This document shows, piece after piece, positions 1 through 64,000 of a stretch of 64,000 nt of DNA. The stretch spans positions 112,015 to 176,014 of the forward strand of contig JBHPFI010000001.1 in the NCBI GenBank assembly GCA_042572045.1. The letters run 5' to 3'. The notes under the pieces were generated by a model. The model was not told where the DNA came from. It saw nothing but the letters and a program-made list of their open reading frames with translations, and searched no databases. The number at the start of each line of letters is the position of its first letter. Position 1 is the first letter of the stretch. The position numbers and the translations under genes are program-made. Origin of the DNA: Candidatus Omnitrophota bacterium (GTDB lineage: Bacteria > Omnitrophota > Gorgyraeia > Gorgyraeales > Gorgyraeaceae).

Positions 1-8866: not shown

Positions 8867-9238
8867 CTACAAAACACTCCACTCAACCACCACCCCTAAG
8901 AGTATTACAAAAACCCCATACACCCGCCAAAATCCTTCAGAGCGGCCCAGAAAATAGTTGATTGTGGATTTAAGCGTATTGATAGGAGCTAAAAGGATAA
9001 ATAGGCCTTTAGAGAGGCTTAGTACACCCAGGACCTTGATAAATGGTGCTAGACTGGATGCCGGAGCGGACCAGAAAAAGAGCACCCCTGCGGCTAAGGA
9101 TAATATAAAAGAGGATTTTACAAACTTTACTAGCTCTGCTAGCTTAGTATAAAGGGTTTTGGTTTTTTTGGGGAAAAGAAGGAAGAATATGCCTGCTGTG
9201 AGCCAAAGAATGGATATTACGTATAGAAAGATCTTCAT
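8867..9238 (-). CDS. 120-aa-family 4-TM membrane protein, paralogue 1
   Basis: MKIFL...FPKK(T/S)KTLY...GRSEGFWRVYGVFVILLGVVV.WSV is shared with 9638-10000 and 41897-42262. Confidence 0.7.
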   Translation of the reverse strand: MKIFLYVISILWLTAGIFFLLFPKKTKTLYTKLAELVKFVKSSFILSLAAGVLFFWSAPASSLAPFIKVLGVLSLSKGLFILLAPINTLKSTINYFLGRSEGFWRVYGVFVILLGVVVEWSVL

Positions 9239-9288
9239 ATGCCACGCCTTTGTGGTTAGTGTATATATGATACTACTAAAAACTTATT

Positions 9289-9588
9289 TCAACGGTTTTC
9301 TTTACCCATAGGGTGTCTTTGAAAACTACCGTGAGAAAGAATGGATTTTATACTCCTAAATTTAATATAGCCCTTTTTACTGCCCATGGCTTCAATAACT
9401 AAAAAGCTTTCATCTCCTATCTTTTCTACCCCTAATATTCTTACCCTCTCAACTACCTCCAATTTACTCGCGCTAATTACATAGATAATATCATAAAAAG
9501 CATCTTTCTCAAACATGATATCATCAGCGGCATGAGCTAATGATGTGGCGAGTAAAACCATTGCCAGAGTGAGCAATATTTTCTTCAT
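9289..9588 (-). CDS. Small secreted protein (99 aa)
   Basis: ATG at 9588 behind AAGGAGG. Signal peptide MKKILLTLAMVLLATSLAHA. The track ORF extension to 9657 lies in repeat sequence. Confidence 0.6.
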   Translation of the reverse strand: MKKILLTLAMVLLATSLAHAADDIMFEKDAFYDIIYVISASKLEVVERVRILGVEKIGDESFLVIEAMGSKKGYIKFRSIKSILSHGSFQRHPMGKENR

Positions 9589-9637
9589 AAAATACCTCCT
9601 TAACCTCCTAAAACCTACACAAACTCCAACCTCTCCC

Positions 9638-10000
9638 CTACCAAACACTCCACCCAACCACCGCCCCTAAGACTATTACAAAAACCCCATACACCCGCCA
9701 AAATCCTTCAGAGCGGCCAATAAAATAGCTGAGTATGGATTTAAGCACATCGACAGGGGAAAACAGCATGAATAGGCCTTCAATCAGGGATAGAATACCC
9801 AGGACCTTTATAAGGCCCCCAAGGCGGGATACTGGATGAGCCCATAGAAATCCCACCCCAAATAATAAGGGTAAGATAAACAGGGCTTTTACAGGCTTTA
9901 CTATATTGCCATAGATGGTCTTGGATTTTTTGGGAAAGAAAAGAAATGCTATGCCTACGAGTATCCAGAATTTAGATATGAATAATAGGAAGATCTTCAT
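9638..10000 (-). CDS. 120-aa-family 4-TM membrane protein, paralogue 2
   Basis: Homologous to 8867-9238 and 41897-42262. A promoter module lies immediately upstream. Confidence 0.7.
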   Translation of the reverse strand: MKIFLLFISKFWILVGIAFLFFPKKSKTIYGNIVKPVKALFILPLLFGVGFLWAHPVSRLGGLIKVLGILSLIEGLFMLFSPVDVLKSILSYFIGRSEGFWRVYGVFVIVLGAVVGWSVW

Positions 10001-10028
10001 GTACCACGCCTTTGTGGTTAGTGTATAT

Positions 10029-10057
10029 ATGATACTGCTAAGGGGTCATTGAGTCAA
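10029..10057 (-). promoter_or_regulatory. Sigma70-type promoter module copy: TTGACT-17 nt-TATCAT
   Basis: Minus-sense -35 at 10057-10052, -10 at 10034-10029, exact 17-nt spacer. It is embedded in the last codons of the upstream gene. Confidence 0.6.
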
Positions 10058-11147
10058 GGTGAGGCGTCTTAACAAAAATTTGTTTTTGAATTTCCCACTT
10101 TTTTCTATCTTCAAGCGTAGCTTCTGCCGTAAGTGTCATAACCCCTGTAGAACCTCCAGCAAGGCCAGCTTTTAAAGCTTTTTCATATTCCTCTACGCTC
10201 ATCTTTTTAGGTTCATCTGTTGCCTGAACGATAGGCCAGACCTGTTTGTCTGTCTTGAGTTTTATCCATTGGGTTAATGAAATTATCCAGTCCGTATCTC
10301 TATAACATAATAAGTGGTAACTCATGGGCGAAAATACATCTATTACCTTAGAAAGCTTTTCTATATCCTGTCCAATGGCTTTATATATTGCATTATCAAA
10401 GTCTTCCTCTCTCCACGGAACTAAAAATATTCCTATAATCGCGTCTTTTCTGTATTTTGTTACTGCGTTTCTAATCTTTTTTGCTGTATCAACGATAACG
10501 TCACTCCTCCATTCATACCAATTTTCAGAATGATTTTTATATATCCATTGGGAAATCTCTTTTGTCGATTTCAGTTCTTCAGGGATCCTTACGCCTGTTT
10601 CATTTTGGAATCTCTTAAGACAACTTTTGCAAAAACATGTAAGTTGTATCTTAGGAACTTTTACTTCCCACCTTGTAGGCCATCTCATGAAATCAAGCCA
10701 TAATCCGTCGATTGGATATTCTCTTGCTATATCTTCCGCTTCCTCTATCTTTTGGTTAATTAGCCATTGCTGAGACGGGCAGATACCTGCATACCACCCA
10801 TCCATTTCCGCCAGACTCCCGTCTGATAATACCGGACGGGATTCAGGATGTTCGTCCCAGTAATGGTTGCCAGAGAACATCGACAATTCAGCATACGCCT
10901 TTACCCCATTTTTACGAAGCTGATTAATTATTGAATTATTAAGCGGGACATGCACGACAGCATTTATCCCACATCCCTTAAGATATTTTGATATTTGTTC
11001 GGGACTTTTATTTTTAAATACTGGTGATTTTAAAGGAAGAGTATAAATTGCCTTTGTTATTTGCTGTTCTCCAAACGATTTGGTCGCAAATAAAAATGAG
11101 AGGAGTATATAAAAAATAATATGCCCAAATTTTATTTGAGTCCCCAT
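10038..11147 (-). CDS. Secreted TIM-barrel glycoside-hydrolase-like protein (GHL10/DUF4015-type)
   Basis: Signal peptide. Motifs GINAVVHVP, AYAELSMF and PIDGLWLDFMRWP. The last ~10 codons (KTPHLDSMTP*) are encoded by the promoter repeat. Confidence 0.5.
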   Translation of the reverse strand: MGTQIKFGHIIFYILLSFLFATKSFGEQQITKAIYTLPLKSPVFKNKSPEQISKYLKGCGINAVVHVPLNNSIINQLRKNGVKAYAELSMFSGNHYWDEHPESRPVLSDGSLAEMDGWYAGICPSQQWLINQKIEEAEDIAREYPIDGLWLDFMRWPTRWEVKVPKIQLTCFCKSCLKRFQNETGVRIPEELKSTKEISQWIYKNHSENWYEWRSDVIVDTAKKIRNAVTKYRKDAIIGIFLVPWREEDFDNAIYKAIGQDIEKLSKVIDVFSPMSYHLLCYRDTDWIISLTQWIKLKTDKQVWPIVQATDEPKKMSVEEYEKALKAGLAGGSTGVMTLTAEATLEDRKKWEIQKQIFVKTPHLDSMTP

Positions 11148-11162
11148 CTTATCTTCCCCCTG

Positions 11163-12293
11163 CTACCCCCATATCCCCGGAATCTTGTGATTACAGGATG
11201 GACAGCGCCCGTTATGTATATTGTTTTTCAATACCTTGAAATGTATGCGGTGAATTAGGGTTGTATTACATTTTGGGCAAAAGGTGGAGTTATGTAGATG
11301 GCCCGGGACATTGCCTATAGTGACATAATCCAGGCCTGTCTCTTTTGCAATCTTATAGGCCTTTTCAAGGGTTTCTATTGGTGTGGGCGGGAGATTGATG
11401 AGGCGGTAGGATGGTGAAAACCTTGAAAAATGAAGCGGCACCTCATGACCTAGATTGTGTTTTATCCATTTGCACATATCCTGTATCTCGTCTGGATACT
11501 CGTTTATTGTGGGGATGACGAGATTTACAATCTCAAGCCATTTCCCTTCTCTTTTTATTATTTTTAATGCTTCCAGGACCGGCTCGAGCTCTGCAGAAGA
11601 ATTGTCATACGCTCTCTTGGAGAAGCCTTTCAGGTCAATGGTGGCTGCGTCTGTGTATTTTAAAAGCTCTCTTAGGGGCTTGGGGTTTAGCGAGCCATTG
11701 GAGTGCCAGAGGATACGCAAACCTTTTGTCTTGGCAATTTTTGCTATATCGTATACGTATTCGTAAAAAGATATAGGATCATTGTAGGTAAAAGAAAGGG
11801 TCGGGATTTTTCTTTTGAGAGCCTCGTCTACTGCCTCCTGCGGTGAAAGGTCATGGTAGGTCATCTGTTCTATGGAGCGCTGCGAGAGTTGCCAATTTTG
11901 GCAGTGTTGGCAGCGATAGTTGCAGCCAGCTGTACCAAAGCAAAGTATCTGGGTGCCTGGCAGCATATGGAGCTGCGGCTCTTTTTCAATAGGGTCGACC
12001 TGGATGGATGAAGGCCGGGAATGGACAATATTGTAAAGGGTGCCATTTGAGTTTTCTTTGTTGCGGCAAAAGCCTCTTTGCCCCTCTTTTATGATGCAGC
12101 GGCGGAAGCAGATTTCGCACTGGAGGGTACTGTCTTCGAGGCACTTATAAAACATTGCCTCTCGCTTCATCACGTTAGAGATCTTTGCCCACACTCTTTT
12201 TGCGAATATATTGGATGTGAAAACAAGAAATAGACATAGGGTGATTCTTTTTAAAAATGCCTTGCGGGAGATTTTTTGGTTAAGAAAAGTCAT
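11163..12293 (-). CDS. AmmeMemoRadiSam-type radical SAM enzyme (PFL-activase-like) with an N-terminal hydrophobic, Tat-like extension
   Basis: CEICFRRCIIKEGQRGFCRNKEN...GTAGCNYRCQHCQNW (CX3CX2C). C-terminal CPKC..CPSC. N-terminus contains ISRKAFLKRITLCLFLVF. Confidence 0.7.
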   Translation of the reverse strand: MTFLNQKISRKAFLKRITLCLFLVFTSNIFAKRVWAKISNVMKREAMFYKCLEDSTLQCEICFRRCIIKEGQRGFCRNKENSNGTLYNIVHSRPSSIQVDPIEKEPQLHMLPGTQILCFGTAGCNYRCQHCQNWQLSQRSIEQMTYHDLSPQEAVDEALKRKIPTLSFTYNDPISFYEYVYDIAKIAKTKGLRILWHSNGSLNPKPLRELLKYTDAATIDLKGFSKRAYDNSSAELEPVLEALKIIKREGKWLEIVNLVIPTINEYPDEIQDMCKWIKHNLGHEVPLHFSRFSPSYRLINLPPTPIETLEKAYKIAKETGLDYVTIGNVPGHLHNSTFCPKCNTTLIHRIHFKVLKNNIHNGRCPSCNHKIPGIWG

Positions 12294-12356
12294 TTCGACT
12301 CGTTCGAAGAGTATGACAAAAAGGCCTTAATTGCATATCTTTATTGTGCATCTTTT

Positions 12357-12385
12357 ATAATACTACTTTGGGCTCATTGCGTCAA
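12357..12385 (-). promoter_or_regulatory. Promoter module copy: TTGACG-17 nt-TATTAT
   Basis: Shares the spacer CAATGAGCCCAAAGTAG with the other copies. Lies ~65 nt upstream of the radical SAM gene ATG (12293). Confidence 0.55.
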
Positions 12386-12523
12386 GGTAAGGTGTTTTTG
12401 TGTTAAATGTGTGTAAGTAAAGGGGGAAATAATAGGTAAGCTATTCGTATCTTAATGCTGTCAATGCTATATTGACTTTTTACCAGGATTTACGTTATAA
12501 TAGTTCTTAAATAAAGGGGATGC

Positions 12524-12865
12524 ATGCTAAAAAGATATCAGGTGCTTTTAAATGACTGGATGGTACAACGCTTAAAAGAAGCTAGCGAGAGATACGATAT
12601 AAGTCAATCCGAAGTAATACGAATTTTACTATGCTTGCAGGCCATAAGGCTCGTATCTCAACTTTACCCCAAGCAATACAAAGACCCCGGTCTTGAAAAA
12701 GTTGTTCTAAATACCGCAACAAAAGTAAATAAAAAACAAGCTATAAGTTTAGAAGGATTTCATCGTCTTATATCGAAGATATATTACGAGGCACAAAAGG
12801 CAACAGAAGTTCGGGAAAAGCAAGAAAGCAAAATAAAAAATAACCGATCGATCATTCTCCGTTAA
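12524..12865 (+). CDS. Ribbon-helix-helix (CopG/Arc-like) protein
   Basis: N-terminus YQVLLNDWMVQRLKEASERYDISQSEVIRILL fits a beta-strand/helix/helix pattern. AGGGGA Shine-Dalgarno sequence upstream. Confidence 0.5.
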   Translation: MLKRYQVLLNDWMVQRLKEASERYDISQSEVIRILLCLQAIRLVSQLYPKQYKDPGLEKVVLNTATKVNKKQAISLEGFHRLISKIYYEAQKATEVREKQESKIKNNRSIILR

Positions 12866-12970
12866 AACCAAAACCCCCTAAAACCTACACAAATCCCAAC
12901 CTCTCCCTGCGGCGAATGTATATATATTATCTCTTAAATGTGTGTAAGTAGAGAGGAAATCAAAGGTAAG

Positions 12971-13050
12971 CTATTCGTATCTTAACGCCTCTATCGGATT
13001 AAGCTCGGACGCCTTTTTGGCAGGCCACAGGCCAAAAAACATACCTATCT
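12971..13050 (-). pseudogene. Orphan 3' fragment of a MacB/FtsX-type permease gene
   Basis: Encodes GMFFGLWPAKKASELNPIEALRYE* with an in-frame TAG two codons upstream. 40 nt (13008-13047) are identical to macB 24918-24957. Confidence 0.8.
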
Positions 13051-13084
13051 ATTCCCTGATTAACACTACATCCAGGACATGCTT

Positions 13085-15007
13085 TTATAACTGCAGATAG
13101 TCTTCAAGCGGCACGGTCTTCTGCGTTGGAGCATTCTTTTCTTTGTCCGTGTCAATAAACTGCATGCACCATATTTCAAAAGTCAACAGACAAAAGATAC
13201 GATACCCATGATGCTTCAGCTCGATTATTTCACGGGGTTTGATTTTCTGGCGAGGGAATTCATTGAAAATATGCTCAAGTGATCTATTATTGAAAAGACC
13301 TCGTCTCTTTAGACGACTAAGAAGTCTCTCCAGCACAATCGGCCGTTTTGTCAGGAATAAATGAAAAGGCACATCACAGCTTTGTTGGGCTGAATATACG
13401 TATTGTTCCGGCAGATAACGGAGCATCGCCATTTTATGGAACCTGCGTCTATGTCCGGTATTGGAAAGTTTCTGAAAGGTAGTCCCGTCATTAAGCCACT
13501 CCTTGGGCAGTGAGTTTATAAAGGTGATCAGCTTATTATTCAAATACGGCGAGTAATAGTTCATCCCGAATCCCTCTATCGGTTTTTGCGTCGGAGGAAG
13601 CATATACTGATACACTCCGTACAGCATTTTCGTTTCAATAAGGGCATCGAAAAAATTATCCTTGGTAAATGGCAAGTCTATCATACATTTGTGAAGCGAG
13701 ATCTCTTTAAAAGTCTCGGCATCAAGGATCTTTCTCACGGTCTCTATATTATAATGGCGGTACGAGCAAAGCCTGCCAAAAAAATCATCGTATATATTTT
13801 TTTCAGCAAAAAGAGAAAACACATGGTCACTTTCCCAGAAACGCTCCCAGTCATTTACCGAAAGTATTATTTTGTTCAATAGCCTGGCACCCTTACGTAA
13901 TATATACGGAAGACGCCTGAAATACCTGTGCCACTCGGCCACAGGATAATATTCTCCCCATAATGTATCTCCTGCGTCACCGGAGATCATGCTATCCACG
14001 TGTTTACGTGCCTCGAGGATGCACATAAATATAGGAAGCGCTCCCCCAGAAACAGGCTCCTCGACTATATTTATAAAATAAGGCACACAGTCTATAGCAT
14101 CCGGACCTATGACCACAGGATGATGGACCCCTCCGAACTTTTCGGTAATATAGCGTGCCTTCGGCGTCTCGTCAAAAGCGAAGTTCTCATAGGAAGCTGT
14201 AAAGGCATGAACAGGCTTACCAAAAAGCTTTGACGTCTGGATAAATGTAAAGCTAGTGTCGTGGCCGCCGCTTAGAAAACAACCAAGTTCTCCAGGCTTT
14301 ACACAGTTAAGAAAACTTCCGATACTTTTGCTGTAAACACTCTCGTATTCGTCAAGTTTAGCGTTAAGATCCGTGAACGGCCGCCTGTCAAAGATATATT
14401 CAGTTTTCCAGTGATCTGAAACAGTGTATGTTTTATCGTGAACATGGATAAATTGAGTAGGCAGAAGTTTTTTAACCCCCTCTAATTGCGTTTTTTCAGT
14501 ATATGAGAACCCCGTTCGCAAGAATGAAGGAAGCGCCTGTTTATCAAAAGGGGGTGTGTAAGGCAGCAGGTCGAGCAGCAGCTTAAGTGAGCTTGCGAAA
14601 AATAAAGCATTATCATTAGCACAATAATACAGTTGAGTGGCCTGGTGACGGCTGTTAAAAATGAACACTTCGCCTGATGTCCTGTCGTGTATCACGATTA
14701 TAAAAAAACCGTCGAGAAGGGAACAGAACCCCTTCCCTTCTTTAACAAATAGCTGTGCAACTAATTCTTCGAGATTATTTCGACTTGACTCAAAATAGGC
14801 ACCATCTGCCTTTATATCTAATATATCGCCTAATATTATCACTGAATGATTATCGGTAATTCTTGCAGGTCGCGACGAACGAACGGCAACACAAGATTGG
14901 CAATATTCGGCAGTAAAAGGAATCTGCTGGATCGGCTTAGATTCTTTGCCGTCAAGTAAGACCCGTCCAGCGATCGTATATTTATTTTTTAATTCCGGAA
15001 GATTCAC
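13085..15007 (-). CDS. Asparagine synthetase-family adenylating enzyme lacking the N-terminal catalytic Cys
   Basis: GTG start. N-terminus MNLPELKNKY has no Cys2. PP-loop variant CFLSGGHDTSFTF. 640 aa. Confidence 0.7.
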   Translation of the reverse strand: MNLPELKNKYTIAGRVLLDGKESKPIQQIPFTAEYCQSCVAVRSSRPARITDNHSVIILGDILDIKADGAYFESSRNNLEELVAQLFVKEGKGFCSLLDGFFIIVIHDRTSGEVFIFNSRHQATQLYYCANDNALFFASSLKLLLDLLPYTPPFDKQALPSFLRTGFSYTEKTQLEGVKKLLPTQFIHVHDKTYTVSDHWKTEYIFDRRPFTDLNAKLDEYESVYSKSIGSFLNCVKPGELGCFLSGGHDTSFTFIQTSKLFGKPVHAFTASYENFAFDETPKARYITEKFGGVHHPVVIGPDAIDCVPYFINIVEEPVSGGALPIFMCILEARKHVDSMISGDAGDTLWGEYYPVAEWHRYFRRLPYILRKGARLLNKIILSVNDWERFWESDHVFSLFAEKNIYDDFFGRLCSYRHYNIETVRKILDAETFKEISLHKCMIDLPFTKDNFFDALIETKMLYGVYQYMLPPTQKPIEGFGMNYYSPYLNNKLITFINSLPKEWLNDGTTFQKLSNTGHRRRFHKMAMLRYLPEQYVYSAQQSCDVPFHLFLTKRPIVLERLLSRLKRRGLFNNRSLEHIFNEFPRQKIKPREIIELKHHGYRIFCLLTFEIWCMQFIDTDKEKNAPTQKTVPLEDYLQL

Positions 15008-15980
15008 GTGTATGGCTTTTTTCTATATCGAATCTCTGTAATATATCTCTGTCGAGCTCTAAGCTTCTAACGCGACTTCTTATCTCGATCAGCAATATAT
15101 GCAGACTAGCTAGTATGGAACCAATTAGTCCACAGAACAGGGAGACTGCTGCCATAAAAAGACCGATATAAAATATTTTATCCAGCAAAACACTATGAAC
15201 GCTGTTCGCTAAAAGGAGCGATTTGCTTGCCACTGCCAAGACAGATACGCTGAATAACGCTATAGCCAGCCATATAAAAAAAGCTAACGGGTAATACTCG
15301 AGGAAGACCGCTGCTAAAATTTTAACCTGTTCAAGCACATACTCAAAATATGATGTAAAAAGGTGGGATTCCCTGGTCTTGGCGTTTACGCCGATAGGTT
15401 CCCATGCAACCTTTAATCCTATCCGTCTTGACTGGCATAACATCTCAAGGGTATAACTAAAATCACATCTGACAACGATCCTTCTCGCAGCATGACGGCT
15501 AATGGCACGGAATCCGGTCGTCGCATCTGGGATATTTAAGTCAGAGAAACGAGAAGCGATCCTGCTGCCCACTTTATGCAGCATTTTTTTAAGAAGGCTG
15601 TTTTCCTTATTAGCGTCGTTATCGCGGCACCCCAGCACTATATCAGCACGCTTATTACAGATCGGCCTTATGAGTTTTGGTATATCGCTTCCTTTATACT
15701 GGTTATCTCCATCAAGGTTGACAATGATATCCGCTCCTAACGCGAGGGCTACCTCTAATCCATTACAAAACGTCTTTGATAGCCCCTGTTTAACGTTATT
15801 CTTAACGATATAATCGACACCCATGGACTTTGCGACTTCAACTGTCCTGTCAGTGCTACCGTCATCTATGACCAGGGTATATATTTCATCTATTCCCTCT
15901 ATAGGTCTCGGGATTCCGGTAATAACGGAAGGCAATGTCGCCTCTTCGTTCAAACAAGGGATCTGAATAAAAAGCTTCAT
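14982..15980 (-). CDS. Family 2 glycosyltransferase with C-terminal TM helices (polyprenyl-phosphate sugar synthase type, ArnC/DPM1/GtrB-like)
   Basis: MKLFIQIPCLNEE..VIDDGSTDRT..NLDGDNQY, followed by two or three C-terminal TM helices. An alternative TTG start at 16016 would overlap the asnB stop. Confidence 0.75.
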   Translation of the reverse strand: MKLFIQIPCLNEEATLPSVITGIPRPIEGIDEIYTLVIDDGSTDRTVEVAKSMGVDYIVKNNVKQGLSKTFCNGLEVALALGADIIVNLDGDNQYKGSDIPKLIRPICNKRADIVLGCRDNDANKENSLLKKMLHKVGSRIASRFSDLNIPDATTGFRAISRHAARRIVVRCDFSYTLEMLCQSRRIGLKVAWEPIGVNAKTRESHLFTSYFEYVLEQVKILAAVFLEYYPLAFFIWLAIALFSVSVLAVASKSLLLANSVHSVLLDKIFYIGLFMAAVSLFCGLIGSILASLHILLIEIRSRVRSLELDRDILQRFDIEKSHTRESSGIKK

Positions 15981-16012
15981 ACCTGATATTTTAAAACTTT
16001 TCTCTTTTAAGT

Positions 16013-17887
16013 TCAAGGGCTAATATGTTTTAATAATACCAACAACCCCCATATTTTAAAGGAATTGTTCTCTTTGCGCTGTCTGTGCCTGAGCAATAAA
16101 TTTATACACTCATCTCTATTAATAAAGTTGTCAAAAAGCCTGTGATGCGCATTGAATATATCATGGCAATAATCAAACAGATCCGACTTTAACCATGCAG
16201 CTATAGGCATATGCCATCCCTGCTTCTTTTGCCGTAGTATCCTTTGGTCCAGTTTGTCTGTCATTATCTTTTTCAACAGATACTTGGATTCTGTTATTTT
16301 AAAACGCGCACTAAAAGGTAGCTTTATCAAATATTCAGCCAGAGGAAGGTAGAGAAACGGCACCCGCACTTCGAGGGAATTTTTCATACTGTAAACGTCC
16401 GTCCTTAATAAATTATTGAAAGTGAGCCATGAGGTCAGGTCGGAGTTGGCTAGATATTCGAGAGAGGCATCCTTTTTATCTGGACCTCCGTAATATGTGT
16501 CACTGAATGAGTTTAAATCTATTTTATCCAGCAGATCACTCTTTAGTATTGCCTTTTTATCCTCGAACGGAAAGATAACACGCCAGTATGAATGCGCCAT
16601 TTTACTATCTCTGAATTTCGCCCCCTGTATAAAACGCAGGAACTTATAATCGAAGTTAAGCTTTTTATCGGATGAGGGGAAAAAGGAAATCATTTTTTCA
16701 AGAGAACCGAGACCGGCTATTGGGAGGTGCTTGAAGAAACGATAAAGAAAATCCGCTCTGTAAGTAGGGTATCCTAAAAACAGCTCATCCCCCCCTTCTC
16801 CGGAAAGACAGACCTTAACATATTTACTGGCTAACCGACTTACTAAATAGGTTGAGACACACGCCTGATCCGCGATAACAGAATCGCAAATTTCAGGAAG
16901 ATCTTCCAGGAACCGGATCACATCACCTTCGCGGCATACGATCTCAGCATGATCTGTTTTATACTTTTCAGCAACAAGTCTCGCATATGGCCTCTCATCG
17001 TAGGATTTATTATCATATCCTACCGAAAACGTCTTAAGACGACGATGGTTATTCTGGCATAAAAAATGTACTATCGAACTGGAATCAATACCTCCGCTTA
17101 AAAAACATCCGACCTCGACATCGGACTGGATATGTCTTTTTATCGAATCCTTCATGAGCTCTTCTACATCATGGATTATCTCTCTGGCAGAAAACTTTTC
17201 TTTACCTGTATATATATTCGGCCTCCAAAAAGACCTGACAACGGGCCTCAAATGGTTATTGACCTGCAAAAAATGCCCCGGCAAAAGTTCAAACAGATCC
17301 TTGTAGATCGTTCTTTTACCTGGGATATAATTGTAGTGAAAATACAGATTCAACCCTTCAGGATCGATATCTTCTGTTACCGCACCGCTCTTGATCAGGG
17401 ATCTGGTTTCAGAAGAAAACATAAACCTACAGCTGTTTCGGTAAAAATAAAGTGGTTTTATTCCAAAGTGGTCCCTAGCTAGAGTAAGGACATTCCTTTT
17501 TACATCAAATATACACATGGCGAACATTCCATGAAGAAGATTAAAACACTCAACACCTTTCTCTTCATACAAATGGACGATAACTTCCCCGTCCCCTTTT
17601 GTTCGAAATAAGTGGCCCTTACTTTCTAATTCAGAGCGTAACTCTTTGAAATTATAAATCATCCCGTTATAGACAAGGACCAGGCTTTTATCCTCATTGA
17701 ACAACGGTTGGTCGCTGTTAATAATGTCGACAATGCTCAAACGACTGGCAGCTAGACCGACATGATCGCTCTCATAAATACCCTGGCTGTCCGGCCCCCG
17801 ATGCAATAACAATGAGTGCATACGTGAGAGGTATCCGGCCTCTTCTTTATATCTTTCGGGGGAATAAATTCCGCAAATACCACACAT
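16013..17887 (-). CDS. asnB: Asparagine synthase (glutamine-hydrolysing), canonical
   Basis: MCGICGIY Ntn-Cys start. PP-loop CFLSGGIDSSSIV. 624 aa. Confidence 0.85.
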   Translation of the reverse strand: MCGICGIYSPERYKEEAGYLSRMHSLLLHRGPDSQGIYESDHVGLAASRLSIVDIINSDQPLFNEDKSLVLVYNGMIYNFKELRSELESKGHLFRTKGDGEVIVHLYEEKGVECFNLLHGMFAMCIFDVKRNVLTLARDHFGIKPLYFYRNSCRFMFSSETRSLIKSGAVTEDIDPEGLNLYFHYNYIPGKRTIYKDLFELLPGHFLQVNNHLRPVVRSFWRPNIYTGKEKFSAREIIHDVEELMKDSIKRHIQSDVEVGCFLSGGIDSSSIVHFLCQNNHRRLKTFSVGYDNKSYDERPYARLVAEKYKTDHAEIVCREGDVIRFLEDLPEICDSVIADQACVSTYLVSRLASKYVKVCLSGEGGDELFLGYPTYRADFLYRFFKHLPIAGLGSLEKMISFFPSSDKKLNFDYKFLRFIQGAKFRDSKMAHSYWRVIFPFEDKKAILKSDLLDKIDLNSFSDTYYGGPDKKDASLEYLANSDLTSWLTFNNLLRTDVYSMKNSLEVRVPFLYLPLAEYLIKLPFSARFKITESKYLLKKIMTDKLDQRILRQKKQGWHMPIAAWLKSDLFDYCHDIFNAHHRLFDNFINRDECINLLLRHRQRKENNSFKIWGLLVLLKHISP

Positions 17888-17892
17888 GTTCT

Positions 17893-19314
17893 TTATCCTA
17901 TGATCTTACTCAGAGAAGATATCCCATATCTTAAAATACACATCCGCTCTCTAAAACTTCCCGCCAGCTTGAGTCTTTCCAGAACATATCCCGGGCGCAC
18001 ATAAAAACCTCTTAATGCCTTTTTTCTTAATTCGATAAGCCTTTCTCTGGTCAGAGATAATGTAGGGCACTGAGACCCGGTATAGGAGTCTCTTGAAACC
18101 CCAGAAGCAGAGTAGTTATCGATCAACCCATTCTCTTTTATTATTTGAAAAAGCTCGGTCCCCTCAAACGCTGACGGTAAAAAGAAATCGAGATAATCAG
18201 GCGCTATCTTTCTTGAAAAAGAGATGGTTTCTCCTATAGTATCCTCTGTATCCCACGGGAAACCTATTATGAAATAGGCATACGTCTGTATACCATTCTT
18301 CCTGCAGAGACTAAAGGCTTCTTCGATATCACTTACCGTGATATCCTTTTTTATTTTATCCAGAATATACTGAGAACTGCTTTCAACCCCCAGAGAAAGA
18401 GCAAAACACCCGCTTTCTTTCATCATATTAAGCATATGATCGTCCAGCGTATCAACCCTGCTGTTAGCGAACCATCTGATCTTTAAATTCTTATCAATAA
18501 TGCCTCTACATAGATCGATGACCCATTTCCTGTCAAGTGAGAACAAATCAGACTTAAAATGGAAGTCAAAGATATTATGCTCATGATTGCAAAGTTCTAT
18601 CTCTTCAATAATCTTTTCAACTGAGCGCCTTCTATGGTCCTTACCGTAAGCAAAAGAAGTAAGGCAAAAAATACACTGATACGGGCACCCCCTGCTTACC
18701 TCTATCAGTCCAAGTGGCCGTCCATTATCGGGCCTTTTATATAATTCATTCTTTATTAAGCCTCTGTTGACTATTGGGATAGCGTCTAAATCCTTGAGAA
18801 ACGGTCTTTTATCGGTCTTGGAGATCGACCCCTTATAGCGATAAAAGACCCCCCTGACCCTGTTTTTATCCTCATATTCCAGAAATTCATATAATGTAAA
18901 ATCCGTCTCTCCGTAAAATACAGCATCTATGGAACTTTCATTTTCCATAACTTTTCCGGCTATATTCTCGATCATGCCGCAGCGTAATATAACGATCAGG
19001 TCCTTTTTTATTTTTTTCGCTATCTGAGCGCACGCGATATCATCCTTTAATGTGGGGATCGTCCCGTTTATTACCAGGATATCCGGCAATATCTCTTTCA
19101 GATCGAGCTCATAATCCCAGACTGACTTTTTTTCGATCGGATAATCTCTGATAATAACTTCGTACCCATGACCTTCCAACACCGCCGCCATAGTCAATAA
19201 TTCGTGCGGAGGGCGGGTTACTGAGATCAAAAAATTTCCAACGTCACTTTGACAGCGATCATCACGAATGAAAAGGCCTGTAGGAGGATTTACCATTAAA
19301 ACTTTTTTTTCCAT
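17893..19314 (-). CDS. B12-binding domain radical SAM enzyme (paralogue C)
   Basis: NPPTGLFIRDDRCQ N-terminus. SRGCPYQCIFC (CX3CX2C). GVESSSQ. Confidence 0.8.
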   Translation of the reverse strand: MEKKVLMVNPPTGLFIRDDRCQSDVGNFLISVTRPPHELLTMAAVLEGHGYEVIIRDYPIEKKSVWDYELDLKEILPDILVINGTIPTLKDDIACAQIAKKIKKDLIVILRCGMIENIAGKVMENESSIDAVFYGETDFTLYEFLEYEDKNRVRGVFYRYKGSISKTDKRPFLKDLDAIPIVNRGLIKNELYKRPDNGRPLGLIEVSRGCPYQCIFCLTSFAYGKDHRRRSVEKIIEEIELCNHEHNIFDFHFKSDLFSLDRKWVIDLCRGIIDKNLKIRWFANSRVDTLDDHMLNMMKESGCFALSLGVESSSQYILDKIKKDITVSDIEEAFSLCRKNGIQTYAYFIIGFPWDTEDTIGETISFSRKIAPDYLDFFLPSAFEGTELFQIIKENGLIDNYSASGVSRDSYTGSQCPTLSLTRERLIELRKKALRGFYVRPGYVLERLKLAGSFRERMCILRYGISSLSKIIG

Positions 19315-19317
19315 AAC

Positions 19318-20745
19318 TTAGACTACCCTCTTTACCAATCTACATCCCCATTTTATGTAGTTAAAAAGGACCCTGGGGTTTTTAGCGCCCATCATTTTTT
19401 TAACTATATATTTAGGCCGAAAATAAAAAGAGGCCAACATATCCTTACGCAGGTCTGTGATTTCATCAGGGGACAGCGAAAAAGTACGCAGTATCGGATT
19501 AATATGGGAAAACCTTTCATAATCCCTTGATATGAAAAGATCCTCTTTACCAGCCATTTCATATAACTCGCTGCCTATTAAGGGATAAGGCACATTCACT
19601 TCCATAAAGTCAGGGTCTAACTTAAGAAGAAGTTCTTTAGTCTCATTGATAGTTGTATGGTCATCCCATGGAAAACCAATGATACAGTGAAAAAATGTCC
19701 GTAAACCGCTTTCTTTTGCCAGCCTGTGCGCATCTTCAATGTCTTTAACGCATATGTTCTTTTTGATCTTTTTCAAGATAGTATCGCTGCCGCTCTCTAC
19801 GCCGAAACCTACTATATCACAACCTGCCTTCTTCATCGCTTTAAACATCTCCATGTCGGTCCTATCTACTCTGCTATTAGCGCCCCAGGAGATACTGATC
19901 TTCTCCTCACCTACTCTCTTACAAAAAGCCATCACCCATTTTTTATCAAGGGTAAAGTTGTCGGATCGAAAAAAGAAGCTGCTCACATCATATCTTACAA
20001 GGCACTCCTTGATCTCTCCGATAACATTATCGACACTTCTGGTCTGCACTTTCTTCCCTAAATATACCGGTGCTGAACAAAAGATACATTCACCAGGGCA
20101 ACCTCTTGAAAGGTAGATATAAGCTATCGGCTCCCCTGAGTCGGGCCGGACATAATCCTTTCTGTTTAAAAAATATCTCGGTGGAGAAGGATATCCGTCT
20201 ATATGAAAAGTACTTCCGACATCCAGACTCACAGGCTCGTGAATTGTCCGACCGGACAGCACATAGGCATTTTTTAGCCTGTCGACCCTGCCGAGATCCA
20301 TTAAAATATCCTGGATAATCTGCTCAAAATTCCTGACAATAAAGTATATTTTATTACGGCTGTTTAATTCAACGACAGCAAGTTCGCCTCTAAGATATGG
20401 GAAATCCAGGAACGGCGCTTTAATGATAAAAAAGGGATCTTTTACCCTGTCGTTTAAAGACTTGATAAAATTCATATCGTTTTTAAAGGTCCCCTGGGTA
20501 GTCTCTATATAATAACAATCCGCGTTGAAACTGGCTGCGTCAGAAAGGACATCTTCCAGATCGAATCCCGGCACGCTATAATCCTTTAAAAAGACTTCAT
20601 GACCGTATTTTTGGAAGAGTCCGGCCAGATAAAGGATCTGGACAGGTTCTCGGATATTCTCTGCAACGCGGGAATTTACATCTATCTGGCACCGCTCATC
20701 GCGTATAAAAAGTCCTGTAGGAGGGTTGCAGAAAAATATTTTCAT
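19318..20745 (-). CDS. B12-binding domain radical SAM enzyme (paralogue B)
   Basis: NPPTGLFIRDERCQ and SRGCPGECIFC. I chose the ATG at 20745 because it forms an ATGA overlap with the upstream stop. The track start is 20763. Confidence 0.8.
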   Translation of the reverse strand: MKIFFCNPPTGLFIRDERCQIDVNSRVAENIREPVQILYLAGLFQKYGHEVFLKDYSVPGFDLEDVLSDAASFNADCYYIETTQGTFKNDMNFIKSLNDRVKDPFFIIKAPFLDFPYLRGELAVVELNSRNKIYFIVRNFEQIIQDILMDLGRVDRLKNAYVLSGRTIHEPVSLDVGSTFHIDGYPSPPRYFLNRKDYVRPDSGEPIAYIYLSRGCPGECIFCSAPVYLGKKVQTRSVDNVIGEIKECLVRYDVSSFFFRSDNFTLDKKWVMAFCKRVGEEKISISWGANSRVDRTDMEMFKAMKKAGCDIVGFGVESGSDTILKKIKKNICVKDIEDAHRLAKESGLRTFFHCIIGFPWDDHTTINETKELLLKLDPDFMEVNVPYPLIGSELYEMAGKEDLFISRDYERFSHINPILRTFSLSPDEITDLRKDMLASFYFRPKYIVKKMMGAKNPRVLFNYIKWGCRLVKRVV

Positions 20746-22145
20746 GTAAAAAGTATGTCCCAAAAGGCCTTAAAATATTTCCTTAAAGCTGGTATTGACA
20801 TATTATCTCCCAATTTTTTAAAAATTATCCTTCTGCGAACATAAAATCTAAGGTACATTGACTTAATATATCTTATAATCTCCTCTGGGCTAAAAGGCGT
20901 GTCCATTAAAGGAGGCGCTGAGACATTTTTTTTGTCCAGGACATATTGCCTCCAATAATCTTCACTCCCATTTTTAGTTCTGTGCTCTTCATAGAATTTT
21001 GTCCCCGGGAAAAGGGTAAAACGGGTCACCTGTATTTCGTCAAGCGGCATTGAAAGCGCAAAGCGTTTTGTTTTCTTCAGACTAGAGATAGTCTCTCCGG
21101 GACATCCCAGCATAAAAAACCCAAATACGGTTATCCCATTCTCGTGGGTCATCCTGACGGTATCAGCTATGCGTGACAACTTTTCATTTTTTCCCAGACG
21201 ATCCAGGATCCTTTGATCGCCGCTTTCAATACCATACATTATGCGATACAGGCCGGCTGCCTTCATCTCTCCCAGCAACTCCCTGTCGATCAGATCTGCC
21301 CTGGTCCTTATAGTCCAGATGATCTTTATATCGCGCTTAATGATCTCACGGCATATTTCTGATGCGCGCTCCCTATTAATACTAAAAGTCTGATCGTAAA
21401 AATCTATCTCTCTTATGTCGTATTTGTTGTAACATTCCTCTATTTCATCTACAATATTCCTGGGACTCCGCATATAGCATTTCGATAAAGTCGATACACA
21501 ATATTTACACTTAAAAGGACAGCCCGTCCCGGTTAGCATTGCTGTAAAATTCTTTTTTTTGCAAATGAAGTTGCCATACAGATCATTCTTCAATAAGTCC
21601 CTGGATGGAAAAGGTATCGAGTCCGGATCTTTTTGTATTTTTTTTGTGATCTTATTTATGAAGGTCTCCCCGTTTTTCCTATAACATAACCCCTCTATTC
21701 GATGATACTCATCGATCTTACCAAAAGAGGACAAAAAAGCGCCCAGGGAATCTTCAGCACCACCTATAAGCCCAATGTCTATTTCAGGATGAGCCATTGT
21801 TTCCAGAGGATAGAGGCTGAGATGGAATCCGCCGACAATAACAGGAATGTCTACAGCCCTTTTTATCTCTCTTATCCAATCAAGTACAGGATGAAAGAGA
21901 TACGTCGTTATGGTAAAACCTAAAAGATCCGGACCGTATCTTTTAATGTAACCGACCAGCTCATCAAATGAAAAGTCTTCGACCTGCAGATCGATCAACC
22001 GGACTTCGTGGCCACACTTCCGTATTATTGAAGCTACATAACATAGATTTAGCGGAGGTATCGCCCCCATGTTCTTTTCCTGCGCTTCCAGGCAGTTCCA
22101 GTGGACTTCCGGTAAAAAATTATTATATAGGAGAAGTACTTTCAT
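20742..22145 (-). CDS. B12-binding domain radical SAM enzyme (paralogue A, more divergent)
   Basis: N-terminal Rossmann-like B12 domain (VIVGGFH). TGTGCPFKCKYC. ATGA overlap with the upstream gene. Confidence 0.8.
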   Translation of the reverse strand: MKVLLLYNNFLPEVHWNCLEAQEKNMGAIPPLNLCYVASIIRKCGHEVRLIDLQVEDFSFDELVGYIKRYGPDLLGFTITTYLFHPVLDWIREIKRAVDIPVIVGGFHLSLYPLETMAHPEIDIGLIGGAEDSLGAFLSSFGKIDEYHRIEGLCYRKNGETFINKITKKIQKDPDSIPFPSRDLLKNDLYGNFICKKKNFTAMLTGTGCPFKCKYCVSTLSKCYMRSPRNIVDEIEECYNKYDIREIDFYDQTFSINRERASEICREIIKRDIKIIWTIRTRADLIDRELLGEMKAAGLYRIMYGIESGDQRILDRLGKNEKLSRIADTVRMTHENGITVFGFFMLGCPGETISSLKKTKRFALSMPLDEIQVTRFTLFPGTKFYEEHRTKNGSEDYWRQYVLDKKNVSAPPLMDTPFSPEEIIRYIKSMYLRFYVRRRIIFKKLGDNMSIPALRKYFKAFWDILFT

Positions 22146-24826
22146 TTTACCCAGAAATATATGTTATAGAACGACTTTGTCCTTTGATCGTATGTGATAA
22201 CGTCTACTCTCTTTGGCAATGGACCTTTCAGAGGTAACTTAATATTTATTTCCTCCTCATCTCCTGAAGCTAGGCTCACGACGCCCGTTGCCCGCGGCGC
22301 AAGGATTTCTTCTATTTCCCTATTATTGGCTCTGTCAAATAATATCTTATCAATTTGTACAAACCCTTCGCCAGAATCATCTTGCCTTACTGCAAATATA
22401 TTTATAGAGCCCCCTTCCTCTGCCAAGTCAAGCCAAGTTCCGTAGATAGCTGCATAATCTTTAAAATTATGGCTTATACTTTCTTTTATCTTTTTCATCT
22501 TCTTGTCTCCCACATATAAATCTATGTTATCTGTTATTTCTGTGACTAAGCAATATACTTTATAATTATCCGGTTTTATATCCAAATCGCCTCTTAATAC
22601 ACTTGACCTTTTAGTATTTATTAAATCCATCCTCATATCACTACCAGCGTAAAAGCTCGTATCACTACCAGCGTAAAAGCTAACAGGTGCCCACTTATGT
22701 CCTCCAATAGATGTCTCATATAAAGATCTGGCATCTATAGTATAATCTGAGATAAAAATGTTATATGTATACGCATTTTTAGCCAAAGCATTATTTCTTA
22801 TTATGAAGCTAAAAATAAGATTTTCGTTTATCTTTTCCAAAGGGAATTTCCCTAACGTAGCATAACTGCCATCACTCCCTATATCAATAACGCTATATGC
22901 GTCTCCTGAAAAATTGAAACTTCTCCCTGATGTTCCGTTTTTCTCCAAAACTCCTTCTGCCATAATTCTGTCAAAAACTCCATCTTTATCCATGTCAACG
23001 AAGTCAAAGAAGACCTCCTTATCCTGTATGACATTCTTACCGGCCTTAATTGTCACATACGGGAAAAAAACCTCTGTCATTTCAGTACGCCTGACGTTAA
23101 AAAGCGGGTCCACATCTACTGAGATTTTGAATCTTTCTAAACGCTCGCTATTCTTTACTAAATACGGATAACATATAGTGGCTAGCTTACCGTTATCATA
23201 AAGGCGTATTACCTTAGTGGAACTCGTTATCCGCTCATAAAATGAGGGGGGATTTTCTGCCTTTGCACGATACGAAATTGTAAAAAGATCTTTAAGTTCT
23301 CCCGTTGTGATGTAATTTATTTGTTCGTTTTCTAAAAATTCAAACGGGGTTTTACTCATTTCTAATAGTTCGCTTTTGTCTTTTTCTAAAACAAATGTTT
23401 CGGCGTCCTTCACATGCCCATAAAACTGATCCCCTCCCCCACTCTCATATCTAAAACTCATTGTTTCACGGTAAGGCAAAAAATCATAAGCAGAATAATA
23501 AAATTCATATTTTCCATATATATCCAAAACTTGTTTTTTTATATTAAGAAAACAAAATAGTCCTAAACAAATCATTAAGCCCAGGAACAGAAACAAAGAG
23601 ACTATTTTTGAGACATTCTTTCTGGAAACATATCTAAACACAAAATAACTTCCGCATAAAATAACGATAAAACTGATCAAGAAGGGTATGCAAATATGAT
23701 ATATAATTACTTTTAACAAATTTTTGACGCTGTCCAGAACAAGATAATTATTTTTATAATACACCAAAAAATAACCCTGTACTGCGGCTATACTTGCGAG
23801 ATAGCTTAATGTGAACCTCGACGTTGTAACTCTTTTGAACAGATAAGCTAAAGCGTATCCTATGACTATACTTAACATTGGAACTGCCGGAAGAACTCCT
23901 CGAGGAGCATGATGCTGAGGAGAGATTATTGTAAGAAAAAAATATGACGATATATAAGAAATTAAAAGTGAATTTATGAATCTTTTCTGTTTATCAAAAA
24001 AATACAAAAAAATAAAGATCGCTAGTATAGGTATTATGAGCTGTAATAATATACTATAATAATCAAAATGCTCCAGCACCAAGTGCCCATAATGTCTTGC
24101 TAATTCTGACTCTATGATATTATCCCCTCTATCTGTATAAAACCACTTTCCTAATAATCGGTATCTCCATATAAATACTGGGGACAACAATATAAAAAGT
24201 GCTATTAAAAACAATAAAGTATGCTTGGCTTTACCCAGGTAGACTTTTTTGTCTTTTTTCTTATGTGCCCATTGCAGAAGTAAAAATATAAAAAGCCCAC
24301 CCACGCAGGCCAAATAAAAAGTCTTCATATTAAAAGCAAGAAACACTGATATACATCCAAACAAAACCCACTTTTTAGATTGAACTATATTTGCTTTGTA
24401 AAGACAGTACAAAGATAAAGTGATAAGTAAAGTAGGTATTGTATATCCCTCTATAACATGCGCCCATCCTACATGTAAAGGAAATATTGCCAATATAAGT
24501 GCAGATAAGGATGCTGCGATTACTCCATATGCCTCTTTTGATAATTTATAAACTATTACTATGGTCAAAGTACTAAAAATAGCGTTGGCCAGTTTAAGGA
24601 TAATAAAATTCTGCCCAAAAACTCTCATAAAACCTGCATAAAGTATGCTTAATCCCGGAGAAAAGGGCAATAAATCCTTCCAGCCATGCTCTAAAAGTCG
24701 AATGGCATGAAAGGCAATTTCACAATATCTCAGTGGAGTAGTAAGCGATAAATAAATTCTAATGATCGCCGCTGAGGCAATGATAGCAAAACCTATAAAA
24801 AGGTAACTTCTTCTCTGTATCATCAA
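22142..24826 (-). CDS. GT-C fold membrane glycosyltransferase (ArnT/PMT, GT39-like) with a ~450-aa periplasmic C-terminal domain
   Basis: About 12-14 TM helices in the first ~430 aa with ArnT-like topology, then a soluble domain. The first-loop acidic motif is degenerate (YCEIAF). Confidence 0.6.
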   Translation of the reverse strand: MMIQRRSYLFIGFAIIASAAIIRIYLSLTTPLRYCEIAFHAIRLLEHGWKDLLPFSPGLSILYAGFMRVFGQNFIILKLANAIFSTLTIVIVYKLSKEAYGVIAASLSALILAIFPLHVGWAHVIEGYTIPTLLITLSLYCLYKANIVQSKKWVLFGCISVFLAFNMKTFYLACVGGLFIFLLLQWAHKKKDKKVYLGKAKHTLLFLIALFILLSPVFIWRYRLLGKWFYTDRGDNIIESELARHYGHLVLEHFDYYSILLQLIIPILAIFIFLYFFDKQKRFINSLLISYISSYFFLTIISPQHHAPRGVLPAVPMLSIVIGYALAYLFKRVTTSRFTLSYLASIAAVQGYFLVYYKNNYLVLDSVKNLLKVIIYHICIPFLISFIVILCGSYFVFRYVSRKNVSKIVSLFLFLGLMICLGLFCFLNIKKQVLDIYGKYEFYYSAYDFLPYRETMSFRYESGGGDQFYGHVKDAETFVLEKDKSELLEMSKTPFEFLENEQINYITTGELKDLFTISYRAKAENPPSFYERITSSTKVIRLYDNGKLATICYPYLVKNSERLERFKISVDVDPLFNVRRTEMTEVFFPYVTIKAGKNVIQDKEVFFDFVDMDKDGVFDRIMAEGVLEKNGTSGRSFNFSGDAYSVIDIGSDGSYATLGKFPLEKINENLIFSFIIRNNALAKNAYTYNIFISDYTIDARSLYETSIGGHKWAPVSFYAGSDTSFYAGSDMRMDLINTKRSSVLRGDLDIKPDNYKVYCLVTEITDNIDLYVGDKKMKKIKESISHNFKDYAAIYGTWLDLAEEGGSINIFAVRQDDSGEGFVQIDKILFDRANNREIEEILAPRATGVVSLASGDEEEINIKLPLKGPLPKRVDVITYDQRTKSFYNIYFWVK

Positions 24827-24880
24827 GGATCTCTCTTTTTAGCCGCAATTTCCTGCAGCTTCTAATAATGGAAATGTTAT

Positions 24881-26836
24881 TTATTCGTATCTCAATGCTT
24901 CGATAGGATTCAGTCGAGACGCCTTTTTGGCAGGCCACAGGCCAAAAAACATACCTACGGCTATAGAAAAACTTGCGGCAAGTATAATATTAGATATGGT
25001 AACTTTGGTAGCCCATCCAGCCAGGGACGAAAGCGTTATAGATGTTGCTATGCCAAGCAGTATGCCCATCAACCCCCCGCTCAATGTCATAACCACTGAT
25101 TCAATAAGAAACTGTGTCATTATGTCCTTCGCCTTGCCGCCTACTGCCTTGCGCAGGCCGATCTCACGAGTGCGCTCTGTCACAGAAACAAGCATGATAT
25201 TCATGATGCCTATTCCGCCCACAAGAAGCGATATAGCAGCAATGCAGCCCAAAAGCATGCTCATGGTCTTGGTGGTGCTTGATAGCATTTCCTGGATCTC
25301 ACTCATATTATGCATATGAAAATAATCATCGGGGTTCTTGTATATGCGGTGCCGCTTTATAATAAAGTCCCTTATATCATTCTCTGCCTCTTCCATGGAT
25401 TCGATATCGATTACCTCAGCATAAATACCGTCAAAATAATCTTTACCCAATACCCTGTACATAGCAGTAGTCACAGGGATATAGATGACATCGTCACGGT
25501 CCCGCCAGCCGCTTGCACCTTTTTCAGGCGCGATGCCAATCACCTTAAAATTAATCCGGTTTATCTTTATTGTCTCGCCGACAGGATTTATATTGCCGAA
25601 AAGTTTTTCAACCACGCTTCTCCCCAGTATCGCTACTTTAGCGCGCTGGTCCATTTCTTCAGAGGTAAACCACCTGCCTATATCAGGTATGGCTGCCCGC
25701 ATCTGGCCATAGTCATACCCGACCCCTTCTACCCTGGTACTCCAGTTCTCGCTTTTATATACGACCTGACCGCTTCCGCTGGCATATCCGCTTACTCTTT
25801 TTATCAAAGCCAGGTTTCCAATGCCTTCGGCATCTCCTGCCATAAAACGCGTCACAGATCCTGCTGCCCTGGCCGCGCCCCTGACTTTACCAGAACCTCC
25901 TTGTATAGATAAAAGATTAGAGCCGAGTGTCTTAAGTCTTTGTTCCATTGATGCCTTAGCTCCCTGTCCAAGCGCAAGCATTGCTATGACTGCTGCCACG
26001 CCAAACAAGATACCGAGCATTGAAAGAAACGACCGGACCTTATTTGAAAAAATAGCCCTGAATGACTGACGGACGTGTTCCTTGAACTCAACCTTACCAA
26101 AATAAGAATGGCCCTGGCCTGTCAGCTCTTTAATAGATACCTTGATGTCTTGGCGGCTTTTATTTTTGTCTTTGGCCTCATCAGAGACTATTTTACCATC
26201 GCGCATCGTTATGATCCTTTTTGCGTGCTGGGCGATTTCTTGTTCGTGCGTGACAAGGATTATAGTCTTACCCTGCGAGTTTAAGCCCTTTAGGATCTTT
26301 ATTATCTCTTCTTCGCTCTTTGTATCCAGGTTTCCTGTGGGTTCGTCTGCAAAAATGATCAGTGGGTCATTTACCAGCGCTCTCGCAATAGCCACTCTCT
26401 GCTGCTCGCCCCCTGATAATTCACTTGGCATATGTTTTGAACGTTCAGCAAGGCCTACTGACTCTAAATTCTTCCGAGCGTTTTCTATCCCCTTGTTTTT
26501 GCCGGAATAGATAAGGGGCAACTCCACGTTCTCAAGGGCGCTGGTCCTGCGAAGCAAATGAAACTGCTGGAATACAAAACCCACGAGTCGATTTCTAAGT
26601 TGTGCGAGTTCACCATCTGAGAGTTGTGAAATCTCAGTACCCAAAATATTATACGACCCTTTGTCTGGACGGTCCAAAAAACCCAGCATGTGAAGAAGAG
26701 TGGATTTACCTGAGCCAGAAGGTCCCATGATGGCCACAAATTCACCCTGACCGATATTAAGCGAAACATCGTCTAGTGCAGCAATAGACGCATCGCCTTT
26801 GCCATACGTTTTACAAATATTTTTTAGCTCTATCAT
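24881..26836 (-). CDS. macB: MacB-type ABC transporter (fused ATPase and FtsX permease)
   Basis: GPSGSGKST and LSGGEQQRVAIARAL. C-terminal four-TM FtsX domain ending EALRYE. Confidence 0.85.
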   Translation of the reverse strand: MIELKNICKTYGKGDASIAALDDVSLNIGQGEFVAIMGPSGSGKSTLLHMLGFLDRPDKGSYNILGTEISQLSDGELAQLRNRLVGFVFQQFHLLRRTSALENVELPLIYSGKNKGIENARKNLESVGLAERSKHMPSELSGGEQQRVAIARALVNDPLIIFADEPTGNLDTKSEEEIIKILKGLNSQGKTIILVTHEQEIAQHAKRIITMRDGKIVSDEAKDKNKSRQDIKVSIKELTGQGHSYFGKVEFKEHVRQSFRAIFSNKVRSFLSMLGILFGVAAVIAMLALGQGAKASMEQRLKTLGSNLLSIQGGSGKVRGAARAAGSVTRFMAGDAEGIGNLALIKRVSGYASGSGQVVYKSENWSTRVEGVGYDYGQMRAAIPDIGRWFTSEEMDQRAKVAILGRSVVEKLFGNINPVGETIKINRINFKVIGIAPEKGASGWRDRDDVIYIPVTTAMYRVLGKDYFDGIYAEVIDIESMEEAENDIRDFIIKRHRIYKNPDDYFHMHNMSEIQEMLSSTTKTMSMLLGCIAAISLLVGGIGIMNIMLVSVTERTREIGLRKAVGGKAKDIMTQFLIESVVMTLSGGLMGILLGIATSITLSSLAGWATKVTISNIILAASFSIAVGMFFGLWPAKKASRLNPIEALRYE

Positions 26837-27792
26837 TTTCTTTTCCTGCTGGGCATGAATGGATTGGTGCCTGAGGATTTTCTCTTAGGTAGGTAGAGAT
26901 CGTACTGTATGATGACTTTATCTTCCTCGCTTAAACCTGAGATGACTTCAGCATTAAGATCATTATTTAATCCTACCTTGATATCGCGCTCGATTATCTT
27001 GCTTCGTCCTTCCTGGACCAGAACAAACTCTCTTTCTCCATCGTAATGAATAGCGCTTGAGGGGATTGTTATAACACCTTTGGCTTTCTTTTCAATGACT
27101 TCCACTGTAACGCTCATGCCTGAACGCAGTATATCAGGCATTTCTTTAGGTAAGATATCAACATCATATATTGTCACATTATTTACTATCTCAGACTCGT
27201 ATGCTACATGATCTACCTCGCCATTAATCTTAACATCAGGATACGCATCAAGAGTTATGAGTGCCTCTTGCCCTATCCTCACCCTGCCTATATCAGTCTC
27301 GTCAAACTGACCGCTTATTACAAGCCTGTCAGATAGGACTAATACTGCGTCAGAAGATGAGACGGTCTGGCCTGGCTCGACTGCGCGGACTATTACTTCG
27401 CCATCAATAGGAGAAATAATAGGCGTTTTCTTGTAAGTCTCTTCCCAGTATTCCAGGGCCTCTTCGCCCTGTGAATGGGCAGCATCCACAAGCGCAGCCC
27501 TTTCAGTAGAACTCATCCACGCCAAAATATCACCCTTATTGACCTGGTTACCCTCTCTAATTAAGATCTCTTCAATCCGCCCGCCTATAGAAGGTTTTAT
27601 TTCAAGTCGGTTCTGAGGCTCTACGATTCCTGTTGTAGCAACTTTTATAGCAACATCACTTATTATAGGTTTTACGATTTTCTTTGCGCTTCCTTTTGGC
27701 TGGCCATTGTCTTTCTTTGAATTCATGACTAAAGCTACAGCAACGCACAATATAACTACTGTGACAATAAGCTTCCCTTTATTTTTAATCAT
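26833..27792 (-). CDS. macA: Periplasmic adaptor (HlyD/MacA family)
   Basis: TM anchor, lipoyl-like and beta-barrel motifs. ATGA overlap with macB. Confidence 0.75.
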   Translation of the reverse strand: MIKNKGKLIVTVVILCVAVALVMNSKKDNGQPKGSAKKIVKPIISDVAIKVATTGIVEPQNRLEIKPSIGGRIEEILIREGNQVNKGDILAWMSSTERAALVDAAHSQGEEALEYWEETYKKTPIISPIDGEVIVRAVEPGQTVSSSDAVLVLSDRLVISGQFDETDIGRVRIGQEALITLDAYPDVKINGEVDHVAYESEIVNNVTIYDVDILPKEMPDILRSGMSVTVEVIEKKAKGVITIPSSAIHYDGEREFVLVQEGRSKIIERDIKVGLNNDLNAEVISGLSEEDKVIIQYDLYLPKRKSSGTNPFMPSRKRK

Positions 27793-29056
27793 TCCCCAAT
27801 ACCCCTCCTATCGCCTGAATCCAGTATGCCTCGGCAGTCAACATGGTTGCCTGAGCGTTCAAGTATGCTTTTTTGGTGCTTACTAGATTATCCTCTATTA
27901 TTATCCAGTCGTCAAACGATATAAGTCCTGTTTGGTATTGCGCCTGGGTTATCTTTGCCCGCTCATCTGCAGCCTCAAGAAATTTTTTCTGTACAGAGAC
28001 GCTTTCTATTGAATCCTTAAGGTCCTTCCATGTCTCTTCGAGCGTAAGTAAGACACTGTCCCTGCCGCTTCGCTGGTCTGCTGCTGCCTGACGGAATTTA
28101 GATCTTGCTTTATTGACCTCAGCAAAACGGCTTCCACCTTCGAATATCGGCAAAGACACTGTCACGCCAAATGACCATGTGTCTTTCTCAGGCGGCCAGG
28201 TCCCGCTTGTCTTACCCAGAGCTCCATTCAGGTAGACCTCAGGTAGAAAATCAGCTCGCTCTGATTTAAGGTCATAACGCAATGCTTCTTTTTTAGCTAT
28301 CAATTCCTTCAGAAAAGGCGTATCCTCAGCTAGTTTCTCGATACCAGGCTTGAGATCATAACTTCTTAAAACAGAAAATACTCCTTCTGCCTCCATGGGA
28401 TTTAATTTTTGAAGGCCCATTTCTTTTGAAAGTTCGCGCTGGGAAAGGACAATATTCCTCTCTGCTTGTTTGACTTCATATTCTGCGCTGGCGAGATCTG
28501 CTTCTGCTGTTAAAAGTGAACCCCTGTGTTCCCTGCCTGCCTCATATCGCAGTTTCACGAGCTCAAGATTTTTCATTCTGCGCTCAGAGATTTCCTTTGT
28601 GAGAGAAAGGAGCTCCTGGGCCTTTAAGAGTTTAGTAAAAGCGTTTTTTAAATACAATCTTACATTAGAGGAAGTAACTATGTAATTATATTCTTCTGCC
28701 TCAAGGGTCTTCGACGAACTAGTAATATCATAAAATGTCTTAAATCCGTCAAAGACCAGTTGTTCTCCTGTCACGCTGTATGCATAGGTGTCGGTTGTCA
28801 CGCCGGTCGAGGCCTTTGCGCTTTTGCCGGACATAGAAGCATCTAGCTGCGGTAACATAGAAGTTATATTTATTACCTTGTCCTCTTTTGCCTGCTTGAC
28901 TTGTTCAAAAGCAGATATTAGATCAGGATGATTTTCTTTGGCCTTCATTACGCAGTCTTTCCATGTGAAAATATCAGCTGCAGAGGCAACGCTCGTTGTG
29001 GACAACAATAAAACTAAAACAATAATTCTATATATTTTTCTCAAGTCTCTATGCAT
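27785..29056 (-). CDS. TolC-family outer-membrane efflux protein
   Basis: Signal peptide. Two repeated coiled-coil/beta halves. 423 aa. 8-nt overlap with macA. Confidence 0.75.
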   Translation of the reverse strand: MHRDLRKIYRIIVLVLLLSTTSVASAADIFTWKDCVMKAKENHPDLISAFEQVKQAKEDKVINITSMLPQLDASMSGKSAKASTGVTTDTYAYSVTGEQLVFDGFKTFYDITSSSKTLEAEEYNYIVTSSNVRLYLKNAFTKLLKAQELLSLTKEISERRMKNLELVKLRYEAGREHRGSLLTAEADLASAEYEVKQAERNIVLSQRELSKEMGLQKLNPMEAEGVFSVLRSYDLKPGIEKLAEDTPFLKELIAKKEALRYDLKSERADFLPEVYLNGALGKTSGTWPPEKDTWSFGVTVSLPIFEGGSRFAEVNKARSKFRQAAADQRSGRDSVLLTLEETWKDLKDSIESVSVQKKFLEAADERAKITQAQYQTGLISFDDWIIIEDNLVSTKKAYLNAQATMLTAEAYWIQAIGGVLGND

Positions 29057-29196
29057 TGTAAATCCTTATATTGTTATATATAATATACTACTTTAAATAG
29101 AAATGCAAAGATCTGTGAAAAAATTTATGGGGAATTTTGAAAGATTTTGAAATGCCTACCGCAAATCTTTTCCACGCCTTTATGGTTAGTGTATAT

Positions 29197-29225
29197 ATGA
29201 TACTACTAAGGGGCTATGCAGGCAA
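29197..29225 (-). promoter_or_regulatory. Promoter module copy: TTGCCT-17 nt-TATCAT
   Basis: Same -10 and downstream ATATACACTAACCATAAAGGCGTGG as the other copies. Lies ~140 nt upstream of the tolC-like ATG. Confidence 0.5.
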
Positions 29226-29246
29226 TGGGATTATTGATCTAATGCC

Positions 29247-29453
29247 CTATTTTACTCCCCACTTCCTGAGAATCTTTTCTGGGATACACCAGTTAGTGAA
29301 TGCTGATTGAATAAGATTGATGCCTACTAGTGCAGCCCAGATAAGCCACCATTTACTTACCGTGATAGCCAGAATAACGCTTATAAGAACAAAACTCCCT
29401 GCGATAATCCTGATATATTTTTCCATTGCAAGCTGCATAATAATATCCTCCAT
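29247..29453 (-). CDS. DUF2892 (YgaP-like) small membrane protein
   Basis: YIRIIAGSFVLISVILAI...LVGINLIQSAFTNWCIPEKIL. Start is ambiguous (29453, 29438 or 29426). Confidence 0.6.
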   Translation of the reverse strand: MEDIIMQLAMEKYIRIIAGSFVLISVILAITVSKWWLIWAALVGINLIQSAFTNWCIPEKILRKWGVK

Positions 29454-29456
29454 ATT

Positions 29457-30758
29457 TTAAAAACTGCACCTGAGCCTGAAATATATATTCTTATTCTCTT
29501 CCATCTGTCCAAACTCAGTAATGTCCTGCTCTCCCCATGCAAGGTTGGCGCCCATGGTGAACTTCCAGTCATCTGTCATATCATAACTCAAAAGAGGCCT
29601 GATATAGACATCTTCATCTGAGGGTGAATAAAACGTAAATAAAGAAAGACTCAAGGTCTGGTTTGTTAAGAGTTTTGTTATGCGGTTTGTGACAAGATGT
29701 CTGTGTTCGTCCCAGAAAAAATCTCCTGCTAAAAGGGCGTCCTTATAATCACTATAATTCAGCCTCTGTTCATAAAAATACTGGAATGCTATTTTTAAAT
29801 CGCTTCCCATGTCCTTTTCATAGCCCAAAAGCCCTTTGAAAAAAGAATTTTCAATAAGCCTGTTTGTCCCATCTGAATCATCCCTTGAATTGTAATAGCC
29901 TATCTCGAGATTTCCTATGCCTCCGGAAAAAGGACCGCGCACGCTAGCGCCATAGACATCCAACCTCTCGTAATATAATTGCCTGAGTGCTTCGTTTTTG
30001 TAGCTCCGCGGCGCCTTATCAAAACCCCTGAAAAAATACAGCGCACATTCATAGCTTTTAAAGTTTCTGTATAGCCTTAAAGCGGTTTCTATGTTCTCAG
30101 CCTGATTCGCAGGCTCTAAAAGCAAACGCTCTACCCCTCTCCCTGTAATGCCCCTATTAAAACTATCAAAAAAGCTAAGCCTATCACCATCTGGCATAGT
30201 ATTTGGCTGGAAAAAAGGAATAATGGCGATGTCGACATTGGCAAGCTTTGGATACAGGGAAAGCCTGATTGCATCCGAAGGTTTTTTAAGGTACTCGTCA
30301 TCTCTTCCTGTGTAAAATGAGATGTAATCTTTTGGAAACATATCATTTATAAATATATAATCACCTGTCCCCCAGGTAAGGATCTGCCTTCCGACTTTCA
30401 CATCAATGATCTTAAGGGGAGTGAAAAGGGCATTTAACTCTCTGAGATCAAACGCGGTTTTGCCTCCAAAATATTCATCTACCAGGAAATCTCCTTTAAA
30501 ATTCAATTCAGTATGCCAATCTTTCAGCAAAGTTTCGCCTTTTGCTCTATGGGATGCCTTAAGCTGCAGCCTTTGCTCCATGATGTTATAATGGTCTCTT
30601 TTTGTAGTGTGAGAGCTGGTCCTGAAACCTGACGCGTTTTCTATGAAGCCTCGGACATTCGGGCCCTTTTCAAAAGGCCTGAATGCCCAGGCATTATTAG
30701 AAGCTAGGAGGATCAATAATGCCAGGAGGGATTTTTTTATCATTTTTACTCGAGCCAT
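29457..30758 (-). CDS. Outer-membrane beta-barrel protein associated with the MMPL/LolA-like exporter
   Basis: Signal peptide. Alternating beta-strand pattern. C-terminal YFRLRCSF (terminal Phe beta-signal). Confidence 0.6.
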   Translation of the reverse strand: MARVKMIKKSLLALLILLASNNAWAFRPFEKGPNVRGFIENASGFRTSSHTTKRDHYNIMEQRLQLKASHRAKGETLLKDWHTELNFKGDFLVDEYFGGKTAFDLRELNALFTPLKIIDVKVGRQILTWGTGDYIFINDMFPKDYISFYTGRDDEYLKKPSDAIRLSLYPKLANVDIAIIPFFQPNTMPDGDRLSFFDSFNRGITGRGVERLLLEPANQAENIETALRLYRNFKSYECALYFFRGFDKAPRSYKNEALRQLYYERLDVYGASVRGPFSGGIGNLEIGYYNSRDDSDGTNRLIENSFFKGLLGYEKDMGSDLKIAFQYFYEQRLNYSDYKDALLAGDFFWDEHRHLVTNRITKLLTNQTLSLSLFTFYSPSDEDVYIRPLLSYDMTDDWKFTMGANLAWGEQDITEFGQMEENKNIYFRLRCSF

Positions 30759-31540
30759 TCTGCTGGAGGCCTTCTCAAATATCTCTCTGTAAATATATCG
30801 TCCGAAAGGCCAATATCATAGTCTATTTTTTTGAATTCCAACACAGTAGAGCTACCTGAAGAAAGATCTGTTACTTTAGATTTAATAACTGTTGGATGAC
30901 CTTCTATATCGCCTACTTCAAGCGCCTCAACAATCCTGTAAGGCCTTCCTTGTTCATCATAATATTCTGCCTTCATGGGCATAAAATTAGACCTGTCTAT
31001 CCATACATGATAATACTTGAAGTCAATGCCAGATTCTTCTTTCGGAGTGTTTTTGATCTTATAATATCCTTCTCTGTCAGATTCTACAAGTTCGTGCAGG
31101 TCCATATCAAGGCTTCTTCCAGAGACATCCTCGTACAGAAAATCAGACCCTACAAAGCTAGACCTTTTGTCGCTCGCAGCAACCCTTCTCACAAGATCCA
31201 GGGCAGGCAAATAAAGCCATCTATCATCATCTCCATCAAGATGCTTCCATACCATATACACCATATCCTGGACATCGCTCGGCTCTTTGAAATACACATA
31301 ATACTTTTGCTCTTTAGCGTCTTCAATATCCATCCTCAGGATAACGAACTTTTTTTCTCTCGTCCTTCCCTGGCTATCAGTTATCACCATACTTACTTCT
31401 GCTTTTCCGTCCGAACCCTCATAATACGCGACCTTATTCGCCTTTTCTACAATATCCTGGACAGGCACATTTTCAGCAAAAAGCAGCCCACACGCAAATA
31501 TCCCGATAAAAATAAATGCGGTATTTAAATATTTTTTCAT
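30746..31540 (-). CDS. Outer-membrane lipoprotein-sorting (LolA-like) protein
   Basis: Signal peptide. The pattern ...MVITDSQGRTREKKFVILRMD...YVYFKEPSDVQDMVYMV...RWLYLPALDLVRRV...SFVGSDFLYEDV is typical of the LolA_like family. Confidence 0.65.
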   Translation of the reverse strand: MKKYLNTAFIFIGIFACGLLFAENVPVQDIVEKANKVAYYEGSDGKAEVSMVITDSQGRTREKKFVILRMDIEDAKEQKYYVYFKEPSDVQDMVYMVWKHLDGDDDRWLYLPALDLVRRVAASDKRSSFVGSDFLYEDVSGRSLDMDLHELVESDREGYYKIKNTPKEESGIDFKYYHVWIDRSNFMPMKAEYYDEQGRPYRIVEALEVGDIEGHPTVIKSKVTDLSSGSSTVLEFKKIDYDIGLSDDIFTERYLRRPPAEWLE

Positions 31541-34041
31541 TATTTTCCTCCTTTACAAACTTCTCTTCTGGATAATCTATTACAAAACACACTCATTAAA
31601 ACTACAATAGCCAATGAAACAATAGAAGCCATTTTAATATCTATCAGCCTAAAACTATACAAGGTGCCTACCATTAAAGCTGACACAATAAAAGATATTA
31701 TGACGCAACTGAGACAATTGCATCCCGGGGACTGGAGTTTCTTGAAAAACATTTTCTCCATAAGGGTTATTCCCGCAGGTAATATAAAGAAAGTCGCAAG
31801 ACTGGAAACAGCCATGATGCTTGCTATAAAAAATCCAACCGTTCTATATGGCATAAGCGGGGCTAAAAGAAGCGGAAAAAATCCTATGGCTACTACAATA
31901 GCGTTTCTGGATATTGCCCTTGCTGGTTCCTCAAATAGTTCTTTCGCGGAATCCTTCCAGTTCTTATGCTTTGAATAAAGCATCTTTGTTCTTTGTAAAA
32001 AGTGTATTGCAAAATCTACTGATATTCCTAGAGTCAACGATGAGAGCACTGCTACCGGCATGTCGTAATCCTTGCCCACTAACCCTATAAGACCGTATAT
32101 AAAAAGTATTGTCATTGAAAGAGGCACCATAGCCAATATTCCCCATAATGGCGAACGAAACAAAAACATCATCATAAAAAATACAATAATAAAGGCACTA
32201 AAAAGACTCTTGAGCATACCTGAAACCATCCTATCCTGCCATACAGTATTTATATATGTAAGGCCTGCCCAATTGGTTTTTACATCTAAAGGCGGCGGGT
32301 TATCTTTTATAAAGTGCGATACAGATTTAACAACATGCCCCATATCCTGATTATCCCCGCTTTTAAGCTGCACCCAGATGTTTATCTTAGAGTAATCCGG
32401 AGTTACTAGATGCCATAAGTCATCTGGCTTATGTGAATTCTGGAATGATATCAGACATTGCGCTACTGCAGCGCTTGAATCAGGGATCCTATTATAGTTT
32501 TCTTTGTCCCCATCCATGAGTTCATAATAGACTTTTTTTACGACATCTGAAAGAGAGCTGGATTTTCCTACAATGCCTGTTTCCAGGAGATATCCCTGAA
32601 GCCTTTCTATGTATCTCAAGGTATCCGGATCCTTAAAGCTATCTTCTTTTTTAGAGTCAAGTACAAGATATGCTGTGTATGTCCCGCCAAAATGCTTATT
32701 CAAGACCCTATCAGCGACCCTTATCCTGTGACTTTTTTTAAACCACCTTACCGGGTTATCATTTATATTTATTTTGGTTATACCATAAATAGATACAGCA
32801 CATATCGCTATTACAAAAATAACAACTATTTTTGCCCTTTTAATAGAAAACCTACCTATTGATTCAACTAGCCTTGTTAAAGTATCCGGCTTTTCCGATA
32901 AAGTATCTCCAAATCCTTTTAGAGAACTTTCTTTTATCGTCATGATATATGCGGGTATAAATACCATTGTTAAAAACCATGCCAATATAACACCGAATGC
33001 CACAAATATGCCAAATACCTGTACAGGCGGAATAGGCGTAAATGCAAGCGAGGCAAAACCACAGGCTGAAGTAAGAGATGTGTAAAGCATGGGCATAAAA
33101 AGATCGTCCATGACTTTTAAAATAGTCTTTTTCTTATCTTTTATTTTATTGTAGTTATCATGAAATTCGCTAAGGATGTGGACGCCGTCTACTACTGAAA
33201 TAGGCATCAAAAATATAGGTATCATAGAGCTCATTATATGGACAGTCAGCCCTTTCCCTATAAGGCTTCCCATCGTGATCACAACTGTTGCCATGGCAAC
33301 AATCATAGGCGAGAGTATCAGATTTATCTTTCTAAAGAAAAATAACATCAAAAGAAATATTATAAGCCCTGCAAGAGGCGCTGATACCCCCATCTGCTTG
33401 AACATCTCGACCCCGAACGTATCTTCTGCGACAGGAAGACCTGTTATATGGTATTTTTCAGCGCCTTTTAACTCATTTACAATTTTAAGCATCTCCCTTG
33501 ATATTCTGTAACTCATATCTTTTTTCTTGATCGGCGCATATATACAAAGCGCCTTTCCGTTCTCCGACACGATAGTACCGTCGAACAAGGGGTTATCCTT
33601 TGCTTCTTCTTTTATAAAGAGCGCTTGCTCTCGTGTTTTGGGAGGTGAGGCCATCAACCATTCAAACTTTACTGCCCCAAGCCCTGCTTGAGAGATATTG
33701 TCTTTTGTAGAAGGCGCTATTATATCCCTTGCGATAACACCATCTATTTCTTTTATCTTATTTGTAATATGATAGATCTTCCCAAGGGTCTCTATATTAA
33801 AAACTCCATCAGGGTGTTTTTCGTTTACTATGCCAAGGATTATAAAATCATAGAGAGAGAATTCCTTTTTTACTTGGTCATGGAATATTCTTACGAATTC
33901 CTCTTTGGAGAGCATGTTTTCGGGATCTGTATCTATCTTTATCTTGGGGAATTGAATAATGGCGAGCGCGCTTATGACTATGGTGAGTATTATAATAAGC
34001 TTTGGATGGTTTACTGAAAACAAGATAAGTCTTTTAAACAT
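31540..34041 (-). CDS. MMPL / RND-superfamily exporter (HpnN-like, 12 TM)
   Basis: 833 aa. Two blocks of six TM helices with large periplasmic loops. 1-nt junction with the LolA-like gene. Confidence 0.8.
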   Translation of the reverse strand: MFKRLILFSVNHPKLIIILTIVISALAIIQFPKIKIDTDPENMLSKEEFVRIFHDQVKKEFSLYDFIILGIVNEKHPDGVFNIETLGKIYHITNKIKEIDGVIARDIIAPSTKDNISQAGLGAVKFEWLMASPPKTREQALFIKEEAKDNPLFDGTIVSENGKALCIYAPIKKKDMSYRISREMLKIVNELKGAEKYHITGLPVAEDTFGVEMFKQMGVSAPLAGLIIFLLMLFFFRKINLILSPMIVAMATVVITMGSLIGKGLTVHIMSSMIPIFLMPISVVDGVHILSEFHDNYNKIKDKKKTILKVMDDLFMPMLYTSLTSACGFASLAFTPIPPVQVFGIFVAFGVILAWFLTMVFIPAYIMTIKESSLKGFGDTLSEKPDTLTRLVESIGRFSIKRAKIVVIFVIAICAVSIYGITKININDNPVRWFKKSHRIRVADRVLNKHFGGTYTAYLVLDSKKEDSFKDPDTLRYIERLQGYLLETGIVGKSSSLSDVVKKVYYELMDGDKENYNRIPDSSAAVAQCLISFQNSHKPDDLWHLVTPDYSKINIWVQLKSGDNQDMGHVVKSVSHFIKDNPPPLDVKTNWAGLTYINTVWQDRMVSGMLKSLFSAFIIVFFMMMFLFRSPLWGILAMVPLSMTILFIYGLIGLVGKDYDMPVAVLSSLTLGISVDFAIHFLQRTKMLYSKHKNWKDSAKELFEEPARAISRNAIVVAIGFFPLLLAPLMPYRTVGFFIASIMAVSSLATFFILPAGITLMEKMFFKKLQSPGCNCLSCVIISFIVSALMVGTLYSFRLIDIKMASIVSLAIVVLMSVFCNRLSRREVCKGGK

Positions 34042-34075
34042 ATATTATACGATACTTCATATCTTTTAAAAAAGC

Positions 34076-34103
34076 AAAGCCCAAGTAAAAACACCTGGGC
34101 TTT
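34076..34103. terminator. Bidirectional intrinsic terminator
   Basis: AAAGCCCAAG / CCTGGGCTTT stem, flanked by A-runs on one side and T-runs on the other. Confidence 0.6.
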
Positions 34104-34207
34104 ATTTATTTTTTGTAGGTGCTCTCTAATTATCCTCCAACCCCTCACCAAGCCACTCTTTTAACAGCCTCTCCCCTTCTAATATTATGCATCTTTATGA
34201 TGCTGCT

Positions 34208-34786
34208 TTACTTTTTGAGCTTTGTAATTTTAGACCCTTCAAGTGTAATGTTATACATCAATCCCTTCTGGTTTAAAACAAAACCAATAATAGGCTCATT
34301 GATACTTGCTGTATCAATTGACCCTCCTACTCCAATTGTAATCACTGCAACAGAGGCATCTAGCCCTACTTTCCAACCGGAAGATTCTCGAAACTTTTCA
34401 AAGGCATTGTTTTCCATAAACGCAATAATGATCGTCTTTTTTTGTCCGCCAATCTGAAAGCCTATCGATGCTGCACCGGTGCCATAGTAATCAACTGTCT
34501 TGCCATTTATCCTTAAAGCGCCTTCGCCATATTCACCGCCTATGCCAATACCTGCTTTAAAAACTTTTGGGAATACTAAAATACCTTTTGCTTTTTTTAT
34601 AACTTCCTTAGCCCCTACAATGCTCTCAAAATGTTTTAAAGAAGCGTCTACATTGGCATCAATTTGTTTTGCTGTCGCGGCAAAAGCCTCGTTGATCCCG
34701 GTTCCACACATAAATCCTGCCAATAGCGCTGTCACCAAAAGAACTTTATGTATTACTGTGATTTTGTCAAAAACCTCCTGTTTCAT
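34208..34786 (-). CDS. SYLF (Ysc84/DUF500) lipid-binding domain protein, secreted
   Basis: GIGIGGEYGEGALRINGKTVDYYGTGAASIGFQIGGQ...GLDASVAVITIGVGG. Confidence 0.7.
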   Translation of the reverse strand: MKQEVFDKITVIHKVLLVTALLAGFMCGTGINEAFAATAKQIDANVDASLKHFESIVGAKEVIKKAKGILVFPKVFKAGIGIGGEYGEGALRINGKTVDYYGTGAASIGFQIGGQKKTIIIAFMENNAFEKFRESSGWKVGLDASVAVITIGVGGSIDTASINEPIIGFVLNQKGLMYNITLEGSKITKLKK

Positions 34787-34800
34787 TTTTCCTCCTCATA

Positions 34801-35199
34801 TTATATAATCGTAGCCTTTACAAAATTAGCTATTGCCAGTTTATCTCTTCTGTTTATGCTGTCAAATTGAATACCTAAGCGATGTTGGTTTTTATCTAAA
34901 AGGTTATCATTGCGGATTTCTCCTTTTATCTCACTTAACGTTCTAAATTTATCACTGTCATTAAAGGCGCGATCATTAATCAAAGTAAATTCAATTGATA
35001 GTCTAGTACCTATAGGGATGCCGTCATTTGTTACAATAGCCATTCCTCCTTCGCTTAGGTCAAACATCAACGCATCAATCTTTTTATTATTAAACAATAT
35101 GAGTGCTTCTGCAACATTAGATGCCTTACAAGTAACAAGAAATTTCGCCGGCACACGTTTAAAGCGTCGTCTTTCAGAACCGCTATATGTATCAGCCAT
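34801..35199 (-). CDS. PilZ domain protein
   Basis: RRFKR (RxxxR) and DLSEGG (DxSxxG). Confidence 0.75.
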   Translation of the reverse strand: MADTYSGSERRRFKRVPAKFLVTCKASNVAEALILFNNKKIDALMFDLSEGGMAIVTNDGIPIGTRLSIEFTLINDRAFNDSDKFRTLSEIKGEIRNDNLLDKNQHRLGIQFDSINRRDKLAIANFVKATII

Positions 35200-35440
35200 A
35201 ATTTTTACCCCCTAAACAAAAAGCCAATCCCTCTCCAAATCACTCTTTTAACAGCCTCTCTCTTCGTCTATCCTCTCCACCTAACCTTAACTACTGCTCT
35301 ATCAAATCTCTAAATCTTTTCTCCACCTTGCCCTGTTCTTTAGGGCAAGGCCTAAAACCCCCTCTCCTTAATCTTCTAAACAGACCTGACCCCTTTACTA
35401 TTTAAACAGATTGCGTTAATATATGATTGGAAGTGCCATT

Positions 35441-35755
35441 ATGAAAAAAATGATATTTCTTATAATTCTGCTTATTTTTATCTATGGCTGTGCTACAACG
35501 CCTAACCAAGCAGGACAAAACTATATCAATTTGCATCCTGAAATATCTGAAAAAATTAAACAGGGAATTCTTGCAAAAAGAATAGACATCGGTATGACAA
35601 GCCAAGAACTTATAGCATCTTGGGCTTATCCCAGGCGCATTGGTAGAACTGTTACTGATTATGGGACACGCGAACAATGGATATATGATCCTCTTGGAGA
35701 TTATAGAACTTATGTCTATCTTGAAAATGATATTGTCACAGATTGGCAAGATTAA
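35441..35755 (+). CDS. Lipoprotein, BamE/SmpA_OmlA-like
   Basis: Lipobox LIFIYGC. GMTSQELIASWAYPRRI...REQWIY. Confidence 0.45.
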   Translation: MKKMIFLIILLIFIYGCATTPNQAGQNYINLHPEISEKIKQGILAKRIDIGMTSQELIASWAYPRRIGRTVTDYGTREQWIYDPLGDYRTYVYLENDIVTDWQD

Positions 35756-35826
35756 TCTCATTTCTTTTTCCGCTGCGCCCTCTTTAACAAAAAAGCAATC
35801 CCCTGTATTCTAATACCCTAACTCCC

Positions 35827-35895
35827 CTACTCCACACTCCAACCAACCATCACCCCTAAGAGTATTACAAAAACCCCATACAATCGGCAACATCC
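35827..35895 (-). pseudogene. 3' remnant of a 120-aa-family membrane protein gene
   Basis: Encodes GCCRLYGVFVILLGVMVGWSVE*. Closest to paralogue 3. No upstream ORF. Confidence 0.7.
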
Positions 35896-36029
35896 TTATC
35901 CCTTTCTCAGCGTTTTTTATTTTACCTCTAAGTACCCTATCCTTAACGCCAGCTCCAATAAACATATATTAATAATAACAATAAATAATGCTCAAATTAA
36001 CTTCTTTTTTTAAGGTTAAGTGTTTGGTT

Positions 36030-37325
36030 TTACTTAACATTTGCTGCTATAGGTACAAACTTATTTAAAATTAAACTCTTATAAACATTTTTGGCAATCA
36101 AGTTATATCCGTATTGATTACAATGACCATCTTCTGCAAATAAATCTGATCTTTTTAACTTTTCAAGTCTATTTTTAAACAACGCATAATTGTCTACTAA
36201 AGGAATGTCATTGAGGTCAGACATCTTCTGTATAGTTTCCCTGACAACATCAGGAACAACACCAAAAGGATATTGCATTAAAACTACCTTTATTTTTTTT
36301 TGTTTTGCAAGCTTTGTAATCTCTTTTAAATTATAAGCAATTACCTTTCCTATAATTTTATTATCTCGGTGAAATGACAATAGTTGCTCAAGATATTTTT
36401 TTGCTTCGACCTTTTCATTAGATTCATTCCTATCTTCAATAACAGATTCCATATCTTTAATAGCAGCATAAAATCTTTCATCTTGATTTTTATCGCCTAA
36501 ATTGGTTGAATCACGTACCACCGCAAATACATCCTGCAGAATCGAACTATCTCCATGCCTAAGCGCAGACATTGCTTCATCTTTAGCTAAAGCATAGTTC
36601 TGTTGAATTTGAAGATAAATATGCGCCAATCGTAAATGTATATCAGGGTTATCAGGTTCCAATTGTTCAGCTTGTTTAAACTCTGACAATGCCAATTCGT
36701 ATCTTGCATCGCGCATATAATCATCACCTAATATATAGTGCCTTTCCGCTTCTTGGCTTTTAAAACCAGAATTACCTTTTTTATTATCTTGGTTAAATTG
36801 CAAACTTCTACTTAATATAATCTTTTTCAAATTCAGCAAGGTAATTTTTGCAAACTTATATATCCTAAAATCACCCAACAGCACATCTGTTTTCTCTAAG
36901 AGATTCCCATCCTTAACCATAAGATAATTACAGTTCTGCAAGCTCCAGGTATCATTGCAACCTGTCATAATAATCAAGAGATCCGCTCTATATTTATTTA
37001 TGTCTTTTTTTAGGTATTTTAAAATAGTAGAGGAATTAATGCGAAATTCTCTGTGAACATTAATTGTTTTGCCCAATTGTCCATTTGCAATTTCTTGCAA
37101 TTGCTCTGGATAACTTTTACCCTTAGAAGCTCCAAAGCCTTCAGTAAAAGAATCTCCCAAACATAATATATTAAATGCTCTTAATTCTTCTTTAATAGGT
37201 TCCAGAGGATGTGACAGGCGAAGATATATGCCTCCGATAGTTCTCAAAGATAACTCCAAAAGAAATATGCTTAAAATAATACTTAAAACTATCGCTGTAG
37301 GTCTTTTTAATCTTATGGGTCGCAA
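36030..37325 (-). CDS. SGNH/GDSL hydrolase with an inserted TPR-like segment
   Basis: Block I FNILCLGDSFTEGFG. Block V DGHCNQYGY. TPR-like ALSEFKQAEQLEPDNPDIHLRLAHIY lies between them. Confidence 0.6.
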   Translation of the reverse strand: MRPIRLKRPTAIVLSIILSIFLLELSLRTIGGIYLRLSHPLEPIKEELRAFNILCLGDSFTEGFGASKGKSYPEQLQEIANGQLGKTINVHREFRINSSTILKYLKKDINKYRADLLIIMTGCNDTWSLQNCNYLMVKDGNLLEKTDVLLGDFRIYKFAKITLLNLKKIILSRSLQFNQDNKKGNSGFKSQEAERHYILGDDYMRDARYELALSEFKQAEQLEPDNPDIHLRLAHIYLQIQQNYALAKDEAMSALRHGDSSILQDVFAVVRDSTNLGDKNQDERFYAAIKDMESVIEDRNESNEKVEAKKYLEQLLSFHRDNKIIGKVIAYNLKEITKLAKQKKIKVVLMQYPFGVVPDVVRETIQKMSDLNDIPLVDNYALFKNRLEKLKRSDLFAEDGHCNQYGYNLIAKNVYKSLILNKFVPIAANVK

Positions 37326-37328
37326 AAT

Positions 37329-37967
37329 CTATTCTCTCGTCAGCTTCTTCACTGTCTCCATACAATGGTCTACAATCTCTTTAATAAAATCCAACATATC
37401 AAGATACCGAATTTTTGCCCATTCATCACAGATTCCTTTTGCTGACCTGTCTATATGGTTTACCCGGCTTTTTTCTATTAATGCATAGAAGAGTAATTTA
37501 TTCTTTAAAATCTTTTTAGCCAGCTTCTTATCACTGACCTTCATTGCATCAATTGTATTTGATAAAATCTTGTCTATATTGTTACATAGCCCTTTGTATT
37601 CTTGCACTGCTGCCTCACTGAATAACAACTTTTCACTTATTTTATATTCGATTCGTTCTACCAGAGCTATGCACAAATCCCCCATTCTCTCGATTGCACA
37701 GATAATATTCACCAGGACCACTACTATCTTTTTAGCTTCGGATGATAGTCTTTTTTTGGAAATATCTATTGCCGAGGTAGTCAAGTTGCTATGAGTCTCG
37801 TTAATCTTCAATTCATCTTTAAGCACCTGATTCAAGATATTAATATCATTCTTCATTAAACCATCGAAGCTGGCGCGAAACATTATCTGAACCCGCTCTA
37901 GCATTTCTATAGTCTCTTGTCTCAATGAAGCAATTTCTCTTAACTCAGCTTTATTTAACTTAAGCAT
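37329..37967 (-). CDS. PhoU-domain protein
   Basis: ATG at 37967 behind AGGAGG. ICAIERMGDLCIALVERIEY resembles the PhoU ERIGD motif. Confidence 0.55.
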   Translation of the reverse strand: MLKLNKAELREIASLRQETIEMLERVQIMFRASFDGLMKNDINILNQVLKDELKINETHSNLTTSAIDISKKRLSSEAKKIVVVLVNIICAIERMGDLCIALVERIEYKISEKLLFSEAAVQEYKGLCNNIDKILSNTIDAMKVSDKKLAKKILKNKLLFYALIEKSRVNHIDRSAKGICDEWAKIRYLDMLDFIKEIVDHCMETVKKLTRE

Positions 37968-38160
37968 AACTTTAACCCCCCCTCCTAAAAGAAAAGGCAA
38001 CCTTGGCTTTATGTCAGAATTGCCTTATGCCTTACAAATATAATAATTTCCTAATCATCTCTTGCTCTATTGTGGAGATTCTAATAAATCCTGCCACCCC
38101 ATTGTGGCCTGAAAACACACAAAAAGGCCTTAATACATACTGTATCTTTGTATGCAATAT

Positions 38161-38189
38161 ATGGTACTACTTTGGGCTCATTGAGTCAA
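38161..38189 (-). promoter_or_regulatory. Promoter module copy: TTGACT-17 nt-TACCAT
   Basis: Exact 17-nt spacer CAATGAGCCCAAAGTAG. Begins 10 nt after the rlmD-like stop. Confidence 0.55.
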
Positions 38190-38220
38190 GGTAAGGTGTC
38201 TTTGTGTTTATTATCGATCA

Positions 38221-39393
38221 TCAGGTGCCTTTGTTTCCAGCTTTGAATAAAGCAATGGATTCTATGTGTTTTGTGCGGGGGAACATATCAAAGCAGGAAA
38301 CGTTCATAAGCTTCCAGTGATCGTTCTGCGTGAGGATCTTGGCATCACGCGCCAGTATGGCCGGATCGCAGGATACGTAATAAAGGCTCTCCGCGTCCTT
38401 TAGCTCGGAAAGCCATATAGCTATCTTTTTACTTATTCCTGAGCGCGGTGGGTCTATGATAAGGGTGTTTTTCTTTCCGCGTAATTTTTCATAGTAAGCA
38501 GGGTATCTTTTTTCGGCTTCTCCGCAATAAAATCTCGCATTGTCCATTCCCAGACCTTTCTTAGCGGCCTTAGCGCAGTCAATGGCTATGCGACTCTCAT
38601 CAATACCCACTACAGATTCAAACATATCACGCAAAAGCATGCCGAAAAACCCTGTACCGCAATAGAGGTCAAAAAGCGTCTCCCTTTTTTCATTTTGCAT
38701 CAATTCGCGTACTTTTTTAACCGTACTCCCAGCAACCTGCCGGTTGGCCTGGGAAAACGCCCTAGGAGAAAAAGTGAGCTCTGTCCCTAAATAAGAGTCT
38801 TTAAAAAACCGATGCCCTTGATAACCTTTTATCCAGACATTGCCTTTATGGTCACTCTTTAGAGTAATATCGCGCTTAGCGTCTAAAGTATTAAGATCCT
38901 CCTTTATAGCGCGATTTATCGCGTCTTCGGCCAGTGGACATTGCTCTATGGTAATAATAGTCTTATTATCCAAGGCAAAATAACCATACCCCTCATCAGA
39001 CCTGTGAAGTGTGATTGACGAGCGGTAGCCATAATAAAGAGGTGAAGGCGCTATCCCATCAAAACTATATTCTCTGAAAGACCCAATACGGCCAAGGTTC
39101 TCTTTAACCTGCTCAGCTTTATAATATACCTCTTTTTCATAATCCAGATGCTGATACTGACACCCCCCACATTTATTATAATAAGGACATACCGGCTCCA
39201 CGCGAGAGCTTGACGGGGTAAGGATTTCAGCTATCCTGCCGAGCCCGAAGTTTTTCTTCTCTCTCCTTTTGGTAAAGGTAACCTTTTCACCAGGCAAAGC
39301 GCCTTCTATAAAGTAAACTTTCCCGTCAACCCTGGCGACACCCATCCCGCCGTAGGCCATGCCGTATACTTCAGCTTCGTAATTATTTTGCAT
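38221..39393 (-). CDS. rlmD: 23S rRNA (uracil-5)-methyltransferase, RlmD/RumA family
   Basis: TRAM-like N-terminus. Fe-S cysteines CPYYNKCGGCQYQH. SAM-MTase core and C-terminal catalytic Cys region. Confidence 0.7.
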   Translation of the reverse strand: MQNNYEAEVYGMAYGGMGVARVDGKVYFIEGALPGEKVTFTKRREKKNFGLGRIAEILTPSSSRVEPVCPYYNKCGGCQYQHLDYEKEVYYKAEQVKENLGRIGSFREYSFDGIAPSPLYYGYRSSITLHRSDEGYGYFALDNKTIITIEQCPLAEDAINRAIKEDLNTLDAKRDITLKSDHKGNVWIKGYQGHRFFKDSYLGTELTFSPRAFSQANRQVAGSTVKKVRELMQNEKRETLFDLYCGTGFFGMLLRDMFESVVGIDESRIAIDCAKAAKKGLGMDNARFYCGEAEKRYPAYYEKLRGKKNTLIIDPPRSGISKKIAIWLSELKDAESLYYVSCDPAILARDAKILTQNDHWKLMNVSCFDMFPRTKHIESIALFKAGNKGT

Positions 39394-39573
39394 ATAATAG
39401 TCCCTTTATTTGTTGCTTATTATAGCACGGCGCGCTTATAATCGTCCCTTATTTTTCCTTTAATTTTTGTATTTTGGGGATTTTTTGGTATGTGCTTCTG
39501 GGGCAGCTTGGCGAGGAAAATCGCAAAATGGTTCAAAAGCTAACAACAAGTTGTCCTTTTTGAGATATTTAAA

Positions 39574-39723
39574 TTATATCGATCTCTTCTCGTCTGGCCC
39601 TCCACATTTGGGACATCTAATAGGCCCCGAAGGAAACCTTTTTTCTCTTCCCTCTCCTTTTTCGAAAACATCCATTTCGAAATCATGCCCACAGTTACTA
39701 CAAGTAAATTTTTTTCTAACCAT
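39574..39723 (-). CDS. 49-aa zinc-ribbon protein (FmdB-like CxxC...CxxC)
   Basis: Below the track cutoff. GGGAGGAG Shine-Dalgarno sequence. MVRKKFTCSNCGHDFEMDVFEKGEGREKRFPSGPIRCPKCGGPDEKRSI. Confidence 0.6.
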   Translation of the reverse strand: MVRKKFTCSNCGHDFEMDVFEKGEGREKRFPSGPIRCPKCGGPDEKRSI

Positions 39724-39857
39724 ATTTTTACTCCTCCCTTACTACGATTAATCTTCTAATTCTAGCGCATTGCAAATACTGGCTATAAATTTGCGTAAAG
39801 GGAGTTATTGGTATCATAAGACGCCTGCTAGCTCAATCAGGAACCTGTCCCTTTTTT

Positions 39858-39968
39858 CTACTGGTGTGTTCTTTCTTGTCTTTTCCTGTTTGCTTCGTTT
39901 TGTGCGTTTTTTGCTTTGGTTACTTGTTTGTTGTGTTTATTTTTATCTTTCTTGCCTTTATCACCCAT
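39858..39968 (-). CDS. 36-aa highly basic peptide (MGDKGKKDKNKHNKQVTKAKNAQNEANRKRQERTHQ)
   Basis: AGGAGG lies 7 nt upstream of the ATG. No homology recognised. Confidence 0.4.
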   Translation of the reverse strand: MGDKGKKDKNKHNKQVTKAKNAQNEANRKRQERTHQ

Positions 39969-40042
39969 GGATGTTCCTCCTTTTTTTCTGGGTTAGCTTT
40001 TTCTAGATTAAACGCGTTCTCTACTCACCTAACTGCTTTTTA

Positions 40043-40693
40043 TTATAATGTCTCAGGGTATCCTACAGTCTGCGTAAGTATTATCTTTTGATCGGGGCGT
40101 AGTTTCATGGCCTCTCTCAAGGTAGGTTTGTCTATCCAGCCTCTCACTACTGTTGCCAGCCCTTCTGAAGCGCAGTATAAATATACATTCTGACTGATAA
40201 ACCCGGTATCTGTGGCAGCGTAAAAATACTTATCCTTGTCCTGCATACCGCCCATTTTGGAATAATCAGCAACATAGATAAGGTTCAAAGGAGCATCTTT
40301 AACAAATGCCTGTAAGCCAGTAAGCCCCCTTATATCCTTTGATATAATAGGTAAGAGCATATTTGATGTAGCATCATATGCATACAGCCCATCAGATTTA
40401 GCCACATAGATATCTATCTCCTGCATGTTCTTTGCAGAAGGAGCTGTGCGCTTAGATGATCCTGGGCGGTTTATCCCGTTTGCAGCCCAGAGCATGTCTG
40501 AAAGTACCTGTAAAGGGATATCTCTGGAGCTAAACGCTCTTTCGCTTTTTCTTTCTTTTAATATCTGCATCAAGGGGTTACCTGTTTCTGTCTGTGGTGC
40601 GGGGAGAGTGATTGCTTTTAATTCTTCGGCATAGACAGAAGATGCCTGTGTCGCAAGAAAGATCAGGAATATAAAAACTTTAAGTCTCATCAT
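40043..40693 (-). CDS. Secreted nitroreductase / SagB-type dehydrogenase family protein
   Basis: Signal peptide. RKSERAFS...LWAANGINR...IYVA..GLYAY...YLYCASEGLATVVRG. Confidence 0.65.
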   Translation of the reverse strand: MMRLKVFIFLIFLATQASSVYAEELKAITLPAPQTETGNPLMQILKERKSERAFSSRDIPLQVLSDMLWAANGINRPGSSKRTAPSAKNMQEIDIYVAKSDGLYAYDATSNMLLPIISKDIRGLTGLQAFVKDAPLNLIYVADYSKMGGMQDKDKYFYAATDTGFISQNVYLYCASEGLATVVRGWIDKPTLREAMKLRPDQKIILTQTVGYPETL

Positions 40694-40707
40694 ATGCTCA
40701 CACCGTT

Positions 40708-40953
40708 TTATTTTTTTGATTTTCTTTTCTCATAATTACAGAGTAAAATTGCCAATAGAGTTGGGATAGGCAAAATAAGAGCTAAATCATATTCGTTTCT
40801 AGTCTTCAATATATAGATGCTTATAAAAAGAAACGTAATAAACCAAATGAGTTTCCTTGAAATATGCAACTTAAACCCATCGCAAAAACAAAACCCCACA
40901 AAAAAAGCATATATTGTAAGTGCTAAAAATTGCATAAGTAATATCTTGCTCAC
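40708..40953 (-). CDS. Small 3-TM membrane protein
   Basis: 81-aa hydrophobic ORF in an operon position. Confidence 0.45.
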   Translation of the reverse strand: MSKILLMQFLALTIYAFFVGFCFCDGFKLHISRKLIWFITFLFISIYILKTRNEYDLALILPIPTLLAILLCNYEKRKSKK

Positions 40954-40963
40954 TATTTCTCCC

Positions 40964-41803
40964 TCAAGGTCTTCTTCTCATAGATTCATCTAAGACTTCT
41001 TTGGTTACCATTGCTAACTTAAAAAAAGCTAATGTCCGAAACATTACAGATAAGATATAAGATACTTGATCCTTATACCCTGCCAAATAAGCTATCTTCT
41101 TGCCAAATTCCCATTCTAAGTGTTCTTCAAAGCTCTTATCAAACTCCCTGGTAAATTTATATTTGCTATATTCTATTTGAACACGATTATAATCATCTAT
41201 AAATCCTCCTCTGCCTGGTGTATTTTGTAAGATTTTTGAATAACTCACAAATTTATCTATACTAAGAGTGTCCAGCATTCCATCTAACATTTTTTCACGA
41301 GATCTATCCACACGTAATGCAACTTCCGCTACGGTTCTTTTCATAAGTGCGCTTCTAATTTCGGTCCCAAAAAAACCAAATATACATCTATCACAAACGT
41401 GTAAATCATAGAGTAAGAACTCTTTTGCTAAAATAAATAATTTATCCATGTCTAAAACCTTAAAAGGAGAATTCCTAAAAAAAGATGGGATAGAAGATAT
41501 GTCTTCTGAAATTATGAATGCAAAACTTTGGACGTACTTATCTATGCTTAAACTATCCATATTTATATTCAAGGGACTGGTGGGTATTTTCTTTGTCTTT
41601 CTGTATTTTCCAAGCAATTCTTCCACGTCCTTCATTACTTCCTTCGTTAGATCAATTGATTCTTTGCCTGTTAACATTTGGAAATCTTGTTCTTGCTTCT
41701 TATCTTCTTCATTAATGGGTGGCAAATTAGCTAAGCAATCTTCATTTATGCACTTAAGCCTGCTTAATTCGTTATTGGTTCCACAATAAGGACATTTTCT
41801 CAT
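40964..41803 (-). CDS. Hypothetical protein with N-terminal zinc ribbon and an internal D(S/T)LSIDK(Y/F)V repeat
   Basis: ATG at 41803 behind GGGGG. MRKCPYCGTNNELSRLKCINEDC. Confidence 0.5.
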   Translation of the reverse strand: MRKCPYCGTNNELSRLKCINEDCLANLPPINEEDKKQEQDFQMLTGKESIDLTKEVMKDVEELLGKYRKTKKIPTSPLNINMDSLSIDKYVQSFAFIISEDISSIPSFFRNSPFKVLDMDKLFILAKEFLLYDLHVCDRCIFGFFGTEIRSALMKRTVAEVALRVDRSREKMLDGMLDTLSIDKFVSYSKILQNTPGRGGFIDDYNRVQIEYSKYKFTREFDKSFEEHLEWEFGKKIAYLAGYKDQVSYILSVMFRTLAFFKLAMVTKEVLDESMRRRP

Positions 41804-41896
41804 ATAGCCCCCTAAACAAAAAAACAACCCAGATTTACACCAAGATTGCTTTATATTGTAAATACACCAGTTCTTTTGCCATATACCACACCATTC

Positions 41897-42262
41897 CTAC
41901 CCCACACTCCACCCAACCACCACCCCTAAGAGTATTACAAAAACCCCATACAATCGGCAACATCCTTCAGAGCAGCCCAAGAAGTAGCTGATTGTGGATT
42001 CAAGCATATTGACAGGGGAAATCAGTATGAATAGACCTTTAATCAAGGATATAATACCCAGGACCTTTATAAAGAGTGCAAGGCGAGATACTGGGTGAGC
42101 CCATAGAAATAACACCCCAAACAATAAGGGTAAGATAAATGCGGTTTTTACAACAGGATTCATTAGATCAGTATAGAGTGTCTTGGATTTTTTGGGGAAG
42201 AGAATAAATGCTGTTCCTATAGATATCCAGAATATAGATATGAATGATAGAAAGATCTTCAT
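41897..42262 (-). CDS. 120-aa-family 4-TM membrane protein, paralogue 3
   Basis: Homologous to 8867-9238 and 9638-10000. Lies 24 nt downstream of the Cys-rich gene. Confidence 0.7.
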   Translation of the reverse strand: MKIFLSFISIFWISIGTAFILFPKKSKTLYTDLMNPVVKTAFILPLLFGVLFLWAHPVSRLALFIKVLGIISLIKGLFILISPVNMLESTISYFLGCSEGCCRLYGVFVILLGVVVGWSVG

Positions 42263-42286
42263 CTACTGCGCCTTTACACTATCATC

Positions 42287-42499
42287 TTAAGGTTTATTTA
42301 ATATCTCAAACCAGGGACATTCGTTCATGCAATACTTTAGGCCCTTACCTTTTGCCTTAGGGCAGCCTTTCTCGCCAGTACTGGATGCAACAATCCAGCA
42401 TCTTGCACCCATATTTTCTATATAGGCAGGGCATTCTTCTCTTGCTATTAGTTTGCAATTCCAAAAATCCCAACAGTTTTCAGACCTTTTTTCCGCCAC
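42287..42499 (-). CDS. 70-aa Cys-rich protein with two C-W motifs (resembles the two-CW domain)
   Basis: GTG start. NCWDFWNC..ECPAY..ARCWIV..KGCP..YCMNECPWF (7 Cys). Confidence 0.55.
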   Translation of the reverse strand: MAEKRSENCWDFWNCKLIAREECPAYIENMGARCWIVASSTGEKGCPKAKGKGLKYCMNECPWFEILNKP

Positions 42500-42633
42500 A
42501 GCTACCTATCAAAGCTTTATACCAGAATTGCCTTATCTCTTACAAATATAATAATCTCCTCATCATCTGCCACCCCGTTGTGGCCTAAAAACACACAAAA
42601 AGGCCTTAATGCATGTATCTCTATATGTAACAT

Positions 42634-42662
42634 ATGATACTACTTTGAGCTCATTGAGTCAA
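42634..42662 (-). promoter_or_regulatory. Promoter module copy: TTGACT-17 nt-TATCAT
   Basis: Exact 17-nt spacer CAATGAGCTCAAAGTAG. Lies ~135 nt upstream of the Cys-rich gene. Confidence 0.6.
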
Positions 42663-42779
42663 GGTAAGGTGTCTTTGTGTTAAATGGGGATAAGTAAATG
42701 GGAAATGGTGGAATTTTAGTGACACTTTGAAACGTGCTTCTGGGGTAGGTGGTGTGAGGTTTTGAGAGTAACAGGGGGG

Positions 42780-42938
42780 CTACTTTATCATAGCAAACAT
42801 TAAACCTAAGGATGCACCTATCAAAGTGCTTATAATTGGATTGCTGGTTAAAGGGCATGCCCCCGAGGCACACTTACCAAAATGTCCAATTAGGAAGCCT
42901 ATTGTGCCACCAATGACTACACCTAAAACAATTTTCAT
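42780..42938 (-). CDS. 52-aa GKCASGACPLTSNP-motif membrane protein (DUF6132-like), copy 2
   Basis: AGGAG Shine-Dalgarno sequence. About 95% nt identity to 5546-5704 across the CDS only. Confidence 0.65.
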   Translation of the reverse strand: MKIVLGVVIGGTIGFLIGHFGKCASGACPLTSNPIISTLIGASLGLMFAMIK

Positions 42939-42953
42939 TTTAAAGCTCCTTGA

Positions 42954-43148
42954 TTATTTTATTTCTTTAAATTCAGCATCTATAACATCTTTATCATCAA
43001 ATGCATTTTTGCTGGTTTCTTTATGCCTTTTGCCATAATTATTAAGCTGATGACGAAAAAAAAGCATAAGCAAAGAAATCGCCCCAAAGAGAAAGCGGAA
43101 TAACAAATAAAACAAGAATAACCTTAGTAAAATAAATAATATGTTCAT
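42954..43148 (-). CDS. Small membrane protein with acidic C-terminus (VIDAEFKEIK)
   Basis: 64-aa ORF. Hydrophobic N-terminal half. Confidence 0.45.
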   Translation of the reverse strand: MNILFILLRLFLFYLLFRFLFGAISLLMLFFRHQLNNYGKRHKETSKNAFDDKDVIDAEFKEIK

Positions 43149-43198
43149 CTCACCTAAAACAAAAAAGCAACCCCAGTTTTATGCCAAGATTACCTATG

Positions 43199-43675
43199 TT
43201 ATAAATATTTCTCAAATTCAGCTACAACTGGATCAAGATCTTCCAGGTCTCTATAAGTATACCAAGCAGCTTTTACTTTATCACCTACATTTTTTTTCAT
43301 TTGCCCATATAAGAAATCCCATAAAAGTAAATGAGAAAGATAATCATCCTTGCTTGTCTGCTTAAATATATGAAAAATGACTAACTGCTTCTTTGTCTTG
43401 TCTAAACCTTTCCTAACACAATACCAATATTTAGCCAGATTGATTATGCTTCCCGCACTCTCTTCTTCAACAATTATATGCTTTGTCTCTGTCTCAACTC
43501 TTAAATCTCCAAATTCAAATCCTATATTATCTGCTACTAATATTTTGTTATTGGTACTCTGGCCTGTAAATACAGGATGCTTATGCTTGCGTGCCTCTTC
43601 TTCAAATTTGCTTAGAGTTTCATTTGTAATTTTACCACTACTTGATTTTATGCCCTTAATGACAGTTTTCCCCAT
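43199..43675 (-). CDS. Hypothetical protein (158 aa)
   Basis: Clean ORF. A possible D...ExK-like motif (GDLRVETETK) is only suggestive. Confidence 0.45.
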   Translation of the reverse strand: MGKTVIKGIKSSSGKITNETLSKFEEEARKHKHPVFTGQSTNNKILVADNIGFEFGDLRVETETKHIIVEEESAGSIINLAKYWYCVRKGLDKTKKQLVIFHIFKQTSKDDYLSHLLLWDFLYGQMKKNVGDKVKAAWYTYRDLEDLDPVVAEFEKYL

Positions 43676-43716
43676 AAGATTCTCCCCATAAGATTCTCCT
43701 TGCCTTTAATCAATAT

Positions 43717-44025
43717 TTACTTCTTCTTTTTTACATTTAAATTAATGTCTTTAATCTCATCTAAAATGCCTCGTGTTTTTTTAGTATATGCTCCTTTACT
43801 TTTAGGACGGTTGGCTATAGTTTTTCCTAATTCATAATATAACTTCTCTCTCTGTAAAATAAGAGTTATTTTTTCTAACTCCCTTTTTCCTTTTACAGAT
43901 TTGTCTTTAAGGTAAGTTTCTCCTTTCTCAACTAAGGGCTCAATGCCTTTTAAAACCTTACTTAAGTCCTTTTGTGCAATCTTCCATAACCTATTTATTG
44001 TCTTCTCAAGTTCTTTTCTTTTCAT
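43717..44025 (-). CDS. Hypothetical Lys-rich coiled-coil protein
   Basis: 102-aa ORF. 4-nt overlap with the upstream phosphoesterase gene. Confidence 0.45.
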   Translation of the reverse strand: MKRKELEKTINRLWKIAQKDLSKVLKGIEPLVEKGETYLKDKSVKGKRELEKITLILQREKLYYELGKTIANRPKSKGAYTKKTRGILDEIKDINLNVKKKK

Positions 44026-44822
44026 ACTTCCACCCCCTTTATTATTTTATGGTTAAACGCTTCCCTGAGCCATATCTTGCCTGCATCATAAGCTAGGTAA
44101 GTCGGCGTGGCGCTGTCCACCCATGTCCCGCAATTTGCGTATATGCCTTTGTCTATACTCTCAAGCTGGCATCTGTGCGTATGCCCGAATATAACTACCC
44201 TAGCCCCATTATCTATGCGCCCCTTGACAGCCTCATTGAATTCTCCAAAATGGCCGCCCTTTCTTAAATATTCTCCTGACGAAGGCGTAATCTTGTTTCT
44301 TATAAATGCGGCATGACCGATAAAGGCTTCTGTGTTTTCCAGTGCCTTTTCCAGCCATACATCGACATTAGGGCTAACCAACCTTTCTAAACTGGCGGCA
44401 AGCAGCGCAAATCGCCTACCGCTGGGCCATTTGATTGACTGCAAGGGGTTTTTGTAGCGGTTGAATACGTCGTATCTGTGGCCGTGTTCGGCTATAATCC
44501 CGATTTCAGGATCATGGTATTCTAGACACACGCCAATCCCTGAACCTGTAAATTTTATAAAGGGTATATAGTCATGGTTGCCGATAACATAGGTTACTTT
44601 TATTTTATTTCTTAAAGATAAGACTTTAGTTATGACTTCATTGTGCCTGAATAGAATCCTGTCGAGGTCAGCCTGCCATAATTCCAAGAAATCCCCCACG
44701 ATAACCAGCTCCTGAGCCTCGTTTTCAACAAATTCAAGGAATTTCAACAGCTCTCTGTCTCGATGAAAATCATCTGTCTTTGAACCATCGCCTAAATGTA
44801 GGTCGCTTATAAAAATCTTCAT
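44022..44822 (-). CDS. Calcineurin-like metallophosphoesterase (LpxH-like architecture)
   Basis: ISDLHLGDG, VGDFLELW, GNHDY, HGHRYD and GHTH. Confidence 0.75.
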   Translation of the reverse strand: MKIFISDLHLGDGSKTDDFHRDRELLKFLEFVENEAQELVIVGDFLELWQADLDRILFRHNEVITKVLSLRNKIKVTYVIGNHDYIPFIKFTGSGIGVCLEYHDPEIGIIAEHGHRYDVFNRYKNPLQSIKWPSGRRFALLAASLERLVSPNVDVWLEKALENTEAFIGHAAFIRNKITPSSGEYLRKGGHFGEFNEAVKGRIDNGARVVIFGHTHRCQLESIDKGIYANCGTWVDSATPTYLAYDAGKIWLREAFNHKIIKGVEV

Positions 44823-44848
44823 TGTGCTATAGCAAGGTCCTGAATTTT

Positions 44849-45379
44849 TTACCCTCCCTGCGGGAAAGACTCCTCCTCATACATGTACCAGTTGGCTGAA
44901 TCTATTATGTAGGTGTGCAGTTTCATGATTCCGTCGTAATGCGCCTTTTCTTCCTCGAGCAAAAAGTCCAAAAGCTTCACCAGTTTTTTGTCTTTGGCAT
45001 CTTTGCGCATTGCTTCGTAATATTTATAACCGGAATTTTCGAATTCCATGGCAAACTCGCACGCCTTTCTATCAGAGTCGCTTTTCTTTACCTTGCCTTT
45101 CAGCTCAGTAATGCTCATTGCAAAAATAGAAAGGTCCTTTTTTCTCCCGGCCATGAGTCCATCCAGATTTAGTTCTGGAAAATCGTCGCTCTTGACCAGC
45201 GAATCGTAAAAATCTTTTAGGCTTTCTATATGAAGGAATTCGTTTTTACCGAGAAATTCAAACATCTTTTTCGTGGCGTCGTTCTCAACTTTCCGGACAA
45301 TGTCCTTATAAAAGTCAAAACCCTTTTCTTCCATCTCCAGTGCCTTTTTAAGAGCGTCTTTTAATGAGATGTTGTCCAT
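44849..45379 (-). CDS. Ferritin-like / rubrerythrin-family diiron protein
   Basis: Two ExxH-type helices (ALEMEEKGFDFY... and EFENSGYKYY...EEEKAHYD). Confidence 0.6.
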   Translation of the reverse strand: MDNISLKDALKKALEMEEKGFDFYKDIVRKVENDATKKMFEFLGKNEFLHIESLKDFYDSLVKSDDFPELNLDGLMAGRKKDLSIFAMSITELKGKVKKSDSDRKACEFAMEFENSGYKYYEAMRKDAKDKKLVKLLDFLLEEEKAHYDGIMKLHTYIIDSANWYMYEEESFPQGG

Positions 45380-45427
45380 AAGAAGCCTCCACTTTTTTCA
45401 TAGACAGTCAAATGTTTTTAAACCACT

Positions 45428-45946
45428 TTATAGCGTTACAACCTTCTTTAATGCGGCCAGGGCTTTTTCGTAATCAGGGGGCGAAGAAATCTCAGGCACC
45501 AGTTCAATATAGTGGATCTTATCTTCTTTGTCGATAATAAAAATTGCCCTTGTCAGTAGTCGAAGCTCTTTAATTAAGACCCCATATTTTTCCCCGAAAT
45601 CCGCGTTTCTGTGGTCTGACAATGTCTTTACCTTTTTTATGTCAAACTCCTGACAAAACCTCTTCTGCGCGAACGGAAGGTCCATGGAGATAAATATTAT
45701 CGCTATGTCTTTGCTTAAAGAAGATGCCTCGTCATTGAAACGTTTTATCTCTGTGTCGCAGACAGGCGTGTCCAGCGATGGCACCGAGGCGATCAGCTTG
45801 ATCTTGTTTTTGAATTTACCGAGAGTTTCTTCTTCGAGCGCGCTGTTCAAGGCCCTGAAGTCAGGCGCCTTTTCGCCCACCTTTAACTCATTTCCTGTCA
45901 ATGTAACAGGACTTCCTTTTAGTGTTACCTTATTTTTTTTCTCCAT
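45428..45946 (-). CDS. tpx: Thiol peroxidase
   Basis: GEKAPDF...SVPSLDTPVCDTE. ATG at 45946 behind GGTGGAGAGG. Confidence 0.85.
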   Translation of the reverse strand: MEKKNKVTLKGSPVTLTGNELKVGEKAPDFRALNSALEEETLGKFKNKIKLIASVPSLDTPVCDTEIKRFNDEASSLSKDIAIIFISMDLPFAQKRFCQEFDIKKVKTLSDHRNADFGEKYGVLIKELRLLTRAIFIIDKEDKIHYIELVPEISSPPDYEKALAALKKVVTL

Positions 45947-46040
45947 TTTTATCCTCTCCACCTAAGTTTAGTCACTATTCCATCGAATCCCTATCTTTAC
46001 CAGCCTTGGCCTCTGCCACGCCATTGTGGCTAGTGTATAT

Positions 46041-46069
46041 ATGATACTACTTTGAGCTCATTGAGTCAG
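46041..46069 (-). promoter_or_regulatory. Promoter module copy: CTGACT-17 nt-TATCAT
   Basis: Same spacer CAATGAGCTCAAAGTAG. Lies ~95 nt upstream of the tpx ATG. Confidence 0.5.
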
Positions 46070-46138
46070 TTGGAGAAAGCTTATTTACAGTTCAAGCTTC
46101 CCTGTTTCTTATCGATCATCAGATGCCTTTATTTGTTC

Positions 46139-47290
46139 TCACTTGCTGCCGACATACATGTGGTATTCCAGGAGTCGGCATTCTATTTTGGCATTAAAGA
46201 AAGTGAGCCGGCGGCTAGTTCGCAATCCCACCTTCTTTGCCAGGGACATATTCCCGGTAAAGACATACCCAGTAAAACCCGCGCATTTATTCTTAAAGAA
46301 ATCCCCTATGCCTTTATACGTTTCCTCCAGCTCGCGCTGCTTTCCGAGCCTATGGCCGTATCCCGGGTTAAGAATAACGACCCCTTTTTCTTCGGGGATC
46401 GGGGTATTGTTAAAATCACAAACATGAAATTCGATGATCTGATCGACCCCGGCAGTTTGAGCATTTTTCTTCGCGGACTCAACCGCCTTTTTATCAATGT
46501 CCGCTGCGATGATCCGGAAAGGTAGTTCTTTTTTTGACTGAGCGCGTACCTCTTTATGTAAAGCGCTACATGCCTCTGAATCGAATCCTATTATGTGCTT
46601 CAACCCAAAATTGTTCCGCAATAGCCCGGGCGCACGCTTCAAGGCGATGAGCGCCGCTTCTATTGCAAGCGTACCGCTTCCGCACATGGGATTCACCAAA
46701 GGTTGCGAACCGTCAAAACCTGTGGCACGCAACAGAGCGGCTGCCAAGGTTTCCTGCAATGGGGCTGTATGGGGAATTTTCCGATAGCCTCGGTCTGAAA
46801 GCTTCTTTCCTGAAGTATTGAGATATATCCAGCATCTGTCATTGTTCCAATAAAAGTTGATCACCACATTGTTTCTGTCCGGTCCGGAATCTGGCCGACT
46901 GCCGCATTTCTCGGACACCCTGTCAACGATCGCATCTTTCACCTTCCGGCTCGCAAAAACTGAATTATTGATAGCAGGGGTATCCACGCGAGAGACGACG
47001 CTGAGGTATTCCGAGGGTGCAATATAGTCTTCCCACGGAAATGATGCGACCTCCCGGTACAGTTCATCAGGGCTTTCACAGGAAAATTGCTTGAGCAGGC
47101 AAAGCACGTTAACGCCAGTGCGTAGCGTAAGATTAAGCCTCATCGCATCATGTAACGATGCGGCTATCTCTATCCTGGTAGCGGAAGCAGACTGCACTGT
47201 ATACCCCAATTGCTCTACTTCCCGGCGTAAATAGTCAGCTACTCCCCGGGCACACGTAATCACTAACGTCTCATTTTTGTGCATGTCCAT
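46139..47290 (-). CDS. THUMP-domain class I SAM-dependent RNA methyltransferase (RlmL/YpsC-like)
   Basis: THUMP N-terminus. PMCGSGTLAIEAAL. NPGYGHRLG (the (D/N)PPY-type motif). Confidence 0.75.
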   Translation of the reverse strand: MDMHKNETLVITCARGVADYLRREVEQLGYTVQSASATRIEIAASLHDAMRLNLTLRTGVNVLCLLKQFSCESPDELYREVASFPWEDYIAPSEYLSVVSRVDTPAINNSVFASRKVKDAIVDRVSEKCGSRPDSGPDRNNVVINFYWNNDRCWIYLNTSGKKLSDRGYRKIPHTAPLQETLAAALLRATGFDGSQPLVNPMCGSGTLAIEAALIALKRAPGLLRNNFGLKHIIGFDSEACSALHKEVRAQSKKELPFRIIAADIDKKAVESAKKNAQTAGVDQIIEFHVCDFNNTPIPEEKGVVILNPGYGHRLGKQRELEETYKGIGDFFKNKCAGFTGYVFTGNMSLAKKVGLRTSRRLTFFNAKIECRLLEYHMYVGSK

Positions 47291-47376
47291 GATACAATTA
47301 TACCTATCAAAAAGGTGGGCGTCTTATGTGTTAGCTGACCCCAAATTTTTACCACCAATACTTGGAGAAAGCTTAT

Positions 47377-47604
47377 TTACAGCTCAAACTTCCCTGTTTC
47401 TTCTTTTATGGATTTAGAGAATTTGCTTTTGGTGCTATCCAGAATTTGCTGAAGAGCGGCAAATATCTTATCCACTTCTTCCGTGGTATATTCATAACCC
47501 GGAGAGGATAGATTCCCTATCAGCTCTATCTTCTTTAACGCGTTCGTCACTCTCTGCGCCGCCAATCTCTTAAACTTATCGTGTTTGCTTTCAGCTTCTG
47601 ACAT
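47377..47604 (-). CDS. Hypothetical 75-aa protein
   Basis: Clean ORF with AAAGGAGG Shine-Dalgarno sequence. A copy of its 3' end occurs at 46069-46110. Confidence 0.5.
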   Translation of the reverse strand: MSEAESKHDKFKRLAAQRVTNALKKIELIGNLSSPGYEYTTEEVDKIFAALQQILDSTKSKFSKSIKEETGKFEL

Positions 47605-47673
47605 GTCTTACCTCCTTTTAATGGTATTGTTATTATACCGCTTTGGCTCTCCCTTGCCAACATTTCCCCTATT

Positions 47674-47910
47674 TCAATAAGTGAAGAGGTCTTTCAATGA
47701 ATAGTCTTTTCCAATCACATTATTTAAGGCGTTACGAACCTTTAATTGCACATGCGGGGTTAGCCGCCTGCCCTTCATGGCCCGGGTGACCATTTTATGC
47801 GTAAGCTGCTCATCTGAATGGACAGCAAGATCATGCGGCTTAAGCCCGTTCGCCAACATAATCCTCGAGATTGGCTGTTCACCAAGGTTTTTCTCTATAT
47901 CGGCACTCAT
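47674..47910 (-). CDS. Hypothetical 78-aa protein (possible HTH)
   Basis: ORF only. Confidence 0.4.
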   Translation of the reverse strand: MSADIEKNLGEQPISRIMLANGLKPHDLAVHSDEQLTHKMVTRAMKGRRLTPHVQLKVRNALNNVIGKDYSLKDLFTY

Positions 47911-47936
47911 GGTTCAATTTTACTCCAATATTCTTT

Positions 47937-48809
47937 TTATTTCAGGGCATTTGAAGGCGCAAATCCTGTAAATTCATAGAATTTCGTGGAATCAAGCACT
48001 ACCTTGCCGATACGCGGCGGACCGTTCTTCTCGTCAAAACGGGAAGAACGAATTAAGAACTCCTCTTGATATCCGCGTTCTTGGACAAGATATGCCCCAA
48101 TATCATATAGGCTGTATTCTTGTGACCCGCCACAATGGAATATACCTTTTCCTTTTTTATCAAAAAAATGAACGACCCCCTTAGCTACATCTCTGGTTGT
48201 GATCAAGGATCTTATTTCATCGTGGAAAAGCGTCATTTTTTTATTTTTACTAAGTCTTTTTGCAATAAAGTCTATAGGCCCTTTTGTCCCTGAAATCGAG
48301 GGTCCTATCGGTAGCCCAAGGCGTATTATTCCACTCCTTTCGTGCTGTAGGATCTCGTTCTCTGCTTCTACAAAGGTTCTGCCGACCACGCTGACAGGAT
48401 CGCACACCGACGACTCCGAATAACAATCAACGGGGTCATTTCCCGAAAAGACTAAGTCTGTACTAATGTATAACAAATAGCTATCTTTTGACAAGCTGAC
48501 CATATTGCGGGTGCCTAGAACATTCACTTGATGAGCAAAATCGGGAGAGTCTTCGCACCTGTCGAGATCACAGACCCCTCCCGCGTGTACGACAGCTTTA
48601 GGCTTGACCTTATCAAAGATCTCTTTTATCTTAGAAAACTTCTCCATGGTGCAAAAAAATACTTTTTTGTCATTTTTGAAAAACTTGGAGTTAATGCCTG
48701 GTCCGATACCATATACGCGTTTTCCGTATTTCTCTCTAAACGCAGAAAAGATAGGCCATCCGTGAATGGATGTTATGCCTGTTATAAGGATATTATCAGA
48801 ATTTTGCAT
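47937..48809 (-). CDS. NAD(P)-dependent sugar-nucleotide reductase/epimerase (RfbD-like SDR)
   Basis: ILITGITSIHG Rossmann start. 290 aa. Extended-SDR layout. Confidence 0.6.
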   Translation of the reverse strand: MQNSDNILITGITSIHGWPIFSAFREKYGKRVYGIGPGINSKFFKNDKKVFFCTMEKFSKIKEIFDKVKPKAVVHAGGVCDLDRCEDSPDFAHQVNVLGTRNMVSLSKDSYLLYISTDLVFSGNDPVDCYSESSVCDPVSVVGRTFVEAENEILQHERSGIIRLGLPIGPSISGTKGPIDFIAKRLSKNKKMTLFHDEIRSLITTRDVAKGVVHFFDKKGKGIFHCGGSQEYSLYDIGAYLVQERGYQEEFLIRSSRFDEKNGPPRIGKVVLDSTKFYEFTGFAPSNALK

Positions 48810-48924
48810 AAATAAATATTTGCTGGGTTTCCCTTCATTTTAAGCACCGGTTTCACATCTTTATTTTCCAGGGCAATTCTTTTCTATTTTCTTGTTTCAT
48901 ATTATCATTTTAAATGATGGGATT

Positions 48925-50541
48925 TTAAGAATATAATAGAAGAAGTTGCTTTTTAATATTTTCATCGGACAAATATTCGTCAAATGTTATGTTGGGGCGA
49001 TCTATAAAACCCCTGGGCGTAATCTCAATAATGCGGTTAGCCACAGTTTGAATCAGCTGATGGTCATGCGAAGTAAATAAAATAGTTCCGCCAAACTTCC
49101 CCAAGCCCTTATTTAAGGACTCGATTGATTCTAAGTCTAAATGATTGGTCGGATGATCCAGGATTAGCGTATTGGGCTGGGCCAGCATCATGCGAGATAG
49201 CATGCATCTGACCCGCTCGCCACCGGATAAAACTCTGACCTGTTTAAAAGATTCATCGCCGGAAAAAAGCATACGTCCTAAATATCCGCGTACAAAAACC
49301 TCGTAAGTATTATCCGAATACTGGCGAAGCCAATCGATAAGATTGCAGTCTACATCAAAATATTTAGAGTTATCCTTAGGATAATAAGCCTGGCTAGTTG
49401 AGGCGCCCCATTTAAAATTACCGCCATCAGGCCGTATCTCTCCAACCAACACCTGAAATAGAGTCGTCTTAGCAATATTATTGGGCCCGACAAAAGCTAT
49501 TTTATCGCCTTTCTCAACAGTAATGGTAAAATTCTTAAACAAAACCTGTCCATTAAGCGACTTAGATAAATGATCGATATTCAAGATATTGTTTCCGGCC
49601 TCGCGCTCTTGTTCAAAGCTTATATACGGACTCTTCCTCGAAGAAGGCTTAATATCCTCAAGGGTAAGTTTTTCCAAAGTCTTCTTACGGCTGGTTGCCT
49701 GCCTGGCCTTAGAGGCATTAGCGCTAAAACGGGCTATAAAATTTTTCAACTCTTCTCTTTTTTTCTCTACCTTTTTATTAGTTTCAATACGCTGTCTTAA
49801 AATCAACTGGCTGGATTCTAACCAGAAACTGAAATTACCCGGGTACAGCTGAATATTGCCATAATCAATATCCGCGATATGCGTACAAACCTTGTCCAGG
49901 AAATGGCGGTCATGAGAAACCACAATAGCTATATTTTCAAAGTTACATAAAAATTCTTCAAGCCATTTACAATTTTCAATATCCAGATGGTTGGTAGGCT
50001 CATCGAGCAATAAGATGTCAGGGTTACCGAACAATGCCTGGGCCAAGAGGATGCGCACCTTCTGCCCTTCTTCTAGCTGCTTCATCTCGAGGCCATGGAA
50101 TTCTCCTGGAATGCCCAATTCACTTAACAATTTAGCTGCATCAGATTCAGCGTTCCACCCATCCATCTTAGCAAACTCTACCTCAAGCTCAGAGAGATGC
50201 ATTCCATCTTTATTAGAAAAGTTCTTTTTAGCATAGAGTATGTCTTTTTCCATCGTGACATCATAGAGTCTTTTATGCCCCATGATAACAGTGGTCAAAG
50301 CCGTGTACTCGTCAAAAGCAAACTGATCCTGTTTTAAGACTGCGATACGTTTGTCGGGAGATACTGCAACCTCTCCTGCAGTAGAGTCAACTTCACCGGA
50401 AAGAATTTTTAAAAACGTAGATTTTCCTGAACCGTTAGCTCCTATCAGCCCGTAACAATTCCCAGGAGAAAAGACTATATTGACATTAGAGAAAAGCTTA
50501 CGCGAGCCATAGTGCAATGATATTCCGTTAGATGAAATCAT
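48925..50541 (-). CDS. ABC-F family ATPase (two ABC domains, no TM)
   Basis: GANGSGKST and GPNNIAKTT Walker A motifs. Two LSGGE-type signatures. Charged linker. Confidence 0.85.
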   Translation of the reverse strand: MISSNGISLHYGSRKLFSNVNIVFSPGNCYGLIGANGSGKSTFLKILSGEVDSTAGEVAVSPDKRIAVLKQDQFAFDEYTALTTVIMGHKRLYDVTMEKDILYAKKNFSNKDGMHLSELEVEFAKMDGWNAESDAAKLLSELGIPGEFHGLEMKQLEEGQKVRILLAQALFGNPDILLLDEPTNHLDIENCKWLEEFLCNFENIAIVVSHDRHFLDKVCTHIADIDYGNIQLYPGNFSFWLESSQLILRQRIETNKKVEKKREELKNFIARFSANASKARQATSRKKTLEKLTLEDIKPSSRKSPYISFEQEREAGNNILNIDHLSKSLNGQVLFKNFTITVEKGDKIAFVGPNNIAKTTLFQVLVGEIRPDGGNFKWGASTSQAYYPKDNSKYFDVDCNLIDWLRQYSDNTYEVFVRGYLGRMLFSGDESFKQVRVLSGGERVRCMLSRMMLAQPNTLILDHPTNHLDLESIESLNKGLGKFGGTILFTSHDHQLIQTVANRIIEITPRGFIDRPNITFDEYLSDENIKKQLLLLYS

Positions 50542-50569
50542 GTTTTAAAATCCTTTAATATTGGTAGAT

Positions 50570-50599
50570 AAAAAAGGGCCCTGTTTTTAAGCAGGGCCC
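50570..50599 (-). terminator. Intrinsic terminator
   Basis: GGGCCCTG / CAGGGCCC stem followed by TTTTTT on the minus strand. Confidence 0.7.
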
Positions 50600-50790
50600 G
50601 CATATCACCCATTTCCTATTAAACTTAGCTTATTTTATCAAACACTGTTCGAATTTGCAAGAAAAAAGCCTCTCCCTTGGCCAATCCCTCACCAATCCAT
50701 CTAGTCCCTATATTATACCTTAGCCAATCCTGCCTTCGCCAACCCCTCTCCAAATCACTTTTTTGACTCCCTCAGCCCTAGCCTACTAGC

Positions 50791-51123
50791 TCAATTACGA
50801 ACCCGACCTTTGCTTTTCAGTTTTTCAGCTTGTTTCTTGGCCTTTCGAGCTTCTTTCTCAGTCTTCTTTTTGGCTTTTTTAGCTTCTTTTTCTGCTCGCT
50901 TTGCAGCCCTCTTTGCCTTTCGCTTTGCTATTATAGCTTCTTTTTCTCCCTCAGATTTTCCTATAGTAGAAAACCAATCTCCTGCGCGATTGAATATAGC
51001 TTCATCGCTGGCATGCTCGTAGGCCTTTGTGCTCGCGCCCCTCCTACCACCCTCTGCAGCAAACGCAGCTGTTGAAACCATAACAAAAGCTAATACTAAA
51101 ACTAATGTCATAAGCTTTCTCAC
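50791..51123 (-). CDS. Secreted Lys/Ala-rich low-complexity protein
   Basis: Signal peptide, then a KRKAKRAAKRAEKEAKKAKKK tail. Confidence 0.5.
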   Translation of the reverse strand: MRKLMTLVLVLAFVMVSTAAFAAEGGRRGASTKAYEHASDEAIFNRAGDWFSTIGKSEGEKEAIIAKRKAKRAAKRAEKEAKKAKKKTEKEARKAKKQAEKLKSKGRVRN

Positions 51124-51153
51124 AACTAACCTCCTATTTATCTAAGAGTCCTG

Positions 51154-51492
51154 TCAGAATCCAAAACTCTTCTTAGCATCGCCTACTGCAGCCTTCGCAG
51201 CAGATTCTAATGCACTCTTGGCCTTATCAAGCAATGCCTTTGCTTCCTGAGAATCGCTATCCACATATCTCAAGATATACTGGGCAATATCAACTGCGCC
51301 CTGAAATTCTTTTGAATTATAGAATGCCTTTGCCTGGCCAACAAGATATTGCGCTTTTTCTTCCGCTGTCTCCATGCCTTTTGCGACATTTATTGCGGCA
51401 CTACTAGACCCTTCCTTTGCTTGACCACAGCCAGCCAATGCCAATCCGAACATCAAACCACACACCAGAACCACAGATATAGCATTCCTCAT
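51154..51492 (-). CDS. Lipoprotein (112 aa)
   Basis: ATG at 51492 behind AAAGGAG. Lipobox LALAGC. Confidence 0.55.
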   Translation of the reverse strand: MRNAISVVLVCGLMFGLALAGCGQAKEGSSSAAINVAKGMETAEEKAQYLVGQAKAFYNSKEFQGAVDIAQYILRYVDSDSQEAKALLDKAKSALESAAKAAVGDAKKSFGF

Positions 51493-51508
51493 ATCACACC
51501 GCTCCTTT

Positions 51509-52321
51509 CTATTGCTTTTCATTATACATATGGACATCCCTTTGTGGGAATGGGATAGTAATACCATTCTTTTCTAACTCCAACTTACCTTTCTCTAAGG
51601 TATCAAAGCGAACAGCCCAGTAATCTTGAGGTTTTACATAAGGTCTGCATACAAGGTTTACACTACTATCACCCAGCTCTGAAACAGCAATGACAGGTTT
51701 GGGATCCTTTAATACTCGTGGATCAGAAGATACTACTTTTTCCAATGCCTCCTTTGCAGTTTTTATATTGTCACTATATGAGATACCAAAAACCAGATCA
51801 ACTCTTCTTTTCTGAATAGCGCTGAAATTGGTAATATTATCCCCTGTGACTTTTGAGTTAGGGACAACAATGCGCCTATTATCAAAATGGTCTAAGATTG
51901 TATTGAATATTTGAATTTCTACAACTGTTCCCATAGTTCCAGAAACGGCAATAAAATCACCAACCTTAAACGGTTTAAAGATAATAAGCAGCACTCCTGC
52001 AGCAAAATTAGATAGAGAGCCTTGGAGAGCTAGACCAACGGCTAAACCTGCAGCACCTATTACGGCAATAAAAGATGTTGTCTGAATGCCAAGCTTACCA
52101 AGGGCAGCTATTACTACAAAGACCATGAGCCCCACATAGGAGATATTCTTGACAAAAGATGCCAGTGTCTTTTCAGTATTAGCCTTTATCATTAACTTTT
52201 CAATAACCCTGGAAACAATACGGGCCAGCCATTTACCAATAATAAAGATAGCTATAGCTGCCATAAAACTCAGCCCATATGTTATAATATACACATGCAG
52301 CTTATCTAAAGCCTCTTCCAT
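51509..52321 (-). CDS. mscS: Small-conductance mechanosensitive channel
   Basis: GAAGLAVGLALQGSLSNFAAGVLLIIFKPFKVGD. Confidence 0.85.
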   Translation of the reverse strand: MEEALDKLHVYIITYGLSFMAAIAIFIIGKWLARIVSRVIEKLMIKANTEKTLASFVKNISYVGLMVFVVIAALGKLGIQTTSFIAVIGAAGLAVGLALQGSLSNFAAGVLLIIFKPFKVGDFIAVSGTMGTVVEIQIFNTILDHFDNRRIVVPNSKVTGDNITNFSAIQKRRVDLVFGISYSDNIKTAKEALEKVVSSDPRVLKDPKPVIAVSELGDSSVNLVCRPYVKPQDYWAVRFDTLEKGKLELEKNGITIPFPQRDVHMYNEKQ

Positions 52322-52355
52322 GTTTCCCGCCTTTCTTTACTGCTACTATAAACTA

Positions 52356-52526
52356 CTACTTCTTCTTCTTGCCTACCAAGAAGTAAAGCACCATGCCTAT
52401 AATAGGCAATACCAATATGAGGATAATCCATAGCGCTTTCTTTCCTGTATCCATTGAACTCTTTACAGCATCAACAATAGCTATGATATCCAACACCACT
52501 ACTACTAGACCCAGTATTCCGCCCAT
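52356..52526 (-). CDS. 56-aa PLDc_N-type small membrane protein
   Basis: Below the track cutoff. AAAGGAGGG Shine-Dalgarno sequence. MGGILGLVVVVLDIIAIVDAVKS..KALWIILILVLPIIGMVLYFLVGKKKK. Confidence 0.6.
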   Translation of the reverse strand: MGGILGLVVVVLDIIAIVDAVKSSMDTGKKALWIILILVLPIIGMVLYFLVGKKKK

Positions 52527-52650
52527 AATAACCCTCCTTTTATCTAAAAACGGTTTTTATTTACCAAAACCTCCGAACACTTTCTTGACTTTTTCCACGC
52601 CTGCCTTTGCTGTATCAGCCAGGGCGTTCTTTAATGCTAGCCTCCTTTCC

Positions 52651-53727
52651 TTATTTTTCAAACAATTTTTTATACTCAGGGTATCCTTCTTTTTCCAGGT
52701 CTTCTTTTGGTATAAACCTTAAAGAAGCAGAGTTTATGCAATAGCGCAGGCCTGTAGGATTAGGGCCATCTGTAAACACGTGGCCAAGATGAGAATCAGA
52801 GAACTTAGTTTTTACCTCAGTTCTTATCATAGAAAGGCTTTTGTCCTCTTTTTCAATGATACTTCCTTTCTCGAGAGGTTTAGTAAAGCATGGCCAGCCA
52901 GTGCCTGAATCAAACTTGTCTAAAGAGCTAAAAAGAGGCTCGCCTGATATCACATCCACATATATCCCCTCTTTTTTATTGTCCCAGTACTTATTTTTAA
53001 AAGAAGGCTCAGTGCCGCGCTCTTGTGTAACCTTGTACTGTAAAGGCGTGAGTTTGGCTTTAAGTTCTTCTTTAGATAGTTTAGATACTTTGGATACTTT
53101 TTTATAAGCCTTGGGTTTTTTCTGTAAAGTTTGTTTCCATTTTTCCTTTATATATAGATCGCGGCCTGAACCAGATTTATAACGATTGTACTTTAAGGGG
53201 CATGTCTTGTAATAATCCTGGTGATAATCTTCTGCCTTGTAAAACGTAGAGGCCTGGATGATTTCTGTAACAATAGGTTTTATAAATTTTCCGGATTTCT
53301 CTAATTTTACCTTTGATTCTTCTGCCTCTAGCTTTTGCTCCCGGGTATGATAGAAAATAGCTGTTTTATACTGTGTGCCCCTATCAGCAAACTGCCCTCC
53401 TTCATCAGTCGGGTCTATCTGCCTCCAGAATACCTCGAGAAGTTCTTTATATGTTATTTTGGAGCTGTCATATGTGACTTCGACTGTCTCTAGATGACCT
53501 GTCGTTCCTGATGATACCTCTTTGTAAGTCGGATTCTTTCTGCCTCCACCTGTATATCCAGATACAACATCCCTGACCCCTTCTAGTTCTTCAAAAGGCG
53601 CCTCCATGCACCAGAAACAGCCACCAGCGAATGTGGCTTTTTCAAACCTTGTACCTGCTTGAGCGTTAGACTGAACTATAAAAAACATAAAAAATGCAGT
53701 TGAATATTTTAAAACTTTACTTGTCAT
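52651..53727 (-). CDS. msrAB: Periplasmic bifunctional methionine sulfoxide reductase MsrA-MsrB
   Basis: Signal peptide. GGCFWCME (MsrA). [11 protein letters not shown] (MsrB). Confidence 0.85.
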
Positions 53728-53738
53728 ACCTATTACTT

Positions 53739-54482
53739 TTATTTTACTTCAATCTCTATATCTGGATTAAAAGGATTTGTCCTTACTGCCAAAGAGAATA
53801 AGTAAGGATAGTTATCTTTCAAATGCTTCATATAATCCAGCCATTCTGATATTAAATAGCCATAGGCTCTTTTTAAATCTCCTGACAGGTGTTCATAATC
53901 ACTTTTTGGTAAATTAGAAAGACTCTTTCTGTGGATCAGCTCTTCGGTTAAATGAAACGTTGCCCATAAAAGATTGGTAAATGATTCGTGTTCTAATAAG
54001 TTCTGATTTTCTAAAAGCCCAAGAAGAAACTGCCTTCTGTTGCTTAAAAATGCTTTCAGGTCTTGTAAATCCACTTTTTTTATATCAATATTAAAAGATT
54101 GCTTATTAAAATCTTTGCGCTTCTTTAAGAATTCCTTGCTTGGCCATTCGTTTATATTAGTGAGTTTTTTATTTATGCTATTTATATCTAAATTAGAAAC
54201 TGAAAGAATCTTCAATAACTCCGTACCTACATCGCTAAAGAACGCGCCTATTACCATATAAAGTTTATTCAACAGCACTTTTTTCTCCCGGTAATCAAGT
54301 AATTGGTGTAGTATCAGGGTAACTAATAAAACTTCAAAAAACACAAAGGCGATATCGCCTATCATATAAATGAATATATGATGAGCATCTCTAAATATAG
54401 CAAAATGTATAAGATAAACAATAGCAGATAAAGCTATAAGCGTTGTTCCAAAAAATAACTGCCAGTTTAAAAATTTCTTCAT
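53739..54482 (-). CDS. Membrane protein (2 TM plus a cytoplasmic domain), function unknown
   Basis: 247-aa ORF behind GGTGGAGAGGG. It shares its 5' leader with tpx. Confidence 0.55.
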
Positions 54483-54580
54483 AACGTTTTACCCTCTCCA
54501 CCTAATCTTAGTCACTACTCCATCGAAGCCCTATCTTTACCAGCCTTGCCATCTACTACATCATTGTGGCTAGTGGGAAT

Positions 54581-54609
54581 ATTATATCAACTTAGTCTTA
54601 TTTGGACAA
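54581..54609 (-). promoter_or_regulatory. Promoter: TTGTCC-17 nt-TATAAT (diverged module copy)
   Basis: 17-nt spacer. Followed 11 nt later by the palindrome-derived CCACAATGATGTAG, as in the other copies. Confidence 0.45.
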
Positions 54610-54626
54610 GAAAAACTCTATTTTGT

Positions 54627-55583
54627 TTATCTTGAACGATGCTTGGCAAGAAACGTTTTAACCTGTTTTATATTCTTTAAACCCTTGTTCGCGCCTTGTT
54701 TAGTGCAGATTATAGCGGAAACTGCCGAGGCAAAGATTAGATGGGTTTTTATATTGCCAAAAAACCGCCTCTTCCCTATTTTGTTTAGCCTATAGAGAAG
54801 TCCTGCTGTAAAGGCATCGCCTGCGCCTATTGTATCAGCTATTTTGACTTTAAAGGCCGGCGCTTTGGTAAAGTTGCCATGGTTGTCCATGCGCACTGAA
54901 CCCTTTGCACCTAGAGTCAAGATGGTCTCGCAGTTGGTCAATTTTTTAAGCCTTTTTAGGCCTTTTTTAGGGTCTTTTTGACCTGTTAGGAATTCCAGGT
55001 CTAGGTCACTTATTTTAACCAGATCAACCCATTTTAATAAGCCTAAAACCCTTTTTCTGGCCCCCTTTTTATCCTTTATGGTATATGGTCTGAGGTTAGG
55101 GTCAAACGAGATAAACACTCGCCTTTTTTTAAGATATTTTACATATTTTAGGGCTTCTATAGAGCTTTCTTTTTGAAAGGAAAAGCTTGAGCCAAAATGC
55201 AGGATTTTGCAGTTATTTAATGGCTTTTTCAGGGCATCTTTTAAGCAGACTATTGATTCCAAGGAGGTATTTTTGTAAAAGGTATATTTTGAATTGCCCC
55301 GCTTATCTATATTGGCTATGGCAATAGGCGTGCGGATGTTAGGATCTTGCGCTATGCCGCTGGTAGCCACTCCGCAAGAACCCAGAAACCTTACAGCAAA
55401 GTCTCCTAAGGGGTCCTTGCCTATACGAGAAAGCATGGCTGTTTTAAGGCCCAACTTGGCGCATATAATGGCTGTATTAGTAACTGATCCGCCTACAGAG
55501 GCCCTAAAAATAATAGAGATATTTTTAGGGTTTTGTATGAGGTCTATTGATGTGCCCCCTAGACACAGAACGTCGATTGACAT
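54627..55583 (-). CDS. PfkB-family carbohydrate kinase
   Basis: GGS..N N-terminus and DTIGAGDAFTAG. Confidence 0.8.
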   Translation of the reverse strand: MSIDVLCLGGTSIDLIQNPKNISIIFRASVGGSVTNTAIICAKLGLKTAMLSRIGKDPLGDFAVRFLGSCGVATSGIAQDPNIRTPIAIANIDKRGNSKYTFYKNTSLESIVCLKDALKKPLNNCKILHFGSSFSFQKESSIEALKYVKYLKKRRVFISFDPNLRPYTIKDKKGARKRVLGLLKWVDLVKISDLDLEFLTGQKDPKKGLKRLKKLTNCETILTLGAKGSVRMDNHGNFTKAPAFKVKIADTIGAGDAFTAGLLYRLNKIGKRRFFGNIKTHLIFASAVSAIICTKQGANKGLKNIKQVKTFLAKHRSR

Positions 55584-55752
55584 GTAATCATGATATCCTT
55601 AATTGGGTTGATTTTCAAGGGGTAAAAGTGGTTTTTGAGAGGTTTTCCCTGGGCAAGGCTATCTCTCTCTTCCCGGCCTCCTCAAGGAATAGTGTCTAAT
55701 CGGGGCTTAAGGCAGGTTAAACGTGCTCTTGTTTTGAGAGGCGCCACCTTTT

Positions 55753-56103
55753 TTACTCTTTCACAGAAATTTCTCCTAAATCTACTTTTCCGGCAATGTT
55801 TGACAAGGCAGTCGTGTATTCATTTTGCCAGGTTTTAATAGAATACTCTAAATTGTTTATTTTAGATAATATAGTGCCTCTTTCTTTTTTGGATGAATTT
55901 TCTATATCTGTTAACCTGCTATAAAGCTTGCCCAGTTCGTTTTGCGATTCTATAAATCTGTTTCTTGAAAAGCGAATCTGTCTATCGAACAATGCTACCT
56001 TTTTTCTGTAGTCTTTATAAATAAGAAAACCGGCAACATAACTCCCAACAAGTGCAATAAACATAACGATTATTATTGCAGTAGTTATTCGGGACTCTTT
56101 CAT
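55753..56103 (-). CDS. Membrane-anchored coiled-coil protein
   Basis: ATG at 56103 behind GGGGGAGG. One N-terminal TM helix. Confidence 0.5.
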   Translation of the reverse strand: MKESRITTAIIIVMFIALVGSYVAGFLIYKDYRKKVALFDRQIRFSRNRFIESQNELGKLYSRLTDIENSSKKERGTILSKINNLEYSIKTWQNEYTTALSNIAGKVDLGEISVKE

Positions 56104-56292
56104 TGCCTCCCCCTTTTTTTCTAAACAAAAAGGCGACCCATGACTATCTACCGATAGCCTCAAGCCACCTTATATTATAAAAATATCAGGCCTTTTCCCA
56201 TTTACAGTCACTCCCCCGTGACTTAGTAATAATATACCCTGTCCAGAGCATTTTTTCAAGAAAAATGTGCTATACTTTAATTAGGGGGTAAA

Positions 56293-56739
56293 ATGATCAA
56301 TATCGTAAAAAGGCCCTTATTATTGATAAGTATATTAGCTATGGCAATGCCTCTTTATGCTGAGACTGACGCTGTCAGCACAAACGGCAGTGGTTTTCAC
56401 GCAGAAACAGAGTTTTTAGCCGATAGCGGGTTGCCTCAAGAGCCGCTCTCTATTCATTTAAAAAAAACCGAGAGATATGTAACATTTTCAGACTGGATCA
56501 ACTCGGCAAATTACTCTTTTCATATAGATAAAGATAAAGAAAAACAAAAATTAAGAGAGGATTGGAATAAGGTCTTGGGACTAGACGTCTTTTACCCCTA
56601 CTTTAAGGCCGAAGAAATAAAAGATAGGGTAGAAGAAAAAGGAAGCACGAAGGTCCTTAAAATAAAAGGAACAAGAATAAGAGGCAGGCCGCGTATTAAA
56701 AAAGATGAAGCCAAATATATCTTTAGTATAAAATTCTAA
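56293..56739 (+). CDS. Secreted hypothetical protein
   Basis: Signal peptide. GGGGG Shine-Dalgarno sequence. Confidence 0.5.
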   Translation: MINIVKRPLLLISILAMAMPLYAETDAVSTNGSGFHAETEFLADSGLPQEPLSIHLKKTERYVTFSDWINSANYSFHIDKDKEKQKLREDWNKVLGLDVFYPYFKAEEIKDRVEEKGSTKVLKIKGTRIRGRPRIKKDEAKYIFSIKF

Positions 56740-56745
56740 GTTTTT

Positions 56746-57624
56746 CTATTGGTGTTGCATTTGGTATTGCATTGTCCTTTCGGCCGATTCTTCCAGGAAG
56801 TCTGCAAGATTTTCATCAGTTTCTTCGTTTTTAAGATCGAATTTAAAGGTGTGATATTGCCCGCCTTTTTTCATGCTCATTATCTGTACCCAGAGGCGGT
56901 AAAGCTTGTCTTTTTTTACCTTGTCGCGCGGTATATCAAAACGCACTAATTCCCTTGTCAATGTCCCCTTTACACTCCCTCCGCGTCCAACCCCTTCTCT
57001 CATTTGTTCCTTCTTTTTAAAGCTTATAAAAGCGCGGTCTTTTTGAGTTGTCAGAAAGGCTTCGTCTTCCTCCACTGATTGAAAAAGAATATCTTTTGAT
57101 TCAATATTTAAACGCCCCAATTTTGGACCTACGACAAGTGCGTTATAGATCCTTGGTTTTTTGCGAAACATGCGGGCTACTATCTTTACCTCTAAAATGT
57201 TGTCTATCAGATAAGCTTCTACCCCCACGATGCTTTTTTGAAATTTCTTTGCCTCTCGGATTACAAAAACCTGGGGTTCACCCTCTTCCTCTTCAACTTT
57301 GACTTCAGTCTCTTTGGCTATAATATTTGCTGAATCGATCGTTATGTTTACATTACCTGCGGTGAGCGCCGAAGAATCCACAGCATCTACCGCCTTAGAG
57401 ATGGATTGTAAAATAATTTTCTTATTTTCTTCATATTCTATTTCTGAGATTAAACCCTTTTCGTAAAGTGACTTTAACTCAAGCAATCTATCTTCGGAGC
57501 TAAGCTCCTTTTTTATGCTCTCCGGCACCTTGCCCTCTTCCTGCGCGCAGAGAAAACCCGGCGTTAGAGATATAAGACTTATTACAAATGAAACCATTAA
57601 GAAGCGCGATAATAAATTTTTCAT
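56746..57624 (-). CDS. Secreted protein with SHOCT-like motif
   Basis: Signal peptide. LELKSLYEKGLISEIEYEENKKIIL. Confidence 0.5.
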   Translation of the reverse strand: MKNLLSRFLMVSFVISLISLTPGFLCAQEEGKVPESIKKELSSEDRLLELKSLYEKGLISEIEYEENKKIILQSISKAVDAVDSSALTAGNVNITIDSANIIAKETEVKVEEEEGEPQVFVIREAKKFQKSIVGVEAYLIDNILEVKIVARMFRKKPRIYNALVVGPKLGRLNIESKDILFQSVEEDEAFLTTQKDRAFISFKKKEQMREGVGRGGSVKGTLTRELVRFDIPRDKVKKDKLYRLWVQIMSMKKGGQYHTFKFDLKNEETDENLADFLEESAERTMQYQMQHQ

Positions 57625-57642
57625 AAAGCCTCCTCCTTTTTT

Positions 57643-57870
57643 TTATGACTTAAATAAATACGCAAGTCTGAGACCAAAGAACATGTATAGAAAAAAGATA
57701 AACAAATAAACCATTAATACATGTGACCCAAGGAAATAAGCGTGAGAACGCTCCGGTTTTTTCTTATAGTTTATATAGCAGACGACGTAAAAAAATAAAA
57801 ATATTATAACAGGTATTGATAGAAACATAAAGCACTGAAACCCGGATGTATGATAAGATATGAACAGCAT
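57643..57870 (-). CDS. Small membrane protein
   Basis: 75-aa hydrophobic ORF that directly abuts the upstream gene. Confidence 0.4.
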   Translation of the reverse strand: MLFISYHTSGFQCFMFLSIPVIIFLFFYVVCYINYKKKPERSHAYFLGSHVLMVYLFIFFLYMFFGLRLAYLFKS

Positions 57871-58080
57871 TTATTGTTTCTCTTTTTTTGAGTGTTTCCA
57901 GACTACAAGCCAGAATGCGATTGCCCAGATAAGCAAAGCCATCATAGAAATATTAAGGACAAAACACTGCCTGGTCAAACAGAAAGTTTTTATATGCAAG
58001 ACGTTTATTACTATAAGAATAATCACGATTAAGCTTATGACTATTCCCATTAATTTGAACACCTTTGATTTACCCGCCAT
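57871..58080 (-). CDS. Small membrane protein
   Basis: 69-aa hydrophobic ORF, 2 nt from the upstream stop. Confidence 0.4.
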   Translation of the reverse strand: MAGKSKVFKLMGIVISLIVIILIVINVLHIKTFCLTRQCFVLNISMMALLIWAIAFWLVVWKHSKKEKQ

Positions 58081-58082
58081 TT

Positions 58083-58796
58083 TTACTCTTTAGGAAATTT
58101 TATGATGTTTTTCAGTTCACTTGCGGTTTTACCCAGAATACCCTTGGCATCCTTAAGTGCATCTGAAGCCATATCTGTAACTTTACCAAAATCTGTAACA
58201 CTTTCTATGGCAGTAGTCACCAAAGCTCTTGTTGTTATTATTCGCACTATCTCGTTTAAGTCCTTGATATTTCTATATTTGCTATCAAGATTAATGTTGT
58301 ATTCTGATACAATAGGCTCTTTTCCTGAAGAATGGTCTTTGTATATGATTTTTCCTATCTTGAGGCGCATCTTGTCTATCTCTATATCAACGGCCCCAGA
58401 AGCTTTTTTTTGCTTTCCGCTACGCATGTTTTTTACATAGCCCAGATTTGTTTCACCGCTTTTATTTTTTACAACTGTAAATTCCCTGAGGTTTATAAAC
58501 ACCTCATTGAGATGGATTTGTTTTTTGAGTATTGCGCGAAGGTCATAATCTATATATATCTCTGGCATATCCATCATTATTCTGTCGTCAAAATTCTCAG
58601 GGTTTAAAACAAGCATGTTTTTGATATTGATATATGTCCTAGGAATGCTTATCTCTAGCTTCCCTATATCCATTCTTAATCCTGTTGTAATCGATACGAT
58701 TTTTTGGATAGAGGCCTTGGCTATAGAATCCTTGGCCATCGAAATCCCAATCACTAGAAATATTAAAACCGTTGCTATAAAGACGCTCTTTTTCAT
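58083..58796 (-). CDS. Secreted/anchored protein, AsmA-N-terminal-like
   Basis: N-terminal TM helix, then a beta-rich region. Weak resemblance only. Confidence 0.4.
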   Translation of the reverse strand: MKKSVFIATVLIFLVIGISMAKDSIAKASIQKIVSITTGLRMDIGKLEISIPRTYINIKNMLVLNPENFDDRIMMDMPEIYIDYDLRAILKKQIHLNEVFINLREFTVVKNKSGETNLGYVKNMRSGKQKKASGAVDIEIDKMRLKIGKIIYKDHSSGKEPIVSEYNINLDSKYRNIKDLNEIVRIITTRALVTTAIESVTDFGKVTDMASDALKDAKGILGKTASELKNIIKFPKE

Positions 58797-58816
58797 ATTT
58801 TATGCAGAAATCCGAA

Positions 58817-59248
58817 CTAAAGCCTATCCGGGCCTTGAAACCCAGCCTGCCTTTTGATCTTTATGCATTTTGAGGAAGAAGAGGCTATATTTATTCCCTC
58901 TTCGTCTACGCATTTTCCGCTTACTGCCAGCATCCTCGTATTTTCAGAAATTATTTGTGCGGAGAATGTCAGTTTCTTTCCCGTGGCAGCCGGGTTTATA
59001 AGTTTTATAGTGTATTCGGCGCTTACAGCATGCATGCCAAGTCTCCAAGCCAGATTTACCATGCACTCGTCTAGTATCAAACCTAAGATGCCGCCATGAA
59101 CTATATCCTTGAATCCCTGATGTATTTTTTTAGGCGTGAATTCAGTAAAAATAGACTTCTTTTCTTTATCTAAATGAAATTTAAGTTTTAATCCGGAATT
59201 ATTAAGCGAACCACAAGCAAAGCAATGATGGTCATCCTCTAGTCGCAT
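58817..59248 (-). CDS. PaaI-family hotdog thioesterase
   Basis: CFACG...HQGFKDIVHGGILGLILDE. Confidence 0.7.
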   Translation of the reverse strand: MRLEDDHHCFACGSLNNSGLKLKFHLDKEKKSIFTEFTPKKIHQGFKDIVHGGILGLILDECMVNLAWRLGMHAVSAEYTIKLINPAATGKKLTFSAQIISENTRMLAVSGKCVDEEGINIASSSSKCIKIKRQAGFQGPDRL

Positions 59249-59252
59249 GATA

Positions 59253-59609
59253 TCAATAAAAGCACTTTTTTAACAACTTGACTCCCACTTCATATATAAG
59301 GTCTTCCGCGTCATCTCCGACAATAAATTCCTCAGCCCACATTACCTTTGCCTTTGAGGACACTGGCGTGCCGCCATAAGGTGTTTCAAGTTCCAGGTCT
59401 AGCGTAGTCCCTTTTAGAATTTTTGTTTTTACGGGAAATCTAATGCCGGTTTTGCAAATATTTTTGGTCTGGGTTTCTATGCGCTGTTTAGTGATAGGGT
59501 CGGAATAGTTCAGCTTGAGGGGGAGATTGTATCTTTTTGCGCGTCTACGCTCACTAACAAAGTCTTCTATTTCTTTTTTTCTCTCTTTAAATAAATCCAG
59601 GAATTTCAT
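59253..59609 (-). CDS. PilZ domain protein (variant NxCxxG)
   Basis: RRAKR and NICKTG. ATG at 59609. The track ORF extends to 59681. Confidence 0.6.
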   Translation of the reverse strand: MKFLDLFKERKKEIEDFVSERRRAKRYNLPLKLNYSDPITKQRIETQTKNICKTGIRFPVKTKILKGTTLDLELETPYGGTPVSSKAKVMWAEEFIVGDDAEDLIYEVGVKLLKKCFY

Positions 59610-59664
59610 GACATACGTTCTCTTGGGGTTCGAGCATTCGTCTCGACCTTGCGATTTGACAGGA

Positions 59665-60036
59665 TTAGGCCTGGTAGCCAAAGCCCTTGTTTTGCTTTTC
59701 TAAATAATTCATCAACCTGCCGACGTAAAGAAGTTGTCTGTCTATAAACTGGATACCTGCTTCAAAATGTTGCCAGGCTCCTTTGTCCATAGGCTCGTCC
59801 CATACCCAGACTACTTTGCCCCTGCACCTTGCTTTTAGAGTCGTATCATACTTGAATATCTCCAGATCCAATACCGCCCCGGGATCCATTTTCTTTAACA
59901 GAGACATCCTAATTCCGCCGCCACTTATGTTTTTCGTCGTGCTGCAATATTCCCTGTCGCTGCCCTGGGGGCTGTATCTAACAGCAAGCTCGCCTTCTAG
60001 GCGTTCAAAAATACGGCTATCTGTTCGGACACCCAT
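59665..60036 (-). CDS. PilZ domain protein
   Basis: RIFER and NISGGG. Confidence 0.7.
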   Translation of the reverse strand: MGVRTDSRIFERLEGELAVRYSPQGSDREYCSTTKNISGGGIRMSLLKKMDPGAVLDLEIFKYDTTLKARCRGKVVWVWDEPMDKGAWQHFEAGIQFIDRQLLYVGRLMNYLEKQNKGFGYQA

Positions 60037-60051
60037 TCCCCACCTCCTTTT

Positions 60052-60471
60052 TTATAAAAATTTTTTTGTTTCAAAATTATTCATAATCCTAAACCAGAGA
60101 AAATACGCAAGCGGAGCAACAGGATTAGAAATTTGGTCAATAAAGAGATGCAAAGTAAAACTTATGGCTGCGCTTTTCCATACGATGTTGAGATTAAATA
60201 TGAATATAGCCGTCCAAAGCAATGCTAGTAACTCATAAGAATGCAGAAACACTGTCAGTCTTTTGAAAGACATGTATTCGCGTCTGAAGGTGCTACAGAT
60301 TTTTATTAAATTAAAACTCAGCCCCCTTTCTCTTATGTAGTCAATATAGTGGTCTAAGTCTACAAAGATACCTGTTATTAAAAACCCTAAAAAGCCAGCA
60401 AGGGAATGGGTGTAACTATATATTATGCTTGCCCCTGTCAGGGAAATCGCTACATGGCCTAAAACTATCAT
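60052..60471 (-). CDS. DUF457 (YdjM-like) membrane-bound metal-dependent hydrolase
   Basis: MIVLGH...DLDHYIDY. ATGA overlap with the M48 stop supports a start at 60471. Confidence 0.6.
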   Translation of the reverse strand: MIVLGHVAISLTGASIIYSYTHSLAGFLGFLITGIFVDLDHYIDYIRERGLSFNLIKICSTFRREYMSFKRLTVFLHSYELLALLWTAIFIFNLNIVWKSAAISFTLHLFIDQISNPVAPLAYFLWFRIMNNFETKKFL

Positions 60472-61376
60472 TGTAACTTTTTGCCATCGTAAGGGCAATA
60501 TCTCGTTCTACCAGGAAAGATCTTTCTGCATACAGGACACATCACCTTTAGAGGTCTTGCTTTATCGATCCCGGGTGGGGACGAGTCAATATCTCTTTCT
60601 TTTTTAGGTTGATCGTCTACGATCGCCTTCTTGTTATCACTCTCTATTATAGATGCAATCTTTGTTTTGAGCAAGTCTATTCTTTGAGAGACATAGGGAT
60701 GACTGCGTAGAAACACGACCCCTAGCTCCTCATTTTTTACCTCTTTTAATTTTTCTAAAAATGAGATCATCGCATAAGGATCATAGCCCGCCCTGTGCGC
60801 ATATTTGACGCCTAATCGATCTGCCAAGAGCTCGTCTTCTCTGGAATAGCCAAGCGTTATAAGGTTGAAGCTTATAGAAGCCGCTTTTTGTAATTCCCCT
60901 GATCCTCCTCTGCGGGTGGCAATATTCATCAGGATGTCATAACCGATTTGCGCCTGTAACTTTTTTGCTATGTGCCGCGCTGCAACATGTCCTATTTCAT
61001 GCCCTATTACGCAGGCAAGCTCGTTGTCATTGGCCTTTTCCATGAGCCCTGAATTTAGATATATGTGTCCGCCTGGGGTCGTAAAGGCATTCAGGCCGTC
61101 CTCTTCTATTACGGAGAATTGATATTTCAGATCTTTGCGGTCAGAGACGGCTGCTATTTGTTCTCCGATTTCACTCACGCGGTTTATCTTCTTATTGTCC
61201 TTGCTGATCTTATATTGATTTGAAACCTTACTCGCTACTATTTTTCCGAGGGCTACTTCTACTGGCGTGGTGACAAAGATGAGCTCGTTTTGGCCTGTTG
61301 CGGGATTATATGTGGTCGCGCAGCCATACAACGTAAAAGAAGCAGCCAAAATCAAGATTACGCAGGATCTTAACAT
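60468..61376 (-). CDS. M48-family zinc metalloprotease lipoprotein with C-terminal zinc ribbon
   Basis: Lipobox TLYGC. HEIGHVAARH. CPVC...CPYDG. Start chosen at 61376 (MLRSCVILIL). Confidence 0.75.
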   Translation of the reverse strand: MLRSCVILILAASFTLYGCATTYNPATGQNELIFVTTPVEVALGKIVASKVSNQYKISKDNKKINRVSEIGEQIAAVSDRKDLKYQFSVIEEDGLNAFTTPGGHIYLNSGLMEKANDNELACVIGHEIGHVAARHIAKKLQAQIGYDILMNIATRRGGSGELQKAASISFNLITLGYSREDELLADRLGVKYAHRAGYDPYAMISFLEKLKEVKNEELGVVFLRSHPYVSQRIDLLKTKIASIIESDNKKAIVDDQPKKERDIDSSPPGIDKARPLKVMCPVCRKIFPGRTRYCPYDGKKLQ

Positions 61377-61392
61377 ATTGCATCGCATTCCC

Positions 61393-61851
61393 TTAAGCAA
61401 GACTAGCGAGCATTTTTTGCACAATAGAACTTATGGTCTTTCCGTCCGCGCGCCCTTTTGACGCCTGCATGCTCGATTTCATTACCTTGCCGAAGTCAGA
61501 TTTTGAACTCGCCCCTGTTTCGGATATAGCCTTTTTTACTATTTCTTCGATTTCTTTTTCACCAAGCTGTTCAGGTAAATACGACTTCAGTATGTCGAGT
61601 TCTTTTGTTTCCTTCTCCACAAGGTCTGTTCGCCCGCCTTTTGTAAAGCTCTCAATAGAGTCTTGATGTTGCTTTAGCTGTTTTGTTATTATTTTTAGCA
61701 CATCGCCGTCATCTAGCTCTTTTTGTTTCTTCTCTATGATAGCGTTCTGTATCGAAGCTATTATCATGCGCAATGTGGATGTACGTAAGCCGTCCTTGCT
61801 TTTGATAGAACTTGTGAGGTCGTTTGCTATTCTTTTTCCAAGAGATCCCAT
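61393..61851 (-). CDS. GatB/YqeY domain protein
   Basis: IKSKDGLRTSTLRMIIASIQN...LKSYLPEQL. Confidence 0.75.
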   Translation of the reverse strand: MGSLGKRIANDLTSSIKSKDGLRTSTLRMIIASIQNAIIEKKQKELDDGDVLKIITKQLKQHQDSIESFTKGGRTDLVEKETKELDILKSYLPEQLGEKEIEEIVKKAISETGASSKSDFGKVMKSSMQASKGRADGKTISSIVQKMLASLA

Positions 61852-62103
61852 TTAAAACCCCTCTATTATTTTTATTGGAAATACAAGTTGGGTCTTTGTA
61901 GTTGCGCAGTCGGAAAACTGCAGCACGAATTCGGCAGCGGCCCTCTCGGAAGACGCTTCAAAGACCAGTATTATATCAGGCTTTCCAAAGCCACCTAGTA
62001 TATTTTTTATGATCAATCCTTGCGTTATGTTTGGGTTCTTCGCCTTATCAGTAAGCTGTTTTGCCTTTCCCGGTATGATTTCGAGAGAAGAAATAAATAA
62101 CAT
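61852..62103 (-). CDS. GYD-like small protein
   Basis: 83 aa. The GKPDIILVFEASSERAAAEF pattern gives a weak assignment. Confidence 0.4.
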   Translation of the reverse strand: MLFISSLEIIPGKAKQLTDKAKNPNITQGLIIKNILGGFGKPDIILVFEASSERAAAEFVLQFSDCATTKTQLVFPIKIIEGF

Positions 62104-62106
62104 GGG

Positions 62107-62478
62107 CTATCCTCCTTCTTTTTCCTCTATCTTTCTGTACATTAAGTCGCATAAAAATTTTAAGAATGTGCTTTTATTGTCCTCCTCAATCCCCTTAAAT
62201 TCAATCCCGGCGCTGTGAGACAGTTTTTTATCTTCAGGGTCTTTTTTCTTCGACCACAGGACTACGGCGCTTAAATGCGCAGGGTTTGCGGCCTCGGGGA
62301 TAAAGACTTTGATCTCTAACCTGCTCCCTGTCTGCAGATTTTCTTCGGTCAGTATTTGCATGCCGCCTGCGCTTACGTCCTTGGTCATGCCAGTTCTTTC
62401 GACTTTCGGATCTTTTTGGACGGTATAAGCTATCTTCAATGAAATATTAAACCTTATGAATCTTCTTTTTTCTCTCAT
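62107..62478 (-). CDS. PilZ domain protein
   Basis: RRFIR and DVSAGG. Confidence 0.75.
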   Translation of the reverse strand: MREKRRFIRFNISLKIAYTVQKDPKVERTGMTKDVSAGGMQILTEENLQTGSRLEIKVFIPEAANPAHLSAVVLWSKKKDPEDKKLSHSAGIEFKGIEEDNKSTFLKFLCDLMYRKIEEKEGG

Positions 62479-62481
62479 AGT

Positions 62482-62973
62482 TTAATCCAATCTTGTTATG
62501 ATTAGTTTTGGCGGGGTTATCTCTTTATACTTTACCCCTGCCTCTTTAAACAGCTCTTTAAAGCTTTTATCTGCGTAATGTCCGCTGGTTATAAAGCAAG
62601 TTATCTTAGCGTTTACAATCATCTTGGCGCATAGTATGCACGGAGAATGGGTGCAGTAGACAGCGCTTCCCGAAATATCTATCCCGTGGAGCCCAGCCTG
62701 TATTATTGAATTTTGTTCTGCATGTATAGCCCGGCATATCTCATGTCTTTGGCCTGATGGAATCTTTTTCTCGGCCCTCAAGCATCCTAGGCTTAAGCAA
62801 TCTTTAACGCCCCTTGCTGCGCCGTTGTATCCAGTGGTAAGGATACGCCTATCCCTCACTATAACAGCGCCAACACGATGCCTTAGGCATGTCGAGCGCT
62901 CAGCCACAAGGTACGCCATTTTTAAAAAATATTCGTTCCAATCAGGTCTTTTGCTTTTTTTTGATTGTCTCAT
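62482..62973 (-). CDS. dCMP deaminase (ComEB-type)
   Basis: HAEQNSI and HSPCILCAKMI. Confidence 0.85.
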   Translation of the reverse strand: MRQSKKSKRPDWNEYFLKMAYLVAERSTCLRHRVGAVIVRDRRILTTGYNGAARGVKDCLSLGCLRAEKKIPSGQRHEICRAIHAEQNSIIQAGLHGIDISGSAVYCTHSPCILCAKMIVNAKITCFITSGHYADKSFKELFKEAGVKYKEITPPKLIITRLD

Positions 62974-63490
62974 CTATTTTTCTGTGTAAAGCCTCTATTG
63001 TTGAGTCATTTTTTATAATTACATCGGCCATCTGCAGGCATTTAGCGAGTTGCTGATTTTCCGAACTATTTTTGTTTTCCCTCCGCTCCTTCTCGATAAA
63101 TTCCTGTAGCGTCTGCGGGTCGCCCGCCCTTTTCCTTTTTAAGCTCCTTTCAAAGCGCGTCTCTACAGGCGCGTCTATGCCTATTAAGATAAAATCATTG
63201 CGCTTGCCGAGCTCTTCTATCTCTGCAGGATTTCTTATAGAGTCCACTATATAATTTCCCGATTCTGATAGTCCTTGTATTACGCGACGCGCCAGGAACG
63301 AAGGCCCGTTTTTACGCCTCAGGTCATTTCCTAGCCTTATCAGGTTTTCTCGCGAAGGCTCTATATTCAGTTTTTTGCTTTCTTCTCTAAGTATATCCGA
63401 GAGCGAATAGCAACCAAAACCTTTTGATGTTATATAAAGGGATGCTTCGCCTTTTCCGGAAGCATTAGAGCCTGTAAGGCCGATGATCAT
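62942..63490 (-). CDS. P-loop nucleotide kinase (CoaE/dNMP-kinase-like)
   Basis: IIGLTGSNASGKGE Walker A. 32-nt overlap with the deaminase gene. Confidence 0.55.
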   Translation of the reverse strand: MIIGLTGSNASGKGEASLYITSKGFGCYSLSDILREESKKLNIEPSRENLIRLGNDLRRKNGPSFLARRVIQGLSESGNYIVDSIRNPAEIEELGKRNDFILIGIDAPVETRFERSLKRKRAGDPQTLQEFIEKERRENKNSSENQQLAKCLQMADVIIKNDSTIEALHRKIDETIKKKQKT

Positions 63491-63497
63491 ATATATA

Positions 63498-63818
63498 TTA
63501 TTTAACTATCGCTCCCGGGGTAATATCCTTGTCGGGAAAAAGAACAGATAATTTTTCCCCGTCCTGCGCCGCCAATATCATGCCATTACTCTCCACGCCC
63601 CTTATTACAGCAGGTTCCATATTGTCTATTACAGCTACGAGCTTATCTTTTAATGCCTCTGGCGCGTAGGCCTTTTTTATGCCGGCAACTATTTCTTTTT
63701 CTGCGCCTCCGACATCTATTTTTATCACATAAAGCTTGTCCGCGTTAGGATGTTCTTTGACCTCTTTTATCTTAGCTATCTTTATGCTGAGTTTTTTAAA
63801 TTCTTCAAAGGAAACCAT
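63498..63818 (-). CDS. tRNA-binding (CsaA/EMAP-type OB-fold) protein
   Basis: HPNADKLYVIKIDVGG...VESNGMILAA. Confidence 0.75.
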   Translation of the reverse strand: MVSFEEFKKLSIKIAKIKEVKEHPNADKLYVIKIDVGGAEKEIVAGIKKAYAPEALKDKLVAVIDNMEPAVIRGVESNGMILAAQDGEKLSVLFPDKDITPGAIVK

Positions 63819-63819
63819 A

Positions 63820-64000
63820 TCACACCTTTAACCTTTCTAATTTATAAAACATAAGTTCACATACATGCTCCAGGAACTCGCTTTTCATCTCTGGATTTAT
63901 CTCTTCAAATTTAATACCCACATCTATTTTACCGGCCCTCTCACCCGCTGTCCATATAACCTTGCCTATGGCAGATATAGGCTTTTTCATGGCTGGAAAA
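63820..64000 (-). CDS. PilZ domain protein, 5' end outside the window
   Basis: The minus frame reads ...GKVIWTAGERAGKIDVGIKFEEINPEMKSEFLEHV...KV*. Stop at 63820-63822, one nt before the next ATG. Confidence 0.5.
   Translation of the reverse strand, partial: FPAMKKPISAIGKVIWTAGERAGKIDVGIKFEEINPEMKSEFLEHVCELMFYKLERLKV

Follow-up and report, generated by a model that had tools for sequence, protein, structure and literature searches.

A palindromic leader element associated with a repeated promoter block in a Candidatus Omnitrophota genome

The palindrome CCAC-N6-GTGG recurs downstream of putative -10 hexamers across a 64 kb window (the whole stretch analysed here) of chromosomal DNA from a Candidatus Omnitrophota genome assembled from a metagenome, raising the question of whether it acts as a repressor operator, acts as an RNA hairpin or has simply been multiplied by copying. 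The initial annotation had proposed either a dimeric operator overlapping the transcription start or a hairpin sequestering the ribosome-binding site, an interpretation that our results support in part. A search with CCACNNNNNNGTGG returned five exact matches in the window (at 9242, 10004, 38094, 42570 and 46016), against a mean of 0.15 in dinucleotide shuffles of the window, none of which (0/100) reached five. Two degenerate copies complete the set, and all seven were found where they had been reported, as listed below with the small membrane-protein gene to whose leader the element is native.

9242-9255, minus strand: palindrome CCACAAAGGCGTGG, 11 nt after the -10 hexamer and ending 3 nt before the ATG of a 123-aa paralogue.
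10004-10017, minus strand: palindrome CCACAAAGGCGTGG, with a fifth A-T pair possible; 3 nt separate its end from the ATG of the 120-aa gene.
29172-29185, minus strand: one-mismatch variant CCATAAAGGCGTGG, in which the altered position is a U.G wobble in RNA, more than 100 nt upstream of an OEP/HlyD/MacB efflux operon.
38094-38107, minus strand: palindrome CCACAATGGGGTGG, with a 5-bp stem GCCAC/GUGGC (fold z = -3.5), in the long leader of a PhoU-like/GDSL-TPR operon.
42570-42583, minus strand: palindrome CCACAACGGGGTGG, with a 5-bp stem, within the long leader of an operon of a 70-aa gene and a 121-aa paralogue.
46016-46029, minus strand: palindrome CCACAATGGCGTGG, with a 5-bp stem, where the ~85-nt leader of a thiol peroxidase (tpx)/rubrerythrin operon begins.
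54556-54569, minus strand: degenerate copy CCACAATGATGTAG, with one pair broken, in the leader of a 247-aa/MsrAB operon.
9638-10000, minus strand: gene for a 120-aa small membrane protein, with the palindrome in its native leader; paralogues lie at 8867-9238 and 41897-42262, and a 3' remnant at 35813-35897.

All of these palindromes fall within copies of a block with the consensus ACACCTYACC-TTGACT-CAATRAGCCCAAAGTAG-TATCAT-ATATACAC, of which the window contains eight. The hexamers (TTGACT or a variant, a 17-nt spacer and then TATCAT) bear out the earlier proposal that the palindrome copies share a promoter.

9256-9300, minus strand: block copy whose -10 (9272-9267) is intact and whose -35 region is damaged, with 2 nt missing.
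10018-10068, minus strand: block copy TTGACT-17-TATCAT, whose spacer contains the stop codon of the upstream DUF4015-like gene.
12346-12396, minus strand: block copy TTGACG-17-TATTAT, preceding a radical-SAM gene, with a long leader that has no palindrome.
29186-29236, minus strand: block copy TTGCCT-17-TATCAT.
38150-38200, minus strand: block copy TTGACT-17-TACCAT.
42623-42673, minus strand: block copy TTGACT-17-TATCAT.
46030-46080, minus strand: block copy CTGACT-17-TATCAT.
54570-54620, minus strand: diverged block copy TTGTCC-17-TATAAT.
38108-38160, minus strand: extra leader segment of ~45 nt between the -10 hexamer and the palindrome, ending in the invariant ATTAAGGCCTTTTTGT.

When 25 block copies were aligned, information content dropped sharply after about +8, which places the palindrome outside the conserved core of the block. 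The repeated unit is a predicted sigma-70-type promoter, conserved from about -47 to +8, and the palindrome is one segment of the putative transcribed leader attached to it. Extra leader segments similar to that at 38108-38160 are present at 42584-42633 and 12294-12356. The invariant ATTAAGGCCTTTTTGT pairs as an inverted repeat with sequence just upstream of the -35 hexamer; in the three long-leader copies, and only there, the promoter core lies between inverted repeats of 14-21 nt with 76-86% complementarity. Short-leader copies have no terminal inverted repeats, and the palindrome lies outside the inverted repeat. No target-site duplication was recognised at the block copies, and no transposase was found.

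The spacing reported for the palindrome was confirmed. In all five short-leader copies it lies exactly 11 nt from the -10 hexamer, with hexamers ending on the minus strand at 9267, 10029, 29197, 46041 and 54581 and palindromes beginning at 9255, 10017, 29185, 46029 and 54569, and the offset of about 50 nt in the two long-leader copies corresponds to gaps of 53 nt (38161 to 38107) and 50 nt (42634 to 42583). The 3-nt distance from motif to ATG likewise holds for the ORFs at 8867-9238 and 9638-10000; these are two of the seven window palindromes, and the remainder lie 50 to >100 nt upstream of a gene. At two related loci (L005 and L019), 141-aa genes start 9 nt past TATCAT, have an in-frame TAG ahead of them and must be leaderless, which puts the predicted start site 7-10 nt beyond the -10 hexamer. 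Given this start, the stem would begin at +2 to +6, and the palindrome, which had been thought to cover the expected start site, instead begins about 2-5 nt downstream of it. The reading of AAAGG as the sole Shine-Dalgarno-like sequence before the two 120-aa genes is supported by related copies without the right arm, which read AAGGAG at the same spot (CCACAAAGGAGTATTAATG in L022 and CCAAAAGGAGACGATG in L013b).

Across the 296,296 bases of the window and all fetched loci, some of them overlapping or unrelated, no CCAC-N6-GTGG was found outside the leaders of the block. All palindromes evidently belong to one leader lineage, CCAC-AAnGGs-GTGG, and are homologous by descent, so that their excess over chance reflects repeat copying and not independent recurrence. 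The pattern that the initial annotation had named as counting against its proposal, a hitch-hiking repeat with no enrichment outside the repeat copies, is the one seen within the sampled 296 kb.

The block itself was also found in 11 contigs from metagenomes and in the representative genomes of at least five other GTDB species, all of which appear to be Omnitrophota, some being labelled Planctomycetia, and it had no matches in viral contigs. The window genes behind it encode 120-aa membrane proteins, radical SAM, OEP/HlyD/MacB efflux, PhoU-like, tpx and msrAB products, and the genes downstream of block copies are mutually unrelated; tpx orthologues with 80-93% amino-acid identity do not carry the block. 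At the orthologous site after the DUF4015 gene, flanks with 94% nucleotide identity are followed by three different downstream sequences, and one related locus (L013) joins genes that the window separates by 30 kb. All five intact window copies have the spacer variant CAATGAG, which no copy from other genomes shares, and the YAYATG form of the leader occurs mostly before 120-aa small membrane-protein genes or their remnants. These comparisons show a predicted promoter block that has been copied before unrelated genes in this genome and its relatives, whose copies within one genome are homogenised and evolve together, and whose positions coincide with gene-order breakpoints and rearrangement junctions.

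A dimeric repressor binding CCAC-N6-GTGG at about +3 to +16 could block polymerase at envelope and oxidative-stress promoters. Such an operator would agree with the perfect dyad, the 10-bp distance between half-site centres, the fixed 11 nt from the -10 in five copies, the higher conservation of the arms relative to loop positions 3 and 6, and the stress theme among downstream genes (tpx with rubrerythrin, MsrAB, and OEP/HlyD/MacB efflux). The site would, however, specify just 8 bp around an asymmetric conserved centre, AAnGG; in two copies the distance from the -10 hexamer is 50-53 nt, and the sequence changes at 29172 and in L012 preserve pairing in RNA via G.U but break DNA symmetry. Furthermore, within the 296 kb of part-genomes the motif has zero occurrences outside one homologous leader lineage and is associated with no non-homologous promoter. 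No regulator domain was found among about 55 window ORFs, and no regulator gene is present in the 64 kb window: the RHH protein that had been suggested for this role has only a sub-threshold, antitoxin-like match, and its ORF has a distinct dyad of its own, GTCAAT-N5-ATTGAC, over its own -35. The element resembles a lac O1-type operator in its dyad, its half-site spacing of one helical turn and its position just downstream of the -10, and differs from it in having only 4-bp half-sites, an asymmetric centre, no cognate regulator found in the window and no independent sites in the 296 kb. What survives of the operator first proposed is a dyad near the promoter; its overlap with +1 does not, as it lies just downstream, and within the sampled 296 kb it does not recur as a regulon would. 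We consider an operator unlikely, yet still a serious rival.

A second serious rival holds that the palindrome has no function of its own, being a chance 4+4 dyad in an ancestral leader that was multiplied by copying and gene conversion. Its restriction to a single lineage, with zero occurrences elsewhere in 296 kb, and the concerted evolution of the copies both conform to this explanation, as do the persistence of the dyad in decayed cassettes, where tiny ORFs follow GTGG-CATATG (L008a and L034) or GTGG-CAAATG (L037), and its loss in some copies preceding long ORFs: pairing is broken with a long ORF still downstream in L013a/L015a (CCAC..GTCC, 409 aa), in L022 (188 aa) and at 54556 in the window. 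For any given CCAC, the chance of having a GTGG suitably placed to pair with it is probably a few percent. The hairpins are, moreover, no more stable than shuffles, with short-leader fold energies of -2.8 to -6.4 kcal/mol and z scores of +0.1 to -1.9 that are indistinguishable from shuffled sequence; two 5-bp long-leader copies stand out (z = -3.5 and -2.5).

Several observations nonetheless argue against a functionless dyad. Mean pairwise identity in the lineage is 0.88 in the left arm, 0.79 in the right arm and 0.77 in the loop, against 0.60 and 0.55 in the flanks. The L037 copy, which has a diverged promoter, keeps eight of eight stem bases and adds a G-C fifth pair, with flanks only ~55-65% identical, a retention for which we calculate a probability of roughly 0.03. 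The 14-nt unit is also intact on the far side of the 45-nt insertion and is retained in the leaders of PhoU-like orthologues with 76% amino-acid identity. The lower conservation of the flanks and the survival of the unit in L037 and across the insertion provide some evidence of constraint, as does the asymmetric, Shine-Dalgarno-like centre AAnGG, which becomes AAGGAG in L022 and L013b; because diverged copies conserve the unit, a function is still conceivable. With regard to pairing, 85% of alignment cells are paired, versus 20-60% in slid controls. Changes on both sides affect three of the five pairs, although these represent very few independent events, three copies have broken stems, 5 to 19 of 500 shuffles reach the observed values and, by the covariation tool's own calibration, related sequences can exceed the shuffle control in the absence of structure. 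The fifth pair changes from A-U to G-C, the 29172 copy has its U.G wobble and the L012 stem refolds as GUGC/GCGC. On balance, absence of function seems to us possible but doubtful.

The reading that we tentatively favour, with a probability of about 0.42, is that the palindrome would be a weak RNA stem-loop close to the 5' end, whose native place is the leader of the 120-aa membrane-protein cassette. With transcription starting 7-10 nt after TATCAT, the 14-nt unit (about +3 to +18) would precede every other structured element of the mRNA; in it, a short stem of 4-5 bp would close a hexaloop displaying the Shine-Dalgarno-like AAAGG; the window loops read AAAGGC, AATGGC, AATGGG and AACGGG. In the native cassette the right arm would fill the 8-nt gap between this sequence and the AUG, so that the element would belong to the ribosome-binding architecture. 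As a weak 5'-proximal stem-loop it could, in all copies, tune translation or 5'-end-dependent decay; it would act at the RNA level, not as a DNA operator bound by a protein, and probably with a small effect. This differs from the hairpin originally envisaged, which was to sequester the ribosome-binding site: AAAGG lies in the hexaloop and not in the stem, the stem is weak, and five of the seven copies are far from a start codon.

The targets of CsrA/RsmA are short hairpins with GG in the loop, overlapping the Shine-Dalgarno sequence, and the stem-loop might conceivably be a site for a global RNA-binding regulator of this type. Its general shape, a short stem closed by C-G with a conserved A..GG in the hexaloop, is suitable, and the L037 loop reads AGAGGA; the window loops, however, have GGC or GGG in place of GGA, their GG is shifted by one position relative to an ANGGAN loop, and no CsrA-like ORF or domain was found among the small ORFs of the window. 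We regard such a site as highly improbable.

Among known systems, the block is most readily compared with putative mobile promoters, which were described as a case of promoter propagation (Matus-Garcia, Nijveen and van Passel 2012; PMC3575422) and defined by upstream sequences of non-homologous genes in one genome that are at least 80% identical across 50 nt or more (PMC3575422). The eight window copies precede different genes at this level of identity and length, and the block, like them, is shared between species and has no match in the window to any Rfam family at gathering thresholds. It differs in that the -10 hexamer, the predicted start site and some of the leader are copied along with it, in that its spacer is almost invariant between species, and in that the copies show concerted evolution and mark rearrangement junctions. 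The block appears to have spread by recombination among repeated cassettes and not by a known transposition mechanism. Promoter-bearing miniature repeats such as the Correia elements of Neisseria and ERIC (cited in PMC3575422) are likewise short intergenic repeats supplying promoters, and the three long-leader copies have a 14-21-nt inverted repeat around the promoter core; the short-leader copies without terminal inverted repeats, the lack of a visible target-site duplication or a transposase, and the position of the palindrome outside the inverted repeat set the Omnitrophota block apart. The palindrome, in turn, resembles a 5'-terminal stabilising stem-loop in that it would form a hairpin a few nucleotides from the inferred transcript 5' end, irrespective of the gene. 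Bacterial mRNAs with such stem-loops include those with the E. coli ompA and B. subtilis aprE leaders. These known examples are much longer and more stable than the 4-5 bp Omnitrophota stem, for which the 5' end is a predicted one and two copies lie about 50 nt from the start.

Taken together, these results make the palindrome a modest candidate for an RNA stem-loop and do not demonstrate a repressor site; it matters less than the block and is a small leader element at most, the main lesson being that its apparent enrichment stems from repeat copying. As a much more speculative and very unlikely extension, the ~55-bp block, its invariant spacer and the 5' stem-loop might form a lineage-specific, portable Omnitrophota expression cassette, in which a dedicated factor or an unusual contact of the holoenzyme would recognise the spacer and the stem-loop would tag transcripts for a global RNA-binding regulator, jointly defining a phylum-specific envelope and oxidative-stress regulon that spreads by recombination. 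To our knowledge, nothing has been established experimentally about transcription signals in the Omnitrophota, a phylum without a cultured model organism. The near-invariant block, spacer included, offers a concrete, testable sequence for promoter and start-site studies and could also serve heterologous expression work, and it is a clear example of how promoters propagate, regulatory DNA evolves in concert and repeats mediate changes in gene order.

The initial annotation had described a CCAC-N6-GTGG palindrome in the leaders of minus-strand genes, and all of the copies it placed were recovered. Exact copies start at 9242, 10004, 38094, 42570 and 46016, with a one-mismatch copy at 29172 and a degenerate copy at 54556, and every copy in the window reads CCAC..GTGG in the sense of the downstream minus-strand genes. 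Dinucleotide-preserving shuffles gave a mean of 0.15 exact copies by chance, and no shuffle reached five. A consensus scan placed the following promoters upstream of palindrome copies.

Promoters located by consensus scan
10057-10029, minus strand: TTGACT-like hexamer, 17-nt spacer, TATCAT (or TATAAT, TACCAT)
29225-29197, minus strand: -35 hexamer, 17-nt spacer, -10 hexamer
38189-38161, minus strand: -35 hexamer, 17-nt spacer, -10 hexamer
42662-42634, minus strand: -35 hexamer, 17-nt spacer, -10 hexamer
46069-46041, minus strand: -35 hexamer, 17-nt spacer, -10 hexamer
54609-54581, minus strand: -35 hexamer, 17-nt spacer, -10 hexamer

The spacing reported initially agrees with the scan coordinates: five copies share a gap of exactly 11 nt between the -10 hexamer and the palindrome, and the gap is 53 nt in the long-leader copy at 38094 and 50 nt in that at 42570. 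Ahead of the paralogous 120-aa membrane-protein genes (ORFs 8867-9238 and 9638-10000) it ends 3 nt before the ATG, and its AAnGG centre, 8 nt from the ATG, is indeed the only Shine-Dalgarno-like sequence.

Seventeen leaders from the window and from loci of related genomes or metagenome contigs could be aligned around the motif, and in 13 of them the dyad is perfect or has a single deviation. Two forms occur: CCAC-AAAGGC-GTGG-YAYATG, mostly ahead of 120-aa genes or their remnants (a truncated 36-aa ORF in L017, only gene ends in L008a, deletion derivatives in L014 and L020), and CCAC-AAYGGS-GTGG-CAG, in longer leaders. Outside alignable leaders, CCAC-N6-GTGG was absent from the 296,296 bases examined, indicating that its enrichment over shuffles counts descendants of a single ancestor. 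Within the sequence sampled, the motif is not enriched outside repeat copies, as expected of a hitch-hiking repeat, and this is the outcome that the initial annotation had set against its own proposal. The palindrome is a genuine, copied leader segment. The window also retains, at 35813-35897, just the 3' end of another 120-aa paralogue, a fourth, decayed cassette; L008 (1888-1960) and L014/L020 carry comparable remnants left by internal deletion.

The position of the motif relative to the transcription start can be gauged from a conserved 141-aa membrane-protein gene in two loci, L005 (minus strand, ATG at 3059 of the reverse complement) and L019 (5409 of the reverse complement). In both, the gene begins 9 nt after TATCAT, preceded by a TAG in the same frame; it has neither another possible start nor a Shine-Dalgarno sequence, and the differences between the two genes are mostly synonymous. 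Judged by sequence, these Omnitrophota mRNAs are apparently leaderless or nearly so, which supports TATCAT as the -10 hexamer and a +1 at 7-10 nt beyond it. The motif would then occupy ~+3 to +18 and closely follow the start site, which the initial annotation had supposed it to cover.

There is some evidence of constraint on the palindrome. Mean pairwise identity within the lineage is 0.88 in the left arm, 0.79 in the right arm and 0.77 in the loop, compared with 0.60 for the 5' flank and 0.55 for the 3' flank. In L037, whose promoter has diverged (TTGCCT-N18-TATCAT), G-CCAC-AGAGGA-GTGG-C persists, with an ATG 3 nt later, in surroundings that have drifted, and the motif is intact in the two long-leader copies, where a ~45-nt segment separates it from the -10. 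That the palindrome is instead a passenger without function, as its confinement to copied leaders might suggest, is in our view only somewhat less likely than the reading we favor below. Across 16 sequences, a 5-bp stem is paired in 85% of cells, against 20-60% in slid controls; 5-19 of 500 shuffles reach the observed pairing values, which related sequences can do without structure. The search for compensatory changes proposed initially had a mixed outcome: double changes occur at three pairs (the outer pair, from A-U to G-C, plus two in L012), but the events are few and the stem is broken in three copies (L013a/L015a, L022 and 54556). The 29172 copy carries a single U.G wobble. Folding energies of the short leaders (-2.8 to -6.4 kcal/mol) are small and ordinary, and only the two long-leader 5-bp stems stand out.

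We tentatively favor, with a probability of about 0.4, a weak 5'-proximal RNA stem-loop that in the 120-aa cassette is one component of the ribosome-binding architecture and that other leaders acquired by carry-over. With +1 at 7-10 nt past TATCAT, transcripts would start ACUAACCAC or AACCAC. The conserved AAnGG centre is asymmetric and coincides with the Shine-Dalgarno-like sequence, AAGGAG stands in place of this centre in L022 and L013b, which lack the right arm, and two variants keep pairing only through G.U, all of which we count in favor of RNA. The asymmetric centre and the G.U-dependent variants also weigh against a repressor operator, as do the two copies at ~+50, an odd place for one; the perfect dyad, the 10-bp half-site spacing and the classical repressor position speak for it, and we consider an operator unlikely. 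The other mechanism put forward initially, a hairpin sequestering the ribosome-binding site, fails on anatomy, since the Shine-Dalgarno-like bases lie in the loop and most copies are distant from a start codon. Inspection by hand showed that AAAGG is all of AAAGGCGUGG that pairs with the 16S 3' end, and a longer interaction was dismissed. An intrinsic terminator was rejected because no U-run follows the stem and only the 38094 copy barely passes a lax scan, and RNAalifold returned no covariation-supported pairs in the long leaders or in the 85-nt leader shared by tpx and msrAB. BstXI-like or Type I restriction sites, REP/RAYT elements and IS200 hairpins were set aside by reasoning on mismatched geometry.

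No regulator gene was found in the window. The RHH-like ORF that had been suggested as the cognate regulator (113 aa, 12524-12865, plus strand) received no support: its only match, to the BrnA antitoxin, is sub-threshold, and no solved structure matched it. The ORF also has a promoter to itself, TTGACT-18-TATAAT at 12472-12501, over which lies another dyad, GTCAAT-N5-ATTGAC. It is the only plus-strand gene of its region, is flanked by ~63-nt direct repeats (12396-12458 and 12927-12988), and looks, with these repeats, like a small inserted cassette; what is left of a leader usually found after the 120-aa gene lies at 12872-12907.

The promoter block to which these leaders are attached is a better-supported and more interesting object than the palindrome. 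Its consensus is ACACCTYACC-TTGACT-CAATRAGCCCAAAGTAG-TATCAT-ATATACAC, and an eighth window copy, ahead of a radical-SAM gene (12346-12396), lacks the palindrome. Scanning a single genome from each species with a DNA pattern detected the block in five other Omnitrophota assemblies (CAYPYS01, CAZWYD01, JAHILY01, CAYULJ01 and JABMRA01), and a metagenome contig scan in 11 more stretches, with additional copies beside homologous genes. The 25 distinct copies have high information content between ~-47 and ~+8, the entire spacer included, after which it drops; conservation is only moderate in the left arm CCAC and absent in the right arm, placing the palindrome outside the core of the block and confining it to one leader subfamily. 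The records of L005, L006 and L008 (CAZWYD01, CAYPYS01 and CAYULJ01) are labelled 'uncultured Planctomycetia'; because all three carry the Omnitrophota block, and homologues of window genes are present in L008 and the CAYPYS01 contig as well, these labels are probably wrong.

The genes behind the block are unrelated, encoding 120-aa membrane proteins, a zinc-ribbon protein, a PEGA-domain protein and the leaderless 141-aa protein. The block is also old: it lies upstream of PhoU-like (76% amino acid identity) and radical-SAM (66%) genes in both the window and L008, and in these pairs the promoter hardly differs from the -35 through the spacer to the -10, although the leaders are unrelated. An origin as the ancestral tpx promoter was ruled out, as the block is missing from orthologues with 93%, 82% and 80% identity, which occupy other operon contexts. 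Neither is the block leader ancestral for the whole 120-aa family, since distant homologues use a second promoter family, and others lie inside operons with AAGGAGG sites. Such a pattern has been termed promoter propagation, or 'putative mobile promoters' (PMC3575422), and the block displays the same pattern.

Recombination between repeated cassettes apparently drives the spread of the block. The spacer reads CAATGAG in all five intact window copies (10041-10057, 12369-12385, 38173-38189, 42646-42662 and 46053-46069), and CAATAAG or CAATAAC in every copy from other genomes, including relatives 94% identical in flanking DNA; this window-only variant is a signature of gene conversion among block copies, which evolve together. 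At the orthologous site downstream of a DUF4015-like gene, the coding flanks of two metagenome contigs, L013 and L015, are 94% identical to the window, but similarity ends just after the block, followed by three different sequences; the block marks a breakpoint. In L013 (2568-5400), a close relative with 87-91% amino acid identity in these genes, metallophosphoesterase and nitroreductase genes adjoin the DUF4015-like gene with only one block copy between, whereas their window counterparts are spread over 34 kb (metallophosphoesterase 44022-44822, nitroreductase 40043-40693, DUF4015-like 10038-11147), a repeat-associated rearrangement or deletion.

Further repeated elements accompany the block.

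Other repeated elements
Second promoter family, TTGACT-TATCCCCATTTAAGAGC-TAMTAT-ATAT: window 12396-12428, 12927-12959, 42673-42705; L004 8230-8300; L024 6290-6350; L038 2270-2330
Inverted-repeat arms in long leaders: 38112-38132 with 38192-38212; 42593-42608 with 42665-42680; 12316-12329 with 12388-12401
Shared ~85-nt leader, ..GGCAAGGCTGGTAAAGATAGGG.TTCGATGGA.TAGTGACTAA..TTAGGTGGAGAGG: window 45947-46046, 54487-54586, 35269-35312

The second promoter family, whose spacer is also conserved, drives 120-aa homologues in more distant genomes, and degenerate copies directly upstream of several main-block copies create tandem promoters. The 14-21-nt inverted repeat (76-86% complementary, with an invariant downstream arm, ATTAAGGCCTTTTTGT) brackets the promoter core in three long-leader copies; it could be a miniature-transposon-like unit or form structure in transcripts from the upstream tandem promoter. 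The ~85-nt leader is common to the tpx/rubrerythrin and 247-aa/MsrAB operons and partly to a PilZ gene. An 86-nt repeat, 84% identical between 12962-13047 and 24872-24957, contains a bidirectional terminator-like hairpin (TTTTTGGC-N9-GCCAAAAA), suggesting that the genome reuses terminator modules besides promoter modules.

The repeated strong promoters had raised the suspicion of phage origin, which was ruled out: the genes are cellular and the NCBI organism is Omnitrophota. They are of Gram-negative type, including an OEP/HlyD/MacB efflux system, an MMPL transporter, a LolA-like protein, asparagine synthases, a radical-SAM enzyme, thiol peroxidase, rubrerythrin, MsrAB, and rRNA and tRNA methyltransferases, and the 120-aa protein is identical to ACFL0P_00565 (Candidatus Omnitrophota bacterium). 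Megablast matched no phage record to the window, the block scan of viral contigs gave nothing, and Rfam and tRNA scans of the window were empty.

Together, these results identify the block as a new example of an already known phenomenon: a promoter near-invariant across Omnitrophota species, spacer included, with copies that are homogenised within genomes and located at rearrangement junctions.

Follow-up and report, generated by a model that had tools for sequence, protein, structure and literature searches.

Correia elements and MITEs insert in either orientation, end in defined inverted repeats and duplicate their target. Known operators are about 14-25 bp long and symmetric, and their flanks are free to diverge. 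Putative mobile promoters (PMPs) are upstream sequences of at least 50 nt and at least 80% identity that precede non-homologous coding sequences, in families of 2 to 93 members (Matus-Garcia, Nijveen & van Passel 2012, PMC3488235). The module described here lies in a 64 kb window (the whole stretch of DNA analysed) of a Candidatus Omnitrophota MAG. It precedes eight or more unrelated genes there and in close relatives, and is a clear new example of known promoter propagation and not a new kind of element.

Extent and conservation of the module

The clade consensus, drawn from the window and related contigs, reads cacc-TTGACT-CAATAAGCCCAAAGTAG-TATCAT-ATATACACTAACCACAAAGG. Its promoter part is of the sigma70 type (TTGACT-17 nt-TATCAT), within a module of about 60-65 nt. 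Across 17 copies from eight loci, the conserved block is continuous from about -44 to +19; the information content of the 17-nt spacer equals that of the hexamers, positions -44 to -36 are conserved to the same degree, and similarity at the block edges tapers, so that they are soft rather than sharp. These consensus matches suggest a transcriptionally active, putative promoter, with transcription predicted to start about 7 nt 3' of the -10, within ATATACA. The short leader ACACTAACCACAAAGG contains a Shine-Dalgarno-like AAAGG(A/C)G, which probably acts as the Shine-Dalgarno sequence where an ATG comes 6-8 nt later.

The "invariant 17-nt spacer" of an earlier, sequence-only reading stands for length, which is constant, and not for sequence: most copies show a few mismatches to the clade consensus, and A, D and H, the most diverged, about 6 to 8. 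The flanking similarity it described on both sides also had to be narrowed, to two leader classes. A downstream extension, ATATACACTAACCACAAAGGCGTGG, is present in A, B, D and G and weak in H. The upstream extension, ACACAAAGACACCTTACC, is confined to C, E and F (class 2), in which an insert of ~50 nt precedes the CCACAAYGGGGTGG motif and replaces the ATATACACTAACCACAAAGGCGTGG extension.

A generic promoter scanner returned 77 promoter-like sites in 19.5 kb versus 55 in shuffles, so that a hexamer match alone is weak evidence. Other promoter-like sites of the window (near 47650, 50650, 55600 and 56250) have the form TTGxxx-17-TAxxAT with spacers unrelated to that of the module; host RNA polymerase therefore has no need for the module spacer. 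These unrelated spacers, together with the continuous block and a spacer conserved like the hexamers, bear out the earlier view that the copies descend from one ancestral sequence and are not convergent promoters. Conservation of a non-transcribed spacer over its whole length would be superfluous for a plain promoter, and could instead reflect a bound factor or recent horizontal spread.

Copies in the window and in related Omnitrophota

With TATCATATATACACTAACCACAAAGGCGTGG, up to three mismatches allowed, four matches were obtained against 0.00 expected from shuffles, and with ACACAAAGACACCTTACCTTGACTCAATGAGC and AAGTAGTATCATATATAC three against 0.00 and seven against 0.05, respectively. An nhmmer profile of the copies retrieved from the 64 kb exactly the eight sites of the sequence-only reading, at 48 to 14.8 bits, the best background match scoring 5.7 bits; all eight were found on the minus strand with the sequences and coordinates first read (Table 1). 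A ninth copy (D'), absent from that list, carries AAAGTAGTAT..ATATA and a 17-nt spacer.

Table 1. Module copies and a second 5'-UTR module in the 64 kb window
Feature	Position	Strand	Sequence and score	Gene context
Copy A	9242..9288	-	partial: spacer 3' half, -10 TATCAT (9267-9272), leader ATATACACTAACCACAAAGGCGTGG; -35 lost; 14.8 bits	ATG of DUF2065-like paralog A next, at 9238
Copy B	10004..10072	-	full: TTGACT-CAATGACCCCTTAGCAG-TATCAT (10029-10057) + leader; 45.4 bits	28 nt from -10 to ATG of DUF2065-like paralog B; overlaps end of upstream DUF4015-like ORF (copy: last 20 nt; module: last 8 codons)
Copy C (class 2)	12316..12403	-	TTGACG-17-TATTAT (12357-12385); upstream arm ACACAAAAACACCTTA (12388-12403); insert ends in TAAGGCCTTTTTGT (12316-12329); 40.6 bits	putative promoter of radical SAM gene 11163-12293 + DUF4015-like gene
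Copy D	29172..29238	-	TTGCCT-17-TATCAT (29197-29225) + leader ...CCATAAAGGCGTGG; 33.2 bits	putative distal promoter of tolC-macA-macB operon
Copy D'	29080..29108	-	partial: TTGCAT-TTCTATTTAAAGTAGTA-TATTAT, then ATATAAC	proximal promoter-like site, 23 nt 5' of tolC ATG (29056)
Copy E (class 2)	38094..38207	-	TTGACT-17-TACCAT (38161-38189); upstream arm ACACAAAGACACCTTA (38192-38207); ~50-nt insert with TAAGGCCTTTTTGT (38119-38132), then CCACAATGGGGTGG (38094-38107); 47.9 bits	5' of PhoU-domain gene
Copy F (class 2)	42570..42680	-	core 42634-42662; architecture as copy E; 47.3 bits	5' of small Cys-rich gene, then DUF2065-like paralog 41897-42262
Copy G	46016..46084	-	CTGACT-CAATGAGCTCAAAGTAG-TATCAT (46041-46069) + leader CCACAATGGCGTGG; 40.5 bits	5' of tpx + rubrerythrin
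Copy H	54571..54624	-	most diverged full copy: TTGTCC-AAATAAGACTAAGTTGA-TATAAT (54581-54609); 22.8 bits, E=5.6e-6	5' of MJ1433-like membrane protein + MsrA/B fusion
Second 5'-UTR module, G copy	45947..46015	-	family D7; extends to Shine-Dalgarno GGTGGAGAGG	
Second 5'-UTR module, H copy	54487..54570	-	family D7; common to G and H	

All window copies fall within non-coding DNA, which makes up ~10% of the window (~90% is coding). Twelve further copies in related loci score 31 to 50 bits, which brings the number examined to 21; a weak match at 6286 of contig L017 (13.5 bits, no recognisable -35) is outside this set. Each of the nine window copies and the twelve others lies 5' of an ORF that runs in the same direction, at 28-193 nt from -10 to start codon, and none has the opposite orientation, in keeping with the earlier statement that the copies point at the next gene. 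The genes behind them had been called unrelated, and this is sustained by non-homologous coding sequences and by Pfam, which agrees with the assignments: TolC/HlyD/MacB, radical SAM and PhoU domains, Redoxin (tpx) followed by rubrerythrin, and the MJ1433-like membrane protein followed by MsrA/B. Over 100 nt that comprise the second 5'-UTR module and the promoter part together, G and H are 85% identical.

The module is present in seven related contigs (L001/L016, L012-L015, L017 and L018) with other genes behind it. These encode a PEGA protein, a 41-aa ORF and a transglutaminase, a TPR protein, a Cys-rich, putatively Zn-ribbon-like ORF, secreted and membrane proteins, and a PhoU-like orthologue, which retains the module in two lineages; one copy in L018 has only a degenerate 46-aa ORF behind it. 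A strict pattern had only two occurrences in one related GTDB representative genome, and no module was found in ~70 kb from more distant Omnitrophota (L011, L019-L022).

Spread of the module and rival readings

Relatives that are 94-99% identical differ in the gene behind the module. Contigs L012 and L013 share 98.8% identity as far as the leader, behind which stand 1,558 nt in L012 (5398-6955) versus 21 nt only in L013. The Lys-rich gene of the window (39858-39968) has no module, and its L013 homologue lies directly behind one. Capture of the promoter with a 5' coding end is seen: in L012, an in-frame fusion (4140-5369) directly behind a module joins the first 47 codons of the DUF2065-like paralog to a DUF4015 body, and in L017 the decayed 5' coding sequence of the paralog is kept before the PhoU-like gene, in register with the ATG (P=0.0015). 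The copies form a homologous promoter-plus-leader family, which has probably been propagated in one Omnitrophota clade before unrelated genes, apparently by ordinary duplication, recombination and deletion. Some of these events seem to have brought along the 5' end of the small DUF2065-like membrane-protein gene, gene fusions would be part of the spread, and purifying selection, gene conversion among copies or both probably hold the module sequence alike, spacer included.

Core E differs at 2 of 29 nt from the copy that precedes the PhoU-like orthologue of L017, against 0.24 at 4-fold sites (P=0.019), and the L001 copy differs from B at 11 of 68 nt, against 0.38 (P=8e-5); the module evolves more slowly than synonymous sites, a comparison that is not fully safe because these MAGs show a mosaic of nucleotide identities (96% versus 69% within one contig). 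The motif CAATGA is common to five window copies, and CAATAA is found in 9/9 copies of other lineages, the orthologous site in relatives 94% identical included, a pattern that shows signs of concerted evolution among copies. A clade-specific DNA-binding factor, be it a repressor, an activator or a sigma70-family protein with extra spacer contacts, might instead read the spacer and flanks and keep the copies near-identical, the genes behind them being one co-regulated set with, for example, envelope or oxidative-stress functions. We consider this unlikely, if compatible with copies homologous by descent. It would suit the hexamer-like conservation of the spacer and of -44 to -36, their slower change than synonymous sites, the PhoU-like orthologue with a module in two lineages, and the several envelope or redox-defence targets (tpx + rubrerythrin, MsrA/B, TolC-MacAB, membrane proteins); the spacer substitution common to five window copies could stem from co-evolution with such a factor. 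However, ~60 nt of continuous conservation far exceeds the length of a typical operator, neither dyad nor direct-repeat symmetry is convincing (TTGA-C-TCAA is broken in L001 and L014), no regulator gene consistently adjoins the module, and the gene set is mixed (radical SAM, PhoU-like, Cys-rich peptide, PEGA protein and the small Cys-rich ORF of L015). A stable regulon is also disfavoured because the gene behind the module changes even at 94-99% identity. A second promoter type, TTGACTTAYYYCCATTTAAGAGCTACYAT, likewise has a spacer conserved across lineages, so that copying by descent fits better than one special factor.

It is very unlikely that the module is a MITE-like or Correia-like promoter-carrying element, or a recombinase-flipped inverton, especially in class 2. 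Modules do sit at rearrangement or indel junctions between close relatives, and in C, E and F an inverted repeat, ACACAAAGACACCTTA ... TAAGGCCTTTTTGTGT, brackets the promoter with 56-59 nt between its arms. Shuffles do not clearly set this repeat apart from chance (P = 0.067, 0.085 and 0.015). It amounts to one observation because the three copies are homologous, and is absent from class-1 copies (P = 0.36-1.0); 56-59 bp between arms is, moreover, very short for recombinase-mediated inversion. Similarity edges are soft, every copy examined (nine of the window and twelve of related loci, 21 altogether) has the same orientation to the downstream gene, no target-site duplications are visible at the copies, and viral contigs gave no module match. 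The "portable promoter module" of the sequence-only reading thus survives in the published sense of a propagated or "mobile" promoter, and finds no support as an autonomous, portable element, for which significant terminal inverted repeats, target duplications and opposite-orientation copies are missing. It is also very unlikely that RNA structure is what has been conserved, in the CCAC-N6-GTGG hairpin or the class-2 insert, as a riboswitch-like element, attenuator or small RNA rather than a promoter. The hairpin is found 3' of the -10 in A, B, D, E, F and G, the class-2 leader can fold an 11-bp hairpin with a U-rich tract behind it, and G and H have a further ~75-nt leader in common. Nevertheless, fold z-scores are -0.1 to -2.6, no Rfam match was obtained at gathering scores or E<=5, and in L012, L014, L015 and L018 the hairpin lacks a conserved 3' half, with no covariation; conservation is highest between -36 and -5, ahead of the predicted start, where the sequence matches the promoter hexamers at canonical 17-nt spacing.

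Comparison with known systems

As in invertons (fimS-type phase variation), inverted repeats enclose the promoter of C, E and F; unlike in invertons, the arms are only 56-59 bp apart, the repeat is not statistically secure, and neither a linked recombinase nor a flipped copy was found among the examined copies. With Neisseria Correia elements (CREE) and MITEs, the module has in common that it is a short dispersed intergenic repeat able to give the adjacent gene promoter hexamers, but its inverted repeat is confined to one sub-class and not significant, duplications are not visible, and orientation relative to the gene is single. LexA, PerR and Fur-type regulons also comprise unlinked operons, some for oxidative stress, with a conserved sequence overlapping the core promoter; here, in contrast, conservation spans ~60 nt and lacks clear symmetry, and near-identical genomes differ in membership.

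Like PMPs (PMC3488235), the copies are homologous upstream regions of 50-100 nt and at least 80% identity before non-homologous genes, present within one genome and common to related genomes, with no Rfam or IS match; the pairs B-G, C-E, C-F and G-H fall within the PMP definition. PMP families number 2-93 members, and this one at least 8-9 copies in 64 kb. Unlike the genomes of that survey, the host belongs to an uncultivated phylum, Omnitrophota, that lay outside it. The module further differs from PMPs in including a leader and Shine-Dalgarno sequence, in the signs of concerted evolution among its copies, and in a route of spread that is directly visible, through 5'-CDS capture, an in-frame fusion and an indel right behind the leader.

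A putative promoter and leader block repeated in the window

The module is a block of about 60-65 nt comprising a predicted promoter of the TTGACT-17-TATCAT type and a leader, and its copies in the window lie on the minus strand. The eight sites of the sequence-only reading (copies A to H) were re-read, and all of the quoted sequences were found in place. Their description as copies of one sequence is supported by an alignment of 17 copies (eight from the window and nine from related Omnitrophota loci) registered on the hexamers, in which conservation extends without a break from about -44 to +19 and the 17-nt spacer carries as much information as the -35 and the -10. The clade consensus reads cacc-TTGACT-CAATAAGCCCAAAGTAG-TATCAT-ATATACACTAACCACAAAGG. 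In the window, a 31-mer over the -10 and leader finds four matches at 3 mismatches or fewer and a 32-mer over the upstream arm and -35 finds three, against 0.00 expected for each, and the 18-mer AAGTAGTATCATATATAC finds seven against 0.05 expected. An nhmmer profile made from the copies recovers these eight sites at 48 to 14.8 bits, the rest of the window staying at 5.7 bits or below. The 18-mer also detects a ninth copy, a partial one (D'). The window is about 90% coding, yet the copies are all intergenic, copy B overlapping the final eight codons of its upstream ORF. The earlier statement that they point at the next gene is borne out: all are co-directional with the downstream transcription unit, with 28-193 nt between the -10 and the start codon.

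The hexamers are close to the TTGACA/TATAAT consensus, and the -10 keeps its critical A2 and T6. A promoter scanner gives copies E, F, and G 9 to 10 of the 12 consensus positions; by eye, B and H have 10/12 and C and D 9/12, and copy A has lost its -35. The spacer is exactly 17 nt long in all full copies of the window and in 12 copies from related loci. Sigma70 promoters have spacers of 16-18 nt, with an optimum of 17. Ordinary TTGxxx-17-TAxxAT sites with unrelated spacers occur elsewhere in the intergenic DNA of the window, and the canonical sigma70 geometry is therefore apparently used by this organism. Judged from its sequence, the module is predicted to be active as a promoter, and the identity of its spacer is specific to the module family rather than a general promoter requirement.

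Two classes of copies are distinguished. Class 1 (A, B, D, G, and weakly H) runs directly into ACACTAACCACAAAGGCGTGG. Class 2 (C, E, and F) possesses an extra upstream arm, ACACAAAGACACCTTA, and an insert of ~50 nt ending in TAAGGCCTTTTTGTGT between the -10 and the CCACAAYGGGGTGG motif. In copies A and B, in the two copies of locus L012 (L012a and L012b), and in those of L015 and L018, an ATG or GTG lies 6-8 nt after AAAGG(A/C)G, so that a Shine-Dalgarno sequence forms the end of the conserved leader. A leader variant, CCACAATGG, carries an ATG placed to start translation ~10 nt from the predicted transcript start. This ATG is the annotated start of a PEGA gene in locus L001, and in the window it opens upstream ORFs of 18 (G), 11 (E), and 2 (H) codons.

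Coordinates of the features discussed, in the window and in the comparison loci
Feature	Window	Comparison loci	Remark
TTGACT/TATCAT hexamers	42634-42662		10/12 consensus positions
Partial copy D'	29080-29108		TTGCAT-17-TATTAT, directly before tolC
Promoters with unrelated spacers	near 47650; near 55600		TTGGCA-17-TATAAT; TTGAAA-17-TATCAT
CCACAATGG leader variant	46016-46029 (G); 38094-38107 (E); ~54562-54575 (H)	L001 ~9235-9245	
AAAGGCAYCTGATGATCGATAAKAAACA, 32 nt	38205-38236; 46103-46134		spans upstream gene's stop codon at 38221; just past stop at 46139
ACAGGGAAGYTTGARCTGTAAATAAGCTTTCTCCAA duplication	~46070-46105; ~47352-47395		marks copy G's upstream edge
G/H 5'-UTR module, full	45947-46015; 54487-54570		tpx-rubrerythrin operon; membrane-protein/MsrAB operon
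G/H 5'-UTR module, further sites	35269-35312	L015 186-212	window site partial, precedes PilZ gene
Cys-rich ORF behind F	42290-42499 (minus)		start GTG 42499 uncertain
DUF2065-like paralogs, intact	8867-9238; 9638-10000; 41897-42262		9638-10000 (120 aa) identical to ACFL0P_00565
DUF2065-like remnant	35813-35897		3' end
In-frame fusion		L012 4140-5369	
DUF4015-like gene	10038-11147		putative glycoside hydrolase
GAGAGGCTGTTAAAAGAGTGRYTTGGAGAGGGATTGG module	34137-34173; 35224-35260; 50739-50775 (minus)	L011 11201-11237, 14061-14097; L012 6900-6936	purine-rich
86-nt repeat	12962-13047; 24872-24957		84% identity; macB stop codon at 24881
Co-directional cluster	13085-24826		downstream of tolC-macAB
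ABC-F ATPase gene	49465-50695	L011 14083-15311	96% identity
Ribosomal-protein cluster	59698-63821	L011 1278-5406	69-70% identity

Genes behind the module and its distribution

Pfam assignments of the genes behind the copies differ, those behind A and B excepted, and when the initial 150 nt of the eight downstream coding sequences are compared, only those of A and B, which encode membrane-protein paralogs, align. These paralogs belong to a family of ~120-residue membrane proteins with a weak DUF2065 match, confined to Omnitrophota-like metagenome sequences (13 hits), of which the window holds three intact members and a remnant; their 5' ends travel together with the promoter module. One intact member is identical to a protein of a Candidatus Omnitrophota MAG, encoded on a 176-kb contig whose locus tags ACFL0P_00565 to ACFL0P_00785 fall within the window. 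The small ORF behind copy F is rich in cysteines (CWDFWNC...CW...C...C...C..CPW), and has neither a Pfam match nor a clear Shine-Dalgarno sequence. Copies G and H have in common another leader of ~75 nt reaching the Shine-Dalgarno sequence. This shared 5'-UTR module (85% identity) displays unremarkable fold z-scores (-0.9 and +0.9); it could be a regulatory leader, both full copies preceding oxidative-stress genes. Immediately upstream of copies E and G lies a shared 32-nt module, AAAGGCAYCTGATGATCGATAAKAAACA, and a related duplication, that of ACAGGGAAGYTTGARCTGTAAATAAGCTTTCTCCAA, is found next to copy G.

The exact window-specific pattern CAATGASCYCWWAGYAGTAYYATA has no match in the genome and metagenome contig collections, which do not include the window's own genome. 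With a relaxed pattern, the module turns up in three GTDB genomes and four metagenome contigs; it also occurs twice in L001/L002. Relatives of the window's MAG include GCA_964415355.1 and the assemblies with contigs CAYULJ010000033.1 and JABMRA010000091.1. The relatives' genes behind it encode a PEGA-domain protein, a 41-residue ORF with a transglutaminase, a TPR protein, secreted and membrane proteins, and an orthologue of the window's PhoU-like protein, as well as, in L015, a small Cys-rich, possibly Zn-ribbon-like ORF. The second copy in L017 had been taken to precede a tpx orthologue, a reading that was rejected when the translation proved to be that of an unrelated membrane protein. No copy was found in the more distant Omnitrophota loci L011 and L019-L022 (~70 kb in total) or in viral contigs, and the family is therefore limited to one clade.

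Routes of spread, constraint, and competing readings

Several loci document how the module and its surroundings have been rearranged. In L012, from a relative 94% identical, the first 47 codons of a DUF2065-like paralog are fused in frame, directly behind the module, to the body of a DUF4015-like putative glycoside hydrolase, which lost its own N-terminus to the fusion; this arrangement is a capture of a promoter together with a 5' coding segment. Behind the L017 copy that precedes the PhoU-like gene lies the decayed 5' coding sequence of a paralog, in register with the ATG (P=0.0015). Loci L012 and L013 are 98.8% identical up to leader position ACTAACCA, after which L012 has 1,558 extra nt with three ORFs before homology resumes. 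A Lys-rich gene stands directly behind the module in L013, and its window homologue has no module. Furthermore, a second conserved promoter type, TTGACTTAYYYCCATTTAAGAGCTACYAT, occurs in L018 and L011; in L018, it forms a tandem with the module, from which it lies 46 nt upstream, and the upstream arm of copies C and F and of the L017 and L001 copies resembles this promoter minus its -10. These tandem and deleted forms imply that composite pieces of at least 100 nt were copied. The sequence-only reading had proposed a portable promoter module: this is supported as far as propagation of the promoter is concerned and not supported as to autonomous mobility, no transposable-element footprint being seen. 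Spread appears to have occurred via ordinary duplication, deletion, and recombination.

A MITE or Correia-like element, or an inverton, is not supported as an alternative carrier. Class 2 copies do harbor an inverted repeat with 56-59 nt between its arms, but its shuffle P is marginal (0.015-0.085) and the three carriers are homologous, so that it was rejected as MITE ends or inverton for want of significance, and class 1 copies have no terminal inverted repeats (P=0.36-1.0). Flanking direct target-site duplications are not seen, conservation fades gradually at both edges instead of stopping at sharp boundaries, all copies have one orientation relative to the gene, and no inverted copy is found in nine related loci. 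The Pfam-scanned ORFs contain no recombinase domain, these covering most, not all, neighbours of the copies. A structured cis-regulatory RNA, such as a riboswitch or an attenuator, fits no better: Rfam gives no relevant match at gathering scores or at E<=5, and fold z-scores range from -0.1 to -2.6. A tRNA search finds none. A CCAC-N6-GTGG hairpin was considered as a conserved functional core and discarded, its 3' half being lost in L012, L014, L015, and L018, with no covariation.

A transcription-factor regulon with a shared operator would account for the redox-defence targets (tpx with rubrerythrin, and MsrA/B) and for the PhoU-like orthologue keeping the module in two lineages. It may apply but is not favoured, as the conserved block is continuous, asymmetric, and ~60 nt long rather than a short symmetric core, and the copies of L001 and L014 interrupt its sole symmetry, TTGA-C-TCAA. 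The remaining targets show no relationship, and relatives as close as 94-99% identity carry different genes behind the module.

For the propagated promoter, rates of change can be set against those of coding sequence. Divergence at 4-fold sites is 0.24 for the PhoU-like gene (window and L017), 0.38 for the epimerase (window and L001), and 0.12 for the DUF4015 gene (window and L012). The core of E and the L017 copy before the orthologous gene differ at 2/29 nt (P=0.019), and the L001 copy and B at 11/68 nt (P=8e-5); the pace of change in the module is thus below that of synonymous sites, a comparison to be read with the caveat that nucleotide identity between MAGs is mosaic, with 96% against 69-70% on one L011 contig. 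Faster evolution of copy B relative to the gene flanking it was considered and dropped (4/29 nt differ against 0.118, P=0.45, not significant). The mosaic identity has one of two causes, a chimeric MAG contig or a recent horizontal exchange between lineages of Omnitrophota, and horizontal exchange or gene conversion could contribute to the low divergence of the module. As a second caveat, five window copies have CAATGA in common, and every copy from another lineage has CAATAA, including that at the orthologous site in relatives 94% identical; this sharing is a signature of concerted evolution.

Other repeats are dispersed in the same DNA. The GAGAGGCTGTTAAAAGAGTGRYTTGGAGAGGGATTGG module is a second intergenic one, found both in the window and in Omnitrophota contigs from its relatives and from more distant lineages; its copies lie in 5' UTRs, behind stop codons, and ahead of a terminator. 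An 86-nt repeat containing a GC-rich hairpin, GCCTTTTTGGCAGGCCACAGGCCAAAAAA, is found where an asparagine-synthase-like gene and macB end, at the 3' end itself or shortly beyond it; in macB, it spans the stop codon and final codons. Copying seems to affect terminator-like modules too, not promoters alone. A long co-directional cluster encodes a PMT_2-type glycosyltransferase (894 residues), a GT2 glycosyltransferase, two asparagine-synthase-like enzymes, and three paralogous B12-binding/radical SAM enzymes, and may be devoted to surface-glycan or peptide modification.

Meaning and relation to putative mobile promoters

Omnitrophota, very small bacteria that may depend on hosts, form a widespread, uncultivated phylum, and we know of no experimental work on their transcription signals. 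The module family is a candidate strong native unit of promoter, leader, and Shine-Dalgarno sequence, which would help with heterologous expression and with the annotation of start codons and transcription units in Omnitrophota MAGs. It also offers an unusually transparent case of bacterial expression rewiring, near-identical genomes having one module before different genes, with both the fusion that captured a promoter and an N-terminal membrane segment and the 1.56-kb insertion right behind the leader seen directly. A bolder reading, which we consider rather unlikely, is that the module is the recognition unit of a clade-specific factor or sigma variant reading -44 to +19, spacer included, and defines a fast-turnover "plug-in" regulon; a gene arriving immediately after the leader, as in L012 compared with L013, would then come under the module's control at once. 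In a weaker variant, the modules would be preferred recombination substrates shuffling genes between loci or genomes.

Putative mobile promoters (PMPs) are defined as upstream regions of non-homologous genes that align over 50 nt or more with no less than 80% identity and a BLAST E-value below 1e-4, the coding sequences on their upstream side being non-homologous as well, and belonging to no known RNA family or IS remnant (PMC3488235). Pairs of window copies reach these values (B-G, 53 nt at 86.8%; C-F, 115 nt at 82.6%; C-E, 92 nt at 82.6%; G-H, 100 nt at 85%), all eight copies are linked when every match with E<1e-4 is used, and the coding sequences behind them, A and B apart, are non-homologous. 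No transposase domain occurs in the Pfam-scanned ORFs, a set that excludes those directly upstream of E, G, and H and several in related loci. A literature search for Omnitrophota promoters returned nothing relevant. No new class of element is revealed: the module family is set apart from the described PMPs by a host phylum for which no promoter data were found, and it shares their operational definition (PMC3488235), and therefore belongs to the known putative mobile promoters.

Follow-up and report, generated by a model that had tools for sequence, protein, structure and literature searches.

An 11.9-kb operon of the cell-envelope biosynthesis type, found in a genome of the phylum Omnitrophota, lies between two copies of the 3' end of the efflux-pump gene macB, with no mobility gene detected in the surrounding 64 kb. 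We regard the locus as a real but fairly ordinary recombination scar without an integrase to explain it. Tentatively, at a probability of roughly 40%, we read the operon as a secondary insertion that recombined in register with the macB frame by a single, host-made crossover of the Campbell type. The analysed DNA, here called the window, comprises 64,000 nt of a metagenome-assembled genome of Candidatus Omnitrophota bacterium (GCA_042572045.1, contig JBHPFI010000001.1, forward-strand positions 112,015-176,014; GTDB lineage Bacteria; Omnitrophota; Gorgyraeia; Gorgyraeales; Gorgyraeaceae), and all coordinates are positions within it.

Omnitrophota is a phylum of very small, uncultured cells, in which mobile-element biology and horizontal transfer are, to our knowledge, almost undescribed. 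The locus provides an internally controlled example: the incoming and the displaced gene ends are both preserved, and a whole envelope-modification operon has been joined to an efflux-pump operon with no mobility gene present. Otherwise it is one case of a familiar type of scar, and of modest interest.

An operon framed by two macB ends

The efflux trio, the inserted operon and the repeats that bracket it all read on the minus strand:

27785-29056, minus: TolC-like outer membrane factor, first gene of the efflux trio (Pfam OEP, E = 4e-61)
26833-27792, minus: MacA-like membrane fusion protein (Pfam HlyD_D23 and HlyD_3)
24881-26836, minus: intact macB, 651 aa (Pfam; ABC ATPase, MacB_PCD and FtsX)
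24918-24957, minus: core copy A, inside macB, encoding (V)GMFFGLWPAKKAS and containing the inverted repeat TTTTTGGC-N9-GCCAAAAA
24881-24917, minus: tail A, the present macB end (..SRLNPIEALRYE*)
24827-24880, minus: spacer from the macB stop to the GT-C start, 54 nt
22142-24826, minus: GT-C glycosyltransferase (PMT_2/ArnT-like), 894 aa, first gene of the insert (Pfam PMT_2, E = 1.7e-12)
20742-22145, 19318-20763 and 17893-19314, minus: three radical SAM genes (Pfam Radical_SAM in all three)
16013-17887, minus: amidotransferase of the asparagine synthase (glutamine-hydrolysing) family (Pfam Asn_synthase, E = 5e-80)
14982-16016, minus: GT2 glycosyltransferase resembling polyprenyl-phosphate sugar synthases (AglJ/PpgS/ArnC-like; Pfam, NCBIfam)
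13085-15007, minus: AsnB-like amidotransferase, last gene of the insert (Pfam)
13048-13084, minus: non-macB spacer from the last cluster gene to core copy B (right junction), 37 nt
13008-13047, minus: core copy B
12971-13007, minus: tail B, the orphan and apparently displaced native macB end (..SELNPIEALRYE*)

The TolC-like gene is 71-77% identical to its counterpart in relatives L001-L005, and the MacA-like protein shows about 73% identity in relatives. MacB, encoded only once in the window, matches the NCBIfam model MacB PRK10535 with E = 2e-156, a score under the curated cutoff. Among 5.8 billion proteins it is 100% identical to P0001 (Candidatus Omnitrophota), and the next relative stands at 84%.

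Each of the seven ORFs of the insert carries a biosynthetic domain. The first two radical SAM genes match the B12-binding Pfam domain, one of them under the gathering score, and the third has no such match; the best NCBIfam resemblance of these genes is to HpnJ, under its cutoff. The asparagine synthase gene scores 428 bits against asn_synth_AEB, over the 267-bit cutoff, and every NCBIfam match of the GT2 gene falls under its cutoff. The closest homologue of the last gene is 60% identical. In three homologous clusters the AsnB-like gene is followed by a class-I GATase gene, which is missing here. Homologues of the cluster elsewhere, of which few were seen, are never adjacent to macB.

Composition does not set the insert apart. 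Six of the seven genes have a GC content of 0.40-0.42 and a GC3 of 0.42-0.44 (0.345 and 0.31 for the GT-C gene), the cluster ranks with the lowest values of the window in codon-usage distance, and its tetranucleotide correlation is unremarkable. The deviation from the host that is usual, though not obligatory, for genomic islands is thus not seen; the cluster matches its flanks in all four measures, consistent with a related donor.

The two core copies are identical at 40 of 40 positions. The 40-nt core has exactly two matches in the window, even when three mismatches are allowed, and none in 100 shuffles. From the core, both copies stay in one frame to a stop on the minus strand, reading GMFFGLWPAKKASRLNPIEALRYE in intact macB and GMFFGLWPAKKASELNPIEALRYE in the orphan. 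Across this stretch the tails differ at 11 of 37 nt: seven synonymous third positions, three nucleotides of a single R/E codon, and TAA versus TAG at the stop. An earlier reading made from the sequence only had described these same changes; its count of 11 differences stands, although the tails measure 37 nt each and not the 38 it gave. With its count, the contrast between core (0/40) and tail (11/38) has a Fisher p of 1.5e-4.

The orphan lies 37 nt past the point (13085) at which the final gene of the cluster stops, as that reading had also placed it. Upstream of the core it bears no similarity to macB, and a TAG stands in frame two codons ahead of GGT-ATG, again in agreement with the earlier description. 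The 37-nt spacer resembles neither macB nor the start of the GATase gene. Direct repeats at both ends, one of them taking in the 3' end of a target gene kept intact, are expected of a site-specific element and are present here; macB is whole.

Xenologous tails and relatives without the operon

Comparison with orthologues separates the histories of core and tail. Tail A differs from the tails of orthologues at 7-12 of 37 positions, so that the distance between tails A and B (11/37) lies at the top of the range seen between genomes; orthologue cores differ at 2-9 of 40, whereas copies A and B are identical. At all 23 residues the peptide of the orphan agrees with the consensus among the nearest MacB orthologues, and the R variant of tail A occurs in a minority of homologues. 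Because the differences are almost only synonymous and reach orthologue-level distance, the two tails evolved apart, each as a functioning macB end in its own lineage: they are xenologous. The consensus peptide suggests that the orphan was a working macB end until recently. Together with the identical core, these observations indicate that the cluster was inserted in register and that the native end was displaced, in line with the footprint cited by the sequence-only reading, in which the element supplies a replacement 3' end.

The cluster is absent from this position in relatives. Within 10 kb downstream of macB in six independent relatives we found no such cluster, no second macB and no orphan, which agrees with the earlier suggestion that it arrived as one insert. 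The content downstream of macB is of six different kinds in the six relatives, a coarse comparison because they are of the same genus or family level and not of the same species. On the upstream side some synteny persists, between L003 and the window and between L177 and L179. No clear orphan was seen among 135 other MacB/FtsX tails.

The relatives also bear on a different origin of the orphan, as what is left of a second macB formerly located after the cluster, whose 5' part was deleted and whose core was later homogenised by gene conversion from the intact macB. Tail B is indeed a valid macB end without degenerate changes, and a conversion tract reaching the edge of homology could yield a perfect block. 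However, within 10 kb of the first macB the relatives carry neither another macB nor another macAB, and the window itself holds only one macB. A 77-nt remnant with a tail about 30% diverged would be a poor partner for conversion, and the sequence after the orphan is duplicated again 530 nt further on, as would fit DNA native to the downstream side of macB. We consider this origin very improbable. Neither of the two arrangements that the sequence-only reading had named as fatal to an insertion, a second full macAB operon in relatives or the cluster at the same position in all of them with no repeat, was found when looked for.

How the operon may have joined macB

In the crossover reading that we favour, donor DNA, probably from another Omnitrophota lineage, would have carried the cluster adjoining a homologue of the macB 3' end (core plus tail A). 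One reciprocal crossover of the Campbell type with the chromosome, presumably through a circular intermediate, would have taken place inside the 40-nt identical block. As a result macB would now end in the foreign but functional tail A, and the native tail, together with the native sequence that followed it, would have been shifted 11.9 kb away as a 23-codon orphan. The host homologous recombination machinery most likely made the exchange. RecA-dependent recombination needs roughly 25-30 nt of perfect identity, which the 40-nt block exceeds. Between the ends of the cluster and the repeats there are only 54 and 37 nt, too little to have held a lost mobility module.

Such an acquisition would be integrase-free, like the exchange of surface-glycosylation islands through conserved bordering genes. 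In those replacement islands the bordering genes show peaks of mostly synonymous substitutions (PMC4033161), and the likeness extends to the envelope glycosylation or modification cargo beside a conserved gene, the island-proximal gene end with a sharp, mostly synonymous substitution peak, and variable content at the same position in relatives without mobility genes (PMC4033161). Variable content beside a conserved gene with a synonymous peak at its edge is what we observe here, at the coarse resolution of relatives at genus or family distance. In contrast, the double crossover of replacement islands leaves no orphan copy at the border, and here one is retained at 12971-13047. Retention of the native macB end points to a single crossover or to insertion with target duplication.

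The 54-nt spacer after macB contains neither a terminator-like nor a promoter-like site. Co-transcription of macB and the cluster, which the sequence-only reading had raised, is plausible given that no terminator-like site intervenes, and the operon, apparently without a promoter of its own, may be transcribed by read-through from the promoter of tolC-macA-macB. Recombination between the two perfect repeats could also delete the operon precisely; we predict that its loss through them should restore the native macB end exactly.

Several points weigh against the crossover. A homology of 77 nt at 14% divergence is a poor substrate for recombination, and an accidental circular intermediate adds another rare event. 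The cores of donor and recipient would have been identical over 40 nt while the tails were saturated at synonymous sites, a disparity only partly explained by the finding that cores evolve more slowly than tails in the orthologues. No donor-like arrangement is documented, none of the few homologous clusters seen lying beside macB. Finally, a site-specific element accounts equally well for the overall footprint, as a control with the prophage e14 illustrates.

The cryptic prophage e14 in icd of E. coli K-12 is likewise inserted inside the 3' end of a protein gene, where it provides a substitute, mostly synonymously diverged 3' end while the original survives at the far junction as the orphan pseudogene icdC (PMC13626634). 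By our measurement the icd/icdC duplicates span 165 nt, mismatch at 13 positions and have 11 nt in their first identical run; in e14 and in the Omnitrophota locus alike, homology starts abruptly at the junction. By comparison, the duplicate here is shorter (77 nt), its perfect block longer (40 nt) and its tail more diverged (30% versus 8%). Unlike the present locus, where none of these genes was found, e14 has intE, xisE, phage genes and SOS-induced excision.

This anatomy is what a decayed site-specific integrative element resembling a CIME would leave, a reading that we find possible, if doubtful. A tyrosine recombinase would have joined an attP mimicking the macB end to a 40-bp attB in macB, so that attL would be the core with element tail A and attR the core with native tail B; the integrase module would have been lost later, or the enzyme would act in trans from another part of the genome. 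Tyrosine-integrase elements typically have direct repeats of 8-60 bp that take in the 3' end of a housekeeping protein gene, and the definition of a CIME excludes an integrase (PMC5704250). Repeats kept and mobility genes absent are indeed what we see, and insertion by other than site-specific means gives the same. An 8-bp inverted repeat with a 9-nt spacer forms the centre of the core, in the manner of paired core-binding sites. The absence of the GATase gene at the right end might reflect a deletion in which the integrase was lost as well.

Other observations speak against such an element. The 59 window ORFs scanned against Pfam (12 of them without any match, and four further listed ORFs left out) yielded no domain of an integrase, recombinase or transposase, in agreement with the sequence-only reading, which saw no integrase or recombinase inside the cluster. 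Nor did we detect an excisionase or transfer gene in the 64 kb, or a tRNA gene. An integrative element would bring its own integrase, and all seven ORFs of the insert are accounted for by biosynthetic domains. The non-coding stretches at the ends of the insert measure only 54 and 37 nt, so loss of a module would need to have been scarless, and the composition of the cluster is not distinct. The inverted repeat does not reach significance (z = -0.9), and in every orthologue it is largely forced by the FFG...AKK coding sequence. An exact 28-nt stretch of the core was absent from the viral_contigs, genome_contigs and metagenome_contigs collections, and the 135 other MacB/FtsX tails gave no clear orphan.

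Three further classes of element were rejected. A transposon or insertion sequence is contradicted by the lack of a transposase domain and of terminal inverted repeats (the inner 150 nt of both ends score under the shuffle mean), and a 77-nt repeat with a diverged half is not a target-site duplication. Integron cassettes and IMEX share with this insert its recombinase-free, repeat-flanked form, the lack of a promoter-like site just before the first gene and expression from an upstream promoter, which here would be that of the efflux trio. Unlike integron cassettes, the repeats show no attC-like folding (z = -0.5 to -0.9 as single-stranded DNA) and there is no IntI. For IMEX, a candidate dif site does lie about 4 kb away, but the sole perfect dif-like match (8621-8641) is outside the feature, none of 13 pattern matches falls in either core, and, judged by eye, the core shows no relation to the candidate dif at 8614-8641.

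The integrated form might also be an assembly product, in which a separate circular molecule, or one from another strain, sharing the 40-nt core was threaded into one path; it might then not exist, or exist in only part of the population. The metagenomic source favours this, as do the length of the exact repeat, shorter than some assembly k-mers and longer than others, and the lack of an independent contig of the same species to confirm the join. We consider it unlikely. Junction reads must span unique sequence, from the spacer into core B and from macB through core A into tail A, and the composition matches the host. The cluster molecule would in any case still carry the macB-end mimic, leaving unchanged the inference of recombination at the macB end.

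Nested repeats downstream

The sequence-only reading overlooked a third partial copy of the macB end, at 12396-12458, in which the final 18 nt of macB are followed by about 45 nt from beyond the stop. It belongs to a second pair of repeats beyond the orphan:

12927-12988, minus: repeat R1, the final 18 nt of the orphan end of macB and about 45 nt beyond the stop
12524-12865, plus: gene of 113 aa from an Omnitrophota-only family, between R1 and R2
12396-12458, minus: repeat R2, the third partial copy, made up of GCATTAAGATACGAATAG and the sequence after the stop; identity to R1 about 86%
11163-12293, minus: AmmeMemoRadiSam-type radical SAM gene, first gene beyond the scar region

The pair, 63 nt long and 530 nt apart, flanks the plus-strand gene of 113 aa, which has its own promoter-like site (TTGACT-18-TATAAT, 12472-12501). 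Sequence upstream of R2 is not significantly macB-like, 231 of 2000 shuffles having scored as well.

Neighbouring nested repeats of this kind recall CIMEs and tandem accretion in elements related to ICESt1/ICESt3 and in IMEs at the 3' ends of guaA, trmE and rpl/rpm genes (PMC5704250), and suggest more than one event at the locus. In accretion the same att core stands at every junction; R1 and R2, by contrast, use the last 18 nt of macB and the DNA after its stop. The locus further differs from CIMEs in its native composition, and neither a cognate integrase nor a related element that still functions is known. Any stretch of homology serves RecA, which is not so for a site-specific enzyme, and the second pair slightly favours homology-driven recombination over a decayed integrative element. 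The earlier proposal of site-specific integration between att sites is therefore not established, given the lack of a recombinase, the native composition and the different segment used by the nested pair.

We also considered a more speculative and quite improbable explanation, that the macB end with its partly palindromic 40-nt core is a dedicated docking site, loading integrase-less, promoterless cassettes through a recombinase encoded elsewhere. Among the cassettes would then be whole operons for envelope biosynthesis as well as small units like the 113-aa gene, and each would bring an in-frame replacement of the pump C-terminus. This would amount to an operon-scale, gene-end-targeting analogue of the integron in Omnitrophota, placed behind the tolC-macA-macB promoter.

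Beyond the nested pair, the AmmeMemoRadiSam-type gene scores 336 bits against NCBIfam TIGR04337, over the 220-bit cutoff, and has a promoter-like site on the minus strand at 12357-12385.

Repeat at the macB 3′ end

The biosynthetic cluster lies directly downstream of a tolC-macA-macB efflux trio, and the 3′ end of macB recurs in part beyond its last gene. We refer to this second macB end as the orphan. The region is arranged as follows.

27785-29056, minus strand, tolC-like OEP gene
26833-27792, minus strand, macA-like gene
24881-26836, minus strand, macB
between macB and the GT-C gene, spacer of 54 nt
22142-24826, minus strand, GT-C glycosyltransferase gene
20742-22145, minus strand, radical SAM gene matching a B12-binding domain
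19318-20763, minus strand, radical SAM gene matching a B12-binding domain
17893-19314, minus strand, radical SAM gene
16013-17887, minus strand, asparagine synthase gene (AsnB)
14982-16016, minus strand, GT2 gene
13085-15007, minus strand, AsnB-like gene

No terminator-like or promoter-like site was found in the gap between macB and the GT-C gene. Direct comparison bore out the 40/40 identity of 13008-13047 and 24918-24957 (inside macB) described in an earlier, sequence-only reading; this block has no other match in the window with three or fewer mismatches, and none appeared in 100 shuffles. The orphan core begins 37 nt past the stop codon of the AsnB-like gene. After the core, each copy stays in frame up to a stop, intact macB ending in KKASRLNPIEALRYE and the orphan in KKASELNPIEALRYE. 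This tail is 37 nt long, not 38 as first counted; its 11 differences stand, comprising seven synonymous third positions, the three bases of a single R/E codon, and TAA versus TAG. Differences are concentrated in the tail (core 0/40 versus tail 11/38, at the earlier count; Fisher p = 1.5e-4). The in-frame TAG reported just upstream of the orphan core is present, and the remaining description of the sequence also holds. The repeat is real and non-random.

Origin of the two macB ends

We aligned the last 77 nt of macB from the intact copy (A) and the orphan (B) with five orthologues. Orthologues from different genomes differ at 2-9 of 40 core positions and 7-12 of 37 tail positions, and A and B at 0/40 and 11/37. 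The A-B tail distance, nearly all at synonymous sites, thus equals that of orthologues from different genera. The orphan's 23 residues match the consensus of its nearest orthologues; of 120 homologues, 39 end in ASELNPIEALRYE, more than in any other sequence, and nine in ASRLNPIEALRYE, a minority form. Pseudogene drift with that many changes would have lost the consensus peptide, so both tails evolved as working macB ends in separate lineages and were joined by one recombination event. A codon-usage likelihood comparison of the two tails was uninformative. At the far junction, a native-looking tail is followed by native-looking downstream DNA, the arrangement expected from insertion at the 3′ end of macB.

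Beyond the source genome's own protein, MacB has no relative closer than 84% identity, and the AsnB-like gene, the last in the cluster, has no homologue closer than 60%. We examined the context of macB in six independent relatives (72-84% identity; loci L001, L002, L003-5, L177/178 and L179). The tolC-macA-macB trio is conserved in each of them. Locus L003 has the epimerase, RlmL and tRNA-U5 methyltransferase genes upstream in common with the window, at 80-84% identity, and L177 and L179 have upstream genes common to both. Downstream of macB the DNA is different in every relative, several of which carry other glycosyltransferase or radical-SAM genes. Within 10 kb downstream of macB, the relatives contain neither the cluster nor a second macB or orphan tail. 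The Arg-tail MacB genes of L177 and L179 were considered as donors and rejected: their Arg codon is AGG, not CGA, and these loci are without the cluster.

The orphan might alternatively be the remnant of a second macB, homogenised with the intact copy by gene conversion, a reading to which we assign very little weight. The sequence-only reading had named a second macAB operon in relatives, or the cluster in place without the repeat, as observations that would speak against insertion; both were looked for and are absent in the relatives examined. As a base rate, scans of related loci covered at least 135 FtsX-type tails in 2.1 Mb, mostly from distant MacB genes; among the matches listed, none is a clear orphan like that of the window; in three of them the upstream open frame is short, at 151-196 codons. 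Internal evidence gives good support to a secondary arrival of the cluster at this end of macB.

The other flank also varies. The window carries about 9 kb (29247-38000) before its efflux trio, in a place where syntenic L003 (6714-7688) has a Dus gene only; the extra genes are YgaP-like, DUF1302, LolA-like, MMPL transporter, Ysc84, PilZ, a GDSL lipase with TPR repeats, and PhoU-like. Both flanks of tolC-macA-macB are therefore variable.

Cluster content and a second repeat pair

Homologues of the AsnB-like gene occur in Omnitrophota, with more distant ones in records labelled Woesearchaeota, Bdellovibrionia and Halobacteriovorax. A homologous cluster recurs patchily in Omnitrophota and never adjoins macB in the loci compared (L006-L011). 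It comprises a PMT_2 GT-C gene, three radical SAM genes that correspond to the window's (most with B12-binding), AsnB, the AsnB-like gene and extra SPASM radical SAM genes, often two of these together with a double radical SAM protein about 1150 aa long. Three homologous clusters have a class-I glutamine amidotransferase (GATase) gene directly after the AsnB-like gene; the places compared with the window's 13048-13084 are L006:9127-9140, L008:11938-11956 and L010:10744-10747. The window does not contain this gene, and no remnant of it was detected in the 37-nt spacer at 13048-13084 or elsewhere in the window; the insert therefore appears truncated on the right, and its last enzyme may be without its GATase partner.

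NCBIfam models place the GT2 protein near polyprenyl-phosphate sugar synthases (AglJ, PpgS, ArnC-like) and the radical SAM proteins nearest HpnJ, below cutoff; AsnB passes the asparagine-synthase model. The pairing of GT2 with GT-C suggests that a lipid-linked sugar is moved to a periplasmic acceptor, from which we infer that envelope modification is the likely role of the cluster. The GT-C gene also contains a 24-nt tandem duplication (22632-22679; 96% identical) that is in frame and adds eight codons.

The sequence-only reading was right about two copies of the macB end and overlooked a third, partial one. The features concerned are these.

12396-12458, third partial copy (copy C)
12472-12501, near-consensus promoter-like site, TTGACT-18-TATAAT
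12524-12865, plus strand, 113-aa gene
12927-12988, partner of copy C, overlapping the orphan tail

Copy C and its partner, 530 nt apart, share the last 18 nt of macB and about 45 nt of post-stop sequence (63 aligned nt, about 86% identity); their perfect runs of 22 and 17 nt are found in the window at these two places alone. Upstream of the last 18 nt of macB, copy C shows no significant macB similarity. Post-stop sequence is thus common to the orphan and copy C, and the orphan therefore carries seemingly native macB downstream DNA. On the sequence comparison, this native-looking stretch itself looks duplicated around a second small unit, the bracketed 113-aa gene.

A palindrome, GTCAAT-N5-ATTGAC, overlaps the promoter-like site of this gene. 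Its protein has seven homologues (among them L092:5474-5809, L093:8001-8321 and L094:8001-8336), every source-named one from Omnitrophota, and the N-terminus, MLKRYQVLLNDW, is invariant in the family. The L092 homologue is again convergent, lying 30 nt past the 3′ end of an AcrB-type efflux-pump gene. Gene-end repeats flanking the homologues were looked for and none was found. The protein matches no Pfam or NCBIfam family and has a weak PHROG match to "transcriptional regulator" (E = 0.002). AlphaFold models it as all-helical (pLDDT 85), and this model matches no fold in the PDB; given this model and the lack of a family, a ribbon-helix-helix identity is unsupported. In L093, a perfect 19-nt tandem duplication (7970-8007) spans the ribosome-binding site and start codon of the family member, and in L094, two perfect 55-nt repeats 204 nt apart (8408-8666) lie just downstream of the homologue.

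Route of insertion and a nearby candidate terminus

Identical cores beside synonymously saturated tails would be accounted for by a reciprocal crossover between two molecules that each carried the block. A 40-nt perfect block is sufficient for host homologous recombination, which may have made this crossover; we tentatively favor this version of the insertion, at a probability of about 0.4. Somewhat less probable, and on balance unlikely, is a crossover by a site-specific recombinase, which would make the insert a decayed site-specific element. That such recombinases use 8-60 bp of att identity at housekeeping-gene 3′ ends is well documented, and CIMEs, their decayed derivatives, lack integrases (PMC5704250). 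The att reading, proposed from the sequence, is not demonstrated at this locus.

Integrase, recombinase, excisionase and transposase domains were not detected in the 59 window ORFs scanned against Pfam, which are all but four of those listed and include 12 without a family. The window has no tRNA genes or Rfam families, the cluster ends have no terminal inverted repeats, and neither repeat shows attC-like folding. The core contains inverted 8-bp arms around a 9-nt spacer; this inverted repeat is not significant, and in every orthologue it largely follows from the FFG...AKK coding sequence. The exact 28-nt core has no match in genome_contigs, viral_contigs or metagenome_contigs. Foreign composition of 13048-24917, suggested earlier as a check, did not emerge: in GC, GC3, codon usage and tetranucleotide profile, the cluster is not separable from the rest of the window.

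A slight lean to the homologous route comes from the lack of a detected mobility gene in 64 kb, the native composition of the insert, the mere 54 and 37 nt that separate its ends from the repeats, its truncated-looking right end, and the variability downstream of macB in all relatives. The neighboring repeat pair, moreover, is built on another segment of the macB end, and an enzyme bound to a fixed site would not switch segments. In genes that border exchanged surface-glycosylation islands, synonymous change peaks in just the way seen at the macB end (PMC4033161). Against the homologous route, a rare circular or staggered intermediate is required, and the donor core must happen to be identical; the latter is not prohibitive, because the core evolves more slowly than the tail among orthologues (for example L002 versus L003, 2/40 and 7/37). 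An assembly product, in which an episome or strain variant was threaded through the common 40-mer, seems improbable.

In the textbook case, that of E. coli K-12, icd lies on one side of the e14 prophage and the icdC pseudogene on the other (PMC13626634). Measured with the same tools, icd/icdC has 165 duplicated nt with 13 mismatches, an abrupt start of homology at the junction and a first identical run of 11 nt. The Omnitrophota locus shares this logic of a displaced gene end, but its duplicate is shorter, its perfect block longer and its tail far more diverged, and it is without integrase, excisionase or phage genes. It adds a case to a known class of scar, from a phylum that has been little studied, and predicts read-through expression and precise loss of the cluster via the 40-nt repeats.

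The macB scar lies 4-16 kb from a candidate dif site. GC skew reverses and genes switch orientation at about 8.5-9 kb, where genes are convergent. The convergent intergenic gap at 8493-8866, likely a replication terminus, contains the one place in the window that fits the dif-like pattern ATAANNNNNNTTATGTNAANT perfectly.

8614-8641, plus strand, candidate dif, AGCGCCTATAA-TGTATC-TTATGTTAACT

We take this site to resemble E. coli dif closely. Beside the gap, at 8867-10000, are three neighboring small minus-strand genes (120-123 aa), two of them with weak DUF2065 matches, that look like tandem paralogues.

Follow-up and report, generated by a model that had tools for sequence, protein, structure and literature searches.

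A conserved, uncharacterised seven-gene block from an Omnitrophota bacterium that may place a lipid-carried, modified sugar on the cell envelope

We analysed a 64-kb window (the whole stretch of DNA under study) of an Omnitrophota contig, in which seven co-directional, tightly packed ORFs occupy positions 13085-24826 of the minus strand. The block and the two copies of an 86-nt direct repeat that bracket it are as follows.

24872..24957, minus strand, left-hand repeat copy: the genuine macB 3' end (the final ~25 codons, the stop, and 9 nt beyond)
22142..24826, minus strand, GT-C glycosyltransferase, 893 or 894 aa (ATG 24823 or TTG 24826)
20742..22145, minus strand, radical-SAM enzyme A, 467 aa, with a B12-binding domain and the cluster motif CPFKCKYC
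19318..20745, minus strand, radical-SAM enzyme B, 475 aa from ATG 20745, with the N-terminal motif NPPTGLFIRDERCQ and the cluster motif CPGECIFC
17893..19314, minus strand, radical-SAM enzyme C, 473 aa, with the N-terminal motif NPPTGLFIRDDRCQ and the cluster motif CPYQCIFC
16013..17887, minus strand, AsnB, canonical glutamine-dependent amidotransferase, 624 aa, N-terminus MCGICG
14982..15980, minus strand, membrane-anchored GT2, 332 aa, with two C-terminal transmembrane helices
13085..15007, minus strand, AsnB*, Cys-less asparagine-synthetase-like protein, 640 aa, PP-loop SGGHDT intact
12962..13047, minus strand, right-hand repeat copy: an orphan piece of the macB 3' end, 37 nt past the stop codon of AsnB*

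An earlier note on this DNA had placed seven genes at these coordinates, and all of them were found as ORFs, with 13085 as the downstream limit of the gene string. Its seven family assignments were all reproduced by Pfam, and every one holds with Pfam and NCBIfam together. We confirmed the ATGA overlaps at 22142-22145 and 20742-20745; in the latter, the ATG at 20745 is the start of radical-SAM gene B. Genes B and C are separated by 3 nt (19315-19317) and gene C and the AsnB gene by 5 nt (17888-17892), and AsnB*, which starts at GTG 15007, overlaps the GT2 gene by 26 nt. A further, TTGA overlap had been suggested at 16013, from a TTG start at 16016. Three GT2 homologues begin with MKLFIQIPCLNEE, which is ATG 15980 in the window. 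There is therefore no TTGA overlap, and the AsnB and GT2 genes are separated by a 32-nt gap.

The GT-C protein, which NCBI names "glycosyltransferase family 39", consists of roughly 13 transmembrane helices (residues 1-447) and an orphan soluble domain at the C-terminus (~450-894), and it scores 48.3 bits against PMT_2 in Pfam (cutoff, 26.1). As the earlier note had proposed, we compared an AlphaFold2 model with known structures. The pLDDT is about 90 over residues 1-330 and <50 in the C-terminal domain. In a Foldseek search of the PDB, the top 45 matches of the modelled membrane domain were all GT-C enzymes (TM-score to ArnT, 0.57), which bears out the GT-C fold. Where the family has a near-invariant catalytic Asp in loop 1, the window protein has Glu36. 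A search of 1.84 billion representatives gave only seven relatives at E<=1e-10, and the last ~290 residues (~610-894) are covered by none of them. The closest homologue is likewise located among radical-SAM genes.

The GT2 scores 71 bits against Glycos_transf_2 in Pfam, and hydrophobic segments are seen at its C-terminus in the translation. Its best NCBIfam matches are AglJ, PpgS, Dol-P-hexose transferase, PgfS, and ArnC, all under their equivalog cutoffs. Its best solved relatives are Dol-P-Man synthase (DPMS, 5mlz), ArnC at full length (9hwj/9bhc/8vxh, over residues 2-293), and GtrB (5ekp). By these matches, the GT2 belongs to the ArnC/DPMS type of polyprenyl-phosphate sugar synthases.

All three radical-SAM enzymes match Radical_SAM in Pfam (86.2, 82.2, and 74.4 bits for A, B, and C). 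The earlier claim that all three bind B12 stands in part: the B12-binding domain of enzyme A scores 67.6 bits, above the gathering score of 32.1, and those of B and C fall under it (23.2 and 18.1 bits). The enzyme C family has about 110 members, mostly from Omnitrophota, and PF02310 is found in most of these relatives. The motif NPPTGLFIRD(D/E)RCQ, noticed earlier in two of the three enzymes, is common to B and C, which are 33% identical; A is 25-26% identical to either, and B is 57% identical to its orthologue in locus L004. The best NCBIfam match of all three is HpnJ (141-203 bits). Enzyme A reaches 170.6 bits (cutoff, 577.6), with BchE also matching, and B reaches 141 bits against HpnJ and 113 bits against AprD4, each far under its cutoff; ApyD and rSAM_ocin are also among the NCBIfam matches. 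The best PDB match is AprD4 for A (6fd2, E=4.6e-21), B (E=1.8e-25), and C (E=1.6e-25).

AprD4 is a sugar diol dehydratase (apramycin C3' deoxygenation), and HpnJ catalyses the ring contraction of hopanoid glucosamine; the substrates of both are amino-sugar (glucosamine-type) rings. The earlier suggestion of C-methylation is thus not the best guess, since the closest characterised enzyme is AprD4, followed by HpnJ and BchE, with no methylase among them. Like these three, the enzymes here combine an N-terminal Rossmann/B12-like domain with a CxxxCxxC core. In contrast, they score far under all of the equivalog cutoffs, and the block comes with neither an AprD3-like partner nor hopanoid genes. 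In addition, AprD4 does not bind cobalamin (PMC12931638), whereas enzyme A has a solid B12-binding domain.

AsnB has both domains of a glutamine-dependent enzyme in Pfam (GATase_7, 140.8 bits; Asn_synthase, 270.3 bits) and exceeds the cutoff of TIGR01536 (427.8 versus 267.1 bits). It scores 448 bits against TIGR03108, the EPS-locus amidotransferase (cutoff, 817). Like the TIGR03108 enzymes and the O-antigen enzymes WbpS and WbtH, it has a Cys nucleophile and a full synthetase domain, and it is found in a glycan context, adjoining an NDP-sugar dehydrogenase in loci from Bdellovibrionota. Unlike in those pathways, which are not known to have a second, Cys-less AS-like enzyme, AsnB is paired here with AsnB*; the two occur together in 23 of 36 related loci.

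In AsnB*, Pfam recognises Asn_synthase (90.2 bits) and a remnant GATase_7 (32 bits), and none of the NCBIfam models is reached at its cutoff. The absence of the Ntn cysteine extends to the family: the N-terminal Cys is missing in 120 of 120 members, and none of the ~135 proteins that make up the family has a Cys at position 2. The NGE glutamine-binding motif is also missing when AsnB* is aligned with AsnB. The PP-loop is conserved as SGGxDT without exception across 36 sequences, and the alignment contains 53 invariant columns, including S246, G247, G248, D250, and T251. Judged by this conservation, the active site is strongly constrained, and AsnB* is a predicted ATP-dependent amide-forming enzyme with a dead Ntn glutaminase domain.

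A lactam-forming or cyclase role had been considered for AsnB*. Beta-lactam synthetase, CarA, lasso-peptide cyclases, and PesC, a nitrile synthetase that takes its nitrogen from glutamine or ammonia, share with it the AS synthetase fold and ATP-dependent carboxylate adenylation, and the first three also lack the glutaminase nucleophile. However, AsnB* has no specific sequence affinity to any of them: it scores 41.6 bits against the lasso-cyclase model (cutoff, 525) and matches CarA at only E=5e-4. We also found that an intact class-I glutaminase gene follows AsnB* in seven related loci, with the motifs GICFG(S/A)Q and QFHPE (Cys-His-Glu) confirmed in five of the seven. This points to a putative split amidotransferase rather than a lactam cyclase, with intermolecular nitrogen transfer in place of cyclisation. 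The glutaminase partner is decayed in locus L035 and absent from the window. WbuX/WbuY/WbuZ and PseA-type enzymes are acetamidino-sugar systems in which a PP-loop amidotransferase works with a separate class-I glutaminase, and relatives of AsnB* likewise have the activating enzyme and the glutaminase as separate polypeptides. AsnB* differs from WbuX (TIGR03573 type) in its fold, which is that of asparagine synthetase with the Ntn domain dead, and its linked glutaminase resembles the GuaA N-terminus, not HisH/HisF.

The genes are co-conserved, as the earlier note had expected. On an independent metagenome contig, L035, we found PMT_2, B12 radical-SAM, an extra PMT_2, two radical-SAM genes, AsnB, GT2, and AsnB* in the order of the window, and this recurrence places the arrangement beyond chance. 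Subsets of the block occur in seven further Omnitrophota-like loci, including L036, L037, L003, L004, L006, and L008. A reduced core of five genes (AsnB*, NDP-sugar dehydrogenase, GT2, a 538-aa protein, and AsnB) is present in about 15 Bdellovibrionota loci. Its dehydrogenase scores 266 bits against TIGR03026 (cutoff, 189.8), and a PMT_2 GT-C gene adjoins it in three loci (L002, L013, and L026), giving a compact five- or six-gene set amid housekeeping genes. Literature searches and NCBIfam returned no described pathway or curated family with the seven-gene combination, only a generic AsnB call, and no gene-for-gene match to a characterised locus, in agreement with the earlier note. The block is thus a conserved, uncharacterised module.

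MacB, HlyD, and OEP genes, followed by DUF1302, LolA-like, and MMPL genes, continue the string upstream on the same strand, starting 54 nt from the block. The two copies of the 86-nt repeat are 84% identical and share an exact 40-nt core (24918-24957 = 13008-13047). The right copy is as close to the macB ends of related genomes (L046, 89.6%; L040, 85.7%) as the resident copy is. MacB adjacency is found in the source genome only, and none of 37 AsnB* loci has MacB or MMPL neighbours. With a repeat of the macB 3' end on each side, the block seems to have been inserted next to MacAB-TolC. We rejected the block as a plain part of a longer native operon, given the duplicated macB ends and the related loci without MacB.

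We give about an even chance to the reading of the seven genes as a self-contained module that puts a lipid-carried, modified sugar onto the cell envelope. The enzyme families, the GT-C fold, the coupling of the genes, and their co-conservation are observed; from them we infer the sugar, the order of steps, the tailoring, the flipping, and the acceptor. At the cytoplasmic face, the GT2 would charge polyprenyl phosphate with a sugar taken from a nucleotide sugar. Judging from the reduced version in Bdellovibrionota, this sugar is probably a uronic acid, a substrate extrapolated from another phylum since the 64-kb window has no NDP-sugar dehydrogenase. Soluble enzymes would tailor the sugar in the cytoplasm, as the nucleotide sugar or in lipid-linked form. 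AsnB may convert a carboxylate to a carboxamide with glutamine and ATP, and AsnB* may form a second carbon-nitrogen bond at the expense of ATP, with nitrogen from free ammonia, another amine, or, in relatives, the class-I glutaminase. The three AprD4/HpnJ-like enzymes may use radicals to deoxygenate, rearrange, or C-alkylate the sugar ring. All of the tailoring enzymes score far under every characterised equivalog cutoff, so their chemistry is putative. The completed lipid-linked sugar would be flipped by a flippase encoded outside the block, in which we found no gene of the GtrA or ArnE/F type. The donors of GT-C enzymes are lipid-linked, and the GT-C protein would transfer the sugar in the periplasm to LPS or lipid A, another glycan, or a surface protein, its unique C-terminal domain presumably recognising the acceptor. 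In favour of a glycan role, relatives of the radical-SAM genes are found in large glycan loci alongside GT4 and GT2 genes and an Arn-like aminotransferase/GT2/PMT_2 set. Glu36 at the position of the loop-1 Asp and the lack of the AsnB* glutaminase partner speak against the module, as do the missing flippase and dehydrogenase genes. Of the periplasmic glycosylation module proposed in the earlier note, the GT2 and GT-C families and the co-conservation held up; C-methylation is no longer the first choice, and lactam formation found no support.

A tentative, rather doubtful alternative is that the block is one piece of an ordinary pathway for a surface polysaccharide (O-antigen, capsule, or EPS). 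Here the GT-C protein would be a branching or ligating transferase within a larger pathway, and AsnB, AsnB*, and the radical-SAM enzymes would tailor nucleotide sugars or the growing repeat unit. Consistently with this, relatives of the radical-SAM and AsnB genes share large loci with genes for GT4, GT2, Bac_transf, epimerase, and aminotransferase proteins; AsnB scores highest against the EPS-locus model; and uronamide-making AsnB homologues (WbpS and WbtH) act inside O-antigen pathways. However, the ~20 kb to each side hold neither a GT4 nor Wzx/Wzy, nor an ABC O-antigen exporter, nor an initiating phosphoglycosyl transferase, the block is flanked by repeats like an inserted unit, and the Bdellovibrionota core is likewise compact.

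We consider it improbable that the target of tailoring is the polar head group of a membrane lipid, in a pathway for a hopanoid-like or other glycolipid with the GT2 acting as HpnI, the radical-SAM enzymes as HpnJ, and the upstream MMPL/LolA-like/DUF1302 proteins as exporters. HpnJ is the shared best NCBIfam match, and the MMPL/HAE3 transporter has weak HpnN similarity, but the HpnJ scores are far under the cutoff, the macB-end repeats and the 37 AsnB* loci set the block apart from those upstream genes, and the Hpn pathway offers a GT-C enzyme no role. True HpnJ is confined to genomes with SHC and HpnH (PMC12324291), neither of which was found in the window. More remote still is a secreted peptide or small-molecule cluster (RiPP-like or aminoglycoside-like) exported by the adjacent MacB-HlyD-TolC pump: RiPP pathways commonly include AS-like and B12 radical-SAM enzymes (PMC13060819), ApyD and rSAM_ocin are matched, SPASM radical-SAM genes adjoin AsnB* in L036, L037, and L118, AprD4 is an aminoglycoside enzyme, and a MacB-type exporter lies close upstream, but a precursor-peptide ORF is absent from the block, as is any gap large enough for one, the MacB adjacency of this one genome looks like an insertion, a polyprenyl-type GT2 and a GT-C would have no role, and the Bdellovibrionota core includes a nucleotide-sugar dehydrogenase.

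The proposed envelope-glycosylation module resembles ArnC/ArnT(+ArnE/F), GtrB/GtrC(+GtrA), CsbB/YfhO(+GtcA), and RgtE/RgtA-D, which are three-component periplasmic glycosylation systems, in pairing a polyprenyl-phosphate-type membrane GT2 with a GT-C enzyme; the Rgt system also handles a uronic acid (GalA). The logic of this pair is known, and we found no earlier description of its combination with tailoring enzymes as seen here. Unlike these systems, the block has no flippase gene, its GT-C protein is extended by a C-terminal domain of ~440 residues, and two AS-like and three radical-SAM enzymes, all of them soluble tailoring enzymes, lie between the GT-C and GT2 genes or at the block end. 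Equivalents of ArnA, ArnB, and ArnD are missing. In its fast evolution and near-orphan status, the GT-C partner resembles GtrC. The GC3 of its gene is 0.31, compared with 0.42-0.44 in the other six genes.

We found seven co-directional open reading frames on the minus strand, between 13085 and 24826, at exactly the coordinates claimed for them. From upstream to downstream, the genes of this block are the following:

22142-24826, minus strand, GT-C glycosyltransferase
20742-22145, minus strand, radical-SAM gene A
19318-20745, minus strand, radical-SAM gene B
17893-19314, minus strand, radical-SAM gene C
16013-17887, minus strand, AsnB, the canonical glutamine-dependent amidotransferase
14982-15980, minus strand, GT2 glycosyltransferase
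13085-15007, minus strand, AsnB homologue without the cysteine (Cys-less AsnB)

The genes are tightly coupled. We confirmed two ATGA start/stop overlaps, one at 22142-22145 and one at 20742-20745, the latter with the ATG at 20745 as start codon. In contrast, we found no support for the TTGA overlap proposed at 16013. Three homologous GT2 proteins start with MKLFIQIPCLNEE, and we therefore place the start of GT2 at the ATG at 15980, which leaves a 32-nt gap to AsnB, the largest gap inside the block. Of the three remaining junctions, two are gaps (3 nt and 5 nt) and one is a 26-nt overlap. For the GT-C gene, the ATG at 24823 is the most likely start, in agreement with an 893-aa NCBI entry. The block holds no extra ORF, and no small flippase gene of the GtrA or ArnE/F type lies beside GT2 or GT-C. 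No tRNA gene or Rfam family, including the cobalamin riboswitch, was found in the window.

The 894-aa product of the first gene had been predicted to have a GT-C fold, and both domain and structural comparisons established this. It matched PMT_2 (PF13231) at residues 57 to 220 with 48.3 bits, against a Pfam cutoff of 26.1. An AlphaFold2 model built on a 35-sequence alignment had a pLDDT of about 90 over residues 1 to 330, and its top 45 Foldseek matches in the PDB were GT-C enzymes throughout. These include OST/STT3, ArnT, AglB, PglB, PMT, ALG, and Emb, and ArnT was the best match by target-normalised TM-score (0.57). Single-sequence AlphaFold gave a pLDDT of 36.5, and the C-terminal domain was unmodelled even with the alignment. 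In the GT-C family, an Asp in the first periplasmic loop is the catalytic acidic residue. At least 90% of the 35 aligned relatives have Asp at this position, where the window protein has Glu36, which is acidic but off-consensus.

Relatives of the GT-C protein are rare. An exhaustive HMMER scan of 1.84 billion representatives found only seven at an E value of 1e-10 or less and no match to residues ~610 to 894, and a word-indexed search returned solely the query protein itself. The closest homologue (27% identity) is encoded amid radical-SAM genes, beside a second PMT_2 gene. The GT-C gene has a GC content of 0.345 and a GC3 of 0.31, versus a GC3 of 0.42 to 0.44 in the other six genes of the block. 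The low GC and the near absence of homologues suggest that this acceptor-specific component has its own history or evolves fast.

GT2 matched PF00535 with 71 bits in Pfam, and its translation shows two hydrophobic segments in the C-terminal part. Its top NCBIfam matches were AglJ, PpgS, Dol-P-hexose transferase, PgfS, and ArnC, all of them polyprenyl-phosphate sugar synthases and all below the equivalog level; the best score was 71.2 bits versus a cutoff of 325 (AglJ), and ArnC scored 37.8 versus 529. The best solved relatives in the PDB were the Dol-P-Man synthase DPMS (5mlz), ArnC (residues 2 to 293), and GtrB. Similarity to ArnC runs over the full length, membrane region included. With a similar catalytic domain and C-terminal membrane helices, GT2 has the features of a polyprenyl-phosphate sugar synthase, and we assign it this putative function.

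AsnB starts with MCGICG and scored 140.8 bits for GATase_7 and 270.3 bits for Asn_synthase in Pfam. It passed TIGR01536 with 427.8 bits versus a cutoff of 267.1, which places it in the glutamine-dependent asparagine synthetase B family; aspartate and a sugar acid are its candidate substrates. Its highest NCBIfam score was to an EPS-locus amidotransferase model, yet this score was under the cutoff of the model.

We confirmed that the Cys-less AsnB is missing the Ntn cysteine and has an SGGHDT PP-loop. The protein starts with MNLPE, and Cys at position 2 is absent from all 120 family members. It has an Asn_synthase domain and a vestigial GATase_7 domain in Pfam, is without the NGE glutamine-binding motif, and fell below the TIGR01536 cutoff (108.7 versus 267.1 bits). 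Residues S246, G247, G248, D250, and T251 do not vary among 36 sequences, and the 53 invariant columns of the family include the PP-loop S-G-G-x-D-T, indicating a constrained synthetase site. The family comprises about 135 proteins among 5.8 billion clusters.

The earlier note suggested that the Cys-less AsnB may form a lactam, as intramolecular-amide enzymes such as beta-lactam synthetase, CarA, and lasso cyclases do. Our data argue against this, as we found no specific sequence membership in these groups. The lasso-cyclase model NF033535 gave 41.6 bits versus a cutoff of 525. The best matches of the Cys-less AsnB profile were the hydroxyamidotransferase TsnB9 and AsnB, with CarA (1q15) marginal at an E value of 5e-4. 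Also against a lactam-forming enzyme, a class-I glutamine amidotransferase gene of ~222 aa directly follows the Cys-less AsnB gene in seven related loci from other genomes or contigs (L003, L004, L006, L007, L008, L036, and L037). All five aligned copies have intact GICFG(S/A)Q (nucleophile) and QFHPE motifs. Such a gene pair would suit a split amidotransferase, with the separate glutaminase feeding ammonia to the synthetase with the dead glutaminase domain. At L035, the related locus closest to the window in gene order, the glutaminase is a 73-aa remnant (L035:12072-12293) with its catalytic core deleted, and in the window, tblastn found no lost or decayed glutaminase gene downstream of the Cys-less AsnB gene. 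Thus, in the window, the Cys-less AsnB must use free ammonia, another amine, or ammonia derived from AsnB. In peptides, the asparagine synthetase-like (AS-like) enzyme PesC turns a carboxylate into an amide and, using a second ATP, the amide into a nitrile (PMC13060819). By analogy with PesC, an amide-to-amidine or amide-to-nitrile step by the Cys-less AsnB is conceivable.

The three radical-SAM genes had been described as B12 binding. We found Radical_SAM domains in all three (74 to 86 bits in Pfam), with the cluster motif CxxxCxxC present as CPFKCKYC in A, CPGECIFC in B, and CPYQCIFC in C. Only gene A passed the B12-binding gathering cutoff of 32.1, with 67.6 bits; B and C scored 23.2 and 18.1, and these are the two genes that share NPPTGLFIRD(D/E)RCQ, as had been observed. 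Most relatives of gene C carry PF02310. From the domain scores, cobalamin use appears secure for gene A alone.

We found that the best NCBIfam match for all three radical-SAM proteins was HpnJ (141 to 203 bits), far below its cutoff of 577.6, followed by BchE (107 to 160 versus 481) or AprD4 (96 to 113 versus 500), also far below cutoff. HpnJ carries out the ring contraction of glucosamine in the hopanoid head group. In the PDB, AprD4 was the best solved relative of each protein (E values of 1e-21 to 1e-25). Because AprD4 and HpnJ are the nearest characterised enzymes, the closest chemical precedent is the rearrangement or deoxygenation of sugar rings by radical chemistry, and the C-methylation proposed before was not borne out. 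AprD4 acts on an aminoglycoside sugar as a radical diol dehydratase, and its N-terminal domain is Rossmann-like and binds no cobalamin (PMC12931638). No NCBIfam equivalog-level model covers either the Cys-less AsnB or genes A to C.

The genes are conserved together in other genomes. We sorted the loci with a Cys-less AsnB gene into two context classes, class I from Bdellovibrionota and class II from Omnitrophota-like genomes. The class II locus L035 has PMT_2, B12 radical-SAM, an extra PMT_2, radical-SAM, radical-SAM, AsnB, GT2, and Cys-less AsnB, which is the order of the window, and rearranged subsets are found in L036, L037, L003, L004, L006, and L008. The class I core, found in ~15 Bdellovibrionota loci including Halobacteriovorax marinus SJ, consists of Cys-less AsnB, an NDP-sugar dehydrogenase (266 bits to TIGR03026, above the cutoff), GT2, a 538-aa protein, and AsnB. 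A PMT_2 GT-C gene adjoins this core in three loci (L002, L013, and L026) and is divergently upstream in H. marinus. Two Bacteriovoracaceae and one "Deltaproteobacteria" MAG (L009, L014, and L017) have the core and one radical-SAM gene. The 538-aa protein is conserved and soluble (L002:13923-15539 in H. marinus SJ, with equivalents in the other class I loci); its gene lies between GT2 and AsnB, in the place held by radical-SAM genes in the Omnitrophota version. It had no Pfam match above threshold and no sequence match in the PDB. Among 36 distinct Cys-less AsnB loci, many on truncated contigs, AsnB was a partner in 23, GT2 in 19, a radical-SAM gene in 12, and a detectable GT-C gene in 9, the last an underestimate since GT-C proteins diverge fast.

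Some related loci have genes that are absent from the window. In L036:5165-8593, L037:2511-6035 and neighbours, and L118:71-3652, a giant radical-SAM protein of 1142 to 1174 aa has two Radical_SAM domains and a weak B12-binding domain. The same loci have two or three SPASM radical-SAM genes beside the Cys-less AsnB gene.

The block lies next to an efflux pump. Upstream on the same strand are MacB (24881-26836), HlyD, and OEP, then DUF1302, a LolA-like protein, and an MMPL/HAE3 transporter. The latter three (29457-34041, minus strand; the transporter is RND type with a sterol-sensing-like domain) may form a lipid or lipoprotein export system, and in no related locus does this set adjoin the block. 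Downstream of 13085 are a small plus-strand ORF and then an AmmeMemoRadiSam radical-SAM gene. We found three copies of the macB end:

24872-24957, left copy of an 86-nt direct repeat, true macB 3' end
12962-13047, right copy of the 86-nt direct repeat, orphan macB-end fragment 37 nt past the Cys-less AsnB stop
12396-12458, third, partial copy of ~62 nt, bracketing a ~0.5-kb segment with a small ORF

The two 86-nt copies are 84% identical and flank the seven genes. Their 40-nt exact core holds the inverted repeat TTTTTGGC-N9-GCCAAAAA. An exact core together with a diverged duplicate of the gene end is what would be expected for recombination at the macB 3' end, and the three copies look like successive insertions there, each duplicating the gene end. 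No integrase is present. Genomes with a MacB 75 to 89% identical keep OEP-HlyD-MacB and have no block genes past macB. Synteny stops at the macB stop in all of these loci; none has a duplicated macB end, and none yielded an empty insertion site. We found no macB-end fragments next to the cluster in other genomes, and MacB, HlyD, or OEP was near the Cys-less AsnB relatives in 0 of 37 loci. Because of the macB-end repeats, the lack of MacB at the Cys-less AsnB loci, and the lack of block genes after macB in the MacB relatives, we regard the block as a discrete unit and its place beside the efflux pump as secondary.

The small ORF in the ~0.5-kb segment (12524-12865, plus strand, 113 aa) has, at 12472-12501, a putative promoter close to consensus (TTGACT-18-TATAAT), and its product weakly resembles the ribbon-helix-helix family RHH_3 (E = 0.014, below cutoff).

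We propose that the block is an envelope glycosylation pathway. GT2 would load a sugar onto polyprenyl phosphate, and the five soluble enzymes would tailor the sugar or its nucleotide precursor; they need ATP or SAM and so must act in the cytoplasm. A putative flippase would move the lipid-linked product across the membrane. GT-C, for which we predict use of a lipid-linked donor, would then transfer the sugar to a periplasmic acceptor, presumably selected by its unique C-terminal domain. The sugar may be a uronic acid, given the NDP-sugar dehydrogenase of the Bdellovibrionota core; no such dehydrogenase was found in the window. We consider the overall logic of GT2, tailoring, and GT-C evenly balanced between right and wrong. 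Our results demonstrate the enzyme families, the GT-C fold, the gene coupling, and the conservation, whereas we infer which sugar is used, in what order the steps run, what each tailoring enzyme does, and how flipping and transfer to the acceptor take place.

The block could instead be one piece of a conventional polysaccharide pathway, as AsnB resembles an EPS-locus amidotransferase. We regard this explanation as possible but unlikely. Tailoring of a hopanoid-type lipid head group is quite improbable. HpnJ is the best family match of the radical-SAM proteins, but HpnJ and HpnN are far below cutoff and SHC and HpnH are absent among the window ORFs scanned with Pfam and NCBIfam, so the block is not in the Hpn pathway. 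Export of a secreted peptide or small molecule by the neighbouring MacB is very improbable, and we rejected a RiPP as unlikely, as the block has no precursor ORF and MacB is not a conserved neighbour.

In its working logic, the proposed glycosylation pathway is like the three-component Arn, Gtr, Rgt, and CsbB/YfhO systems. Unlike these, the block has no flippase gene and has five tailoring enzymes that none of those systems has. It also has no equivalents of ArnA, ArnB, and ArnD and is therefore not in the Arn pathway. The Cys-less AsnB is outside the cyclase branch of AS-like enzymes. Literature searches on the gene combination, AS-like enzymes on uronic acids, AglU, and Halobacteriovorax LPS found nothing relevant, consistent with the earlier view that the combination matches no described pathway. 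Uncharacterised glycan loci are numerous; this block is set apart by the obligate pair of AsnB and Cys-less AsnB, whether or not a trans glutaminase accompanies it; by AprD4/HpnJ-like radical enzymes in the context of envelope glycosylation; by a Cys-less AsnB family almost confined to Omnitrophota-like genomes and Bdellovibrionota; and by what looks like a repeat-bracketed insertion at macB.

A more speculative version, which we think has little chance of being right as a whole, joins two-step nitrogen chemistry by AsnB and the Cys-less AsnB with the radical-SAM reactions to give an unprecedented envelope sugar. Two successive ATP-dependent nitrogen chemistries would act on one sugar carboxylate. 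AsnB would make the amide, and the Cys-less AsnB would re-activate it to an amidine with a trans glutaminase or to a nitrile without one. A cassette integrating into the macB 3' end would have carried the modification here. Bdellovibrionota prey on other bacteria, and Omnitrophota have been proposed to live in a similarly host-dependent way. As the Cys-less AsnB is nearly confined to these groups, the modification could be a lifestyle-linked envelope trait, for example, in self-protection or prey contact.

If the proposed pathway is correct, it extends the known GT2 and GT-C route of envelope decoration, represented by Arn, Gtr, and Rgt, which are important in antibiotic resistance, serotype, and immune evasion. 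Two asparagine synthetase-like and three anaerobic radical enzymes would remodel the sugar extensively, and we know of no documented case of such chemistry on envelope sugars. The Cys-less AsnB is a compact, recognisable family with no curated model, and it serves as a marker of the pathway in two bacterial lineages, very small or predatory, whose surfaces have hardly been studied. In the cultivable H. marinus SJ, the reduced version offers an experimental entry point.

Other features of the window are separate from the block. The region 10038-12293 (minus strand) holds the AmmeMemoRadiSam gene (TIGR04337 336 bits, above cutoff), which is unrelated to the block, and after it a gene for a DUF4015-like putative glycosyl hydrolase (below cutoff); the usual AMMECR1 and Memo partners are absent there. 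A 1244-aa ORF (6-3740, plus strand) has as its sole Pfam match a NUDIX domain near residues 924 to 1025, and an inverse-autotransporter beta-domain protein comes next (3824-4729, plus strand). GC skew is strong and changes sign at ~8 to 10 kb, where gene orientation flips. A promoter-like dispersed element of ~50 to 110 nt, AACACAAAGACACCTTACCTTGAC[TG]CAATGAGC[CT]CAAAGTAGTAT[CT]AT.., precedes at least four unrelated genes on the minus strand, with copies 90 to 95% identical:

12330-12430, minus strand, promoter-like element
38135-38235, minus strand, promoter-like element
42590-42707, minus strand, promoter-like element
46014-46100, minus strand, promoter-like element
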